Source of the DNA: Thalia democratica
Taxonomy: Eukaryota
Assembly: GCA_965202585.1 (NCBI GenBank)
Contig: OZ241829.1
Location: 6,634,001-6,698,000 of the forward strand
Length of the DNA stretch: 64,000 bases
Reading direction: 5' to 3'
The notes beneath the pieces are model-generated. The model did no database searches and was not told where the DNA came from. It worked only from the letters and a program-made list of their open reading frames with translations. The position numbers and the translations under genes were made by a program. Below, one piece after another: positions 1 to 64,000 of the stretch; positions within the stretch are counted from its first letter, which is position 1, and the number at the start of each line of letters is the position of its first letter.

Positions 1-1063
1 TTTTACATTAAAAACTTATAAGTTATTTACTTGGATTTTCTAAACATAGTTAAGTCTGACTGTTTTTTGCTTTTACTATAACAATTTAATTTGCAAATTT
101 AGTCTACATAAGTCTACAAACGTTTTAATGTGCGAACTAATAACTTACTGTGTTAAAAAAACTTCTTAAATATAAAAACTTTATTTTTTGTATAAGTCTG
201 TTAAGTATTGCATATAAAACACTTTATTCGTAACACTCCTTAAAGTATGCTTTGTAATTTTCTGATTTTGAACATGCATGAAAGTAATTTGCTACATAAT
301 GGCACCAATTTTAATGTGAATATACATTTGCAGATTTATATTCTCCTATGTTTTTAATGTTAAAGTATGTGGAATATTTTTAAACTATGAGATGAAGTTT
401 TAAGGAAAGTCGTTTTTAAGTGTTTTCCAAGGTTATAAATTACTATAAGTTTTGGCAAAGATTGAAAAATAACTTTGGCAATTATGCAAATTTTTACGGT
501 TTTTAATTCGTGATTTGAACACCTTTTATCAATTTTGCCGATCTTTCAAATTGTTGCGAAGGCAATTTTGGGTTTACAAGAATTTTCTTTCACTTTAAGA
601 CCAAATTTGAAAGTTAAAATTTGATCATATTAATACCAAGTCACGGTAAAAATTATGAAAAGAAAATACTAATGCAACTTCTAACTTTTAACTTGAAAAT
701 TCATAATAATACTTTATAAATTATTCGTAAACTAATATTATAGTGTTGTTAGATAATTTGCCACATATATGCAATGTTTTAAGTGTTTAAATTTCGAAGT
801 TGCATGAATTTTTGTTGTTTTCACATTTTGATTAAATTGAAAGTGATAATTTCTATAGTTAAAACGTTTTTTTATTTTTCATATACTACTGAAAACTTAA
901 ACTACACCACACGAACAAATATAAACAAGACCGTAGAAACAGTTTCAAAGCATTAACTACGCGATTTAACTACAGTTTTGCATTAACACTGTTTATTAAT
1001 TTAAAAAAAAAGTAAAGTTAAAATTTGTAAAATAAAACAACAATTCACTACTAATTCACCCAC

Positions 1064-2927
1064 CTAAATTAAAAAGGTTGTAGAACGTAGATTCTCCAGT
1101 GTTCGTGTCTTCGATTGTGCAGTTGAAACCGTCGACGAAACCCTTGTCAACTGTAAACGTCACGAACGTTTCGTTCAACGTGACGTCATAATGCGGTTGG
1201 AGAGAAACTGAACTTGCTTCGAGCGGTCCTGTTAATAATAGATTTTTTTTACTGCTGAAATTATAAGAATATTTCATTTAGAAAACAATGGTGTACCAAA
1301 GTGCGTAATTAACAAATTTATACTTAATTGGAAAAGCACAGGCTTTTATGTATAAAGACTAACTGTTTTGAGTATGAACTTTTAAAGTTTTCATACTTTA
1401 TGATAAAAGTAAATAAATAACTTAAATATAATAAATAAATATTTGTATACATATAACTCAAATGGGTGTGAACAACATAAGGTTCTTCGCTGTACAATAG
1501 CTATGTACAGCAAAATATTTAAAAATGCATAAATTCCAAAAACTAACTGAGGTGGGTGTGAATTACTAGAGGTTCTTCACTGTATGTCTTTCCAATGGCG
1601 TATTTAACTTGGAACACCAGTTTGTTGCCGGGAAGATCCGGAAGTGATTCCTCGAAGAACCGGTAGTTTGCGTGTCCACGGATGAGCGAGGAATCGATCA
1701 GGTAAAATCCGTATTGTTTGTGCGCAGCGTGCAATGTGAACCTGCGAGAAAGATTGTCCGTTAGTAAATAGTTGTTATTTCTAAAAAAACACATTTCTAT
1801 TTTTCAGGTATTTTGTAATTTTTGTTTAAAGTTAAGCTAAAGTTGAGTTTAAAGAATAAAAAAGTTTCTAGTATGTGTATAAGTGTTAGCTGTAACTATT
1901 AACTTTTAAAAGTTTTGAACATATATCCATGTTTGTGAATCTATGTACGTACTTATTTTTATCCAGGTCTTACTGTTTTGTCTAGTAAACACGAAGTCAC
2001 ATTTTGAAAACTTACTCAGTTTTCACAACATCAAGAACTTATCAAGTTTTAGCTAAATTATAATAAAGTGTTAATTCAAACTTACAAAGTTTTGTCAATG
2101 TCCAGCACATTTGAAGGTTTTTTAAGGAACAGTTCGGCCCAGTCACGACCAGTGTCAACTCTTCCGGTTGGGTTTGGCGTTGGGTCTGGTTAATAAATAA
2201 AAATTAAATAAAAATTATAAATTTATAAAAACACATTTTATAAATAATCTTAATAAGTGGTTGTTAAAGATTTCACCATGATTTTTGTACAAAATTGTTT
2301 TTTTGATTTTTCTGAAACAGTTACAAAAAAAAAGGTTTAGAAAAATTTCACGTATGTAAAAGTTTTGTTGCAAAGTAAAACCGCAAATTATATGTTTACG
2401 TTGTAGCACATATCTCATTTACGCTCAATTAAGTATAATGTTGCAGGTAGATATTTATCAATTACTTCTGTCAACAGCAAATAAGTTCGAATACAAGTAT
2501 ATCTACATTCACCGTTTAAATACAAATTATGATACCTTAATACGTATTTAAAAAAAAAAGTTTGAACTGATGTCAGTTGTTATAATATAATGTACATACA
2601 GATCAAAATACATATAAAACTTTTAAACGAAGAAATATATTTTAGAAGTTACTAAAAACTTACCAATATCAACAGTTCCAATAATTTCTTCATATTCCCT
2701 CCTGCCCACTTTAGCACTCATTATGACATCATAACTAGCACCAGGCTTCAGACCATTGAATACATGGTTTACCTCGCTGTTTCCATTGAACTCTTTTTGT
2801 TCGATGACGTCTCCATTCTGTGGCACGATTGAGATTGTGACGTCATTATCAGTGGTTATGACGTAATCGACTCGCAATGACGTGCTGTCGACGACGGAGA
2901 CGCTGCCGCTTCCAAAATCGAACTTTT
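1064..2927 (-). CDS. X and Y type domains plus last visible exon (exons 2664-2927, 2086-2185, 1548-1741, 1064-1228)
   Basis: FDFGSG...GLKPGASYDVI; PTPNPTGRV; FQVKYAIG. The last exon ends in phase 1 (TTAG|GTGGGT) and no next exon was recognised in 1-1063. Confidence 0.75.
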
Positions 2928-5900
2928 CTGTTTTAATGTTAAACATACCATTGTTTTTAAATTGATGTTTATAGACCGTAAAAACTATTGGTTGCTTTTA
3001 TCTTAAGCTACTGTTAATTGATTTCGTAAAACTTAAAACATTGTTCTGTATTTTAAACAGCAGTACATAGTTGTCGTCGTATTAGATACAAGCCATTTTC
3101 AACAGATAAACAGCTCAAAAATTAAAATTTTTGAATAATTTTCAATAAAACTGACCGGTTTTAAATGCACCGATGAAAGGCTTGGATATTTTATCGTTGG
3201 CAACAGCGTACATGTTGAAAATGAATCTGGTCCCGTGCCTGAAACCATTCTTGTTTCGCGACTCCAACAAGTAATCCGATACCTGTGTAGTTGTATAAAG
3301 AATATTGATAAATTTTAAAAAGTTTGAAAGTTCTGTAATTGGTTTGAAAAAAAAGTTCAAGGTATTAACCTGTAATTGTTTTTCTTTAACTTTAAAGTTT
3401 TGCAAAATAGTTTGAACACGTCTAATTTTGAATAAGAATTGATAATTTTGTTTAGATCATAAGTTTAGTAAAACACTAGAACAGTTTAAAAAAAACAAAA
3501 ACTAACAGATTCCTGGTCAACGATGTCGCCTTGAATTCTCTCGAAATGTGCGAACCTGTACACGTCGCGCTGGTTGGCGTATATGACGTAATAATCGACT
3601 TTTCCCGGCTGACGCTGCCAGTTGAACGTGACGTCATTGGACGTTACGCTCGGCTGCACACGAACTATTCTCGGTGGGGCTGAGAAATATTTTAATTTGA
3701 AATAATACAATTATAAAATTTTAGAGCTGTTTATAGTAGGTAGAAATACAAACGGCACAAAACTTAAATATTAAAATTTACAAAGACTAAATACGTTTTT
3801 ACGTTCCAAAAATAATTTTAAACTTTATGTAGTTGTTTAAAAATTTTAGTTGTTTATTGAATATATGTTGTTAATTTAAACTTAATAGTTAACGGGCACA
3901 AATCAAATAAATTTATAAACTAACACATGCCGACGGTTTCAACGATTCTTGGGGGTGTCGGTTCTCCAGCGTCATCTAGCGAATAAAATACGTCGTAAAC
4001 TGCTCCGAATTCCAAATCGGTGAAATTGACCTGAAATGTATAGTTGCCGTTGATTAGTAAAAACACTTATTTTCAAGTAAGATATTTAGTTTTTTATTGT
4101 AGTACATGCAAAAGTTAAAACATTTTCATACTGTTATTTTTAGGTACAGAATAGTAAAATGATAAGCTAAAAGAATACAAGATAAACACTTTGAGTTATA
4201 TATCTTCAGTTATTATTACTTTATGTTACTCACACATATAGATGACCAAATGTAAACCGAAACCTAATTGGTAAAATAGAAAAACTTTAAACAGACAAAC
4301 CTGATCGGTGGTTGTCACGTTTGCCATCTTTTCAGCCACAGTGACGTTGTTTTCGTCCCTCAAACTCAAGTACACGATCTTGTCTCTCAGATCCACCTTG
4401 CCTCTCTCCTTCACCTGCACAGTGATCTCTCCTCTCTCGCTTTCGAACGCCGAGAAGAACTCGTGCGTGTGCCGCATGTGAAAGGGAAGCGCTGAGAGAA
4501 GTTTTTGAATTAAAAAAAATAACAATAATATACGGAGAACTTGGTTATTCGTACCCGTTTTAAAGAATGGCTGCGACAAATATAGAACTTCTTTGTAAAC
4601 AACCTCAAAGGAAACAATTTAAAAATTAAGTGTAGTTTTCATTAATGAATAAGTTAAGATAATGCTAAATGTGTGTAATTGCGTGTAAGAAAATAGAGAA
4701 ATGTTCTAGAAATCATACACATGTAAATTTAATAAAAGCTTTTGTATTTTCTAATAATAAAAAAAAAACTCACTGTTGCTGTAATTGAACCTCATGACGT
4801 CACTAACGACGTTTTCTCTCGTTTCAGTCGTCACTATGACGTCATAATCGGTGTCTCTCATCACGTCAGTTTGATTGAACTCTATCGTTGAATCATTTGA
4901 TGGTGTTATCTGTTTTAATTGGTTGTTGTTAATTGTGAAAAGACAATGTCAAACTTTAAGTACCATCCGTTTTGTTAAAGCTTTTTTTTTTGATATGAAC
5001 AAACTTTTTTCAAAAATTAATGAAATACTTTAATAAAAAAGATGTAAATATTTTATAAATAATTAGTACCATGTCTTGAGTACATTAGCTAAAAAGTAAA
5101 TGCACATTGTCTTGACGTTTAGTTTAACAAGTTAAACAAACCTCTTGCTGGAAAACTGCGACTTCATCGTCGCCGTAACTTGCAATCACCCTGACGTTGA
5201 CCCTGTTGTAAAAAGAGGGGCTTTCCGGGGTCTGAAACCTCCAAAGAACTGCGTTATCTCCCTCTTCCACGGGGCTTCCACTCTCGACCCTGGGTGGCGG
5301 AGAGTAGAGTTTCACGGGTTCCTCCTCGTTAGGGTACTTCCCTTTTTCGGGGAATTTCTCGTCGTCGGATTTGGAGTATCGTGACGTCACCACACTGTAC
5401 ACCTCGCCCGGAACTAAGTATTCGAACCTGAGGAGAAAAGGAGATGAAATTAATTTTATAAAAGTATAAAAACTGCTTGATAGCATCAGCAATTGTTTTG
5501 ACAAATACTACTACGGAAATATTCAAAAATACAATGTTTAACATCTTCGCAAAGCTAGTTTGATCAAAATAAATTTATTAATCTTAATTACTCACGTGGC
5601 CGATCTGTTCTTCCCGTCAGCTGTCTTGTTCCTCACGTCAAGTTCGTTCTTTTCTCCGAACAGCATGATCATGTACTCCCAACTGTCGTCATCTTCCGTG
5701 ACGTCATCTCTGACTGTGACGTCGACGCTGTATTGTGACGTCACGTTGCCCACGGTGGTTTCGGCGGGAGGCAGGTTTTCTGATTGAAATGTAATGTTTA
5801 AAATTTGTTACTACTTGATATATATCACCTAATTGGTTTTCTATGCGACGTGTGGTAATAGTCAAATGTTTTTTTTTTTGATATATCTGTGTTTGAATTA

Positions 5901-8900
5901 ATGAATTTGATCTCAACTGTCATTTGTAAACTTTTTTTAACTTGATGTTCATAGCATCAAAAACTCTAGTTTCATTTATTTGCTTGTTAAATACTTTTTA
6001 TGTAAAACTAGTAATCAAAGTTGTTCGTTGAGAAAACGTAAATTGAAAAACAAAACATTAATTTTCGTACCTCTGCTAAAAGTAGTTTGTGTTAAAACAT
6101 TTATACTGAAAATGAATAGTTATAACTCACTGGTTGCAACTTCGACTCGAGTCTTTTCTCCCTCCAGCCCGCTCTTGCTCACGCTGAAAACTTCTATGAC
6201 GTAATTCGTATTCCAGTCCATGTACTCCAGCTTGAAGAAGTATATGACGTCATCGGAAGTTCGCATCAGTTTAATTTCGTTATAGTCATTCTTTCTTTCT
6301 AAGTTTTCGTACCTGGAATAGAAATAATATTAAGCTTAAGAACGAACTATTGTTGAAAAACTAGTGACAAAAATTTGCTTGTTGTGGTGAAAATGTTGAT
6401 TGCCTTTTAACTATATATATACAAACGTACACAATATACTGACTTTTGTTGCAAACTTTTGAAGTGTTTTCTAAATTTAAAATGAATGTGTTTTAAAGTA
6501 CTAATGGTAATGTTTTATAAGTGTAAAGTTAAAGTAGATTTATAGTTCTTCTACTATGTGTTTTTATACTAAGAGTACTTTGGTTTGTAATGTAAGCATA
6601 AACTAGCAGTAATGACTATTTAAGTAAAGAAGTAAAAACAGACCACAAAACATATTAGTAAGTTAATTAATAAAAGTTTACTACCTCAGTATGACGTGGC
6701 TGAAGTTCGATTGTGACGTAGGTGAAGCGGAAACGTCGATCCTGTTGTACGTGACGTCATCAATTTCTATTGTGAGCGGTGCGGGTGCTTTAAAAATATT
6801 GTATAAAGTTAGCTTGGTATATCAGCACTTTGGTGTACAAACACAACTTATATTATTAGAGCTGCTGTGAACAACTAAATTAGCAGAGAAAAAAAATTAC
6901 CTTAAAAACTACTTAAAGTCAATTTTTAAACATTTTAAACTTTTTGATTTTAACCGCCGTATCAATAAGAGCTGTTAAAGTTAACACCAAAGAAGTTATT
7001 TCTTGAACTAAAACACACAAAATAAACTTTTGCTTGGTACAGCTGTTTCTGCGTTTAATACGCGTCTTCAGCCAAGTTTTATTCAACGAAAAGCAAAGTA
7101 CAGCAATAAAATTATACAAAATTAGGTATTACGTAATAATAGAATAGTTAGTTGATTTTAGACAAAATCAGAATAGTATATATATATATATATATACACT
7201 TATACTAACACTTACCTGTCTCAACTTCATCGACTAGCTCCCACTCGCTTTCTATGTTGCTCCTGACTCCCTTCACGAACACCTGGTATTCCACGCCATA
7301 CGTCAGGTTGAACCAGTAGTATGTCAAGGTGGCTTCGTCGTGACTTTCTGGGATACTCACAACCTGAAAGGTACGAACATCAAAATGATATTTTAAATTC
7401 GAATTTTCGATTTGCAGCCAAATGTTTTCGTCTTGGTGAAACTAACTTCACTCGTAAGACCTTCATTTTGAAGGGGTAATGTTAGTGTTTGTTTGGCCCA
7501 CATGTCAAAAGTGTTGAGAATTTTAAGCAAGAAATTGTTTTAAGTCGCAAAGTAACTGTTTGAAACAAGTTAAGATATTTTAATCATTACTCGGTTGTTT
7601 TTTTGCTCAAAAAACACTGTTTAAGAACTTTTAAATCTTCATAATACAAATTAAAAACAACTGTTAGTTTTTTGCTGTTGTACTAGTTGTACAAATAAAA
7701 ACTGTATAAGTGTAACTAAAAATAAAAGCACATTTAAACTGGTTACTAAATAAACGAAACAACTATACCTTTGTTTCATCTTCGCCGTTCTCACTCCTGA
7801 CACGAAGGTGGAACTCGTTGAACTGGTTATCAACGTCGGTTTCCATGGTAACCATCAGGTGGCGGGTTCCGAACAACGACACCGAAGTTGAAGGGGCGTC
7901 CATGGATTCTGGATGAAATTTTACTTTAGAAATATTTAGTAGGACTGTGCTATTTCGTTTTTTTTTTGTTGAAAGATTCGAAAAGCTTAATGTTAAAGCA
8001 AAAGACTTTCATCAAATGTAAAAAAATATTTTTATATTGGTTTGAATTAAAAAGTTGATAATATAAATAAAAAGTTGGTTAAGATATAAATTCTAAAACA
8101 AACCAAGTCTATCTTCAACGAGCAGCGGATTCTTGCTCCTGACTCCGTTGACTTCATAGGAAATTTCAAACATGACGTCATCATTTGCGTAGTCGCTCGG
8201 AATTTCGTTGATGAAATAGGTGGGATCGGTGAAATTTGTTTCGTAGGAGGAAATTTCCCTCTTTTCTCCAGTCGCTTTGTCCACGTGGTATAAGTTTACC
8301 CTGTTTATGTAAGTTTATGAAAACAATAAACTTAATTATTTTCTGTAATTATTTAATTTCTAGTGAGGCTTTTTGGCAAAGAAATTCTAAAGTTGCTATG
8401 TTTTACAATCTTAATAAAAAGTGTTTCTTTTTAACTAGATAAGGTAGAAAAAGCCTACTTAAAAATCAGAATTCTCAGTTTTAAAAAGCACTTTTAAACC
8501 AAAACGCTTATACCCACAATAAGGTACCGAGCTACGCTACTTACCTGACAGAATCAATTTTGTCGTATATTTCCGGTTCGGGGTGAGTGAAAAATATCTC
8601 GGCCGAGTCTGTTGTCGTGAGCACTTCCGCTACTGGTGTTGGCACGAAATCTGTTTGAAAAGTTATACTTTATATTTTCTACTGTAGAAAAATATTTCAG
8701 TTTTTGTGAGTTTTTCCTGAACAGTTTCATGGTCGCAGTATGCACATAAACTATAACTGTATAAAAGAAAAACTTAAAAAATACAAAGCCTAGGTTATCA
8801 ACTTAAACAAATATAATTAAACATCTAACCTGTCTTCACATTGTCGAACATTTTGTAGAACTCTTCGCCGTTGCGCTCAACCTCCACCACGAACACGTAC

Positions 8901-11900
8901 TCTTTATCCGGAACCAGATCCTCGAAGACGTGCATTATGACGTCATAGTCGTCGCCGAACTCCTCCTCACCCACTCGAGTGAGGCCGGTGACGTCAGCGG
9001 TGACGAGTTTTATGGTGACCCTGTCGCTTCCTGGGTTCAGCGTGTACTTGACGCCCACGGAGTCCATTGAGGTCTGGTACTCTACCTCTCCGAAATCGAA
9101 CTCGCCTTTGGGAAAAATCAAGTAACAATTTATAACGTTGTGAAAAGTACAGAGTGAAGAAAAGTTGAAGGAGTTGATGTTTTAGACTGTTACGGTTTAG
9201 TTCGAAACACTATGGCTTGTTTCCTTTGAAAAAGTCATAAAATGATGAAACCTTAGCATAAACTTAATATGTTTAGCTTAATATCGGTAAAGTTTAAAAT
9301 ATTTTCTAGTGTCAAACTCATCGTAGTTGGTCTATTAAAATATAACTTTGGTTTTTATAACATTTGTTTTAGATAAGGAATAAAACTACTTGTGAAAGTG
9401 TTTCTAAAACTTTGAAAACATTTTATAAGGTCAAAACAATTCTCACCGATTGCAACTTGCTCGACAAAGTACCAAGGTCCCTCGACTCTTCCGTCATTTT
9501 CCTTCACAAAAATATTCTGGACTTCCCCAAAACCGAGAACGCCCCACTCGTATTCAAAGTAAGAACCAGGGCCGACGTCGGTGGGAATCTGGAAAGATCT
9601 GGTTTGGTTGATGCCGAATTCGTCCACCAGTTTCAGTTGGAATCTGGTTGGAAGTGTCAATGAATGAATGTATAATTATACTAATGTGCACAACTTTTAC
9701 AATTTGTTTACGAGATGAGTTGTTGTAATTTATGAGATTACGTGTCTTGTACAAGATGAGGTTTAACATACAAAGACAGGCATCAATACTAGCTACTACA
9801 TTATATAACGATATTCAAATTTGTTTTCAAAGTAAACTTTAAATTTAGGAACTATTTCAGCATAAGCACGTTCATATATTTGTATAACTTTAGAATTAAA
9901 AAAAAAGTATTTCATTGTTATATGTTCAGTTTATAAGTAGAAAAACTGTGGCCATCAACAAAAATTTTCATACATTATAATTTTAGGACTTATATCTTGA
10001 TCTCAGGTATTTTTAAACGTTCTAGTTTATTTTATTTTAGTTCACTTACTTGTTGTTTTTATTGTCTTCAGTTGCTTTTATCTTAATCCTGAGGAAGTTT
10101 TCATCGTCAACTGATACAATTGCATTAGGTTTTTCTAAGTTCTCTGAGAGTAAATTAACTTGTTTTAAAAAATATTTAGTTTACAGGTGTACACATACTT
10201 TTAGAAACCACTTAATTATTTTTTTTTTTGTTTCAACAATATTTTAAAATATAACTATTTAATCTTTAAAATAGTGTACGGGCTCTGAAACTATACGAAA
10301 GTTTTAGGTTCGAATGTTGCAAATAAGTACGAAATAGTTACTGCCGACTACAAACTAAACAACTTGAGATTTAAAAGCCGTTTTAAATTCAAACCAATCA
10401 ACATATAAAAACTGACTCATTTCAACTTCAATGTACAGCGGCTGCCTTGATATGACCTCATCAACAACGTAATACACGTAGAACAACAACGTTCTGCCGG
10501 CGTACTGAGACAAGTCGTCGTAGTACTTGTTCAGCACGACCCCGCGCATTACGTCATCAGATACCAAATCAGGTACCGGGTTGCCGTCGTCACGTTTCAA
10601 GAATACATAGAACCTGTGTGAAATTTTATTTAAAAAAAAAGGTACTTTTTAGTCAAAAAAGTAGTATAAAGACTAACGCAAGGTTTTTTTATTTTAGTCA
10701 TTTTTTAATACAAAGTCTCAAATAAATGCTAGTTGTACATTCAAAACACCATTATTTATCGTTTTCAACAATATTTTTTAAACTTTTGAGGTGAAGAAAT
10801 ACAAACTTACTACAACATTGAAATATTATATGATTACGTTAAAATAGAGTTTTAATAAAAACTTTTGTCATCTGCAGCATTACAACTATTCTAATAAAAA
10901 TAGTGCATAATATTGACAAAATTCAATACCTTGTAAAGTCGATAGTATCAGTTATATTTGGATCAGCAAGGATTACTTCAGCTGTTTCGTTTGAATTTTT
11001 GACTTCACCAACTGGCGTGGGTGGGTAGGCTGTGTACAAAAAAAATAATTTTATCAATGTTTTCACCTTAAAAATTTGTTAATAAATCTTTAAATACGTT
11101 TAGTTTTTAATATTTTAGACGAAACAGGATATAAGTATTTACTTTTTTATTTTGTATATATATATTTTTAATCAACACAGTAACTTCACATAAACAAAAA
11201 GCTTGGTAGGTGTAAATTAGTTTAAATCAACAAAAAGCTTGTCGTTGTCTTTATTTTCAAAAAAGTTCTCACCTGTTTCAACCGAGCCGATTTTTTCCGA
11301 ATAAGAATACCCGTCCTCGTTTGACTCTATTATGACGTCATAACCGCTTCCCGGTTTCAAGTTGACGAAATCGTGTGTGATGACGTCAAAGCCGTCGATG
11401 TCAATCGTGACGTCGTCTTGATCGGTCTGTGACGTCATGACCAACCGAAGCTTCACTTTGTCTACGTCGTCATGGAGATCGAAGTAAACGGAAACTGACG
11501 TCATGCCGGAAGTGACGTTGCCGTTTCCGAACACAAAGTCGCCTGCAACGTTTGTGAAATTTTCAAAAAGATGCTATTTTGTATCGATAGAAATAATACT
11601 TTTTACAAAAACTTTCTGTAGTTTTTTTTGTTTTGAATAAACTTAACAAATGTCATAAATGATATTTGCTTTAGTTTTATTCTCAAAACGTTTTAGAACT
11701 TATCGTACAAACCACTAGGAGTTTTACATAAAGTCAACAAAAAAACTTGTTTAAAACCTGTGGTAATCCCATCAACGAAATACCATGGGCCTTCAACTTT
11801 TCCATCGAATTCCTTAACCAGAACTCTGTAACTTTCTCCTTTTCTCAAGTTAGTCCAGTAATAATCGAAAGTATCGTCTCCATCGACAGTGAATTGTTTT

Positions 11901-14900
11901 ATTTGCTCGTTTCCATCTTCATCGACAAGTTTCAAGTAAAACTGGTTGTTTTTGTTGTTTTCAGTGAGTTTTATTGAGAGCTTCAGGTTATTTTCATCGT
12001 ACACTGTAGCTGATGCATCTGGCTCGTTAAGATCGTCTGTGGCATGAAGTATTTTTTGATAGAACCAAGCATATATGTGTTACTACACACAAAAAATAGG
12101 TGTTAATCAAAACACTGAAACATTGAAGTAAAAAGCTTAATGTACCTTGCTAAACTATTGTCTTAATTAATCTTTGTTTAAAGGAATGATTTCTATCTCT
12201 GTTTTGATCAACATTACTTGTTTTACACAAAACAATCTTTTCAAAGCATATAAGTGTTTTAAAACAATTCTCACCCAAATCAGCTTTCATGACAAGGGGA
12301 ACGCTGCTTTCGACTCCTCCAATCACATAGCTGACTGAAAACGCCATCTTTTTGTTGGCGAACGGAAGCAACACAGATTCATTGTAGTATTTATCCAGTA
12401 CTAATCCGTCCAAATAGTTCAAATTCACAAGATTTGTGACCTCTCCGCTTTCGTCGACCTCGTACAAAGAAAACCTGTTTATTTTAATTGAGTTGAATAT
12501 TTATGAGGAATTTAAGTTAATTTTAAGCGGGCTTGGTGTTATAAAAAAATATTAAATTAAAAAAATAAGACTATTGCTATTAAACTGTAGTAGACAAACG
12601 AAAAGTTTCAATTCGGTTTTATTAAATTACAAATAGTGGATAAACATTGAAAATTATAAAAGCAGCTAAAAAAACCTTGTCTGATCAATAGTTTGTTTAA
12701 TATTCGGATCAACTAGGACAATATGAGCTGTCACATTTGATGTAGTAACTTCTCCTATTGGGGTTGGTGGGTAATCTATCAAAAGTTTCCAATTTTAATT
12801 TTCATATAAATATTGCTGGAACTTTAAGCTAAATAATGATTGAAATAAAAATTCCTTATTTTTAACATTTCTTTAAGTCGGTTATTCAAAGCTAAAAATG
12901 TATCATTTATATCCTACCTGTTGTAATAGTTCCTATGTTTTCCGAATAAAAGTATCCGTCCTCCGAAGTTTCAATTATGACGTCATGTAAGCTTCTAGGT
13001 TTCAAGTTAACAAAATCGTGAGTGATGACGTCAAATCCGTCAATGTCAATCGTGACGTCATCTTGGTAAGTGCTCACTAATCTGAGTTTCACTTTGTCCA
13101 CGTCGTCATGGAGATCGAAGTAAACGGAGACTGACGTCATGCCCGAAGTCAGGTTGCCTCTTCCGAAATTGAAGTTATCTGTGAAGTTAAATGAGTGAAT
13201 AAAGTTTAATTATTTTATTTTTTGTACAAATAAACTTTGAGATCAGTGCATATCTAGTGGTAATTTTTCTAAAAAAAACCAAGTTGTATCAACTTGAATG
13301 GATTATATTAAAATAGATTTAACTAAACATTTTTAATCGATTTATAAAGTATATCATGGTAAAACTAGTATGCTTTTCTTAAACATACCTGTGTTGACTT
13401 GATCAACGAAATACCAGGGGCCTTCTACTTGACCATCGAACTCTTTAATCAAAACTCTGTAACTTTCTCCTTTTCTGAGGCTAGTCCAGTAATAATCGAA
13501 AGTGTCGTCTCCATCGACAGTGAATTGTTTAATTTGTTCGTTTCCATCTTCATCGACAAGTTTCAAGTAAAACTGGTTGTTTTTGTTGTTTTTAGTGAGT
13601 TTTATTGAAACCTTGAGGTTATTTTCTTCGTACACAGAGGCTGACACGTCTGGTTTGTTAAGATTATCTGTAATAAAAAAATCAATAAATTAAAATTTGT
13701 TTTTATAGTACCCAATTTTGTTCGTGTCAATTAAAATATAGAAAATACTTGAGTAAAAATCACATTGTACTTTTCTGTATTGTAACAAAGTTGGTAAAGG
13801 TTTTAATAAAATTATTAGACAACATTTTATCAATAAGAACACACATCTGACATTTTATAAAAGTAGCATGCACCTATATTTGTTACAATTTATCTATATT
13901 AATTACAACGGTTTTTCAACAATAAACTAAAATAAGTGTCTCAAATTACAAAAATCTCACCCAAATCAGCTTTCATGACAAGGGGAACTTTGCTCTCAAT
14001 TCCTCCAATCACGTAGCTGACAGAAAACGCCATCTTTTTGTTGGCGAACGGAAGCAACACAGATTCGTTGTAGTATTTATCCAGTACTAATCCGTCCAAA
14101 TAGTTCAAATCCACAAGATTTGTGACCTCTCCGCTTTCGTTGACCTCGTACAAAGAAAACCTGTTTGTTTTAATTGAGTTGAGTATTTATGAGAAATTTA
14201 AGTTAATTTTAAGCGGGCTTGGTGTTATAAAAAAAATATTAAACTAAAAAAAAAACTATTGCTATTAAACTGTAGTAGACAAACGAAAAGTTTCAATTCG
14301 GTTTTATTAAATTACAAACAGTGGATAAACATTGAAAATTATAAAAACAGCTAAAAAAACCTTGTCTGATCAATAGTTTGTTTAATATTCGGATCAACTA
14401 GGACAATATGAGCTGTAACGTTTGATGTGGTAACTTCTCCTATTGGAGTTGGTGGGTAATCTGACGAAAATTTTGTTTAAACTACATACATATAAGTTTT
14501 ATAAACCTAAGGGTAAGTGTTTAACAAGATAATAATAATGTTTTTGTTTTATCTTGTTTCTTTAAATCTATCTATCAAGCTAAATAAATTATTGTATAAG
14601 TATTACCTGTCGTAATAGTTCCTATATTTTCCGAATAAAAGTATCCGTCTTCCGATGTTTCAATTATGACGTCATAAAAACTCCCTGGTTTCAAGTTGAC
14701 GAAATCGTGAGTGATGACGTCAAATCCGTCAATGTCAACAGTGACGTCATCTTGATAAATGCTCACTAGTCGAAGTTTCACTTTGTCTACGTCATCATAA
14801 AGATCGTAATAAACGGAAACTGACGTCAGATCTGAGGTCAGGTTGCCGCTTCCAAAGTTGAAGTTTTCTGTGAAACAACATTAGCTATAGGCATTAATCA

Positions 14901-17900
14901 CAGTTCTACTAAAAAAAACAGATAGTATTGGTTATTATGGTTAAGTTTCATAGGGTTTTGTTACAAAAATTTGAACTTTGCACATTTCTAAATAAAACTA
15001 TTTAGGTTTTCTTAAACATACCTGTGTTAACTTCATCAACGAAATACCAGGGACCTTCAATTTTTCCATCGAACTCTTTAAGTAAAACTCTGTAACTTTC
15101 TCCTTTTCTCAAATTAGTCCAGTAATAATCAAAAATGTTGTCTCCATCGACAGTGAATTGTTTTATTTGCTCGTTTCTATCTTCATCGACAAGTTTCAAG
15201 TAAAACAGATTGTTTTTGTTGTTCTCGGTGAGTTTTATTGATAGCTTTAGGTTATTTTCGTCGTAAATTGTTGCTAATGATTCTGGCTTGTTAAGGTTGT
15301 CTGCAGGTGAAAAATAATTGTAAAAGTGCAACTTTTTACATAATTCATTTTGGTTTGAACTTAAGCATAAGAATGTTAGAAAAAGTTATCGTAAATTTTC
15401 AGTATAGGTAGGTGCAAAGTAAATGTATGTTTAAATTAGTCATACATTCACGTAAAACCTTTTATCGTTTAACTTCTGTATAAAACTACAACCGACCTAG
15501 ATCAGCCCTGATGATGAGAGGCTCCTTGCTTTCAACTTCGTTTATATAGTAGCTGACGGCGAAACCCATCTTTTTGTTTGCGTACGGCACAAGTTGTGAC
15601 TCGTTGTAGTATTTGTCCAACACCAACCCTTCCAAAACCTTCCACTCGATCGTACTGACTGGTTCTCCGTTGCCGTCGAGTTCGTACAAGGAAAATCTGC
15701 GATGAAAAAGTTTAGGGCATGGTAATCTTTCAGAAATTTAATTTATGTAAAGTTTGTGAAATCGTGCATGCTAAATAGATTTAAGCTTTCGTTGTACTAC
15801 AGCTCTTTCTATAAAGTTTTATGTTTAATAATAAGTCCGTTGGGTAAAAACATGTGTAACTAATAAATAATACACTAGAATTTAGAATAAAATTACTAGT
15901 TTGCGACTTTTGTACAAAAAGTAATGCACCAAAACTACTAACCTAGTCTGATCAATGGTTTCTTTAATGTTTGGATCAATTAGAACAATATGAGCTGTCA
16001 CATTTGATGTGGTCACTTCTCCAATCGGGGTTGGAACAAAATCTGTTGTTAATTAGCTTTGTTATCTAATGCTAAGTAATCAAGATAAGAAATACATTTA
16101 CTTAAAAGTTCAACCAGAAAAAACTCTACCAATTATATTATTAGTAACTTTGAATCAACTAAGATAGAACAAAATGTTTATAAACACGTTTAATGAAAAA
16201 TAGTACTAATTAAAATTGATAAAAATATTTCTTACCCATGTGGGAAATGTATGCTATGCGATCGAAATGGTAATAAAGGAATGGTTAAAATCACTGATAA
16301 TTTGAAATTAAAAATCGGAAAATTAATTAAATTAAAAAAGAAATTAAATTGTAAAAATTTTGGGATCTATGCGGCAGAATGCATGGAATGTAATGAATAT
16401 TATGTTGGACAGACGATAACATCCTTTTCGCAAAGGTGGTGCTCGCATAGATATAATTGAAAAAGCATGAATAAGAACGAGGTTAACGATCGAGCTGCAC
16501 TTAAACTTCATTATAACAAAAATCATCCAACAAAAACTAAAGAACTTGAAAATGCTTTCACAATAACTTTTTTGGACAGCTCAGAAGATCAAACAGAACT
16601 AGATTTTTAGAAAGCAAATGGACAAATAAACTACAAGCTATAACTAATATAAACAAAACAATACTACCTTTTTACAGATAAACAATCAAACTAAAAAAAC
16701 TTTTAATTTTTTAGTGTACTTAAACTTATTTTTGTATATTAAAACTTTATGCCTTAATCTTTCCAAAATAATTTGAGTTCTCCTTTTTTATTTAAACCTT
16801 ACTTTTAAAACTTCAATTAGTACGTAAAAAAGTTACTTTATCTCAAGAAAACTAATACAAGTGGTATAAAATGTTATTATTTTTTACCTAAAATTAAAGA
16901 TGAGTGTTACGTCACTATATTGTTTGTTTTCACTTTTTTATGCTAAACTAAAAATTCTCTGTTCATAATTCTTATATCTGCTTGAAAATGATTTTTTGAA
17001 ACAAGTCGTAGATTTTTTAAGCAAAAATATTGCAGATTTCTTTTGTAATTTTAGAAGTATAACTTCCTAAATAATTAACTACGATCAAGAAAAAGAGAAA
17101 TCTAATAAAGAAAAGTATACTGTGCTGGAAAGATTTAAGGTAATTTTAAATTAATTTGTACTCCAATTCTAATTGATAATGAAAACAGTTATTTGATACT
17201 AGATGTAATCATGTATGTTAAAGAAAATAAGTAAATAAAAGTAAAAAATAAGTATAATAACCTGTCATGATGCTATCAATCTTTTCCGAATAAAAATGTC
17301 CGTTCTCTTCCGTTTCCATTATTACGTCATAAACGGTTTCCGGCATCAAGTTGATGAAATCGTGAGTGATGAAGTCAAAGCCGTCTATGTCAATCGTGAC
17401 GTCGTCTTGATCGGTCAGTGACGTCATGACCAACCGAAGCTTCACTTTGTCTACGTCGTCATGGAGATCGAAGTAAACGGAAACTGACGTCATACCGGAA
17501 GTGACGTTGCCGTTTCCGAACATAAAATTACCTGTAAAAATTTTCGTACTTTTAACATAATATATCTGTTTAAAAATTGTTTTTTGTAATCATTTAAAAA
17601 TATAAAAATACTCATACTATTATTTATTCAGCTGCTATTGTTTGTTAATTAGTATTAATATGAGTAAAACCATATCTTTTAAAATTAAGAGACATTACTA
17701 GTTAGTTAAGTATTTTTACAAACCTGTATCGACTTGATCAATAAAGTACCAGGGGCTCTCTATAAGACCGTCGACTTCTTTGATAGCAACTGTGAAAGAC
17801 TCCCCTTTCCTCAGGTCTTGCCAGTAATAATCAAAAGTATCGTCTCCTGCAACGGTGAACTGTTTGATTTGCTCGTTTCCTTTGCTATCGACGAGTTTTA

Positions 17901-20900
17901 GGTAGAACTTGTTGTTTTTGTTGTCGTCGTCAACTTTCATGGAAAATTTGAGGTCGTCTCCGTTGTAAATTGTCGCGTTGTTGTCAGGTTTATCAATGTT
18001 TTCTGTTATAACAAACAGTTTAGAACATACAAACTTACAGTCATTTAAGAAAATAGCTTTGGTTGTATATACAAAACATTAAAATTATCGAAAACAAAAC
18101 TTCGTTTAAATTTGCTTTTAAGCTTTTGTTTTCTTTTAAAAAAGTACCTAAAGTATCTCGAGTTAAAAATAATTAGGACTTCTACCGAAAATGGTTACCA
18201 AATGCTGCAAAAGACTAAAAATTTAATTTGATTATGACGGTAAAATCATATTTATGCAAAAATAGGCACTAAGTTTTATATAAATCGTTCCAACTGTAAC
18301 TACAACTCACCCACGTAATTTATTTATCATATTTGTATTGTTAATCTTCATTCAGATTTATAAAAAATGTACATAAAAATATCATAGTTTATTTTTACAT
18401 AGGTAAATAATACTGTTACTCACCCAGGTAAGTGTCCATGACCAGTGGCAGCCTGCTTCCAACGCCCATTATGACGTAACTGACCTCGAACCTTAACTCT
18501 TCGTCCTTGTGGCCGAACAACAGCGATTCGTCGAAAAACTTATCCAGTACGAGTCCATCTAACAGTTCCACGCTGACTGTTTCGGTTGTGTTGAAGATGC
18601 TCGAGTCTGTCAAGGTGTGCACTGAAAACCTGGAAAAATTGATTCTTTAAAAATTTCTTCATAATATCGGATTTTAAGTTCATAACATCATTGAAAATAT
18701 TAAGCAATGAAAACCTGGGAAAGTTTTTGTTGAAAAAGTGGTTGATAAGATCGAAGGCAGGTTTTTAAATTCATAAGAAAGTTGAAAAAGTTAAGTAAGG
18801 TATTGTCATCAAGTTTGTTATTTATAATAAAGTAAAAACTTATTACACAAAAACTTTGACTTAATTCACGTCAAGTAAGTTAAGTTTTGTTGTTAAATTA
18901 GATTGCGAGAAATGCTTTAAAAAATGCCCTATTCAAGAAAACCGTGTTGATTATTTTACATTTAGTTCATCAAGCAAAAGTAACCTAGTCTGATCAATAG
19001 TTTCTTGAATGTTTGGATCAACTAGGACAATATGAGCTGTCACATTTGAAGTAGTTACTTCTCCAACTGGAGTTGGTGGGTAATCTGTACGAATTAAGTG
19101 AGTAATGTAACTTTTGTAGAAAAATAGTCAGAATTTTTCAAGAAAAAAAAGTTTCCAATGTTGCGTTTAATTATTTTCATAGCTATTTTTATCAGATTTC
19201 AAAAGTTGCATGCTGCTAAATGTATTAACAAAATTTATACTAAATTCCAATACAAGATGATTTACAACTAAATATGACGTCACAAAGAAACCTAACCTGT
19301 CCTCACTGTGGCTACGTGGTCCTCGTAGAAGTATCCCCTCTCAACCGCTTCAACTGTGACGTCATAATCCTTTCCTGGTACTAATCCCGTAAACACGTGA
19401 GTGATGTCATTGTTGGTGGTCACCAGACCGTAAACATCGTCTGTTGTGACGTCACTCAATTTAATTGTGACGTTGCTGTTGAACTCTTTGTTGTTTGTGA
19501 AGTCGACCGTGACGGTGGTGATTGAGGAAGTGACGTCAGCATCGCCCCATTTCAATTGTTCTGTTTAGCAATTAGCTATTTCAGAAAATATAAGCATTTC
19601 TTTAAAATTTACTACCATATCTTAGTTTAAGTAACGTTTTAACAAACGTCAAAAATACTACAGAAATAAAACTTTTTGTAAACTTCTTGCAACGATGTCT
19701 CCTTTCCTATACAAACTACTTTTTAAGAAAACACGAAATCACTAACTTACATCTTAACTAGTTTAAATATGATAAAATAAAACCATAGCACAAACCAGTA
19801 GTAAAAAGTCCAACAACATTCCACTCTGAGTTGATGTTACCATCTCTTCTTTTCACGCTTATTTCGTACCTATAATTACATACTTTGTAAACTTTATAAC
19901 TTATCATTTATTTTTATTATCCATAGTTAAATATTGTGTAAATTTAATTGTTTATATACTATAACTTCTTCTCACACTTATTTCGTATCTGAATTTACAT
20001 ATTTTGTAAGCTTTATTACTTATTACGTATACACTGATTTCATACCTGCTTCCCTTCTTGAAGTTGTACCAGTAGAAGGTTCTCCTGCCAACACTGCTAA
20101 ACGTGTAGTTGCGAAGATGGACCTGAAGCAGTATAAAACTTTTATTAAACTAACTTAAATTTTGTATGAGTGGAATAATGACTTGTGTAAACGATGAGTT
20201 GTTTTACTGTTTGAAAAATTTAAACAATATTTGACAAAAGTAACAAGTGCTGTTTCTTAAGTTGTAACGATGCTTTTAAAAAGAAATTTAGCAAGTTTTA
20301 TGTAATAGATAATTTTATGTAATTTTTATCAGTTGTGAAAATGTTTTTAACAAGACCATAAATTAAATTTATTTTCAAGAAGAAGGTATGAACAACTGCT
20401 TTAAAGTACGCAATTTCTTACTTTGAACACAATAAAAGGCAATAAAAAACGAGCAACTTGTAACTAACTTTTCCTTCTTCGTCGACAATCTTCACGAAGT
20501 AAACATTTTTCGGATCTGTAACTTGAATGTTGAATTTGAAGCTGGAAGGTCTCACCAGCTCCACATTGCACTCAGGTGGTGAAATATTTTCTGATTCATG
20601 ATAAATTATAAAAAGTTGAACAGCGGTATTATAAATTTTATTAAATATTTGCTGTATACTGCACTCGAGTGGATAGAAATTTTGATGAAAAGATATACAG
20701 CGTTAACAATTTTGAAAAAAGGTTTTATGTTTGTGAAGTATATAGATAGTAGAAACAGAGTTGAAAAGAAAACTTTTGTGTTTATTAATTACAACTTAAT
20801 CGCTGATTGAACCAAGTTTTAAAACTATTGTTTCAAGTATAGTTTTATATTAAAACCATAGTGTTTTATATTTATTACGCAAAATGAATTTTTTTGATTA

Positions 20901-23900
20901 AAAACATCAGAGTAAAATCACTTAAACACAAAACTAGATCTAAAACAACATCTTTAATAAAAAAATTAAAAAATCTCACCCAGCGTTTCGACGATTCTCA
21001 ATGATGGGGAACTTTCCCTGCCGTTGATGACGTAAGCGACCTCGAATCCGATCTTCTCGTTTGTGTAGTTTCTCAGTATGACGTCATAGAGCATTGAAGG
21101 AGCCATGCCGTCAGCTATTCTGTCGTCTATGAGAGTTGGGGGTGATGATTTCATCGAGTACAAGCGGAACCTGTTGTGATGTAAACAAGGTAATTGTTTG
21201 ATGAAATTGGTTGTATATATAATTAAGATGGTAAATTTTTTGAAAAATAATATAGATGATAGAATGAATGTTTAATTAAACAAGTTTTTACTATGACAGC
21301 AAATAAAAATTCTGGTTGATGATTTTTTGATTCTATACAGCAGTTCAAACAGAAAACTGGCCTGATTACATTAATAAAGATGTGTAAAAAAAACATTCAC
21401 TTTAATACTTCTAGAACCTTGCTTATACGTTCCAAGTGTGTAAAACTTTTATACAATAAAAACAAACCTAGTCAGGTCAATCTCAACATCAATTTCTTGC
21501 TGATCCAACAAAAATACTTCAGCCGATGAAGCAGAAGTAACAACTCTTCCTTTGGGAGTTGGTGGGAATTCTAGTGGAAAGAAATATTAAAAAAATAAAA
21601 ATTAATAAACCGCCTCGTCTTAGTTTATGCTTGAAAGTTTTAATTTTAATTGTGAATCTTTTCGATATTTTAAAAATAAAAGAAATAAAAAATTCAAACA
21701 AACTTGTTCTGACTTGAGCCACTGTTTCTCTGTACTTCCTGCCTTCGTATACACTCTCAACAACAACCTCGTACTTGGTTCCAGGTCTCAATCCGTCGAA
21801 CCTGACGTCAGCTTCCAACAGCTTGCCTGGTGTTTCTCCTGAAAACCTGAACTTTTTCATGCCGACTGCGACTCCGTTCTGCTCGATTATGACGTCATAG
21901 TCGAATCCCGACAACAGGTTGTAGTCGACTTTTACTGACGTCATGTTGGAACTGACGGTTCCGGTTCCAAAGTTAAAGGCATCTGAAAATTTTAAAGTTT
22001 AGTTTTCAAATAATTTAGTTGTAATACAGTTTTATAATATTTGCTCAACTGAAAAATTAGATATTTTTGTCAGTTCGTATAAAAGTTTAGTTGATCATCA
22101 TACGATTAGTAATGTTGTATGTTATCAAAAGCTAACTAACCTGTGTTTACGTTCTGTTGGCTGAGTCTGCCGTGTTTTTTACCAACTTTTGTGTAAATTG
22201 TCAAGTTGTACTCTCCGCCAAACGCAAATCCTTCTGGGTATTCGGGTGAGGGTTTTAGTGCGTACGATTGTACCTGTAACATTATTTTTGAATTAGATTA
22301 CACTCTTGGTTGTCTAGTTAAATAAAAATGAGATTAGGTTTATTAATCTTATCTTATGAGTAAAACATTGTGAACATAATCCATGAGAAATGTACTTTAA
22401 TGCAGACTTTAGATAATAAAAATAACATTAATGATTTTAACTTGAAGTATCTAAACTTATCTACAAATCACCAACCATGGGGCCGGTTACGTCATCGCTG
22501 ACTTGCTCGCTGAACACGACGTCTCCGTTCGTGATGTCATACGCGTGTATGACGTAATAATCTACGTCACCCTCGTCAGCCACCCACGACACGCTTATCT
22601 TGTTGTCACGTGACGTCGCCTCAAAGCTGCTGATGTCGGGTGGGCCTGTGCGGTTGACGTATTTAAAATGTGTGATTGATATACATATATATGTATATAT
22701 TTAGAATTCATTTTTTGTTAAGCTTTATATTTAACTTTATAGCAATCAGTAGTATTAGTTATAAGTTTTATTTGGATTTTCTACCCGAGGTACATGAGTT
22801 AATATCGTTCAGAGTTTCTAAAAATTTCTTTAAATTACCATGATAAAATTGAAACGATTAAAACGTTGGTAGCTTTTCGCATGATTAATTACTAAAACCT
22901 GTTTAAAGAAAATTAAATTTAAAACAAACTTATAACAATGATGACAAGAGGGATTCGTCGTTTTTTTAATACAATTAATTAAAAAAAAAATTATTGACAA
23001 ACTTGTAACAATGTCAACGGGCGGCATTTTGTCGTAAATTTTGCTTCCGACTCTGAGTTGCCAGTAAACTTTGTACCTGCCGCCTCTGTACAAACTTGTG
23101 AATGTAACCTGTAAAGATTACAAGTATAATCGAGTTGTCCTATATTATGTTTATAATATACAAATTGAAATTAAACAGTGTTTTTTTTTTGACTATAAAT
23201 CGTAAATTTACTTTAAAACAATTTGTAGTAGGGAATAATAATAAACTAAACACATCGACGCATAAAGTTTTTAAGAAAGTTGAAACCCAACTTGAACAAT
23301 TTTTCTAAAACTTGAATTTTAATCTCAAAAGCAGATTAAAAGATTCGTCAACTCACCATGTCGTTACCCTTGTTGAGGTCGAGGTTCTTCTGCACCACTC
23401 CTCCCATACCGTCTTCGATCTCGAACGTTATGACTCCCTTGGGAAGTTTGTCGAACACCTCAGGTCTCAGCCGGATGCTGACCACTCCGTACTTCTCAGT
23501 TATCAACAGGTACTCAGACCAAAAGTCACCCCAGTTCGTCGTGTCAGCTGAAATTTGATTTAGTTAAAGTTAACATATTCTTTTATTGTAGTTAATAATT
23601 TTTTTTGTATAAATGTTTATATGTTGTATTACTTAAAACTTTTGTATACTTAGTTTTTTAATAATATTTTTTAGTTATTTTGCACAGTTTATTGTTGATA
23701 ATGACTTATGAAAAGTCGAAACGTCGTCTGCGAATAAATTTTAAACTTAGAATGTGTTTCTCATTGAATTGGTTATAAGTTAAAGATGTTTCATTTGATT
23801 AAAATGCATGTTCAAATCTTTATGTTTAGAGTGCAGAAAAGTTTAGTAAAAACTATGTTTTCACAGTCTGCAATGTTCTAAAAAGTTCTATTTATTGAAA

Positions 23901-26900
23901 AAAACAATTTCCTGATTTTGTAATTATTACATATTTCATGCAGTTTTTGATTCATAGCTCTGTAAACAAAAAACTACTCACTCGTGTTGTATATGAACTC
24001 TGTAGGTGTGCTGTGCAATTTTTCCTCAGTGACAGTCACCAGGTTGACAACGTATATTTTGTTCAGTTGCACTTCTTTTTGTGTGAAGTTGATAGAGTTG
24101 AGGTTGTTGTCGTTCGGTATCTGAAAATTTGTTAAATGTTTATACTTTTCAACGTCGACAGTAAAAACAATGGTAAAAAAAATCTAAAATTTTATCCATT
24201 GATTTACAAAACTATTAATAAAAACTGTTACTACATTTTGCAACTAATAAAGTTGCAAGCAAAAAAAGCTTTAAGAAAGTAAGATCACCAAAGTATTTTA
24301 AAATACGACAGGTAAAGTTCAGTTTAATTATAAACAATTAAGACTTATTCGTAAAATAAAACAAAAAACTATTAAATACCTGGAAATTGTCGATCAAGAC
24401 GTCATTTTCGTCGTCTCTCTCAAATATTTTCACCAGAACTTTCTTGAAAATTCCACGCGGTTTCTCAAACGACCAATTTCTCCTATCCCCGTCTTCAACA
24501 CGGGGGTTCTCCCTCTCCACGGGGGCTGGGGGAAGCTGCAGTTTGGTTGCCATGGCAACGTTGGGGGTTCTTCTGTCGGTGAACAATGTGAAGCGTGAAG
24601 TTTCAACTTGGTATATTTCACCAGGGGTGAGGGAATGAAACCTGCAATAATTAGAGATATTAAAAAATTTAGACTGCAAAACATTTACAAAATGGTAATA
24701 AAACTGAACAATGATATTAAAATTTTTCTTGTTTTTCGTAACTAGGTAGATTAACAATAAACATTACGGTGTCTAGCTTGTTACAAACACGCAATTAGTT
24801 GTAGTTTTAAAATATTGCTTTTATACATTACACTTCATTTGTTTTATTCAAAAGATGGTCACTACAATGTTTACTAATACAGTAATAACAAAGAGTCGAA
24901 ATCAGAAAATTATGACTTGAAACGTAAAGAAAAACTTGGTAACATACGTAGAACTTACTTGACAGTGTCGTCTATTGTTCCAACACTCTTCTCGTAATTA
25001 CCGAACTCTTCCTTGGTGCTCTTCAACTGGACCACGTAACTGTAATCGAACAGGTTGTTCATCTTTTCCTCGAGATCTTCGTCTTCCACTTCAAGATCCA
25101 TGATTAATGAGTCGGAAGTAACGTTCTCCCATGAAGCCATCACGTCTTGCAGTGGAGCTGGTTGAAGTTGTTTACTTGCAATCACACAAAAGTTAATTTA
25201 AAACTAACACTTTTTATCAATTTTAATATATTTCGGTTAGTCTACAAAATGCTTGTAAAAAAATATCTCATAAGTTTAAAGGAAAGTTTAACTTCTAAAT
25301 GCTAAATTTTTAATTTAGCTACTTATATTTGTCTTTGACAAAAAACTTGAATGCTTAAACATTTTTTACTTGAAACTTTTTTTTCCAGATATACAAACCA
25401 ATAAAACATTGTTACCGACCAGTTTTCCTGATAACTTCTCTCACCACCCCTATTCTTCCCTGCTCGTACTCGCCGACAGTGTGCGCCTTTATGACGTAAC
25501 TGGTGTCAGGTAATAAATTTGTGACGTCATAAACGTAACTCCTCTTGCGGTCCGACGTCCTCACGATTTCATCGCTTCCGATTATGACGCCATTCACCGA
25601 CCACGTGATCTGTATCTTGCTAAAGTGTTTGGTCGCCAGGGGGCGCATTCTGACGCGCAGTGACGTCATGGTGGTTCCGCTCGGGCGCGCCGGCAAGAAG
25701 TTGATGTCGGGAGGTTCTTTAGTGACGTCATTAGTTTTAAGGATGTGTGATATGTTTATAATAAGTTTAAAAAGTTTAAAAACACAAGACTTTCAAACAG
25801 ATGTAATAAAAAGTTTTTTTCTAACACTATATACAAATTTCAAACGGTATATTTGTGCATAAACAAATGATGTACTATTTCAAACGCCTTTTAGTATAAT
25901 CAAAAATACTCATACTTTAACACATACAATAAATTAGATAAAATATGGTGTTTCTATAAATCCAATTAAATGTAATTCATATAAATAAAAGTTTTATCTG
26001 ACAACCTGGGAAAAAAGTGTGGGTTAGTATCTTTTTTGATTCGAATCCGTTTACGCTCCGCTTAACGTAGACTTCGTAAATATCACCCTGTGAATGTTTT
26101 TTTTTAAATACGTAAATTCTCTTCGTTTATTTTGTACCTGTGTTACTATCTACTAGCTACATAGAAAGTTTTCTAAAAAACTCAACAAACCTTGGGATAA
26201 TCTTCCCATGCAAATTCGTATTTTCCACCTTCCAAAAGCCATCCGGGTATTTTAAAAGATTTCTCAGCCTCATCAGTTCTTTATGAAATATATAAAACAT
26301 TTAACTACTTTTTAAAAGAAAACTAGAAAATTGACAGATTAATAAAACTATCTCTGTATTATACATTTTTTGAAAACAATTTTTTCAAAAAACCTGTCAG
26401 TAACTAGTATGACGTGGTAGTCGTCACGGCGACGCTTCTTGTCAGGAACCAGGAAAGAAACCCTCAATTGGCTGTCCTTGAAGCTTGTTACCTTGGCAAC
26501 TGGAGGTTCTAGGGTATCTGTTTGACATTGTAGTTGTTGTTGAAGCTTGCATTTAACATATTTTTTTACAAAGGTTTTATTTTAGTTGCTGCGCTTTAAA
26601 AAAATGTTTTTATACTTTTTAACAAAATATAAAACATTTTGACGATTTGATATTTACTTGCTAAAAAATTACTTGTTTGAAGTGATTGAGAAAAAGATAC
26701 AGTTCAATAAACTGTTTTCTAAAAAAGAACAGATAACCTCTAACTACATTTAAAAAAATAATATAATAGATAAACCAAATCCATTTGAAGTAAATTAGAA
26801 AGTTTTAATGAAACAAAGTTTTAGGCACACATACAAGTTTAAATAAAAAAATAAAAAATAATAATATAGTAGATAGACCAAATCAATGTGAATTAGAAAG

Positions 26901-29900
26901 TTTTTTTGAAACAAAGTTTTAGGCACACATACAAATTTAAATAAAAAATTAAAAAATATATATATAGTAGATAGACCAAATCAATGTGAATTAGAAAGTT
27001 TTAATGAAACAAAATTTTAGGCATACATACAAACTTCTAACCAGTAGTGATGTTGGTGAGCACGAGGTTGTCCTCTTCAAATGACGATAAGAAGCTAGTA
27101 TGAGTGGATGATCTTATTGTGTAAGATGTTGCTGGCTTCAAGTTGCTGAAGTTAACAACTTCTTCGCTATCTACCTCATCAGCAGGTAACTGTGTTTTTA
27201 TTGATTAATATAAGAATGGTTCCTGGTACAACATAAATATAAAGGTATGTAGAAGACAATTGCAACCGTTGGATTTTTAAAACTTTTTTGAAGTAAGCTC
27301 AGTTTTAATATCCTAAAGAAAGCAAATATTTTTATAGAAGTCTTAAACACCTTTATAGATAAATTATGTATTTGATTTTTACCTTAATAGTTTCAATAAT
27401 ATTCTCTTCATCGTTGTGTTTTGATATTGTGAACTGGTATTCCTCCACGTTTCCCCTCCTCGCTTTTCCGAACACGACCCTGATAGACGTCTCAGTCGTT
27501 CTATCGAGGTCCAAGTACGCTACTGGTCTCGGTCCTGTGTTTATTTTGTAATGAATTTATAAATATATTTTATGAGTTTATAACGCATGATTGTTGTAGA
27601 TAAACTAGACTTTGAGTAAAACTTTCTTTTAAATATTTTAAATTAATTTTAAACTTTTTTTACTCTCGTTTAATATATGCTTATGAAATTGTGTTTAAAT
27701 ATGGAACTAAAACTAAAGAAAAATTATAGCTAAGCAAAATAAATAGTCTTATACTCTCAATTACTCTGTACACTTTTTGTAAATTTGCAGAAACGTACCA
27801 AGCTACGTCCCTGCTCTCAATCACTCTGTACACTTACTTGTTGGAACGTGTTTGTCATCAACCACCAGGTACTTGACGTTGTTCATCCAAGCGTGCAATT
27901 TCACTTTGTACGTGGTTCCGCTCTCAAGTCCTTCTATCGTTACATCACTCTTTTTGATCCCTCTGAAGCTCATCGGGTTCCAAGTTGTTATGGGGCCAGT
28001 TTTCACAGGTACCAAAAGCTCTACTTCGTACCTCTGAGTAGGAAGTTAGTTTGAATTATTTCAATTTATAAAGTAACAAAAATATAAAAATGACCGATTT
28101 ACACACTTTAAATACATTTACAATAGTATTCTTTCTAGCTTACTTAAATTCATTAAGTTTTTAAGCTTTTCACGTAAAACAACTTATATTTTTTATTTGT
28201 AAATCCTACTTGCTGGTATCCTAAGTAATTGTAAATTTTATTATTATCATTATTTATTTATATTTTGCACATACTTCTGCATCCGGAATATTTTCCCACT
28301 CGAGGGCAAATGAGTCGTAAGTGTGATTGAGACTTCTTATCTGGGTATCGGGATTCAGCCTACCTGAATTTAAACATTAGTTTTAATTCTAATTTCAATG
28401 TAAACCCTGTATATCTCTTATGTTTGCTAGCATGTTAACAGATGTTATAGAGGTTTAAGGGTCGTAAACCAAGTGTTCAACACCCACCTGTTTTGATACC
28501 AACATTCGCCGAGTGAAGTTTTTCATTTCCGATGTAAGAGCTGATGACTATTTCGTAACTTTTAAGTGGTTTCATTCCGTTCAAAAATGTTGCTTCGTAG
28601 ATCTTTGAAAAACATAACGAGTTTAAGATTCAAATGTTATTTTTTGTTTGAAAATACAATTTATAAGCACATATACACGCAATAGTAACAAGAATTAAGT
28701 TTTGTTTAAATAAAATACTTTAAATTAAACTAAAAAATAGTTCAATAACACTTACAGATTTGTTGCTATCAAACTGCACGGTTCTTGGCGGAATGATGTC
28801 CTGTGGACGGTCCAATCTCGTGCATTTAACTATAAAGTAATCCATTGTGTACTTTGAAACGAATTTGACATTTGCTTTGTTAAACTTTGTGCCAGCTTCG
28901 ATTATTTCCACTATTGTTGCGTCTGAAACAGTAGTCATTTAAAATTTTACTTTCACTCTAAAGTCTAGCTAGACGAAGGAAATTTGAAATGAGAAAGTTT
29001 CAACTGTCTTCTTGATTTCGGAAGCCTAAAATCTAACTCTAGAATATTTTTGAAAATAATAAAAATTAAAAGAGTTCATTTATTTTTCAAAAAAAAACGC
29101 TCTTTTATACCTTATAGAAATAGTAAAAAAAAAATACTGGTTGGTATTGCAGCTATTGTTGTAGGTTTTTGAAATCTTTGATCGGCAGTAGTAGTCTTGA
29201 ATCTGGTAGTCATTTCAACTGTAGTTGGGAGCCTTGTCGTCATATCCATAGTAGTGTCACCTCTAGTGGACACTTCAACTGTAGTCAGTTCAGCAGTTGT
29301 TGAGAACGCAGTAGTTGGTGATTTAGTTGAAATTTCAACTGTGGTGTCGGCCCCGCTCGTTGCAGGAACCGAATTAAGCTCTTGCGGAGGTTCGGTTGTT
29401 CCCCGAGTTTGAGGCTGAACCGTCTCGACTATCAGCGTCGCGTTCTCAGTTGTGTACTCGACTGTGGTGTCATAAAAAGTTGTCATCTCTTCGGTTGTAG
29501 AGTCGACTGTTGTCATTTCAATTGTTGTGTCATCTATAGTAGTCATTTCAACTGTTGTATCACCTATAGTAGTCATTTTAACTGTAGTAGGATCTCTAGT
29601 AGTCATTTTAACCGTTGTTTCGTCAGTAGTTGTACCTTGAGTCGTTTCAACAATTGTAGTTGCTTCGCGAGTTGTGAAACTTTCTGTAGTCTGTTCAGAT
29701 GTTGTATCCTGAGTTGTTTGTTTCACAGTAGTAGATTCTGCACTTGTGAAATCTTCAGTTGTAACGTCTTGAGTGGTTGCAATTTCAGTAGTAGGCTTTT
29801 CTGTTGTTACATTTTCAGTCGTTGGTTTTCGTGTAGTTACCGACCTTGTACTAGATTCGTGTGTAGTTGTGACTTCTTGAGTAGTATGGTCCTTAGTCGT

Positions 29901-32900
29901 GGTTTGCTGAGTTGTCTCACTCTCTGTAGTTTGACCTTGGGTTGTTACAACCTGTGTAGTGGGAGCATCTGTTGTTTGCTCTTTGGTGGTAAAAACTTCA
30001 GTCGTCTCCTGAGTAGTATCAGTCTGAGTAGTAACTTCAAAAGTTGTTGCCGTCTCTGTCGTTGGAGAATATGTGGTTTGTTGCTCAGTTGTTTCGTCGA
30101 CTGTTGTCAACTCCTCGGTTGTATCGGCTCTTGTTGATGCTTTCTGAGTAGTAAGAGGCTCAGTAGTGACTTTTCGCGTTGTTTGAGCTTCTGTGGTGAG
30201 CTCTGTTGTCTCGGGCTGAGTCGTAGCCTCTGTTGTCGTTACTTTTTCTGTTGTTTGTTCCTGAGTTGTTTCGACTTCTGTTGTTGCTTCTGAGGTTGTT
30301 TCTTGCTGGGTGGTTTGAGCTTCAGTAGTTGATTGCTTAGTAGTAACTGCTTCTGTGGTTACCATTTCAGTAGTCTCCTGAGTAGTTGGAGGAGCTGTTG
30401 TAGTCTCAGCTGCTGTTGTTTCAGATATAGTTGTTGCTTCTGTAACGAGTTCAGTTGTCGTGTCAGCCTCTGTAGATAGTGCTTGAGTGGTTACAGTTTC
30501 TGTTGTAATTACAATTGTCGGTGGGCCATGAGTAGTATGATCTTTCGTTGTAGTTTCACGTTCAGTTGTTATTTCTGTAGTTGTAACAGCCTCGGTTGTT
30601 GGTTCCTGAGTAGTAACAGCCTCGGTTGTTGGTTCCTGAGTAGTAACAGCCTCGGTTGTTGGTTCCTGAGCTGTAACAGCCTCGGTTGTTGGTTCCTGAG
30701 TAGTCACAGCCTCGGTTGTTGGTTCCTGAGTTGTAACAGCCTCGGTTGTTGGTTCCTGAGTTGTGACAGTCTTAGTAGTTTTTTCTTGAGTAGTTACAGC
30801 CTCGGTTGTTGGTTCCTGAATAGTCACAGCCTCAGTAGTTGGTTCTTGAGTAGTCACAGCCTCGGTTGTTGGTTCTTGAGTTGTAACAGCCTCGGTTGTT
30901 GGTTCCTGAGTTGTAACAGCCTCGGTTGTTGGTTCTTGAGTAGTCACAGCCTCGGTTGTTGGTTCTTGAGTAGTTACAGCTTCAGTAGTTGGTTCCTTAG
31001 TAGTAACAGCCTCAGTAGTCAGTTTCTGAGTAGTAACAGCCTCAGTTGTTGGTTCTTGTGTAGTCACAGCCTCAGTAGTTGGTTCTTGAGTAGTAACAGA
31101 ATCAGTTGTTGGCTCTTGAGTAGTAACAGACTCAGTTGTTGGTTCTTGAGTTGTTACAGACTCAGTAGTTGGCTCTTGAGTAGTAACAGACTCAATTGTT
31201 GGTTCTTGAGTTGTTACAGACTCAGTTGTTGGTTCTTGAGTAGTAACAGACTCAGTTGTTGGTTCTTGGGTTGTTACAGACTCAGTAGTTGGTTCTTGGG
31301 TAGTCACAGACTCAGTAGTTGGTTCTTGAGTAGTAACAGCCTCAGTTGTTGGTTCTTGAGTAGTTATAGACTCAGTTGTTGCTTCCTGAGTAGTAACAGC
31401 CTCAGTTGTTAGTTCTTGAGTAGTCACAGATTCAGTAGTTGATTCTTTAGTAGTAACAGCCTCAGTAGTTGGTTCTTGAGTAGTTACAGACTCAGTAGTT
31501 GGTTCCTGAGTTGTTACAGACTCAGTTGTTGCTTCTTGAGTGGTTACAGATTTTGTTGTAACTCCAATTGTCGGTGGGCCAGGACTAGTATATTCCTTTG
31601 TTGTGGTTTCACGTTTAGTAGTTATTTTTATAGTTGTAAAATCTTCTGTTGTTGGTTCTTGAGTTGTTACAGATTCGGTTGTTGATTCTTGAGTAGTCAC
31701 AGCCTCTGTTGTTGGTTTCTGAGTAGTTACAGCCTCGGTAGTTGGTTCTTGTGTAGTCACAGACTCAGTAGTTGGTTTCTGAGTTGTTACAGATTCAGTT
31801 GTTGATTCTTGATTAGTCACAGCCTCGGTTGTTGCTTCCTGAATAGTTACTGCCTCGGTAGTTGGTTCTTGTGTAGTCACAGACTCAGTAGTTGGTTTTT
31901 GAGTTGTTACAGATTCGGTTGTTGATTCTTGAGTAGTCACAGCCTCGGTTGTTGGTTCTTGAGTAGTAACAGACTCAGTAGTTGGTTCTTGTGTAGTCAC
32001 AGACTCAGTAGTTGGTTTTTGAGTTGTTACAGATTCGGTTGTTGATTCTTGAGTAGTCACAGCCTCGGTTGTTGCTTCCTGAGTAGTTATAGACTCAGTA
32101 GTTGTTTCTTGAGTAGTAACAGCCTTGGTTGTTGCTTCCTGAGTAGTTACTGCCTCGGTAGTTGGTTCTTGTGTAGTCACAGCCTCAGTAGTTGGTTCTT
32201 GAGTAGTCACAGCCTCGGTTGTCGGTTCTTGAGTTGTAACAGCTTCAGTAGTTGGTTCTTGAGTAGTTATAGACTCAGTAGTTGGTTCTTGTGTAGTCAC
32301 AGCCTCGGTTGTTGCTTCCTGAGTAGTTACTGCCTCGGTAGTTGGTTCTTGAGTAGTTACAGCCTCAGTAGTTGGTTCTTGAGTAGTCACAGCCTCGGTT
32401 GTCGGTTCTTGAGTAGTTACAGCTTCAGTAGTTGGTTTTTGAGTAGTTATAGACTTAGTTGTTGCTTTCTGAGTAGTCAAAGTCTCGGTAGTTGGTTTTT
32501 GAGTAGTTACAGCCTCGGTAGTTGGTTCTTGCGTAGTTACAGACTCAGTAGTAGGTTTTTGAGTAGTTACAGCCTCAGTTGTTGGTTTCTGAGTAGTAAC
32601 AGCCTCAGTTGTTGGTTTTTTAGTAGTAACAGACTCAGTAGTTGATTTTTGTGTAGTAACAGCCTCGGTTGTTGGTTCTTGACTAGTAACAACTTTAGTA
32701 GTTGTCTGTTGAGTTGTTGTAGCTTCTTCAGTTGTTTGCTCTGAAGTTGTTAACTTCATTGTTGTTTCAGCAACTGTAGTAGCTTCTTGAGTTGTCACTT
32801 GAACTGTACTAGCTTCTGGAGTTGTCACTTGAACTGTAGTAGGTTCTTGAGTAGTATCTTGGACTGTAGTAGCTTCTTGAGTTGTCACTTGAACTGTAGT

Positions 32901-35900
32901 AGCTTCTTGAGTTGTCTGTTGGACTGTAGTAGCTTCTTGAGTAGTCTCAGCGACAATGGTACTTTCTGGAGTTGTTTCAGCTGCTGAGGTTAACTTTACA
33001 GTCGTAGTGATGCTAACCGTCGTGGGTTCCATAGTGGTCACCAAAGACCCCTCTGTAGTCTTGTACTCGACAGTCGACAACTCAGTTGTAGTTTCGGACG
33101 TTGTTTGAGATGTTGTCATGACAACGGTTGTTTCCGGTTGAGTGACCACTGTGGTGTCGGCTTGCACGGTTGTCGTTTTAGCTTGGGTAGTGTACAGTTG
33201 GGTAGTGGTTTGCTGAGTAGTTGCTTCCGTGGTCGTTTTTACGGTAGTTTCAGCTTCAGTTGTTGCTTCGGTTGTTGTTTCAGCTTCAGTTGTTGCTTCA
33301 GTTGTTGTTGCTTCAGTAGTTGTTTCAGCTTTAGTTGTTGCTTCAGTAGTTACTGCTTCAGTTGTGGTTGTTGGTGGTTCAGCAGTTGTTATGGTAACAC
33401 CAGGCTCTGTTTTACAGTATTTGAATTAAGTATCATTTTTCTTTTAGGATTTTGGCATTTTTGAATATTTGTAAAGTCCTCGATAAATAAAAGAAAAAAA
33501 TGTGAAAGTTCAATTTTAAATATTATGTTTTATTTTAATTTTTTTTTTCTCATGAAAAACTTACTAAACTGAATACAACTCACCGTTGCACTTGAGGTTC
33601 TTGTTCTTGAAGTTTTCGGTGAAGAACTCCAACTCCTTGTAGTTTCTCAGCCCCACGAACCTGTCGGGAGTGGACACGATGTCAACGAAATCCTCATCCC
33701 TGATTGTGATACCCACACCGAAACCCGTGATAGTTGCTCCCATGGCTTTCAGGTTTCTGTTTAAACAAACAGTTTGGTATTTTAATAGCTTTAGTATACC
33801 TAATTAATTTTGTTTGTTTAATTTTTCAAACATGTTTTGGTTTGTTACAATCAAAAATTAACTTTTTAATAAAGGTTTATAAAGACCTTGCGACAGATAC
33901 TGCATCATCTACCGCAAAAATAAAGAAGAAAAAAGTATAAGATTATTTTTATGTAAAGTATATTTTACATACCTATTAACTTCAAATACTGTTAATTTAA
34001 TACAAATATTCTCACCTTGCAACAGATACTGCATCGTCGGAACTCGGAGAGGTTGCAATGAAAATGATCAGATGCTTTTTATCTTTCCTGATTCCGAGAT
34101 TGCTTATTTTCGCCATCTCACCCAGCTGTTGCAGAGCTGTTACAGATTTATTTAAGTCTGTATTACAGTGCTTCAATAAGTTAGTTTGTTTTGTTATCTG
34201 TTATCTAATGTTATAACTTTAGTTATCTAAACTTAGTTACTTAAATTTTCACAACTCAACTCAGTTTTTTTTTAACATGCAGTGTTTATCGCAATTGAAA
34301 AATCAATCTAAACACTAAAAAAATGTTTTAAATTTAACTTAGAATAAAAAACCTTGTCCGAGCCTGTTACCACCATTCCTGTACGGTCCGTCCCTGAAAA
34401 CCTTGGCGATCTGGTCCATGACTGCTTCCCTGTCGTAGTGGGAGTTGAAGGGGAAGATGTTGAAGGAGTCCATGTTGTACACAGAGAAGGAGATCTGATC
34501 CTTGCTGGATCCCTCCACCTGTGTCATTTCCACTATCGATCTGTGTTTGTTTGTTTACAATAATTTTATTTATTTAGATATTTATTTATTAAACATTCAA
34601 TTGAGCATCAGCAACTAGAACACAAGTGCAAGCTTGTTTTTGCAATGAAACAGTTTATAAGTATTGTTTATTGAAAGAAAAAAAAATACGCTTAAAAAGT
34701 TTGGTCCAAGGATCTGGTGTACGAAAAGCCCTTTGGTTATCGAGTCGTGCACCAGAACAGTTTAATGTAAATCCAGGACATGAAACTAAAGGTTTTTGAA
34801 GACTGGCTATGCTTTTAGACAATTGAAACTACAAAGTTGTGAACCATTAAGTTTATATCTTGTTTGCAGCTTCAACAACAAACCTTATGAGCTCGGTGAC
34901 GATCTCTCCCTGTTTTCTGCTCATCCTTTTGTTGAAGTGGTAAACGAAAGAGATGTCCAAAAATTCCCGCGTTTTATTTGAATTCTCACACTCGAGTGCG
35001 CTGTTCAGTTGTAACATAATTAATTTGATTTTTACATGTGCTTTGTCGTTAATAGTGTTATAATAAAAGTATTCAAATGAGACATAAATTACTAAACTGT
35101 TAAAGTTTGTTAAGTTTATTGATTTTAATAAATTTATTAAAATAACAAGCTATTTGTTCTATAACATATTGATATAGAATTTATATCAACTTTATAAAAA
35201 ATAAGATTTGTTAGCTTAAAAAGCTTTTAAATAAGTGTTTTAAATATTTTCTTTTCAACAATAAATAGTATAACTATATTGTTGAAAGTTATATGTACAT
35301 ATATATGTATATAGTACACATCTATTCACTATTTCAGTAATAAACAAACCTTAATCTTTATTGTTTGAAGTTCCATAGCACCAAATAAAAAGTAAAAAAT
35401 ATAAAACTATGTAGTATAGACATTAAAGAACAGTATTTACCAAAAATATGTACAACTCATTTTTATTAACAGTGATTATAGTTGATTTTTATGAAAAAAC
35501 TCAAACTTACGGCGTCAACACTTCAAGAAGATCTGTAAGGAGAGAAAACAGGTTTATTAATTAAGCATTTTACTCTAAATTAAACAGTAAATTCCCAATA
35601 GTTTACAAATATTTCAGTAATTTCTCTTAAAAATTAATGTTTTCATCAAACGTAGATATAAATATTTTATTACTAGTTTCTTGAAAGCTAAACTCAAAAA
35701 TGTGTTTTATTTAGCTTTTATTTAACATTTTTATTTACAAACATGAAAAGTATATTTTGTAACAATATAACCATTATAATTAAATATTGTATATATATTT
35801 TTAGTTCGGTTACCACATTCAAACACAAACCTTGCGTCTTGACTTCCTTCAACGCGACGAAGTTGGACGCCTTGCCGCTGTACGTTTGTATGACAATCTC

Positions 35901-38900
35901 ATACCTAGAAACCATCATTGTTACATATTGTTACAAACTATCTAAATAAAAAGTTTCATGTACGTTTGTATGACAATCTCATACCTAGAAACCATCATTG
36001 TTACATATTGTTACAAACTATCTTAATAAAAAGTTTCATGTACGTTTGTATGACAATCTCATACCTAGAAACCATCATTGTTACATATTGTTACAAACTA
36101 TCTAAATAAAAAGTATCATGTACGTTTGTATGACAATCTCATACCTAGAAAATATTATTGTTACATATTGTTACAAACTGTCTAAATAAAAAGTATCATG
36201 CGCGTTTGTATGACAATTTCATACCTAGAAAATATTATTGTTACATATTATTACAAACTGTCTAAATAAAAAGTTTCATATACGTTTGTATGACTATCTC
36301 ATACCTAGAAAATATTATTGTTACATATTGTTACAAACTGTCTAAATAAAAAGTATCATGTACGTTTGTATGACTATCTCATACCTAGAAAATATTATTG
36401 TTACATATTGTTACAAACTGTCTAAATAAAAAGTATTATGTACGTTTGTATGACTATCTCATACCCAGAAAATGTTATTGTTACAAGCAACCTATTGTAA
36501 TAAAAAGTATCACGCATGATTGTAGTTATGTATGGCAGTTTTGTACGTATGTTATAGAGTTTTTTGAAACATACAATCTATCTGTTTATAAAGTATCATT
36601 TATAATTGTATGACTGGTTCGTACCTGGTATCAGGTCTGAGGTTGGTGAAGTAAACCTGGCCTATCGTGGTTCGTTTGCTCTGAATCGGGCTTCCTACCA
36701 GGTTACCATCCTCGAATAGTTCCAACTGTGAAAAAATAGTTTGAATAATTTCAAGAGGAACATACTATTATTTCAGCGATAATAGTTTTAATTGTTTTAC
36801 TAACTACTTTTGTTTAAAACAGCTTTAATTAATGCATGGGTTTTATTGCAGTAGAAAATAATCTATCATATAGTGTTAAACTTTGTGTTGTATTTTTTGA
36901 AAAATAGTAACTGTTAAAAACTATTGTCGTTTTAGCAATTAATTTAGTTTACCTTTTAAGAATACGTTTGTATTACATCGTTTAAAACACTTATTAAATA
37001 AATAACTTTTTTATGGCTTAACTTACGTTATATACATATAATGAGATCAGTTAGAATTAACTTTACAGTATTCAAAATTCATACTAAGAATAAAATAAAA
37101 TAAAAACAAACTAACAATATAATAATATAATGTAAACTAACAATATAATAAAATACAAATAAAACTAACAATATAATAGTTCCAGTCACCCTTTGCTAGT
37201 TCGAAATTAATTTTTGCAGTTTGGAAGGTTGTTTCAACATTTTCAATAGTTACTGTAGCTGGCACTATAGAAATACAAAATGTTTTAATTCGTGCTTTAT
37301 TTTAAAACATTATTCCTTAAAATGGTGTTTGTTAGCTTTTATTACCCTTTTTTGTTGCCACAATTAAGCGTTTTAAGTTTTTTATAAAAACTATTCAAAT
37401 TTGAAACTTGGCTTTTAATAAATGAGCATCAAGGTTTGTACTTCAAATTTAGTTTAACAAAAAATAATTAAAACGGTTATAACAAATGTTTAAATAGCAC
37501 CTGATTTTAAGGAACTTATACAGTTGAATGATTAAATAAGTTTGAAAAATTTAATAGAAGTACGTTCATAATTCAAACGTTTAGACAAATTACATAAAAA
37601 TTTCTTTTCAAACAGTTTTACATAAAACCTTGCAAAAACTAAAGTGTTTATTAACAACAGATACATGTTAAATTAAAAAATCCTCATATTTCTTAAAATA
37701 TTCAAATTAAGTTAATTAAGAATTACTTTTAAAAGGAAATTAAGTCGATTATTTTACTCTATGTTTTCTTTTGCGGTTTAAGTTTTATGTAAAACTAATT
37801 ACGTTTGAAACACCTTTACACCACATTTTATAATTATACTTATACTTTAATTAAAAAAAAAATTAAAAAAAATGTTTTTGGTTTTCTACAAGCAAAACTT
37901 TTTTTGAAAAGAACTAAGTTTCAAACAAAGTTGTCTATAAAATAAACTAATTAAACTTAAAATCAAAAAGTTCACTTAAAAGTGTAGGTCATGAATATTA
38001 ACTTGGTTTCTTAACACACACTATATACTTTATGTATTTGAAATAATGAATTATAAATATCAAGTCTACGACGACCAAATGTATGCAAAATGCTGAAGGT
38101 AAAATACTTTCACATGTATTTCATACTGACAAGTTTTATAATTGTTATGAACAGCTAATTTACTTAAAATATTGCAATTCACTATCATTAAACAAAAACA
38201 AATGTTAAATACAAAATCTTTGAGTTTGACTATTTATAAAAAGATTATTCTTTACACTGTATATTTGTTTAAATTATTTTCAAACTAACAAGTTCTGAAA
38301 GAGTTGGGTCCGGCCACTAGTACGTACTTATCAGCGTACAGCGATGCGTTGTACAATCTGCCAGGGGTGTAACCCTCGAATTTCATGGGGGTGTTGTCCA
38401 CTATGCGGCGCTGTTCAACTTCTTGCGTTTTCAAATCCAAAATCTAGTAAAAATAGAGTTTGTGTTTATTAACATTTTAGATTACTAAAAATTTTGTACA
38501 AGTAATACGTTAAGTTGTTTGTAAGATTTACCAAACATTCTTTCAATGTTGTCACATTAAATATATAAATTACCGTTAACTGAGGTAATCTACTCTTTCC
38601 TTCAAAATTCGATTTAATACTTTTCTCTGAAAATGACCACTGAAGGTCAAATATGTTGCTAAAATTGATGTTGCAATATTTATGAAGAGGAAGTAAGAAC
38701 ATTGTTTTTTACAAAACTAAAGTTTGCAAAATTGATGTTTACGAAACAAAAAGATTATCTAAAGGTCAAGCACTACTTAAAAAGCTATTTTTTTTGTTTA
38801 AAAGCTATACTTATATTAAAATTTATAAAGAATTAGTCTATATATAACTAACAAAAATATTTTTCAAAACATTTTATAACGAGAAAACCTGTAAAAAAAA

Positions 38901-41900
38901 AAGCTTTTAAATATTCATTTAATATTACAATTATCTAAACAGTACTAATTTTTTTTTCATAAATTAATGAGTGATTGAAATAACTAATTTAAAAGTAAAT
39001 AAGTTGACTAACGTTGTTAACGTAAAACTTTTGTACAAATTATATACTTTACTTCAATTAAAAATAGTTCCAAGAAATAACTAATGCTAACCTCAAGCAA
39101 AATATTGTCTTCGTTTTCGAAGTCTTTCGGAGGAAACACAACAAAAGAAGTCGTTGTTATGTTCTTTATCTTTATTTGGATGGTGGCTGTAAATAAAAAT
39201 ACCTTGTTATCTCATATTTATAAATAAACGTAACATTACCGTTTGATTAACGAAATTGTCATTCTTTCTCAGGTATTTTTAAATCGTTTAAACCTAATTA
39301 AGTTTGCACAAAACAGATAAAATTGAGAAAAGTTTAAGTTTTATTTTTAATGACAAAGTAATATACGTATTTGGACTTTTTTTTTGACTAACAATTTTCG
39401 ATTACCTGCATTTCAAAACTAAAGTAAACATAATTGTTCGCAGTGTTGAAGCATAATTTTTATGCTTTTTAGTCTTTAATTATTAAGTCTTAGCGTAAGT
39501 TTGTTTATATATAATGCACAAATGGCTACAAACGGTAAATATTTCAACGTTTATCGACATAATATTCACTCAAAACAATAAAATAAAAAATGTTTACGTA
39601 TAAATGATGTTTTAGTTGAAAGTTTTTTTTTAAACAAATCCTGTTATTACAATACTCCATTGAAAATATAAGGGCTTATTTTAAAAGGCAATGTTTGCTA
39701 TTAAATCAAACTACTGTTTTTATCTTTTCTAACAATGTTGAGACTCAGTAAACAAATTAAGTTACAATTTAGATGCATATTTATATTGGTGAAAAACAAA
39801 AGTTTTAAGTTTTATCACTTAATTAAAGTTTCGAGTGTGAGTTTGACAGCAGAATTATGTTAATAAAGAAACAAATTTGTGTCAAAAATTTTAACCACAA
39901 TAAAATATAAATATATAGTTAAAAATAAAACAATTGAAAAAGTAAAAAACTTAAATTTAAGAATACTATCTTAAAACTATATAAAGAATCCACTTGAGTA
40001 TTCTACAAACAAAACAGTTTGTTTATAAGTTTTAAAGAACGATCAACAAAACGTTTACTACGATAGACTAAATACAGGATAACTGTAAAACTAATAAGTT
40101 TTTACGAGAAATTTTTTTAATTAACTTTCTTGAGTAAACATCACTGTTGCTAAACTACCACCAAAATAGCAATATGATATAGTTGTAATGTTGTTATTAT
40201 GACGTCATAGTAACAACAAAACTAACATGTAACGCTGATGCCGTATAAGTAAGTGCTTGCGTACAATTCACCGCTGTTTGTTTTTATTATGACGTCATAA
40301 CTACTATACGGTTCCACGCCGGTGAATGTGACGTCACTATCGGTTGTTGTTTGAGAATCGACAAGACGCTTCAGAGGCGACGTTGTGTATAGCTCCACCT
40401 GTGAGAATCAATTGTTTATTATCAGATTATTTTAAATTTGATATACTGGTCATTTAAAATGAAGAACACTTTTTTGTATAAATTTGGAAAATGTTTACAA
40501 GCACTTTTATTATAGGAAAAACTTTATTATAACGCTTAAATCTAGTTTATTTTGAACATACACTTTAATTTTTCCTAAACAATTTTTTTTATAAATCTTA
40601 TTTAAAGTATAAATTAAAGGTTCTGTATTATTAAAAAACAAAGATTTAGTTTAATAGTAGCATTTCTTTAAGATTACATAGGTTAAATCTAGTATACAAA
40701 ATTATTATTAAAAACAAACAAGGTCTTTCACTAAACACATATATTTTTCAACAATTTTCATCAGTACGTTACAGTTGTTACAAAATAAAGAAAATATTAG
40801 AATATTAAAAATTATAACTAAAAACAAGAAGTACAGCAACTTCAAATGCAATAAAAACATCCTCAATATTAGAACATTTAATTAAAACTCCTAATTGTGG
40901 AAAAAGTTACAATGAAATGAATTTTAGATTATTAAGAAGTTTTAATAATATTTATGACCTCATCAAAATTGATGGCATATACATTCATTTAAATAAACCA
41001 AAATTATGCAAACAGAGAGAATTTGATTGATCGTTGTCCTTGTTTCAGTTAATTAGAGATCTTATGTTATGCTTAAATGTTTATTTAGAATTTTGATTAC
41101 TTTTTTGTTTTGCTTGATTAACTAATTTCTGATGCAATTATAAGGCTATATAAGTTAAATATTTTCTTTATTTTGTAACAATAGTAACACACTGAGGAAA
41201 ACTGTTGAACTATATATGTGTTTAGTAAAAGACCTTGTTTGTTTTTATAAAGTACAGTAGCAGACTAATGTTTAAAATTACTATTAGTCATGTTGTTTAA
41301 ACAATAACTTGCATTAAGTAAAAAAAAAATCAAGTATTTCTTAACTTTGAAAAATTTAATTGATTTAGTTTAAAGCGCGTCGATAGCGTTTCAAATATTA
41401 TTTTTATTTGTTTTCAAATCACAACGCTTAATTGTCTGTTAATTTAAAAGTTTAAACAAACCTTTATATAATAACAAACCATAAACATTTGCGCTCTAAA
41501 GGTTTTTCGTTACATATTGTAAACTGGACGGTAATTTAAGTTACAAGGTTTAAATAAAATTCTATTTTAAAAATTCGTACCACGAAACTTGAAATCAGTT
41601 ACATGAAATCAATTAAAGCAATTAATACTTAAATATATTAAAAAATACTTTTTTGTAAACTTTTCTTGAATATACGCTGTAAGCGTTTGGTCAACGCATA
41701 GAATTTATATAAAATATTATATTTAATGCTTTATTTATAGTATAAATTTAAAATCAAACCGTGTAATCATCCCAGTCTCCGATGGCGAAATCGAAGTTTA
41801 ATTTAATTGTTTGATCGTTGTATTCGTAATTCACCGTTTTGACAGGTGCAGGTTCTGTATAAAAATATAAATAATTATTTAATTGCAAACTTATATTTAA

Positions 41901-44900
41901 ACACCTTGATATATTGGTTGCGTTTTTATAACTTTCATTTAAATCGTTTAAAAGTTTCTTTTGTTTAGACAAGTTTCTGTTGTTAGCTATGCTAATTGTA
42001 TCATCTAATAAAACCTTAATAAAGTATTAAATTCTTGTGTACTAGTGAACAATCTAACAATTTATTAACGATGAGGGTTTTTATAATTAACGATTTTTTG
42101 TCTTTGTTAACAGGATAAACAGCTTTATTTGTCTTATTATAAATTACTTAAAATATTTATAACAAAATATTTGTGTTAACCAAAGTTTCTTTTAAAGTTG
42201 TGTTTAATAGTTACATACATAGTACTTATTGTATTTTAACATAAATAAAAAATTACAAAAAGTAAGTATAGTTATTTTCTAAAACAGAGTTTATAACGTA
42301 TATTATATTTTATAAAACCAGACGTTTAAAAAACTAAAGTTGCAAATATTTCATGCGAAGAATATATATAAGTTTCATTTTAATTATCGGTAAAAAATTG
42401 TACTAACTCTTGAAGATAAACTAACGAGTTCTGGTGAGCACGGATAATTTGTTGTTAAATATATACTTATTAAATATATTTAATGTTAAATTAAAATTTT
42501 AAATACATTTTTTGTTCAATTTTTTTATAAAATTATAATAAACTAACGAGTTCTGGTGAGCACGGATACTTTGTTGTTAAATACATTTTAATTAAATATT
42601 TTTAATATTAAATTAAAATAATAGATATATTTATTATTTTATTTTTTTGTAAAGTCATAATAAACTAACAAGTTTTGGTGAGCACGGATACTTTATTGTT
42701 AAATATATTTTAATTAAATGTGTTAAATATTAAATTAAAACATTAAATATATTTTTTTAATCATAAAAAACAAACGGGTTCTGGTGAGCACGGGGCCGAC
42801 AAGGAACGAATCGAACTCGGTATGCAGGGTCAAGTTGTACTGTCTCCCTGGAACTAGGTTGCTAATGACAACGGGATCCAACGACGTGATCTCGCGGAAG
42901 ATGCCGAACGAAGAGTTCTTCGCGTCTGTCAGCTGAAAAAAGTTTCAAAAAAATCTGAAAACTATTTTGAACAGCAAAGGTGTTTTATCAATGCTTACAC
43001 TACTTTACTTAAACACAACTTCGAAATATTTTTTAAAGATTGAAACACTATTATATGTTTTGGTTTTAAGAAAACAACAAATAGAGAGATCTCAACTACT
43101 GAATCAAAAATAATAAAATATTTTAATAAAAATTGAAATACTTTTAATATCAAATAAAACCATTTTGGAATAAAATTTTATGCTCATGCACAGATGTTAT
43201 ACTCACAATAACGTGTAACTTATTTAGTTAATTAGTTCTGTTAGAACAATTTTAAAGTTTTAAAACCTCGATATAAGGATAGTCTTCAATGTTCAAATTT
43301 TGAGGCGGAACGATCGTCAGTGACGTCATAGTTATGTTTGTGATGAACATTTCGTAAACTTCCTTTTCATCTGTAAAATTAATCAATTATTTAGAATTTT
43401 TGATATGAATAAGTAATAACATTAACACTACCAAGTAAATTTAGGTATAAAAATACATAGTTAGAACTGTTTTATTAAATTTTTGATGACTAAAATTTTT
43501 GTGTCTTGATTAACAATATAAATAGAGTCTGAGCTTAAAAATTATAAAATACATTTACAAGTTGTTCGTACAGCTACTAATCTTTGAACAGAAATGCTTT
43601 TTGAAGGAACTAATATCAACAACAAACGTTTAGTGAATGTTCCCCGTGAAGCTTAGGTAGCTCGACCCAGCTACTACCAACCAAGAAATTTTCACATTTT
43701 GCTTATAACAAAAAGACATAAAAATAAATTAATACCAAGCTACCATGTAAAATAACAGTAGAATAAGCACAAACAAGCTAAAAAACAAACGTTTGGTGAA
43801 AATTCCCCTGAAACTCGAGTAGCTGGACCTAACAACCAATAAAAAGACGTAAAAATAAATTAATACCAAGCTACCATGTAAAATAACAGTAGAACAAGCA
43901 AGTCAAAAAACAAACGTTTGGTGAAAATTCCCCTGAAGCTCGAGTAGCTGGACCTGTCCCCGCTGACGGTTTCGATCAGCAATTCGTAACTTTTGTTTTC
44001 TTCCACGTCCTCGAAGATTGCCGTCCCATTTTCCACGACGTCCTCGTCCATGAACTCCCTGCCCGGGTCCGTGTACAGTTTGACCTGTGAGGAGAAAAAA
44101 TATTAATATTTTGTAAAAATAATGAAACTTAAGTCATTTTGATAAGATTAGTGTATGGATTAACTTGTGTTCGAAAAACTAGCAGTCATAATGTCAGCAA
44201 ACGTATTCAATTGATTATTTCGATTTTATTTGTTCTTTAGATTGTTTGTTGGTATGTAATATTAATTGAAACCTGTAAACAATCTTTATTTGGTATGTTT
44301 TTTAACTTAATACAAACTTTTACAAATGGCTACAGATTTGTGCTTAGTAAACTGTTTAGGGCTTTACTAGATATCTAAGAAATTTGGCTTAAATAACAGT
44401 TCTAAGTTTAAATTTTTTCTCAAAAGAAATGCGCCTAATGAAACAAAAATGCTTCTAGTCAACTACTTGTTTAAAAGATATTTAAACTAGTTCATATATT
44501 TTCGTTGTGAATAGTAAAAACTTGAACAACTCTTAAACTTAGAGTTAAGCTTCCATTCTTATAACAGTTTTTGTATAAGAATTTTGAAATAGTAAATTTA
44601 TTAATGAAAATTCTTCTTAGTACTTACGTCATAATAGTCAAAATCTCCTTCCACGATTTTGAACTCGAACTTCAAGTCTCCGTTTTTGTATTCGTATGTC
44701 AACCAAGTTACTGGCAGTGGCACTGAAAAAAGTTTTATATCAAAATAAATCATTATTTGTAGGGACTATTTTTACCATTTGATTCTTAATGTTGTGCAAC
44801 ACTGTTGTATTAAACATAAAATTTAAATAATTTGTGTGCAATAACTTATTTTTAAAATGAACAGTTTACAAAACGAAAACAATCTTTATAAGCTTAATAG

Positions 44901-47900
44901 TAACCGAATGAAATTTGTTTGTTTAAAAAGTAAACACCGAAATGATTAAAGTTAATAAAAGAACAATTAATTGCGGAACAGATATACAAACAAACTCACT
45001 AGTTCTCACAGATACGGGTCCGGCTACGTAGCTACGAACATCGGTATGAAGGGACACGTTGTACAACCTTCCGGGGATCAAGCCTACGAAGTGGAGATCT
45101 CTGTGATCGACAATCTTCAAAACGAACTGGTCCCTAGTGATCAAGTCGCTCACCTGGGATTGAAGCATCATGTTAATATTGTTGTTCATTGTTATTTTAT
45201 TATTTTTCAAGCAACGTGTGTATTATTTTGTGTTCAAATATCTTCAATACGAGTGGTAAGATTGCTTACCTTGAAGTTGGCATGTAACAACATGTTTTCA
45301 TCAACAACTTCTAAAGCTTTTTATAAAATGTGGTTTAAACCAAACCTTTCTTTGTATACCTTTAAAAAGTATACTTCTAATTAATTAAATTGATTTTTCT
45401 AACCTCAACATAGGGATTGTTTTCAATAATGAATTCCTTCGAAGGTGTCACAGTAAATGAAGATGTTGAAACGTTGCTTATACTGATTGTCATTGGTGGT
45501 ACAGCTGTTGAGGTATTATTGAACAAATATTTTAAATATAAATCAACATATTTGACAAATTTGATAATAATTGTAAATACGTGAAACATTATAGATACAA
45601 GTAGTTAAAGGAGTTATGTATGAAGCACAGCAATAAAAGGTAGTTTATTCCGAAAAAACACATTTAATAAAACAAAACAATGTTTTAATCTATTGTTTGA
45701 GTTGTTTAGCTCAAATCACGCATGTTTTTAACAAAAAAAAAATCTAGCGCACAGTATACACTTATCGACTTATTACAGTTAATAATTGTGACATTAATTG
45801 AAGTTAATCAGGTTCAAGTTGAAAATATTTTGTGTAAATACTGTTATGTCTTTTTACACAGCAAAACGTCACCTTTGTTTAATTTAGATTAACTTTAATT
45901 TGGGGGCTGTTGAGTTTACTTAACTTTGTTTCAAAACAACTTAACAAATTAGTTAAACCGCAAACGTAAGCGTAGTTTTTATTATCTGAGTGTAACTAAA
46001 TATAAACAAATTGCCAAATATTATTGTTTATTAATAAGCCAGCCGAGTTCGCTGTTTGTGCCGATTTCAAACAATTTAAAGAGCTTGTTTATATTTTATT
46101 TCGGAAACTATTTCAAACAGGCTTTGTTTATACTGCTTGCTTTAAAAGGTCAAACAGGTAACTTTTTAGATGTAAAAATATATTAAAGTAGTTTTTAACA
46201 AGTTTGCTCAACTATGCAAGGTTTATAATTTAATGACGGTTTTTGATTAACTGAAAAATACCAAAACTGGATATGAACAATAGTTTTTGAAATATACAAC
46301 AGTATGTTTTTCAATGAAACATTTTAAACTAGTTTAAAAGGCTGAAAAAAAAGTAATCTAAAATACTAATGAAAAATATAAATGAACATGTGAGTCAATG
46401 GCTGTAAAAGTTTATAAAGTTTTTAAAGCGTAATAAGCTTAATATATTTAAACTAAAACAAGTGGATTACAAGTTAAACCACTGAATTAAACTTATGAGA
46501 CTGATTAGTAGTAAGTTGATTTGAAGACTTCAACTAAAACAAAAACGACGATGTTTTTGATAAATTTTAAAGCACAATAAATTTTAAGCTAAAGTATTTA
46601 GTTGTAAATTTAACTATCAATCAACGAGGTTTAATAACTATGCTTTTAGACGAAATAAAGAACATTTTTAGTTTAAAAAAAAGAAAAAAAAAACTTAAAA
46701 TTTACAATAATAAAACTCAACATACGAGGCTTAAAAAGTTAGACTGCCAAATTAGGTTTATGAGACTAATAAATAATAAGTTGATTTGAAAATTTGAATA
46801 CATTTAAAACTAAATAACGAGATTTAACCAAAAAGCTTTCGATAGAACAAATAATTTAACTTGGACTATTAAAATAAAATGTTCTTTAAAATTAACAATA
46901 ATAAAATTCAACATACGGGGCTTGACAACGATGTTTTTGATGATCTTCTTGGCTTCCGTCCTGTTCACATCTCCGCTCACAGTGGTGACCTCCAGTTCGT
47001 ATCTGATCAGGGGCTTCACCGTTTCAAAGCTGACCCGACCCACGTTTGTAATTTTACTGTCCACTAGTTGACGGTACATGTCCCTGGTGTACAGGTCCAC
47101 CTGAAAGTTGTGAAAATATTTGTAAAAAGTTTTATATGTTTATTATATAAAATATATATATTTTTATCAGTATGTACAGAGTGACCGGTAATTTATACAT
47201 ATTGTAAACTTCAAGTTATCTTATAATTCTTGTCATATTAACTATATGTGTTTTTATCAATATGTAGAGGTCTACTGAAAGCGGTAATTTTACGTATAAC
47301 AGACTGGTCATTTTATAACAAAAATATTGTGTAAAAAGATTTTTTTTTTTCCCTAAATAACAACATAACTTTTATAATATATTAGTTTTCATCAGTTTTT
47401 ACACAGTTTATTTTGTTGAAACCTGGTCTTAATTATAGTTTAAATCATAATGTATGATGTTTTATTTTAATAAAATATTTAACACATTGAAGTAGATTAG
47501 ATAAAACGACCAATCTATGAATTAATTCCGTTAGCACAATCTTAAACTAAAGAAACGTGAAACGTATTTACTTTGGGCTTTCAAACACTTCATACTTATG
47601 AAAATTCTCAAAAACTTCACTTTCTATTATGCCCAAAATGTTTGAAGCTTAAACAACCTTGACAGCTTACATTGTTTTTGTAAAACAACATAAATGTTAT
47701 AAAGCACGCCTTTAGTAGTTAATTATTTTCAATTTGTTAGAGAAAGTATGTTTGTTTTGACTTGTCAAAGAGTCAAAATTAAGACAGATGTTTATAGTAT
47801 TTTTTAAGCTTTACTTATTTGCTTATCTTTGACATATTTTTACATACTCTAGTACACTACGATTTTTAAAGTATGATAAGTACACATCTGTTTTTTACTT

Positions 47901-50900
47901 AAAGACTGAACAACTAGTGTAACTAATAACAATAAATTTTAATCTACTTATACGGTAGACGGATTTAGAAATAAGTTTTGTGCAGTGCTACTTAATTAAT
48001 CAAAGCTTGAATATTTGTTTACACTAAAAATTTGCTTTATATATAACTTTACAGTTTTATACGCATTATTGATCTTATTTAACTTAAAAACCCTTGACAT
48101 TTTATAATTATATTTGGTAGAAAAGTTTAAAAAACAATTATTCTTAAATTATTCTATTAGTATTAGTTTATCAAGACCACAATTTAACAGCATACGACTA
48201 AATAATAATTTTTTGTTTAGCTTTCATAAAAACAGTCAAAGCTTGAGCAAAATTTGAGAATTTACAAATGGAGTAGTCAGATATGTTTAATCTATATAAA
48301 AGCTCAATGATTACGTCATAGTTACCTACCTCATAATAATCCCAGTCGCCGCTGACTGTATCAAATCTGAATTGAAATATTCCGTCTTCGTAAAATATTT
48401 CTATATTTTCCTCCACTGGCAATGGGTCTAAATAAAAAAATAAAAAAAATTTTTTGATATCAAAAGTAAAAAAAAAATTATAGAACTGTTGGTGCTTAAA
48501 ATTTAATACAATTTCGAACGTTTAGATAATCGTTTTCTCTTGAGAATTAAGAAGGTATTTAGGCTATTACTTTATTTAAAATTAGTGCCACTTATTTCAA
48601 GTAACAAGCATTGAACTTTTAATTCTTATAACAGAAAAGTCTTTAAGTCAAAATTCCTTAGTCATACTTTTAGTTATACTTGGTTGTCGTGTTTTTATTA
48701 AGATCATTCAGTACACAATTTAATTAACAAAAATAGAAAAAAACTACGAGGTTGCGTACGTATTGATATGCAGCAAAACACTTTTAAAGCCTTCTGTTAA
48801 TAACAATCCGACAATGTAGCTTGCTAAAACTAGTTGTTGGAAAGTTTTAACGAGGTTATAAAAAACTAACAGGTCCTGACGCTTCTGGGGCCAGCTAACA
48901 AATTGTCGTCCTGTGAGTACAGAGAAACGTTGTACAACCTTCCTGGAGTGAGGGCAGTGAAAAATATGGGGTAATCCAAAACGATGTTCCTCTTATTCAC
49001 CTCGTTCGTTGTCAGGTCCATTACCTGTTGGTTTGTACTTAAGTTGGATATGCATATTGATAAAAAACATTAATAAAAAAACTCTTACTTATAAATATGA
49101 ACAAATTTTAAGCTTTTAAATAAACTGCTTATAGTGTTTTGCTAGACTTAATTTGAACAAACTGGTTGTATTAAAAAAATGCAAAAAATCTCAGTAGTAA
49201 AGAAAAAGTGTGCTCAAAAATTTTCGGCGAGGTTCTAATAAACATTGTAGTTTTGAACTTAGTTTTAATCAAAACGAACCTCCACATACGGATTGAGGTT
49301 GCTCTTGAATCCTCGAGGTGGAATGACGTTGAAGGATGTAGACGTCACGTTTGTCACGTGAATTTTAACTGGAAATTATTTTTAATGTTCAGTACTTTAA
49401 AAGTCATAAAATTTTACTTTAAAATTTTAATAACTAAATAAAATTAACTTTAAAATTACTTGATCCAAACATTGCTAATTTAAAAATTGAAACTCCAACT
49501 TAAATTATTTTTGTGAAGTGTTTTTAAAATCCGTACGTTTACATATCAAATATTGAAAATTCACAATGTTCGAAGACAATACGAGAAATAAGATATTGGT
49601 TGAAGTAATTTTTTTTTTCATTCCTTTTAGTTATAAAAAATTCTAACTGTTAAACCTTCTACTCAAACTACTTTTGTTACTTGCTTTCAATACTACATGA
49701 CCTCTCGCATCTTTACGCACTAGTGACGTTACGCATCGTTTAGTTACGCATTTGTGCGTAAATTAGTGAGAGGTTACTGTATATACATTTTTTCATATAA
49801 TTACCTCATATTTATTTATATTTAAACATGTTTTATACTCACAAGGTTCCGGTTGTTCGAAGACGATCTTCACCGAAGTCGAAGTCTCGCTCCTCAGTTC
49901 GCCTCGTTGGGAGAAAATGTCCAACAAGTAGACTCCCTCCTCGGGGATCGGGAACCTCAATCCCGTTTCAGGAGTCGATTTCTCCCAGATCAGGTATCCG
50001 TCCTCGCCGGTTCTTACGAACACCAGCACGTATCTGTTTAAAAAATAGTTGAAACAGTTTCTTTGTGTTGTTTAAAATTAAGTAGACTACAGCTGTATAT
50101 TTATTAAACTTGTTTTTTTACGAGCACCAGTGCGTAGCTTTTTTAGAAAAAATCACTAGAGTTAGTTACAACAATCGTTTGTTAGGTAAAAACCTGTTTT
50201 ACAGTATCGTATTTGTGTGATTTAGTATGTGTACTTTAAATTCCTTGTTGTGATAAACAACTAAATTGGGCGGTTATTAAGAATCTCAGCGATTAGCTTA
50301 AATCAGAATTTCAATTGCAAATAAGCTTTCAATATACTAATTATGATGTCACAAACCCGTAATCAAACCTTAAATCAGAATTTCGTAACAAAACCAATTA
50401 TTGTTTCTTGTGCGGTAAATTAATCACGTTTTAAAATAACACTTGTTATTTAGTTTTTACCGACAAATAAGCTTTAAATATACTAATCATGACGTCACAA
50501 ACCCGTCTACGTCATCAACTGGGTCCCACGTGACCTGAATTTCGTCATCGACGACTGACGTCAGCACGTTTGTTGGTGGTGGGGGCGGTACTGAAAAAAT
50601 TAAGATAATTAATTATCAATATTTTTGAAGAAAACAATTTAATCTCTTGATTATTAATACTACTGAAAAAATTTTTGAATTAGCTAATAAAACTTTTCAT
50701 TCACGACTTATGTGACAAAAAAAGTTAGTAATTTGTCAGTAACATTAGTAGTTAATGTCAGAACGTAAGTGGCACAAACAATTTTTTCTATTTCTAATGC
50801 AGCTTTTATAAAAAAAAAATGTCAAAATCCGTTTTGAAAACATAAGGCTAACTCGTAAAAGTCAATTTTTTTGTATTTAACGACTTGTAAAGTTTAAATA

Positions 50901-53900
50901 AAAACAAACCGGGGTTGTCGGGCTTGTAGGGAATTTTGAACACCGTGGGGTTCATGCTGGCCAGGTTGCCCATGGTGGACCACATCTCGGCGTAGATGAT
51001 CCCCTCGAAATCGCCCAGGCTGACGTCGACGAACGTTTCCGGGGTTTTCCGGTCGAACAGGATCTTGTTAGTTCCGTTTATCGTCAACCGAACTTGGTAT
51101 CTGGAGAACGATTACAATATAATTTTTTTTAATAAACACATGGTGAAACAAAGTTATTTGTTTCAACACTTTCCTTGCCGTTAATAGCAAAAATATCTAG
51201 TTCAGCTTAAATTAATAATACTTTGACGTTTAAGCGTACCCGTTGGCTCTTTCTACGGGCTCCCAAGTTATTTGGATTCCGTCTTCTATCTTCCAAATCG
51301 TGAAGTCTTCAGGTGCTTTTGGAGCTGTTGTTTTGTAAACAGTTTTAATTTCACTTAAAGTTTATTTAAAAAAGTTATAAAGTCACAATTAGTAAAGTTA
51401 CAAAAGTGAATTTATATAAAGTTGTAATTAGTAATAAAATTATAGCTTACAGTTTACTTTTTATAAATATACACCTTGCGGCTCAGGTTTTCACACCTGA
51501 GTCCAACATTGCGCAAAAACAATACAGCAATGTTAACCGAATAAAAATTAAAAAAAAACAACAACATACGTAACGTAAAGTCGACGGTTGCTCTGGACAC
51601 TATGACGTCACCGCTCTTGTAAGCAATGGCCGCCTGATGCTGGTATCCGGACTTCAGTTTTCCGACCGTGATGTCGTAGACGCTGTTCGATTTCACGTCT
51701 ACTATCTCCTTGTATCCGACTTGTCTGAAAACATTAGGTCAAGTGAGTTTGGTGTTGATTTTTGAAGTTCTTGTTTTGCATTTGACTAAATCTTGGTAAG
51801 CATGTGTCGAATAAACTTCGTTGTAAACAATATACTCTATGTTGAAACAGTCATGCTGTGGTTTACGTTGTGAGTTTGTTAGTTATCTTTATATGATAGC
51901 TGATAAGTTTACCCCTTAGTCCAGTGCTTAGGTTTTTGCTTTAGATAGTTACAAACTGCTTATTAATACAAACTTTCTGCTTTCAGTGCCATCAAGAAAG
52001 TGTATGTAAATTTCTGTATAAACATAAAAATTATCATTCTAATTTTGTAAAACAAACTTTCTATAAAAAAAAGTAGATAAATTTCAATGCAATTTTTAAA
52101 TTTTTAAATGCTTATTAATACAACAACAAACTTTCTGCTTGTAGAGCCGTCAAGGAGGTGTATGAAAATTTCAGTGCTGGTGACAAAAGTGTCTTCGGCG
52201 CCGATGACAAACTTCAGCACCGCCGTCTCCTCGTCAACAATCTCAACTTCCAACGGGCTCTTGTACGCTGTTGTTTTCATTTGACAATTTACTAATGTTT
52301 ATATTTAGATTGTATTTTTGTAAATAATTGTGTTAACATTTTTCATTGACGATTATAAAATTGATTTTGTAAAAGTTATACAGTTGTACAAGTTCCGCTT
52401 CATGCTTACTTTATTCCAATACTATATATAAACAATATTGCACTTTTGAACGGGATCTTGTACGCTGTTGTTGACGATTTATTCACTTAAAGTGCATGTT
52501 ACATTACCTTTTTGTAAGTAGCTTTTTAACATTTTTAAATGGAAAATGGAAACTTTATGTTGTAAAAACGATATAGTTCTAAAAGTTTCGCTTCTTGCTT
52601 ATTTGACTTTGAGTCTATAAATATGAAACAGTGTTGCACTCTGCAACAACATGAGTTTTAAGTTTGATAGCATAAGTTAACAATTTCTACAAGTTTAATA
52701 CTGACCGTGACCAGTATAGTAGTAACAACAAGTTTGTCGCTAAACGTCGAAACTTAAAACAAAAATAATTTTTACGCAACAGCATAGTTTTGATAACGTG
52801 ATACTGTACATTTTGTTAATAGCATATATATATATATATAAAGTGACGTACATAGTAACTTAATAATAGTTCAAACAACTGACCGGTAGTAACGAACAGC
52901 TTGTCGCTGAACATCGAGATGTCCTCTCCCGATTTTGCTCTGACCTCCACCTGATATCTGGTTTCGGGAAACACGTCGGTTACCTCAACCTTGTCCGTAT
53001 ACCTGACTTCGAACGCCTGAAAAAATGTTAAAAAGTAAAAACTCGCTTAAACTGCTTTAAACAAAAATTTACTCAAGTAAAATATTTAAAATATTTATTA
53101 TATTTGAAAATACCTGCACGAGATCAAGCTCGTCCATGACTCTGACGACGTAAGAAGTTGCCCCTCTTACCCGATCCCACGAGAACTATTGAAAATTTTA
53201 ACAGATTAATTTTTTTTCATATACATTTATATATATATTTAAAGATACAAATTATGAAGCTGTTTGGTTTTAATTGTTGTACTCATACTGAAAAGTAGAC
53301 AAAGTTTGAAAACTAACTGTAAACGAAGTTGTTTTTATTTCGTTTATTCTCAAGTTTAGAGGCTTGTCCAATACATCTGTTTTATTGATATAAGATAATT
53401 ACTTTTTCAAGTACTTTGAATTTTTTTTAAGCTATAGCTAAATTTGTCTAGTTGTTTTAAACAAAGAAGGTATAAAGCATTTATGTATGTATTTCAAAAG
53501 TTTAGAATTATTCATTTATAATAAAACGAATAGTTTAAAATGCTTTTCTACTTGTTTATAATGAGCATGAATCTTTTAGCTACATTTTACTTCTTCCTAT
53601 ATATACTCACCAAACACAAGGAACTTGTTGTGTGGTTCACTCTTTTGTTTGTAGCTTACAGTGACCACCTGAAGCAGGTATTGTTGACCTGGTATCAGTA
53701 TCTCCCCTGCTATGTTCCACACAAGATCGGAAGTTGCGTTTATCTGTTAAAAGTTTATGTCTACATAAGCATAGAACTTAGCATACTTTTTAACGTTCAG
53801 TTACAAACACAAATAATTCATAAATTTTTTAAGTAATGTAAGTATGAAAACAAAAGTTAACAAAAGTGTTATCGATTAAAACCTTAAATGTGTCTTCAAC

Positions 53901-56900
53901 TTCAACGCAGTTTGTATTTTTCACGTTAAAATCATTTTATAGTTGTATTAATAAAAGTCAACTCAGAAATAACATCAATAGTTTTTTTTTTCAAACTGTT
54001 AACAACCACTCACTACAGTAGTAACTTCTTCGCCGATGGTTTTTTTAAACTATTAACAATCACTTCTTTTTTTTTAATTTTTTTTTAGAAAACTGTTTTT
54101 TATTTTTTATTAACAATGACTCACCACAGTGGTAACTTCTTCGCCGACTAATATCTGACCAGCGGGTGTCGTCGGAACGAACAACAACTCGTAATAATCT
54201 TTTCTGCCCTCTGCTGGCAGAAACTGTATTTCTAAGACGTTCGAAACCGCCTCCACCGAGCCGCGAACCTGCGTCACTCTTGCAGGTCCTGTAAGTTGTG
54301 ACGTCACAATGCTGTTAAGTTCTTACAAAGAAATACTCAATTAATGTAATCAAGTTAAAAGTCTTTACGGTGTTACGTTGAATAACTTATTAGCCTTGAG
54401 ATTAAAAAATTTAACTTCAAAAATTAATAAATAGTTTTACTGTTAGCAAAGATGCTTCAGGATGTTTTTTATTCAAATAAAAGTTTTACTTTCTATATAT
54501 AAACGGCTAATTTTAATAAATTTGAGTAACCAAAACAGTTTTATTTATAGTTGCAAGTAGATTATAGTTGTTGTACTAACTTGTATAGAAGGTAGACACG
54601 GATCCAAATTCACTCGCTATGTACGCGCTCGAGTTGAAAGAAGCCACTGAGAACTTGTACTCGTTGCCAGGAAACAAGTTGTATGCAGTGAACTGGGAGT
54701 CGTAAGCGAAGAAGGTCCTTGTTTCAATGGCAACAGAGTCCTTGAACATCCCGAAAATTCTCACGATGTAGCCCTGTAAAACAGTTTAAGAATATTTAAA
54801 TGCGAGCTACTAGTTAAGTTAGCCTTTTTATCAATTATAGGTAGCTTGTTAGCTTTTTGGCACATTCTTTATTATATAGCGCTGTGAGAGGTAACATTGT
54901 TTAGTGTAAGTGACAGTGTAAGTTATATTTTTTTTTATAAGGTTTAAGTGCTTAATGAACTCTACAGCATAAGGTTCCAAATTTAAAAACATATTTATTA
55001 ATTTTAAATCGAGTTGCTTACAATCAAGATTGTTGATAGACTTTAAAGGCTTCATCGTTTTAGCGTATAATTTTTTTTTAATTTACTCTTTTCAACCTAC
55101 AATCACACGAAACAATTTTATTTGCAAACTAACGGCAGCTTGTTCGCCATACCAAAGGTTGTGATAAAGTTTTAAAGTTTTTTAGAATAAAAAAAAAATA
55201 AAATAAAAACACTCTACTAAAACTAGTTGATTGTTTTTCAAAATTAACTCTAAATTTTTTCAAACTAACGGCGGCTTGCTCGACTCGCTGCCACTTGGCA
55301 GTTATCGAATATTCGTCAGAGTTCACGAGCTCCAGCTCCCTGGGAACGTCAGGAATGTTGACGATGATGCTTTCAACGCGGTACTCGTCAGATACGAGCC
55401 TGTCTGCTTGAGTGAACACCACTAACAGGTATCTGTGGTTCAAAAGTAACACAACTGTAAATTTTGTGCATTAAAAGTTATACACATTAGTTTTATATGT
55501 ATTTGTAAGTTAGTGGTCCGCTCGAGTGAAAACCACTAGCAAGTATCTGTGACATGAGTGAGTTAAGTTGTTAAGTAAATTAAAAAATAGAATGTTTCTA
55601 TTTGTGTTATGTGTATTTGTAATTTTGTAGTAGTCTGTTATGAAAACAAAATTAAATTTTGCTTACCCAAAATTATAATAAATAAACGTGAATTAATTTT
55701 ACAGTTTTCAAGATGGCAGTTTTACAGTTATTAACGATAATTAAAACAAACACTAATTACTCGAAATAAAAACTTAAAACGGAATTAACTTTTTGCTTTC
55801 AAACGTTCCCGGCAGGAACCCGGTTATGACGTCATCTTCGTTATCGCTGACGTCAATCCTCAGTGACGTCACGTTTTTGTTCAATACCTCATCGTACATT
55901 ATGACGTCATAGTGGGTCGACCTTCCTCTCGCCCTGGGAAACCGAATGTTCATCCCCCCTTCGACAAAGTTGTACTCCAAAGACTCGATCATTGAAGGCG
56001 CTGTGATTGTCAAGTATTTATTTTCTCTTTAGTTTACTGTATTATTTTTATTAACTGTTAAACAATAGGTTTTCTCAAAGCTGTAAGCAACTGCAAAGTA
56101 AAAAGTAAGTTTTGATCATTGCCGGTTTCGTGTGGGTAGGTTGTCAAATAGATATTTATACTTATCTAAAGTTTTTTTAGGTGAATGCTCCCTTGTCATA
56201 GTTAATCATTATTTATTGTTGCCGTTTGTAAAATTGTATTTTTTCTTTTAAAAGAGTTTTAATTTTCAAAACATAGTTGACATTTATTCTTAAGTTATTT
56301 TTAAATAAAATTTTCAGTCATTAATGGTTCTTTGAAATACTTTTGAAAAATAAAATAGTGAATAGGTTTAAAAGGTTTATACTAAATGAGTGTAGTTAAA
56401 AGACTTGATAGAAAATTTATTTTCTAGAAAAAAGTCTATAAAAAGTAAGTAAAACGTAGTTTAGTTAATTTAAGCAAACTGACTCAACAAAAATGTCTCT
56501 TAAATAAGCTTAGTATTAGTTTGATTAAACTTTTATTATTGTTTAAGAATTTGTCAATGTTTAATAGGTACTTCAAATTTTGCAACAATAAGAAGCGAAT
56601 TAGGTAGACAAACTTTTAAGTTTTTAATTTAATACAACACTTTTTGAATTTACATAATACAAAGTGTTTCATTAAATTGCTTCGGTCTTTTTAATTTTAT
56701 CAAACTATTAAAACACATTCAAGTAACTAACTATTTTGAGGTGTTTATATGGACAAAACTAATATATCAAATTGCATTCTTTCAATAAAAAAGCTTTATC
56801 ATAAATCTAATATTAATGTATAAATTCAGTAGATAAATTATTTTTTAATATAATGATTTTTGTATCTGCGAGCATTTAAACTGGTTTGGACGTTTACTTT

Positions 56901-59900
56901 TATTTATCTTATAAAACCATGATTTATGAGGTTTTCACCACATTTCAAAAAACATATATGGGCGACGGTATAAATTTTAATGGTTTTTACTTCCTGTCTA
57001 CTTTGAAAAAAAGGAAGTTTTTTTTTAAGTATTAATAAGCGTAATTTGTTCAAAAATTATATTCAAAATAATATTTTACATAATACACGTTAAAGTAGTT
57101 TTAAAGAAGAACCAAAGTAATTTCTTAAAAGTGTTACAAACAATCAATTGCTTTTAAAAGTGTAGATTTAAATAAAGAGCTGGAGTACTTTATGAATGAA
57201 ACAAAAGTATACGTTAAACGTACACTTTAATTTTGTTTATATTTGTGACTTGTATGTTGTCAACTACTTAGCAACTTACCAATTATAAATAAAATAAATT
57301 ACCATTCATAAAAAGGTGAACGGTGATTATTCAGCACATGTGCAGCAAAACCAAAAAAGAGTTACTACTATTAACAAGTCAAAATAATGCTAACAAACTA
57401 ATCAAACTTAAAAAAACAACACCAGTACTTTTATTAGAAAATTCAAAAGGGACAAGGTTTAAAAATATATTTCAACCCGTGTCCATTTATTTCAAACATA
57501 AAGTTGTACAAACAAACTAGTCTGAAAACTCACGAATACATAACAACTAACTGGTCTGAAAAGGGTAGGCTTCAGACACGTTGCCAAGCAACTCTCTGAT
57601 GGACTGTATCTTCACGGCGTAGTGGGTTCCGGGGGTCAGTCCTATTTCCTGATGCTGCGCCAACTGGACCACCAGGACCGACGTCTCCGACGGACGCGAT
57701 AACTCGTACAACTGGAATATAATGAAAATAAATAATAATAAAATACAACTTAAATATCTATAAAACTTTTAACAACTAATCGTATAATTGGAAAGTAGTA
57801 AAAGTGTGTAGTAGTAAGTTGACAAATGTTTCAGACGGCCAAGAAAACTCGTAAAACTGGAAAATATTATTAAAAAAAATTATGAATAAGATTTTCGAAG
57901 AAAAACATTTGAGTAACATTTTTTGTTAACAACCGTATGTTGTATACTGAACAAAATTTGAAAGCGTTTACGACTTTACGGTAGTTTAACTTTAAAATCG
58001 GTAACTGATGTTTTTTAAGGCTTTAAAGTCTAATCGATTTGTTAAATTACTATTGTATCTTTACTATTGTATTGTAATATACTAGCGTATTATTTTTTAT
58101 AGATATCAGCACATTAAAAGCAATTTGGACAATTTTCGGATTTGGCTTAAACAATTGCTTTCTAGCCGTGGCATAAGCAACATTTGACATTTTATTTTTC
58201 TGATACAATTACTCTTTGGCACACGACAGTAGACCGGCTAAGAAATAAATTCCTCACTTAAACCGCAAAGTAAAGGCATTATGACGCTACAAAGTGGAAT
58301 TTAAGCCGCGAATTAATCCTTCTACGTATATGTAACATTTCATCATCCTATATGTATGTATGAATGTGGACCCTAAGGGCTTTTGAATAAGATTATCGTT
58401 CATTTTTGAAACAAAGAACCAATTTACTGGAATAAAGTATTAAATACTAGTTATTGTTTTAGTAAAATCGATTAGAGTGCTTACTTTAAAGTATCATTTT
58501 TTTTTTGAGAGTTCTATTTGAAGTAATTTTACATCGTTCATGCTGTGATTTAAAACTTATATAACTATTGATGAAAATAAATAAATATATTGGCTACTGT
58601 TGCATATTGCGTTTAAATACTACACTATGAGTTACTATAAGTTAACAAAGTTACTTTACACTGAAACATATGTTAATACGTTCTAAATACCTTAGTTTTA
58701 CTTGGCATTTCAATTTGAAATAAGCTAAATTATTCTAAACTGATTGATGCTTACTTTTGTTAAAACTAAGGTTTTATTAGTTATTTCCATCTAAATTTTT
58801 ATCGGTTGTTGCAAAAATGTATAAAATGTTTAAAGTACACAAAAGGCATAAAATATTCCGAACAGAATTATATTTGAAAGTTTACGATAGTTTACTTTAT
58901 TAATCATATAAATGATTGTTCGCAAAACTTTTAAAACATTAAAATGATATTTTGGATTTACCTACATATATAGTAAACTTATGAATGAGACAGTTATTTA
59001 CGTAGCAAATAAATTTTACCTTGGTACATAAAAAACTTCGTGTCCTTAAAAGTAAAATTTTACGTTGTAACATAATTACGACATGTAACATAATTTGGGT
59101 AGACTGAACACAAATTACCTTATTAAGTGAAACATAAAACTTTTAAGAATGTACTCAATAAATAGAATGTCGCAAATTAGACAAATTGTTTGTGGATGTT
59201 TGAACTTTGCCGTTGTTAAAATTTTTAATTAAAGTATTATTTACATACTTTAAAAATATTTAATTAAACTTTATACACATGTTTCAGGTGTAAAATAATT
59301 TTTAATTTGATGACCAAATCGTACATGTTTGTACAAATTACTTTACAAATTTAATAATAGTAGCTGTTTTAAATAACACTTTGATTTATTTGTTGTATTG
59401 CTTTTACGGTACTAGCCAGTACGACTTGTAAATGCGATCAAATTTTTAATTTATTTAAATTTATAAATTACTTCAAAAAGTTAAATTGCATAAGTTTTAT
59501 TTAAAATCAATCTATTTAAGTGCTGTTTTATAATTTCTTTTTACTTTAATAGAATTTTACAAGTATGCGCTGTATACAAGCATGGGAAAATTTTAAGTAC
59601 TTTTGTACATTAAAATTCTTTTATGATCTCCTTTAGATATCGAATTATTCAAATAAACATTTCGTAATTCGCTTAAACACGCAATTATCACACAGGCGTC
59701 ACGTAAAATATGTCTTATCGCGTTTTTATTAAATTTTAAGCGATTTTAAACTTTCATAGAGCGGTGATTAATTCTGCTATATTAGATTTATTAAAATCAA
59801 AGGTTCAATGCAGTATGTGGTAAGATTAGCTTTAAATTAAAAAATCTCTTTTAATGTTAATGTATAAAAAAAAGTTTAGTTTTAGAAAACTAAAAAATAA

Positions 59901-62222
59901 CTTTACTTTTTGCAGATAACGTGAAGAGACTTATAAATTTATTTTACACAATAAAGACAAAGTATGTATTTTGTAATTAACAACATTTGTTTTTATATTA
60001 ACAACATGCATTTAAAAACTTTAACATGTGTTAATACACCATTTACTGCAAATTAAACTACGTTTTTCACTTTTTTGTGCACTGCTTTCAAAGTTAAAGT
60101 AGTTTACTTATCAAAACATACTAAAAGATAGTCTTTAACTGTTGACTTAAGTAAAATACTTATACAATAAAGATAAAGTATATATTCGAATATTGAAAAA
60201 CACTTTCGTTTATTTATAAAAATAATCTTTTACCTGTAATCTGTAACTGTTGACATCGGAAAAATATTTATACGATGGAGAAGAAAAATATATTTGTGTA
60301 CTTGATAACATTTTCGTTAATTTATATAATCAACTTCTCACCTGCAGTCTGTAACTGTTGACATCTGAAACCCTTCGCCATCTGATCATTACAGAATCGT
60401 TAGTAGCTCTTGTTTTTACTTCTACTGGTGGATGAATATCTGAATTGAAAATAACTGACTAAAATAACGTGCTTTTTAGCTAAATATGGTACGTAATTTG
60501 AAGGAAAGCATATATTTATAGTTTAAGTACTTGTAGTTAAAAATGCTTGTAAGTCATTCTAGATTTTTGCTTGAGTTTGTATAAAGCGACAAGCAATTTT
60601 TTCCGATTTTTTTTAAGGAAAGTTTTGCTACATGTTTACTAAAAACTAAAGTTTGTAAACATGTCGTGATTTGCGTTTGAAAACCAAAAAATTTTACAAA
60701 AGACCGCAAGAGCTTTTTTGAATGTTTCGTCTACAAAACTACAAAAAAAAGTCACAACTAAAAATTAAAAAAAAACCCAAAGCTCTGTTTGCAGCAGAAT
60801 GGAGCTCACACAAGATGCCCATCACTTTATTTTCCGAAAATTTAAAAAAAAAAATATAAACAATATGATTCAACCACTTGCCTCTGCACACGAAAGCCCT
60901 CTCTGCGGCGGTGTGGAGCTCATACGAGATTTCAAATATTTTGTTTTCCAATTCCTCCGCATCCTGGATCGTCATTAGGACCGAGTTGCGTAGCCTCCTT
61001 ACGTGATCCATCTCTTGGATCGCTTCGTTCTGGATTTCGATATCAATATGTTTACCAAAGAGCAATTTGAATGCTTTGTTCTTCGTAGGTTATGCGTTTT
61101 TTTTATTGCTTTATACGTTTTTATTAACATGTGGCTATGTATAAAAGTAGAACAGAGCATCTCACGCTGCCTTTAAAATTAATCTTTTTACGCTAAAATA
61201 TTATGTTTTAAAAGTTGAGCTTTTTAAAAGTGTAGATAGTATAACAGTACAATATTCAAAACTTTCGAATTTTTTTTTATAACAAAGTCACGACACTCAC
61301 CCCAACAGCTATGGCGTGAATGGTCGACGGCCTCGTCCTCAACTCCTGCTCGTAAGCTCTTATGACGTCATTCGAGTCCGATGACGTAAGTACTATGACG
61401 TGCACGCCCGCGCTCGCCCGAGTGCCCGTGACCGGTTTCAGCACCTCATACGTCACTTTGTAGTACGCTGTGTTGAAACAAGTTCAGTTAACTTAATTGA
61501 AAAATGTAGTTTTTATTTGTTCAAAGAATGCAAAGTCTTAGCAGAACTTTGAAGAGATTACGTGTAGGTATTTCATAGGAAAAATTGGTAGAAAATACTT
61601 TTGAAGTAAAAAACTAAAACAATTTTTTAAACCCAAAGTTTATTAGTGCAGTTGTGTTTAAAGTACGTGTAAAACCTTTACTTTTAACATGTACTAAAAT
61701 TTTAGCTATTGTCTTTTGAAATTTTAAACAACTACATCTCAATATTTATATCACCTCTTCCAAGTCTTGATCTCCTTGTTCTCTGCGGAGAGAAGTCAAC
61801 ATTGTTGAGTAACTCGTAAAACTTTTGCTTGTCGTTGTAGTCGTTGAACTTTATTTCCAAATCCGCCTGATTGCTGTACGTCACCACCGACACCTGTTCA
61901 TAGTATTTTATTTTTGTTAATTTGAATGGCGAAGTTTGTGAGTTTAAAATGTAAAAAAAGTATATACCAGTAAAATAATGATTTTTTATTGTAAAGTTGT
62001 AAAGAACTGACAAGCGCAAAGTAAACTAAAAGTTTTGTCGAACAACTGAAAAAAATGCATCATTTTGAACCTGAGTGTCATCCGGCCCGTAGGACGCCAT
62101 GTTCATGTAGTTCCTGATGATCTTCCTGAAACTTTCTCCTGTCCTCTCGTCCACGCTCCGGCTCGTGTCGACCACGAAAACGACGTCCGCGAAACTGAAC
62201 TTCTCGTCAGGGCACAACCGGG
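1064..62222 (-). CDS. Giant multi-exon extracellular protein, partial (>=105 exons, ~6,870 aa in window): vWFA - 16xFN3-like - vWFA - mucin/PTS - ~37xFN3-like; continues past the left edge
   Basis: GC-richer coding islands are flanked by minus-strand AG acceptors and GT donors. Intron phases match at all 104 junctions traced by hand, and the summed exon length is 20,622 nt. Motifs include FN3 L-x-P-G-x-x-Y, vWFA DVVFVVDTSRS and TTQEPTTEAV repeats. No stop, TM helix or enzyme domain was reached, and no orthologue is recognised with confidence. Confidence 0.85.
3156..6787 (-). CDS. FN3-like domains 47-51 (exons 6685-6787, 6131-6312, 5596-5779, 5142-5427, 4774-4909, 4301-4491, 3925-4030, 3507-3679, 3156-3282)
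   Basis: Contains YLVPGEVYSV, DLEFGAVYDV, DVTFNWQRQPGKVDYYVI. Phases are consistent. Confidence 0.8.
7216..9105 (-). CDS. X-Y-Z unit 7 (exons 8830-9105, 8545-8650, 8104-8300, 7769-7908, 7216-7363)
   Basis: FDFGEV...DLVPDKEYVF; FVPTPVAEV; YYWFNLTYGVEYQV. Confidence 0.82.
9447..11542 (-). CDS. X-Y-Z unit 6 (exons 11273-11542, 10930-11029, 10417-10613, 10050-10143, 9447-9643)
   Basis: NLKPGSGYDVII; YPPTPVGEV; KENDGRVEGPWYFVEQV. The Z domain is split by an extra intron. Confidence 0.83.
11758..13178 (-). CDS. X-Y-Z unit 5 (exons 12918-13178, 12676-12775, 12275-12474, 11758-12036)
   Basis: Exon sizes 261/100/200/279; near-identical to unit 4. Confidence 0.87.
13389..14867 (-). CDS. X-Y-Z unit 4 (exons 14607-14867, 14361-14460, 13961-14160, 13389-13667)
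   Basis: Exon sizes 261/100/200/279; NLKPGSFYDVII; YYWTSLRKGESY. Confidence 0.87.
15022..17531 (-). CDS. X-Y-Z unit 3 (exons 17262-17531, 15943-16042, 15497-15696, 15022-15300)
   Basis: Same motifs and exon sizes (270/100/200/279). The X-Y intron is enlarged by a mobile-element remnant. Confidence 0.85.
16081..17050 (+). mobile_element. 5'-truncated, decayed Penelope-like retroelement remnant (GIY-YIG endonuclease C-terminus plus 3' tail), antisense in an intron
   Basis: 16233-16680 reads YPCGKCMLC...NCKNFGIYAAECMECNEYYVGQT...QRWCSHRYN*...AALKLHY...LDF*, a Cys knuckle followed by GIY-YVG with in-frame stops. The host intron is 1,219 nt, against about 140-250 nt in units 2, 4, 5 and 6. Boundaries are approximate. 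Confidence 0.75.
17724..19560 (-). CDS. X-Y-Z unit 2 (exons 19297-19560, 18985-19084, 18424-18629, 17724-18002)
   Basis: GLVPGKDYDV; YPPTPVGEVTTSNV; DGLVLDKFF; YYWQDLRKGESF. Confidence 0.85.
19796..21982 (-). CDS. Three-domain X-Y-Z FN3-like unit 1 (exons 21704-21982, 21468-21570, 20980-21170, 20469-20590, 20046-20122, 19796-19869)
   Basis: X: FNFGTG...GLRPGTKYEV. Y: FPPTPKGRV...FEVAYVING. Z: FYWYNFKKGSRYEISV. Confidence 0.82.
22141..25157 (-). CDS. FN3-like domains 22-25 (exons 24959-25157, 24380-24641, 23982-24120, 23357-23547, 23003-23108, 22476-22645, 22141-22273)
   Basis: Contains SLTPGEIYQV, SLYRGGRYKV, KISVSWVADEGDVDYYVI. Phases are consistent. Confidence 0.78.
25420..28922 (-). CDS. 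FN3-like domains 17-21 (exons 28756-28922, 28488-28602, 28275-28363, 27838-28033, 27383-27534, 27042-27189, 26394-26517, 26191-26278, 26006-26087, 25420-25716)
   Basis: Contains GMKPLKSYEI, FALEWENI, GLESGTTYKV, NLKPATSYTI, NLLPDTSYVI. Phases are consistent; two acceptors are AAG. Confidence 0.78.
26753..27033. repeat. 98-bp intronic tandem repeat, 3 copies
   Basis: aattagaaagtttt.atgaaacaaa.ttttaggca.acataca at 26793, 26891 and 26989, ending just short of the donor at 27037-27041. Confidence 0.9.
29138..33406 (-). CDS. Single 4,269-nt mucin-like Thr/Glu-rich exon (PTS domain)
   Basis: One open frame (matches the ORF track 29112-33167). Acceptor AAACAG| at 33406, donor |GTATTT at 29138. Phase 1-1, length divisible by 3. 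Confidence 0.9.
30590..32680 (-). repeat. Coding 30-bp tandem repeat (TTQEPTTE[A/S]V), roughly 65 units by span
   Basis: Plus strand shows recurring ggttc(t/c)tgagtagt(a/c/t)acag(c/a)ctc(g/a)gt(t/a)gtt, interrupted once by a non-repeat spacer at about 31550-31640. Confidence 0.95.
33584..35000 (-). CDS. vWFA domain 2, degenerate MIDAS (exons 34884-35000, 34353-34540, 34016-34136, 33584-33756)
   Basis: LEC...FLDISFVYHFNKRM...QISFSVYN...GGNRLGQAL...HLIIFIATSPSSDD...LKAMGATITGFGVG...C. Confidence 0.8.
35511..35532 (-). CDS. 22-nt micro-exon linker (D)LLEVLT(P)
   Basis: CTTACAG|ATCTTCTTGAAGTGTTGACGCC|GTAAGT has strong sites and is required to convert phase 1 (35831) to phase 2 (35000). Confidence 0.7.
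35831..49368 (-). CDS. FN3-like domains 9-16, a two-domain (A-B) unit repeated 4 times (exons 49280-49368, 48871-49024, 48330-48427, 46917-47100, 45404-45504, 45000-45153, 44628-44722, 43916-44084, 43267-43370, 42776-42932, 41760-41854, 40227-40398, 39092-39186, 38290-38443, 37170-37264, 36625-36725, 35831-35904)
   Basis: A-type domains read NV(T/S)TxSFxVxPP...L(T/I/V)PGRLYNVSL...AGPxSxRT. B-type domains read PxPV...FxFxxxxGDWDYYxV...V(S/N)G. Exon sizes recur (154/154/157/154 and 98/95/95/95 nt). Confidence 0.85.
35881..36624. repeat. 80-bp tandem array filling an entire intron; each unit contains the acceptor plus the first ~25 nt of exon 35831-35904
   Basis: Units start at 35881, 35961, 36041, 36121, 36201, 36281, 36361 and 36441, with a degenerate continuation to the donor at 36624. 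Confidence 0.95.
42419..42795. repeat. ~122-bp tandem repeat, 3 intronic copies plus the exon end, each with a GT donor
   Basis: ggtgagcacgg occurs at 42433, 42555, 42677 and 42783. Confidence 0.9.
43620..43955. repeat. ~125-131-bp duplication of an exon end plus donor (one near-perfect copy, one degenerate copy)
   Basis: caaacgtttggtgaaaattcccctgaa.ctcgagtagctggacct at 43786 and 43911, with a degenerate copy at 43623. Confidence 0.9.
49700..49774. repeat. Short imperfect inverted repeat with internal ttacgca copies
   Basis: acctctc-n5-tttacgcac ... gtgcgtaaa-n5-gagaggt. Confidence 0.5.
49843..60439 (-). CDS. FN3-like domains 1-8 (exons 60342-60439, 57552-57711, 55805-56000, 55270-55432, 54581-54773, 54125-54288, 53611-53743, 53318-53376, 53114-53185, 52884-53016, 52132-52267, 51570-51724, 51240-51324, 50910-51100, 50503-50590, 49843-50033)
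   Basis: Contains DSVMIRW, GLTPGTHY, NLFPGNEYKFSV, ITAKW, FSWDRVRGATSY, VFPETRYQVEV, IQVTWDPV. All junction phases are compatible. Confidence 0.8.
60876..60884 (-). other. Non-canonical GC-AG 5' splice site
   Basis: AGAG|GCAAGT matches the GC-donor consensus and gives the phase 1 required by exon 60342-60439. No in-phase GT donor is adjacent. Confidence 0.7.
60882..62222 (-). CDS. vWFA domain 1 (exons 62071-62222, 61755-61893, 61301-61467, 60882-61029)
   Basis: LCPDEKFSFADVVFVVDTSRS...QVSVVTYSN...LGRAYYKV...VHVIVLTSSDS...IHAIAVG is the classic vWFA strand/helix order, and the phases are consistent. Confidence 0.85.
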
Positions 62223-62259
62223 CTGTGTACAAGTATGATAATTAAAAATATTACGAAAC

Positions 62260-62284
62260 TATATATATATATATATATATATAT
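62260..62284. repeat. (TA)n microsatellite
   Basis: About 12 TA units. Shorter runs occur near 7177-7195 and 52824-52840. Confidence 0.9.
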
Positions 62285-62645
62285 CATAGTCATACTATAC
62301 GCTGTTTGGTACTTGGTTATGATAACGGTAAATTGAATACAACACAACCGGGCTGCAAGTATAAATTTAACTAAAACACTTTAAAGTCGTACATTAATTA
62401 AACAATTTCAGATTGAGAGTTTTATTCAACACGGTGTTTCATGCAAACGCAATGATCACGATTAAAAACTCCATAAAGTAAGATAGAGAAAGGCATATAT
62501 ACTAAACAACACTAATCAACACTAATTATATTCTTATTACAACTGATTAAATTAAATGAGCTTGCTAACTTCACTTTAAAGTTGTATACACGTCATAGTC
62601 ATACTATGCGCTGTTTGGTATTCGATTATGATAACGGTAAATTAA
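62284..62645. repeat. ~55-bp intronic direct repeat pair
   Basis: tcatagtcatactat.cgctgtttggta.t..gttatgataacggtaaatt at about 62284 and 62593. Confidence 0.8.
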
Positions 62646-62827
62646 GTTGTTAAGTTGCTTTACTTCGCTACAGCTATGAATTGATAAGCCGCGATGCTTA
62701 ATTTTTTTTTCTTTACGAGTTCAATAAAATAAAATCTTAAAGTCATTTTATGTCAGTTATATTAATTTTACGAGTGTAGTAATTACATGTGTAGTTAGCT
62801 ATTGATCTTTATTAATAATACAAATAC

Positions 62828-62936
62828 AAAAAGCTTAACTAATAGCCCTTAAATAGCTGTCTAATGAAACAATAACCAGAACACTTTAGTTGCAAAGCTT
62901 TCGTCAGCTATTTAAGGGCTATTAGTTTAGCTTTTT
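62828..62936. repeat. 32-bp inverted repeat with 45-bp spacer (MITE-like or hairpin)
   Basis: aaaaagcttaactaatagcccttaaatagctg ... cagctatttaagggctattagtttagcttttt, 31/32 complementary. No clear TSD. Confidence 0.75.
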
Positions 62937-63477
62937 TTTATTTGAAAATTTAAGTATAGCTTTGTCTGAAACAATAGTTAATTGGAGTTGTTTTTTGACC
63001 CCGGATTACGGCTTACCTGTTTTCTTGATCTTTATTAATATAATTTATTCGTCTACTGTTAACAAAGAAAAATTTAAAAGTATGTATTGAAATGTTGCTT
63101 TGTTCAATACACAGTACCATTGTACACTTCGTTTTTTAGGTTTACTTAATTAGTTATTGGTAAATTAGGTTTGAAGCATGTTTTTGCTGATTCAATGTAC
63201 AAATATTGCAACAATTAATTCATTTATTAGTTTAAATTTACGTTAGTTTTTTTACCAACAAAATCTTTTTGCATCTTAAAATTTTTTATTACCTTAAAAC
63301 CTAAACTCTTAAACCAATGAGGTTTACCTCAAACAATTATCATAAATTTTAAAATTTGATATCTGAAACATTCCCGTTTAAAGGTTTTCATTTCAAAAAT
63401 TCATAGAAGCGGTTTTCGGTCATTTAAATATCAATTACAAAAGTATTGCAAAATAAATTTAAGAAAACAGCGGTTAC

Positions 63478-63528
63478 GGCTACTGTGTTTCCAGACTGTT
63501 GCGCAAACAGAAAGAGTATCAATAAACA
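63478..63528 (-). CDS. Putative signal-peptide exon (M)CLLILFLFAQQSGNTVA
   Basis: Hydrophobic stretch between AAG| and |GTAACC, in frame with the ATG at 63607-63609 via a 78-nt intron. It ends in phase 0 while exon 62071-62222 starts in phase 1, so a linking exon is unresolved. Confidence 0.4.
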
Positions 63529-63606
63529 CTTTGTACATTGAATACATATTCTGCCTTTTTATTTTGGGCGTGGTGAATTTTAAAGTACTTACTCAAGCAA
63601 ACTTAC

Positions 63607-63657
63607 CATGACTTGAACTTTTTATTTAATGTTTAAACTCATATTTTAATATTTGGT
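63607..63657 (-). other. Putative first coding exon (5'UTR plus ATG only)
   Basis: Minus strand reads TTCTGCAG|ACC...GTCATG|GTAAGT, an acceptor, then an ATG abutting a consensus donor. All three frames upstream of the ATG contain stops. Confidence 0.35.
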
Positions 63658-64000
63658 CTGCAGAATGTTTTAAAATTTCAAAACATACGGATTAAGTTAA
63701 TTAACTTTAAAAAATGTCATAACTTAATAACAATCTAATCATTTCGCTTAAATTTACTTAACCACAAGATTAATTTGTAATTCTTAAAAGGCTTACTTGA
63801 CCAAATCTGTTTAACTAATCGTTTATAAAAGACTTTAAACTTTAATCTATAAATTTTAAAAGATAAAGTTCTTTTATATCCATATTAAATGGCAGTCAGC
63901 TAGTAATATTTTTCATACTAGTTTTAGAAATAATTGTTTATAGTTTTATATGTAGGTAAAAACAGTGTACTAATAAAAACAAAACATAACACGTTTTAAA

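What the first reader, a model, noticed from the sequence alone, without database searches (positions are those of the whole stretch)
1064..62222. Giant (>6,800 aa) vWFA / FN3 / mucin mosaic extracellular protein with no recognisable orthologue
A single phase-consistent chain of 105 exons joins two vWFA domains, about 53 FN3-like domains and a ~1,420-aa mucin segment. The A-type repeats (LxPGRLYNVSL) recall R3-type receptor phosphatase ectodomains (PTPRB/PTPRJ). The vWFA+FN3 pairing recalls FACIT collagen XII/XIV N-termini. I know no family with this exact order. It could be a lineage-specific matrix, tunic or adhesive scaffold or a giant receptor ectodomain; function is inference.
Basis: partly seen in the sequence, partly recalled or inferred. 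Interest (0 to 1): 0.7.

Follow-up and report, generated by a model that had tools for sequence, protein, structure and literature searches.

The report
Giant tunicate VWA–FN3–mucin surface protein gene
The window holds the middle 6,900 codons of a real, expressed, single-copy tunicate gene for an enormous extracellular protein made of familiar modules. The gene probably continues on both sides to about 12,200 residues ending in a membrane anchor, and no described protein matches its domain order.

Summary
My own splice-aware exon chainer found 110 phase-consistent minus-strand exons (62222..1064) with no stops, giving 6,912 aa. They encode two VWA domains, 53 full and one partial FN3-like domain, and a 1,423-aa Thr-rich mucin exon.

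RNA-like contigs of one public run lie only on exons.

Two domain types that Pfam misses fold confidently as FN3. A divergent haplotig shows purifying selection on exons and keeps every splice site checked.

The gene is larger than reported:
- Upstream there is a signal peptide, Sushi, EGF and FN3 modules, and a third VWA.
- Downstream there are about 25 more FN3, a proline hinge, Ser-Gly clusters, a second mucin, a transmembrane helix and a tail of about 7 residues.
- The total is about 12,245 aa (1.38 MDa).

Continuity across the window's low edge is inferred, not shown. A conserved candidate signal-peptide exon lies in that 3.6-kb intron.

There is no PTP domain and no collagen helix. The closest relatives are uncharacterised Ciona and Clavelina proteins with only part of the architecture. 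This scan has already found other giant FN3/mucin genes elsewhere in this genome. Function is inferred.

The parts
60777..62222 (-). VWA domain 1 (model exons 1-5). The MIDAS-type D-x-S-x-S motif is intact. The 3' boundary of exon 4 is unresolved, with alternative donors at 60878 and 60777.
   Evidence: Pfam VWA on three exons: 24.7, 25.1 and 16.6 bits. Gene model. Alternative donors. Alignment.
35831..60439 (-). FN3 array I: 16 FN3-like domains (exons 6-42). The stretch 49368-35831 holds four two-domain A/B super-repeats, where the A type carries L-x-PGRLYNVSL.
   Evidence: Gene model and unit table. HMM domain hits. RNA contigs cover exons 38-42.
35511..35532 (-). 22-nt micro-exon 43, which restores the reading phase between the last FN3 exon and VWA2.
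   Evidence: Splice scores are 7.8 and 6.0. An X4 contig holding exon 44 carries a 14-nt loose end that is the reverse complement of this exon's 3' end. The depth in that bin equals 22 nt at the contig's depth.
33584..35000 (-). VWA domain 2 (exons 44-47). It is divergent and the MIDAS motif is lost.
   Evidence: Pfam VWA on exon 45, E 5e-4. Full-length alignment to VWA1 and to the upstream VWA, E 2.5e-10 and 1.6e-9. Introns 34137-34352 and 33407-33583 are spliced out in X4 contigs.
29138..33406 (-). Single 4,269-nt mucin (PTS) exon of 1,423 aa: 39% Thr, 15% Glu. The 10-residue unit P-T-T-E-A-V-T-T-Q-E comes from a 30-nt array of about 71 copies at 30562-32691.
   Evidence: Translation and composition. 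Tandem Repeats Finder. An X4 contig joins it to exon 47.
1064..28922 (-). FN3 array II: 37 FN3-like domains plus a 54-aa partial unit (exons 49-110). It includes seven consecutive three-domain X-Y-Z super-repeats at 21982-7216 and an eighth at 2927-1064. The youngest copies are 87-90% identical at the DNA level, introns included.
   Evidence: The X and Z types fold as FN3. The X type occurs in the genome only here and on the haplotig. Exons 9105-1064 are under purifying selection against the haplotig.
35879..36614 (.). An 80-nt tandem array (7.6 clean copies, about 9 in all). It makes up the 720-nt intron between exons 41 and 42 and starts 26 nt inside exon 42.
   Evidence: Tandem Repeats Finder. 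The intron length of 720 nt comes from the model.
42416..42757 (.). A 122-nt tandem repeat of 2.8 copies. It re-copies sequence resembling the 3' end of exon 32 (same S/P-V-L-T-R/K-T peptide) together with a donor site. This creates two 21-nt in-phase pseudo- or alternative exons (42690-42670 and 42568-42548).
   Evidence: Exon contexts.

Best explanation
The window carries the central 6,900 codons of one real, transcribed, single-copy gene of a tunicate.

Its most likely full product is a type-I membrane-anchored glycoprotein rod of about 12,245 residues (1.38 MDa before sugars), in this order:
- signal peptide;
- cysteine-rich modules (Sushi, two Ca-binding EGF, two FN3);
- two tandem VWA domains, the second with an intact metal-site motif;
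- 16 FN3;
- a third, metal-site-less VWA;
- a 1,423-aa O-glycosylation-type mucin segment;
- about 63 more FN3;
- a proline hinge;
- about 1,300 residues of unclassified sequence with three acidic Ser-Gly clusters, which are consensus glycosaminoglycan attachment sites;
- a second short mucin;
- one transmembrane helix and a tail of about 7 residues.

Shown: the exon chain, splicing at 33.4-39.1 kb, the VWA, FN3 and mucin identities, and selection on the exons.

Inferred: it works as a very long, stiff, sugar-coated tether or spacer on an epithelial surface. From textbook dimensions the reach is roughly 0.5-0.8 micrometre (about 3.5 nm per FN3, about 0.25 nm per mucin residue). The distal VWA and EGF modules would bind matrix, and the FN3 arrays would act as an extensible rod. 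An apical-matrix or tunic anchor, or a glycocalyx barrier, are the most likely roles.

The gene grew by tandem duplication of blocks of two to three domains together with their introns.
For: - Gene model: 110 exons and 6,912 aa with no stop. On 134 kb the chain runs from a Met plus signal-peptide exon at 83765 to a transmembrane exon at -39396.
- RNA: X4 contigs sit on exons only. They join 33406|33584, 34136|34353, exon 44 to micro-exon 43, 36725|37170 and 38443|39092.
- Domains: Pfam VWA, Sushi, EGF_CA and fn3. The X and Z domains fold as FN3.
- Haplotig C584: 68 gap-free exons are 95.4% identical, against 79-91% for introns. All AG/GT sites are kept, there are 309 synonymous versus 155 non-synonymous codon changes, and there are no stops. 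This holds on both sides of the window edge.
- Exon 110 has an average-strength donor (score 5.7). Decoy donors that strong occur about once per 2 kb, so a chance one in the right phase in a 170-nt terminal exon has about a 3% probability.
- Only one convincing signal-peptide-like first exon lies in the 93 kb of introns, so the window part has no start of its own.
- Reading through the transmembrane exon's donor gives a stop after K-A-T-K.
- Ser-Gly clusters are present and Gly-X-Y runs are absent.
Against: - Splicing was seen only for 33.4-39.1 kb. The junctions 64286|62222 and 1064|-2561 rest on phase, donor strength and the absence of alternative starts.
- The 3.6-kb intron at the low edge holds a signal-peptide-like exon (-1573..-1633) with a donor score of 8.3 in a compatible phase. 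It is kept in the haplotig with an in-frame 9-nt deletion. That fits an internal promoter or a separate downstream gene.
- Reading through exon 110's donor gives a stop after two codons, with AATAAA 61 nt further on.
- The two 54-aa units flanking that intron could not be shown to be halves of one FN3.
- The model between 82.8 and 75.5 kb contains weak micro-exons.
- Pfam finds nothing in the juxtamembrane exons.
- Glycosylation, location and function are untested.
Confidence: 0.62

Rival explanations
1. There are two tandem genes rather than one. A secreted protein (signal peptide, EGF/Sushi, VWA, FN3, mucin, FN3) ends just after exon 110 at about 1058. A separate membrane proteoglycan (FN3 x25, Pro hinge, Ser-Gly, mucin, TM) starts at the signal-peptide exon at -1573.
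For: - The signal-peptide-like exon has the strongest phase-compatible donor found in any intron. It is the only convincing such candidate in 93 kb and is kept in the haplotig.
- It lies in the largest intron of the locus, 3,624 nt.
- A stop follows two codons past exon 110 and AATAAA sits at 997.
- The Clavelina relative is a secreted VWA-FN3 array that ends in an FN3 with no transmembrane helix.
Against: - Exon 110 carries a normal donor, which is unlikely by chance (about 3%).
- The protein would then end in a 54-aa partial domain.
- The phase is compatible with the exon at -2561.
- An internal promoter would explain the signal-peptide exon without any gene break.
Confidence: 0.3
2. It is the ectodomain of an R3-type receptor tyrosine phosphatase (PTPRB/PTPRJ-like).
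For: - The top profile hits include proteins named PTPRB-like.
- The Z-type model matches the fourth FN3 of PTPRJ and FN4-6 of PTPRD.
Against: - No PF00102 match lies within 31 Mb on this contig.
- A stop follows about 7 codons after the transmembrane helix.
- R3 ectodomains lack the VWA, mucin, EGF and Sushi modules seen here.
Confidence: 0.02
3. It is a FACIT-collagen-like protein (collagen XII/XIV type), with the VWA/FN3 array as its non-collagenous arm.
For: VWA and FN3 modules are interleaved.
Against: - No run of six or more Gly-X-Y triplets exists in any frame of the 134 kb.
- The chain ends in a transmembrane helix.
- A mucin segment is present.
Confidence: 0.02
4. It is a dead or mis-assembled repeat array that is not a working gene.
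For: There are many near-identical tandem units and several duplicated exon ends with donors.
Against: - Spliced RNA contigs are present.
- There are no stops in 6,912 codons.
- Synonymous changes outnumber non-synonymous changes 2:1, and all splice sites are kept in a haplotype about 10% divergent.
- DNA contigs from three runs cover the region.
Confidence: 0.02

Closest known systems
Ciona intestinalis uncharacterized protein LOC104265931 (XP_078487772.1, 3,704 aa)
   Same: A Thr-rich mucin repeat is followed by about 33 FN3 domains. Its second and third domains after the mucin match the second and third post-mucin domains here, in the same order (34% and 41% identity, E down to 6e-14). Overall there is a 31% match over 829 aa.
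   Different: The model starts inside the mucin and ends in an FN3. It shows no VWA, no transmembrane helix and no X-Y-Z triplets, and the rest of the array is not collinear. It has no described function.
Clavelina lepadiformis LOC143466065 isoforms (XP_076820779.1, 5,603-6,305 aa; named 'titin-like' or uncharacterized)
   Same: It is a tunicate protein with a signal peptide, one VWA and about 60 FN3. Its VWA is 29% identical to the VWA just upstream of the window.
   Different: It has one VWA only, with no mucin, EGF/Sushi modules or transmembrane helix. Most of its FN3 domains hit one generic domain here, so the similarity is at family level and not orthology.
R3 receptor tyrosine phosphatases (PTPRB, PTPRJ/DEP-1)
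   Same: Both have long arrays of the same FN3 subtype (L-x-P-G-x-x-Y-x-V-x-L). Both are type-I membrane topology, if the downstream part belongs to this gene.
   Different: There is no phosphatase domain and the tail is about 7 residues. The VWA, mucin, EGF and Sushi modules are extra.
FACIT collagens XII/XIV (NC3 arm)
   Same: VWA domains are interleaved with runs of FN3.
   Different: There is no collagen helix. A mucin segment and a membrane anchor are present instead. The TSPN domain was not looked for.
Membrane-tethered mucins (MUC16 type) and the insect giant apical-matrix anchor Dumpy (comparison from my own knowledge)
   Same: All are megadalton-scale, with a long glycosylated rod, a single transmembrane helix and a very short tail. 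The likely job is tethering or shielding an epithelial surface.
   Different: The rod here is mostly FN3 rather than SEA or EGF/DPY modules. No SEA or ZP domain was detected. The resemblance is functional analogy only.

Membership tests
R3-type receptor protein tyrosine phosphatase | Intracellular PTP catalytic domain (PF00102) | tested here: not met
   A six-frame genome search finds the nearest hit on contig C5 at 37.95 Mb, while the locus is at 6.6 Mb. A stop follows about 7 codons after the transmembrane helix.
R3-type receptor protein tyrosine phosphatase | Ectodomain made only of FN3 repeats | tested here: not met
   VWA, mucin, Sushi and EGF_CA modules are present.
FACIT collagen XII/XIV | Collagen triple-helix Gly-X-Y segments | tested here: not met
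   No run of six or more Gly-X-Y triplets exists in any of the six frames of the 134 kb.
FACIT collagen XII/XIV | Alternating VWA and FN3 modules | tested here: met
   The order is VWA-VWA-FN3x16-VWA-(mucin)-FN3 array.
FACIT collagen XII/XIV | TSPN/LamG-like domain before the collagen helix | not tested
   No Pfam hit to such a domain appeared on the exons scanned, but spliced domains could not be submitted.
Membrane-tethered mucin | Long Pro/Thr/Ser tandem-repeat domain | tested here: met
   The segment is 1,423 aa, 39% Thr, with about 71 copies of a 30-nt unit.
Membrane-tethered mucin | Juxtamembrane SEA domain (or NIDO-AMOP-VWD) | tested here: inconclusive
   Pfam gave no hit on ten single downstream exons. 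Spliced sequence could not be submitted.
Membrane-tethered mucin | Single transmembrane helix and cytoplasmic tail on the same polypeptide | tested here: inconclusive
   The transmembrane exon at -39396..-39513 is in the phase-consistent chain. The junction 1064|-2561 has no RNA evidence.
VWA domain (PF00092) | Profile match and full-length Rossmann-type domain | tested here: met
   VWA1 exons score 24.7 and 25.1 bits, over the 23.8-bit cut-off. VWA2 scores 20.8 bits on one exon and aligns over its full length to VWA1 at E 2.5e-10.
VWA domain (PF00092) | MIDAS metal-site motif D-x-S-x-S | tested here: met
   The motif is present in VWA1 (D-T-S-R-S). It is E-S-S-R-S in the upstream VWA and absent in VWA2.
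FN3 domain (PF00041) | Sequence profile match | tested here: inconclusive
   Only 7 of 62 exons match at E<0.01, with a best E of 7.8e-5. Most domains are split over two exons.
FN3 domain (PF00041) | Seven-strand beta-sandwich fold | tested here: met
   The X type has pLDDT 93 and matches fibronectin EDB and LAR FN5. The Z type has pLDDT 86 and matches sDscam, PTPRJ and PTPRD FN3 at TM up to 0.77. The Y and A/B types were not folded.

The most novel reading that the evidence does not exclude
This would be a lineage-specific, roughly 1.4-MDa membrane-anchored tether, a functional counterpart of insect Dumpy or of MUC16. It would fasten or space the salp's epidermis (or a feeding epithelium) to its cellulose tunic or mucous net. 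An internal promoter would give a shorter anchor-only isoform. Recent domain-block duplications would tune the rod's length.
Probability: 0.15. Interest if true: 0.6.

Novelty: new variant of a known kind. Interest (0 to 1): 0.4.

Why it matters
If the full chain is one protein, it is among the largest membrane proteins predicted in any chordate. It would be a concrete candidate for the molecule that couples tunicate epithelia to their extracellular coat, which is poorly known in pelagic tunicates.

The locus also shows how giant modular genes grow. Two- and three-domain blocks were duplicated with their introns. Exon ends were re-copied together with donor sites. One intron is built entirely from an 80-nt tandem array.

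Against this, every module is ordinary, the function is inferred, and this scan has already found several other giant FN3/mucin genes in the same genome.

Tried and rejected
- **Coincidental length match.** It is an Ig/FN3 array with no VWA, so it is not a counterpart.
- **X-domain profile search.** Against 1.84 billion proteins it mostly returned generic FN3 arrays: tenascin-X-like, PTPRB-like, titin-like and bacterial proteins.
- **Ciona and Clavelina proteins as queries.** These searches found no further relatives. The index is word-based, so a blank is weak evidence.
- **Exon at -2561 as a query.** It found only a DNA-derived 62-aa ORF and no transcript fragment.
- **Split-domain test.** I tested whether the 54-aa units either side of the 3.6-kb intron are halves of one FN3. 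A Z-type HMM gave no significant alignment, and BLAST suggests both resemble N-terminal halves. I dropped the split-domain argument.
- **Sequencing runs.** No run is labelled RNA. X4 was recognised as RNA-like only from its exon-only, intron-skipping contigs. X3 ('organism B') covers introns, so it is DNA.
- **Literature.** Two searches found no paper on such a protein. A third call failed on term length.

Full report
**What is in the window**

The window is AT-rich (25-35% GC) apart from a G/T-skewed block at 29-34 kb. Long open stretches lie overwhelmingly on the minus strand.

I wrote an exon chainer. It uses codon log-odds trained on the long open frames, splice-site matrices learned iteratively, and dynamic programming that enforces phase and forbids stops. 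It returned 110 exons from 62222 to 1064 and 6,912 aa with no stop. The splice consensus is CAG|R and AG|GTNAGT.

Six or seven micro-exons (8-47 nt) are low-scoring and unverified. Some sit inside local tandem duplications of an exon end plus donor.

**Domains**

- Pfam finds VWA on three exons at 62.2-61.3 kb and on one exon at 34.5 kb.
- The spliced second VWA aligns over its full length with the first (E 2.5e-10, small database). It has lost the D-x-S-x-S metal-site motif that the first retains.
- Exon 48 (33406-29138) encodes 1,423 residues: 39% Thr and 15% Glu. It is built on a 10-residue unit from about 71 copies of a 30-nt repeat.
- Between phase-1 introns the remaining sequence falls into 80-105-residue units.
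- An HMM built from those units finds 16 before VWA2 and 37 plus one partial after the mucin. This count is circular.
- Pfam fn3 matches only 7 of 62 exons. I therefore folded the two Pfam-silent single-exon types. Type X has pLDDT 93 and type Z has pLDDT 86. Both are seven-strand sandwiches whose best solved matches are FN3 domains: fibronectin EDB, LAR, sDscam, PTPRJ and PTPRD, at TM 0.6-0.77.
- The array is organised as four A/B two-domain super-repeats (49.4-35.8 kb) and eight X-Y-Z three-domain super-repeats (22-1 kb). The youngest are 87-90% identical in DNA, introns included.
- The X type occurs nowhere else in the 801-Mb assembly except on a haplotig.

**Is it one transcript?**

No listed run is labelled RNA. 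One small run (X4, same study as the assembly's reads) holds 23% of the sampled words.

Laid on 33000-38900, its contigs lie only on exons and skip introns exactly at my splice sites:
- 33406|33584;
- 34136|34353;
- 36725|37170;
- a loose end at about 38443-38445 that is the end of exon 38;
- a contig holding the whole of exon 44, whose 14-nt loose end is the 3' end of the 22-nt micro-exon at 35532-35511.

Per-bin depths equal 74 nt (exon 42) and 22 nt (micro-exon) at that contig's depth. It is therefore not met.

**Beyond the window**

The window is G000:C5:6634001-6698000. I fetched 50 kb below and 20 kb above it and re-ran the chainer.

Upstream:
- an exon at 83765 with a Met and a clear signal peptide;
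- then Sushi, two EGF_CA, FN3, and a third VWA at 65791-64286 (Pfam);
- the last VWA exon is phase-compatible with 62222.

Downstream:
- about 25 more FN3-like units;
- a proline-rich exon;
- about 1,300 residues without a Pfam match on single exons, containing three acidic Ser-Gly clusters;
- a second Thr/Pro-rich stretch;
- a transmembrane exon whose read-through stops after four more codons.

The total is about 12,245 aa, or 1.38 MDa.

**Comparative support**

Contig C584 (43 kb) is a collinear haplotig, 85-94% identical, covering window 9219 to -30073.
- Across 68 gap-free exons, identity is 95.4%. An intron sample is 79% identical.
- Every AG/GT site is kept and no stop appears.
- Synonymous codon changes outnumber non-synonymous ones 309 to 155.

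**The weak point: the junction at the window's low edge**

The 3,624-nt intron is the largest in the locus.

Evidence for a break or an internal promoter:
- The intron contains a signal-peptide-like ORF (-1573..-1633) with a donor score of 8.3, in the phase needed by the next exon.
- It is the only convincing such candidate in 93 kb of introns.
- It survives in the haplotig with an in-frame 9-nt deletion.
- Reading through exon 110's donor gives a stop after two codons, and AATAAA follows.

Evidence for continuity:
- Exon 110's donor is of ordinary strength (5.7, 40th percentile). Decoys that strong occur once per about 2 kb. A chance one in the right phase in a 170-nt terminal exon has about a 3% probability.
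- No other start exists for the window part.

My attempt to show that the flanking 54-aa units are halves of one FN3 failed.

I put one long transcript, probably with an internal promoter, at about 0.6, and two separate genes at about 0.3.

**Comparison with known proteins**

- No PTP domain lies near the locus.
- There is no Gly-X-Y run in 134 kb.
- The X-type profile retrieves generic FN3 arrays, some named PTPRB-like or tenascin-X-like.
- The only specific relatives are uncharacterised tunicate proteins.
  - Ciona LOC104265931 has a mucin followed by about 33 FN3, and its first domains after the mucin are collinear with those here.
  - Clavelina LOC143466065 is secreted, with one VWA and about 60 FN3.
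- Neither has the full domain order. Literature searches found nothing.

The taxon (pelagic tunicate or salp) comes from earlier notes of this scan. I confirmed only that the specific relatives are ascidian proteins.

**Verdict**

This is a new variant of a known kind: a giant modular cell-surface mucin/proteoglycan. Its function is inferred.

Noticed in passing
window 35879-36614: The 720-nt intron between exons 41 and 42 consists of about 9 copies of an 80-nt unit. The array begins 26 nt inside exon 42, so each copy carries the acceptor and the first codons of the exon. The same observation was made in note s1-301145.
   Followed up: partly
window 42416-42757; 52706-52752; 60777-60830; locus L006 around window -39520 to -39690: Short stretches resembling an exon's last codons plus its donor site recur downstream of the real one four times. 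The peptides are SVLTKT/SVLTRT, STFSDKLVVTT, a copy of the ELH-AA-RA motif, and VTSYVKATN after the C-terminal VMSYIKATK. They create in-phase pseudo- or alternative exons. Only the first case was confirmed as a DNA tandem repeat.
   Followed up: partly
L003, window coordinates -1573..-1633 and -1444..-1557: Two signal-peptide-like ORFs lie in the 3.6-kb intron. The first has a strong phase-compatible donor and is kept in the haplotig with an in-frame 9-nt deletion. The second has no usable donor. The first is a possible internal promoter exon.
   Followed up: partly
G000:C584 (43,003 nt) against window 9219..-30073: This is a separately assembled second haplotype with 6-15% divergence. It has a 1.9-kb insertion at window about -400 and an unaligned stretch at -1009..-1424. 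Heterozygosity at this locus is very high.
   Followed up: partly
window 34576-34772: DNA runs X1-X3 pile up at about 100,000x word depth with many loose ends. This marks a high-copy dispersed repeat inside the intron between exons 44 and 45.
   Followed up: no
L009/L008, window coordinates 83765-66608: The N-terminal 880 residues include a 135-aa first exon and two exons with a cadherin-repeat-like N-x-P-P-x-F start. None has a Pfam match. The exon model between 82.8 and 75.5 kb is poor.
   Followed up: no

Follow-up and report, generated by a model that had tools for sequence, protein, structure and literature searches.

A 176-nt intron in a fibronectin-III-like domain of Thalia democratica is a ladder of copies of the neighbouring exon and was probably born by duplication

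The window analysed here is a stretch of 64,000 nucleotides from Thalia democratica with a G+C content of about 31%, that is, AT-rich eukaryotic DNA. A long gene runs on its minus strand from about 25000 down to about 1300 and is composed of repeated exon families, which we call A, B, C and D. Four of the C copies are single exons. The copy with which this report is concerned, Ca (a 'Z domain' in the first-pass annotation), is split into three exons, all on the minus strand. Exon C1 (20469..20590) holds the first third of the domain, ends at the donor GGAAAA/GTTAGT (a slash marks a splice junction), matches the paralogues in translation and is covered by a piece of an RNA contig at 20467-20590. 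Exon C2 (77 nt, 20046..20122), called from the sequence, the open spliced frame and RNA contig depth, ends in AAG GGA AGC AG, which encodes K-G-S and supplies the two first bases of an Arg codon. Exon C3 (74 nt, 19796..19869) reads YEISVKRRDGNINSEWNVVGLFTT plus G and is called from the sequence and the spliced frame, with RNA contig pieces ending at about 19796 and about 19867. Spliced together, the three exons give 273 nt (phase 1-1) that are open and alignable to the paralogues. The intron between C2 and C3 is 176 nt long (19870..20045, minus strand) and in phase 2, with the donor GCAG/GTATGAAATCAGTGTA at 20046/20045 and the acceptor ATAG/GTACGAAATAAGCGTG at 19870/19869, and it cuts the Arg codon (AG/G) just ahead of the Tyr that opens strand F.

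A structure model of the paralogue Cb is a seven-strand beta sandwich (pLDDT 89.7) whose best PDB matches are fibronectin type III domains, with TM scores of 0.65-0.73. Pfam fn3 stayed below threshold on the C domain and gave only a weak signal, on the neighbouring D domain. Judged from the model, Ca is thus a predicted fibronectin-III-like domain with its intron at the first residue of strand F. The first-pass annotation had stated that none of the six paralogous Z domains has an intron at this codon, and tblastn bears this out, as the alignments of all six (starts 18000, 15298, 13665, 12034, 9648 and 7336) are unbroken across it; four of the six are near-identical and count as one lineage. 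A further candidate domain at 1229-1063, where the exon stops a few codons further upstream and in phase 1, was considered as a closer paralogue and set aside, since the homology is too weak to use. Three other paralogue-specific introns of the domain family carry no trace of duplication, which indicates that some other route of intron gain or loss also acts here.

The sole RNA run with part of the region was a marine metatranscriptome, and a second sequencing-run search with 19770-20720 returned no RNA run with that region. The RNA contig is 702 nt long; its listed pieces are 21167-20980 and 20590-20467, and 261 nt are left downstream of 20467. Contig depth (5.51) over bins gives about 23 + 68 + 79 + 107 = 277 nt aligned to C2, C3 and D and nothing for the intron bins; the 16-nt surplus is the exon head, which aligns both to the exon start and to its copy at the intron start. 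Exons A, B, C1, C2, C3 and D account for the 702 nt, and none of it is left for the intron. In length and depth this one contig therefore fits removal of the intron from the RNA, and splicing appears to restore the unduplicated, open coding sequence of 273 nt. At 19800 and 19832 the contig has the variants of a second lineage, represented below by the metagenome contigs L003 and L004, and not those of the window haplotype.

The intron consists almost entirely of decaying copies whose source is the first 32 nt of exon C3. The reading (R)YEISV appears at three places, namely at the intron start, in an internal copy at 19988 and at the exon start at 19869. Sequence comparison places the first copy, Y1 (20030..20045), exactly at intron base +1, with 12 of 16 positions matching the exon head. 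Directly after it a 12-mer scan finds two units of 21 nt, u1 (20009..20029), which begins TACGTAATAAGT and matches the exon head at 11/12, and u2 (19988..20008), which begins TACAAAATATGT, matches at 10/12 and ends in a decoy acceptor, TTCAG/A (AG at 19990-19989). Their heads, at 20029 and 20008, repeat the first 12 nt of the exon in decayed form and come in addition to the copies noticed in the first-pass annotation; the unit of L003 orthologous to u1 keeps ACGAA. Next, in a repeat search, comes Y2 (19957..19988), a 32-nt copy of the exon head that is identical at 26/32 positions (alignment p < 0.001) and whose start, TTCAG/ATACGAAATAAGTGTG at 19989/19988, matches the exon start at 14/16. Counted as offsets within the intron, the exon's first 12 nt occur at 1, 16 and 37 with at most two mismatches and at 58 perfectly. 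All these units, like those that follow, lie on the minus strand.

On a larger scale, u1, u2 and Y2 together form a unit, E1 (19957-20030), in which an acceptor region is followed by 32 exon bases. This 74-nt unit is present three times. The live one, E3, has 42 nt within the intron (19870..19911; u1', u2' and the acceptor TTATAG), recognised by repeat search and alignment, and is identical to E1 at 59 of 74 positions. Between them lies E2 (45 nt, 19912..19956), an older copy of the acceptor junction that alignment and comparison with L003 and L004 bring out; it aligns to both E1 and E3 without gaps over 43 nt at about 70% identity (p 0.001-0.0035), a score reached by 0 of 84 control pieces from other introns of the gene. 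Each E unit thus holds an intron 3' end plus the first exon bases, lies upstream of the live junction and is decaying, as expected of acceptor-junction copies. The self-similarity of the intron peaks at lags of 119, 68, 51 and 21, and its ladder is the sole short-range direct repeat in the 18 kb of the gene that were searched (7000-25000).

Little of the intron falls outside these copies. Exon-head copies make up 40 of its first 57 nt, and the same unit, copied again, fills the other 119 nt. Both u1 and u2 consist of a 12-nt head copy and a spacer of 8-9 nt, and these two short spacers, 17 nt in total, are unlike the exon continuation and unlike either flanking exon. Two other derivations were considered and rejected. 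Each 68-74-nt unit is not a copy of the whole 74-nt exon C3, because identity drops to about 33% past base 32 (position-by-position count, L003 unit against exon). Nor can the intron tail be derived from exon C2 or the remainder of exon C3, as no alignment rose above shuffles; local alignment of the intron to exon C2 gave p = 0.98, and that of its pre-acceptor part gave p = 0.96.

The first-pass annotation had recognised that a 16-nt match between two AG/GT junctions might be common here, and for a single match this turns out to be so. Unrelated AGGT-anchored 16-mers in the window reach 12/16 with p = 0.0018, and the 508 nearby AGGT pairs in the window lead one to expect about 0.9 pairs at that level by chance; because about one such pair is expected per window, the donor/acceptor match is weak on its own. 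Taken as an unanchored local alignment, the Y1 match has p = 0.20. The three 12-mer copies within the first 57 nt, however, were reproduced in only 1 of 200,000 shuffles of those 57 nt, and chance is rejected for them; across the whole window the exon-head 12-mer occurs 23 times against 23.9 expected. The reading frame past the donor stays open for 30 codons (p = 0.02), the first 57 nt being 19 open codons (p = 0.09 for 19 or more), and the innermost spacings of 15, 21 and 21 are all multiples of three. Spacings and open frame together suggest that the first copies arose in DNA that was still coding, or that a stage harmless if retained was favoured.

Two further statements of the first-pass annotation, that the donor and acceptor copies of YEISV differ only at synonymous positions and that a third copy forms an in-phase cryptic acceptor running into a stop, are both correct. 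The four differences between Y1 and the exon start all fall at third codon positions of Y-E-I-S-V, and the decoy at 19989/19988 is in phase and reaches a TAA at 19954-19952 after 11 further codons. Such a pattern might be taken to mean that the copies are kept by selection, with the decoy serving as a regulated 'poison' 3' splice site and the silent differences reflecting coding or regulatory constraint on the intron copy. We regard this as very improbable. Polarised by the other copies, one difference is a change in the live exon (AGT to AGC) and two are changes in Y1 (TAC to TAT and GTG to GTA), while for the ATA/ATC difference the other copies give no direction. The change in the live exon is silent because the live exon keeps only silent changes, and for Y1 an outcome confined to third positions is unsurprising because three of its five freely mutable G/C positions are third positions; one of its two G/C-to-A/T decay changes improves the donor. 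It is therefore enough that the live exon is constrained and that G/C positions of Y1 decay, and selection on the intron copy is not needed to explain the synonymous-only pattern. Furthermore, E1 differs from the live exon at codon positions 1, 2 and 3, and the idea that Y1 is translated in place of the live exon head through an alternative donor and acceptor fails, as no GT/AG pair lies in a compatible phase. The decoy itself is lost in the second lineage, by a change of AG to AC (CAC) in L003 and by a 5-nt deletion in L004.

Relatives of the domain were sought in other data. A profile search with the C domains led to short open frames in marine metagenomes. Among them P0022, found on contigs L001 and L002, comes from a distant relative and is a single open genomic frame that encodes a divergent domain of this type, without an intron at this codon; its closeness to Ca does not exceed that to the other paralogues, for which reason it can be used only as an intron-less outgroup. 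On L001 (784-1519), a very AT-rich metagenome contig, this single-exon domain is followed by an fn3-like exon (...LYPNTRYMIEVQTV...), which shows that the gene family exists beyond this species.

Much closer are L003 and L004, the latter from a Tara Oceans metagenome, which carry the Cb orthologue and align to window 20008-17547 at 86-90%. Both contigs end inside u2, so that the donor side is missing, and both hold the same three units, with head copies at 9, 76 and 150 in L003. Exon C3 of the window and of this variant is identical at 69 of 74 positions, and aligned intron positions at about 88%; the intron measures 176 nt in the window and about 200 nt in the other lineage. The head copy in E2 is complete in L003 and L004, 24 nt longer than in the window, which confirms E2 as a junction copy. 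The first exon base is A in L003 and L004 (AGA, still Arg) and G in the window. An A also follows the AG in the older copies, Y2 (window and L003) and E2 (window, L003 and L004), and the G of the window's acceptor AG/GT therefore looks recent.

Reads of the window's own organism contain the L003/L004 variant at about 0.6 times the depth of the window haplotype (28.5 against 43.6), and the variant may represent a strongly diverged allele and not a separate species. Over 17200-22000 it is about 10% different in the intron-rich stretches compared, which means that either the organism is extremely heterozygous or the sample mixes two lineages. Intron sequence upstream of this acceptor is also present in a second organism represented among the reads, where it diverges from the window inside the ladder. 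The near relatives reached, L003 and L004, already carry the intron. No intron-less orthologue came up in word-index protein searches with three queries, the frames of exons C3 and C1 and the following D exon, and two metagenome pattern scans with 24-31-mers of exon C3 found neither a deeper orthologue nor the donor side of the variant.

How did a ladder of exon copies come to be an intron? We lean towards the reading that the Ca intron was born by in-frame micro-duplications at an AG/GT site and was later enlarged by duplications of its acceptor junction. The ancestral domain would have encoded ...KKGSR YEISVKRR... in one exon, without interruption. At the Arg/Tyr boundary (AG/GTAY), tandem duplications of 15, 21 and 21 nt would have copied what are now the first bases of exon C3, giving a 57-nt, in-frame, stop-free insert with a GT at its start and an AG at its end, after u2, and removal of this insert by the spliceosome would have restored the original protein. 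At this stage the insert may have been an optional, exitron-like intron. Exitrons represent the intronization of coding sequence, and the postulated first stage is like them in lying inside a coding exon, in being a multiple of three and in being free of stops, unlike the present 176-nt intron, which contains stop codons. Two more units would then have been added when the new acceptor junction was itself duplicated in tandem, in larger pieces that joined 41-42 nt of intron to 32 nt of exon head; with them would have come the stop codons and the decoy acceptor, so that the intron grew to its present length. The order of these events, and the absence of any intron at this codon before the first copy, are what we infer from the copies, from their register with the donor and from the paralogues.

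What points to birth, and not only to growth, is the register at the donor. As a tandem duplication predicts for the 5' end, Y1 matches the exon head from intron base +1 onwards, with u1 and u2 directly after it. A duplication that spans an acceptor leaves intron tail before every head copy, and it can put a head copy right after the upstream exon only if no intron stood between. The first-pass annotation had proposed intron gain by duplication, and the in-register copies, the absence from the paralogues and the apparent splicing agree with it. Two points call for correction: the 3' end of the intron is unlike the end of exon C2, contrary to what the classic (Rogers) model predicts, and the AG/GT of the acceptor is probably not original. 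That model still allows a duplication starting at the AG/GT itself, and the strict expectation that all of the intron derives from exon holds only in part. AG/GT stands at both junctions of the window; with A after the live acceptor AG in L003 and L004, the ancestral site may instead have been AG/AT, needing an extra A-to-G change to make the donor.

A comparable ladder lies about 16 kb away on the minus strand of the window, where nine 80-nt units at 35904-36624 fill the intron of another fibronectin-III-like exon (...PDTR/YEIVIQ). Its first unit stands exactly at the donor and matches the exon head at 14/19, the first 80 nt being in register (p < 0.001), and no intron interrupts the paralogous exons (44102, 47139 and 40407) at this position. 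Like the ladder of the Ca intron it reaches the opposite splice site in register, as intron birth predicts. The two cases had been called independent in the first-pass annotation. This is right in so far as the repeat family is different and the gene probably so, but both sit at the same kind of site, Arg/Tyr-Glu with AG/GTAYGA at the start of a fibronectin-III-like F strand. Two other junction copies were seen on the minus strand. At 43828-43953 a 125-nt tandem copy of an exon tail and its donor encodes the peptide RSSYSSFRGIFTK twice; the AGGT-anchored 16-mers match at 15/16, and this donor-side junction copy lies in the downstream intron. At 1482-1572, in the same long gene as Ca, the exon tail ...YSEEPLVIHTHLS recurs about 90 nt downstream as YSEEPYVVHTHLS.

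The main alternative is that an older, unrelated intron at this codon was filled by tandem duplications across its acceptor, the likeness of Y1 being chance plus donor consensus. We judge this unlikely, though it has to be taken seriously. Junction copies that merely bloat introns do occur in the window, in the donor-side copy of 125 nt (43953/43828) and that of 90 nt (1572/1482), and E1-E3 carry acceptor signals besides exon bases. Other domains of the gene often have an intron near the E-F loop, other paralogue-specific introns of the family lack a duplication trace, the 3' end of the Ca intron fails the prediction of the duplication model, and the protein and metagenome searches returned no intron-less orthologue. 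The chance expectation of about 0.9 AGGT pairs at 12/16 per window also helps an older intron. Against this reading, for Y1 to lie in register directly beside u1 a coincidence at the 0.002 level is needed, and it is needed again at the 36-kb ladder. No DNA of the intron other than the two 8-9-nt spacers of u1 and u2 falls outside the copies. The older-intron reading leaves the multiples of three among the innermost spacings unexplained and requires intron losses in at least four paralogue lineages. We consider it hardly credible that the repeats come from an assembly error or from chance alone in such AT-rich DNA. The sequence is indeed AT-rich and repetitive, and the contigs of other assemblies break inside the ladder; however, reads of this organism, possibly of the window's own sample, were also assembled independently, and a 520-nt contig of that assembly matches 19548-20067 exactly, the same units occur in two independent metagenome assemblies, and the shuffle and control tests reject chance.

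Duplication is a known but rarely documented route to a new intron. In a case published in 2011 (PMC3265369) the GT of the new donor likewise comes from a tandem exon copy, the coding sequence is recovered on splicing, the beginning of the intron looks like that of the downstream exon and the paralogues lack the intron. The Ca intron differs in having several short duplications (15-21 nt) followed by larger ones in place of one clean one, in a 3' end unlike the upstream exon end and in an acceptor AG that is apparently not simply the duplicated AG of the same AGGT. The 2011 case was also re-enacted experimentally, and the Ca intron has no known intron-less orthologue. Two fission-yeast introns, in SPOG_01682 and SOCG_00815, are built of 24-nt units that stand in tandem and derive from exon sequence close by (Zhu and Niu 2013, PMC3629103), and they are the nearest precedent. 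They share with the Ca intron short tandem units copied from the adjacent exon, a proto-splice site in each unit and EST or RNA support; they are fungal, whereas Ca lies in an animal gene, has a second layer of acceptor-junction duplications and has units that are far more decayed. In the potato RdRp the duplication by which an intron was gained spanned the border between an intron and an exon (Ma et al. 2016, PMC4974935). E1-E3 similarly duplicate the 3' end of an intron and the 5' end of the next exon, acceptor signals included, but in potato the new intron arose within an exon, while the junction copies of Ca only lengthen an existing one.

New here is an animal intron whose layers are unusually legible and which varies between alleles. 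Well-supported new introns with readable source DNA are few (ATP2A1, two fission-yeast genes and one potato gene). In the Ca intron, copying from the neighbouring exon accounts for 40 of the first 57 bases and for every later unit; a second intron of similar make-up is found at a distance of 16 kb, and the allelic variants show that change is ongoing. If birth by duplication is the right reading, this genome offers many such introns of different ages, and it becomes testable how a duplicated coding segment gains splice signals and how often an in-frame stage, harmless if retained, occurs. As a single case the intron is of moderate interest; a wider pattern would be the more valuable lead. We put forward, tentatively and as a doubtful possibility, that in this planktonic chordate micro-duplications at Arg/Tyr-Glu sites (AG/GTAYGA) at the starts of fibronectin-III F strands repeatedly seed introns that grow by junction duplication, with intermediates polymorphic between divergent alleles (G or A as the first exon base, decoy present or destroyed, a 24-nt indel). 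Were this true, intron birth by duplication would be an ongoing and observable process in an animal genome, not a rare historical accident.

Two minor observations concern other parts of the window. Intron 1 of Ca (EGK/VH, 20123-20468) and the sole intron of the paralogue Cg (ETK/VV, 7364-7768), both on the minus strand and in phase 0, lie about 4 alignment columns apart; they may go back to a single old intron or may have been gained separately. On the plus strand the region 29300-34000 has a strong excess of G over C and of T over A at a G+C of 0.39-0.43, and it contains long open frames in which units of about 39 residues are repeated many times, for example at 31686-32042.

Follow-up and report, generated by a model that had tools for sequence, protein, structure and literature searches.

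The locus and its paralogous domains

The window, by which we mean the whole 64,000-nt stretch of DNA that was analysed, is rich in AT; with one exon left aside, its G+C content is about 25-36%. Open segments on the minus strand cover almost all of it. The gene contains numerous half-domains of FN3-like type, a single VWA domain (at 34342-34554; Pfam PF00092, E = 5e-4) and a Thr-rich mucin exon of 4.3 kb in which a 30-nt repeat occurs about 71 times. The interval from 49 to 35.8 kb is occupied by four modules in tandem, which have two FN3-like domains each and two exons per domain. The intron considered here, which is built of tandem units, splits the last ("B type") exon of module 4 (Table 1).

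A reading of this DNA from its sequence only, which preceded the present analysis, had stated that three paralogous B-type domains lack an intron at this place, and the B exons of modules 1, 2 and 3 are indeed uninterrupted. The same exons, in the order of modules 1, 3 and 2, give the best alignments of the spliced 58-aa product, and the comparison of this product with its paralogues reveals no indel at the site. Together with 16 further domains, these three closest ones bring to 19 the number of FN3 second halves elsewhere in the window that run without a break through the homologous Tyr, and only one other domain, a distant and non-sister paralogue at about 20 kb, is interrupted there. The sequence AG|G TAY is found only in the two intron-bearing domains; in the paralogues the Tyr codon is preceded by AGA, AGT, AAG and similar codons. 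By parsimony among the paralogues alone, we infer that the module-4 lineage acquired the intron once the modules had diverged. Protein identity between the modules is now only about 30-35%, and a long time span is therefore allowed for this gain.

Table 1. Positions of the intron, its units and the exons compared with it (window coordinates)
Feature	Position	Strand	Description
Array intron	36624..35905	-	720 nt, GT..AG, phase 2 (AG|G TAT GAG = Arg-Tyr-Glu), tandem units throughout
Upstream exon B1	36625..36725	-	101 nt; opens second half of FN3-like domain; ends ...GAT ACC AG
Downstream exon B2	35831..35904	-	74 nt; YEIVIQTYSGKASNFVALKEVKTQ; begins G TAT GAG ATT
Old unit 1	36545..36624	-	starts at donor GT; decayed exon-start copy and first part of tail
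Old unit 2	36465..36544	-	decayed; ends TTTTCTGG, acceptor AG lost
Seven young units	35905..36464	-	80 nt each; exon-start part identical or nearly identical to 26 nt of B2
Six internal AG|GTATGA junctions	36385/84, 36305/04, 36225/24, 36145/44, 36065/64, 35985/84	-	
Micro-exon	35511..35532	-	22 nt, between B2 and first VWA exon; flanks ttacag| and |GTAAGT
Paralogous B exon, module 1 (closest)	46917..47100	-	uninterrupted; site ATC AGA TAC GAA
Paralogous B exon, module 2	43916..44084	-	uninterrupted; site AAA AGT TAC GAA
Paralogous B exon, module 3	40227..40398	-	uninterrupted; site AGT AGT TAT GAC
Second intron, same geometry	19870..20045	-	176 nt, two units; homologous codon AG|G TAC GAA of distant FN3 paralogue

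Structure of the array intron

The donor of the intron reads ACCAG|GTACGAACCAGTCATACAA, with the last exon base at 36625, and the acceptor reads TCTAG|GTATGAGATTGTCATACAA, with the first exon base at 35904, both on the minus strand. These two sites, the length of 720 nt and the other sequence features quoted in the earlier reading were all found as described. Upstream of the donor, the B1 exon has an open frame and the acceptor ttttcacag|. The array begins exactly at the donor and is composed of two old and seven young units, and an 80-nt spacing was recovered across the whole of it by a repeat search. A unit joins a copy of the opening 26 nt of the downstream exon to an AT-rich tail of 54 nt, which ends in TTTTCTAG; the tail contains two TGTAAC branch-point-like motifs, a pyrimidine run and the terminal AG. 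TRF places a period-80 array at 35879-36485 (7.6 copies, 95% matches), which extends 26 nt into the B2 exon, where 35879-35904 form a partial tenth copy.

Two subfamilies can be told apart among the young units (units 3-6 and units 7-9); the mean pairwise identity is 93%, with 1-9 differences per 80 nt. Their six internal junctions and the real acceptor make seven TAG|GTAT sites, accompanied by one TGG|GTATGAG, and the earlier count of eight or more TAG|GTAT acceptors was too high. The nine units and the 720 nt that the same reading had expressed as exactly nine times 80 nt are real, but no meaning attaches to the exactness: the two old units carry compensating indels, and the same two occupy 145 nt in a relative.

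According to the earlier reading, the intron opens with a decayed version of the next exon's beginning. At offset 0 its first 26 nt agree with those of that exon at 17/26 positions, the best value among the first 60 offsets (binomial P ~1e-4; with the first 6 donor bases left out, 0.003). Against the unit consensus, old unit 1 aligns in register (offset 0, its positions 10-53 on 10-53), and the score was reached by 0/2000 shuffles. Because this alignment covers the part derived from the exon and also 27 nt at the beginning of the tail, old unit 1 is a copy of the whole unit. Old unit 2 also aligns with the unit consensus at a score that 0/2000 shuffles reach.

Splicing of the intron

The public run X6 (organism A) behaves as RNA, in that its contigs skip introns. 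Record 20 of its contigs (322 nt) maps to 35831-35901, 36622-36725 and 37177-37264, with zero mismatches over the first two of these segments. Letters 98 and 99 of the record join 35901 to 36622, the contig is contiguous across the join, and exactly 720 nt are removed; the position of the join is ambiguous by 3 nt because GTA starts both the intron and the B2 exon. The assembled transcript, which is one low-depth contig, joins the donor 36625|36624 to the last, exon-proximal acceptor 35905|35904, and the junction in the RNA is therefore the one that had been read from the DNA. Since the RNA basis is a single contig of low depth, minor products may also occur. Inside the array there are no X6 contigs. 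In the short-read contigs of organisms A and B the array is unassembled, and their depth gives no copy number for it. In addition, the loose end GGCGTCAACACTTC of the X6 contig at 35000 matches 35511-35524 in the micro-exon. The element is an ordinary spliceosomal intron, placed in the F-strand codons (Arg|Tyr-Glu) of a single FN3-like domain in a giant FN3/VWA/mucin gene of a marine animal.

The intron in relatives

A search with the ORF of the neighbouring exon yielded relatives among metagenome contigs, including those of Tara Oceans. In the first group (L004, L005 and L006; about 85-88% DNA identity), the same exon pair and donor position enclose a 145-nt intron, which in L005 consists of two old units only, the seven young units being absent. 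In the second group (L003 and L007; about 75-84% DNA identity), a 460-nt intron at the same place is composed of five mutually diverged units of 99, 117, 81, 80 and 83 nt, the first of which starts at the donor. At the head of every L003 unit the exon start can still be recognised (p <= 0.007), and AG|GTA is retained at 3/4 of the old internal boundaries. The exon-start match at offset 0, given above for the window, amounts to 19/26 in L003 and 17/26 in L005, and in each of the three it is the best within the first 60 nt. Orthologues of old unit 1 are present in L003, L004 and L005, and an 8-nt insertion (AATCATG-like) is common to unit 2 of the window, unit 2 of L005 and units 2-4 of L003. 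The spliced protein is identical to that of the window at 57/58 positions in L003 and 56/58 in L005, though the DNA differs by 12-25%, which marks the exon as functional. Organism B, which is about 99% identical, has the same donor and old units (contig over 36407-36674, 2 substitutions).

The intron is thus present in organism A, in organism B and in both diverged relatives, and no presence/absence polymorphism was seen. The relatives, to which the earlier reading had looked for evidence of a gain, answer it in part: they have the intron at the same position and with the repeat, and no intron-less orthologue was found among the two recovered. These shared features show that the array intron predates the split of the three lineages and is not recent, and that their common ancestor carried at least two units. 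The seven young units arose in the window lineage only, in line with the minisatellite expansion that had been proposed. With head-to-tail units whose number is labile between relatives (9 in the window, 5 in L003 and L007, 2 in L005), the array is an intronic minisatellite.

Other searches were less productive and yielded no orthologue more distant than these. The spliced 58-aa domain gave no matches in a protein search, phmmer with the VWA exon brought up nothing beyond a metagenome ORF of 72 aa and collagen-VI-like proteins of sharks and rays (33-35%), a JGI metagenome scan returned only high-GC bacterial PhoD-like FN3, and a search for relatives of the exon of the second intron gave no matches.

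A second intron and other duplications at splice sites

The intron of the distant paralogue (Table 1) contains an internal copy of the first 24 nt of its own exon, 21/24 identical, with a score that 0/2000 shuffles reach. It has two similar tails, and its donor-register match is weak (p = 0.03); the internal copy reads CAG|ATACGAA and is without GT. Elsewhere in the gene, the 3' end of the module 2 B exon and its donor are tandemly duplicated with a 125-nt period (43953-43704), and an AT-rich exon-end duplicate lies near 52 kb (about 52170-51960). Small tandem duplications across splice sites are frequent at this locus.

Source of the 54-nt tail

Local alignment of the tail with the end of the upstream exon gave p = 0.27-0.47 against shuffles for the window consensus and p = 0.70-0.98 for the five older L003 units, and transition-tolerant scoring against the upstream exon gave p = 0.05-0.96, nothing significant. 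Nothing significant was found either, with strict or transition-tolerant scoring, between the tail and the rest of the downstream exon or the start of the next intron. In those L003 units the parts copied from the exon start are still 65-85% identical, and equal decay should therefore leave an upstream-exon signal in the tails. The caveat of the earlier reading, that the rest of the unit does not resemble the upstream exon, is borne out, since no similarity rises above that of shuffles.

Similarities seen by eye between CAGGTTTAC and CAGTTTGTAAC and between GCGTCAAACTTT and GCATAATACTTT were lost on shuffling. A duplication of the whole exon as the source of the unit (74 nt of B2 plus 6 nt = 80) was rejected, the tail having no significant similarity to flanking sequence. 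The 6-mer TGATAC occurs both at the start of the tail and, in the window, within the upstream exon at a distance of 3 nt from its end, which is a weak hint of exon origin because the codon is GAC in L003 and L005 (match 5/6). No other significant copies of the unit exist in the 64-kb window; a weak match at 51933-52173 is a separate AT-rich exon-end duplication. Moreover, the depth of the unit in DNA runs is ordinary, whereas depth is about 1e5 at 34597-34767, where a true dispersed repeat lies. Being unlike the flanking exons, the tail fits filler DNA better than a duplicated exon.

Discussion

Well-documented routes by which new spliceosomal introns originate in animals are few. At this locus, one intron can be followed at three stages of growth (2, 5 and 9 units); its splicing is proved by RNA, and about 19 paralogous sites in the gene lack an intron. 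The AGGT duplication model covers only half of each unit, which points to a duplication accompanied by the insertion of filler.

The explanation that we favour, with moderate confidence, is that the intron was gained at AG|GTATGAG when the exon start was duplicated along with filler DNA, and that it subsequently grew as a minisatellite. According to this explanation, the intron would have arisen at a coding AG|GTATGAG after the FN3 domain family had diversified, in a founding event that duplicated the start of the downstream sequence and left AT-rich filler between the two copies. Such a duplication-insertion might result from error-prone break repair or from template switching. The GT of the first copy would have become the donor, and an AG of the filler would have become the acceptor. 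Later tandem duplications across the acceptor would have been harmless, because the exon starts with the strong donor-like GTATGAG and each extra acceptor would directly precede a donor; splicing to an internal acceptor would create a donor anew and leave the message intact. The heptamer GTATGAG itself stands at the exon start because Tyr-Glu codons follow a codon that ends in G. A donor-like exon start would in this way allow the growth of the array to be tolerated.

Several findings stand against the favoured explanation. No orthologue lacking the intron was recovered, and TGATAC gives a weak hint that the tail came from the exon. The exon-derived repeat measures 19-26 nt or more, compared with the much shorter repeats of break-repair neointrons in Daphnia discussed below, and the oldest units are already copies of the complete unit, so that the evidence for the founding event within the intron is indirect. 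The gain by tandem duplication proposed in the sequence-only reading is accordingly kept in part: the exon-start copy, its register and the absence of the intron from the paralogues stand, and the copy of the upstream exon that should form the 3' end of the intron does not.

The internal AG|GT sites might function as zero-length-exon (recursive, dual-specific) sites from which the intron is removed unit by unit, an idea suggested by their sequence to which we give only a small chance. On this idea, whatever is duplicated across the acceptor would be spliced out automatically, and the AG|GTAYGAR codons of this domain family would be hot spots of intron birth and inflation; the signature is found in two domains of the gene that are not sisters. 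At the old unit boundaries, which are few, either AG is lost with GT kept (window 2/3; L003 3/4) or both are lost, and GT is never lost alone. Few as these boundaries are, the pattern would fit selection on the acceptor-donor pair, to which the CAG|ATACGAA of the second intron is a counter-example.

The strongest rival holds that an unrelated intron already existed at this site, that duplications across its 3' splice site built the array, and that its original 5' part was later deleted, through the microhomology of CAG|GTA and TAG|GTA, which would leave the array flush with the donor. We regard this history as a serious one, if on the whole unlikely. It accounts for a tail that resembles no exon, boundary-crossing duplications have a precedent (PMC4974935), and the same gene has other splice-site duplications. 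Furthermore, the seven young units are themselves acceptor-spanning duplications within an existing intron, and a unit number that changes quickly (2, 5, 9) indicates that deletions occur. However, the rival needs an extra, precisely placed deletion, and likewise one in the second intron; it needs an unexplained earlier gain, with 19 paralogous domains that have no intron here; and no residual non-array sequence is left in any of the three lineages.

According to the classical model of Rogers and Hellsten, which has been demonstrated experimentally (PMC3265369), an exonic AG|GT segment of 80 nt or shorter would have been duplicated, and the upstream-exon copy would have decayed beyond recognition. 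Donor and exon-start copy are in register, AG|GT stands at both junctions, and splicing restores a paralogue-like reading frame; in addition, a primordial duplication of 35 nt would yield the observed unit junction ACA|TGATAC. Nevertheless, the tails are unlike the upstream exon both in the window and in the less homogenised L003 units (p 0.27-0.98), and in L003 and L005 TGATAC is matched at only 5/6 positions. Moreover, an intron of 35 nt is below the workable length in most animals. We therefore consider this origin improbable.

The insertion of a small mobile or introner-like element, whose target-site duplication supplied the splice sites, deserves hardly any credence: the geometry fits, with a target repeat at both ends and an intron that equals one repeat copy plus an insert, but the 64-kb window has no other significant copy of the unit, the depth in genomic runs is ordinary, an insert of 54 nt is far too short, and target-site duplications are typically far shorter than the 19-26 nt of this repeat.

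Comparison with known systems

The intron from duplication of exon-start and filler that we favour is best judged against introns whose origin has been documented. Intron gain by the classical tandem duplication of AGGT has been shown experimentally (PMC3265369), and duplication-derived cases have been described in Drosophila (Lehmann et al., 2010; PMC2891723). The present intron shares with these the copy of the exon start, AG|GT at both junctions, the restored frame and the paralogues without the intron; it differs in that the upstream exon cannot be recognised in its 3' part and in that the unit has multiplied to between 2 and 9 copies.

In the RdRp gene of potato, a tandem duplication crosses an intron-exon boundary (Ma et al., 2016; PMC4974935). 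The young units of the present array likewise consist of the 3' end of an intron and the start of an exon, and their branch site, pyrimidine tract and AG were inherited from the parental intron. In contrast to the potato gene, the duplicated exon piece here begins directly with GT, and there is no mini-exon between old and new introns, which are fused into one compound intron. Furthermore, no parental non-array intron sequence survives, and the array starts at the first base in three lineages.

Neointrons of Daphnia have the adjacent exon's terminal bases directly repeated at the intron's opposite end, as well as internal direct repeats, and the repeats of the break-repair neointrons are 4-12 bp long (Li et al., 2014; PMC4202315). 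The exon repeat at the opposite end, the frequent internal direct repeats and inserted DNA that matches neither the flanking exons nor the remainder of the window are all found in the present intron, whereas its repeats are 19-26 nt or more and the intron is common to three diverged lineages.

Zhuo and colleagues (PNAS, 2007) are said to have reported introns created from tandem arrays, of the human VNTR type and with alternative splicing between units. Here, too, the units carry their own splice signals and the whole array behaves as an intron, but a single constitutive product is seen.

Recursive or dual-specific sites, in which AG|GT is usable as both a 3' and a 5' site, occur in a tandem array in the polyubiquitin gene UBC (Duan et al., 2024; PMC10809524). 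Six internal TTTTCTAG|GTATGAG acceptor-donor pairs are similarly juxtaposed in the present tandem array, and the internal acceptor-donor junctions in the window agree with the consensus Yn-AG|GTRNGN. The likeness to UBC is one of sequence only, and the units here are non-coding and are not protein modules.

The array has the features of a minisatellite that spans an intron-exon boundary, and it lacks the upstream-exon copy by which the classical model is defined. It is not a new kind of element, and no effect of it on the protein is known. This case joins the documented duplication-derived introns as a multi-stage example and not as a new mechanism.

Ocean-metagenome assemblies and a second intron at the homologous codon

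Independent assemblies of ocean metagenomes returned the same intron structures, with L003 agreeing with L007 (the relatives carrying the 460-nt orthologous intron) and L005 agreeing with L006 (those carrying the 145-nt intron). The introns of L003 and L007 differ at only one of 460 nt. The last codons of the upstream exon are variable, reading GAC ACT AG, GAT ACC AG or GAC ACC AG, and this variation shows synonymous turnover adjoining the donor.

In a distant FN3 paralogue, a second intron occupies the homologous codon (see the table below). This intron contains an internal copy of the start of its own exon, TTCAG/ATACGAAATAAGTGTGAGAAGAAG (the slash marks the junction), and two mutually similar tails, and its donor matches the exon start only weakly (p = 0.03).

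Features of the gene and their positions in the window
Feature	Position	Strand	Location or content
176-nt second intron	19870-20045	minus	homologous Arg/Tyr-Glu codon, distant FN3 paralogue
Mucin-like exon, 4.3 kb, single	29115-33425	minus	encodes Thr/Glu/Pro-rich region
22-nt micro-exon	35511-35532	minus	between exon B2 (downstream of the main intron) and first VWA exon
125-nt tandem duplication	43704-43953	minus	module 2 B exon end, donor and intron

Repeats, modules and the micro-exon

The mucin-like exon holds approximately 71 copies of a 30-nt repeat (10 aa, TTQEPTTEAV-like). An intronic dispersed repeat at 34597-34767 is extremely high-copy, with a summed word depth of approximately 1e5 in the genomic runs X1 and X3, and contig breaks are numerous there. 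At about 11000-15400 (minus strand), near-identical copies that agree at 19/20 at many sites recur at an interval of 1685-1686 nt; an entire FN3 module has recently been duplicated in tandem here. The micro-exon is bordered by ttacag and GTAAGT, and its support is the loose end of an RNA contig from run X6.

Duplicated exon ends and donors

At about 51960-52170 (minus strand), an exon end and its donor are duplicated, with the copies approximately 120 nt apart; the duplicated stretch reads …CATACAC.TCCTTGA.GG…AGCAGAAAG/TTTGT…. The unit of the 125-nt duplication comprises the last 38 nt of the B exon, the donor and 87 nt of intron. Because an AG precedes both copies, either could act as the exon end. 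This duplication appears to be a young counterpart of the process proposed for the main intron.
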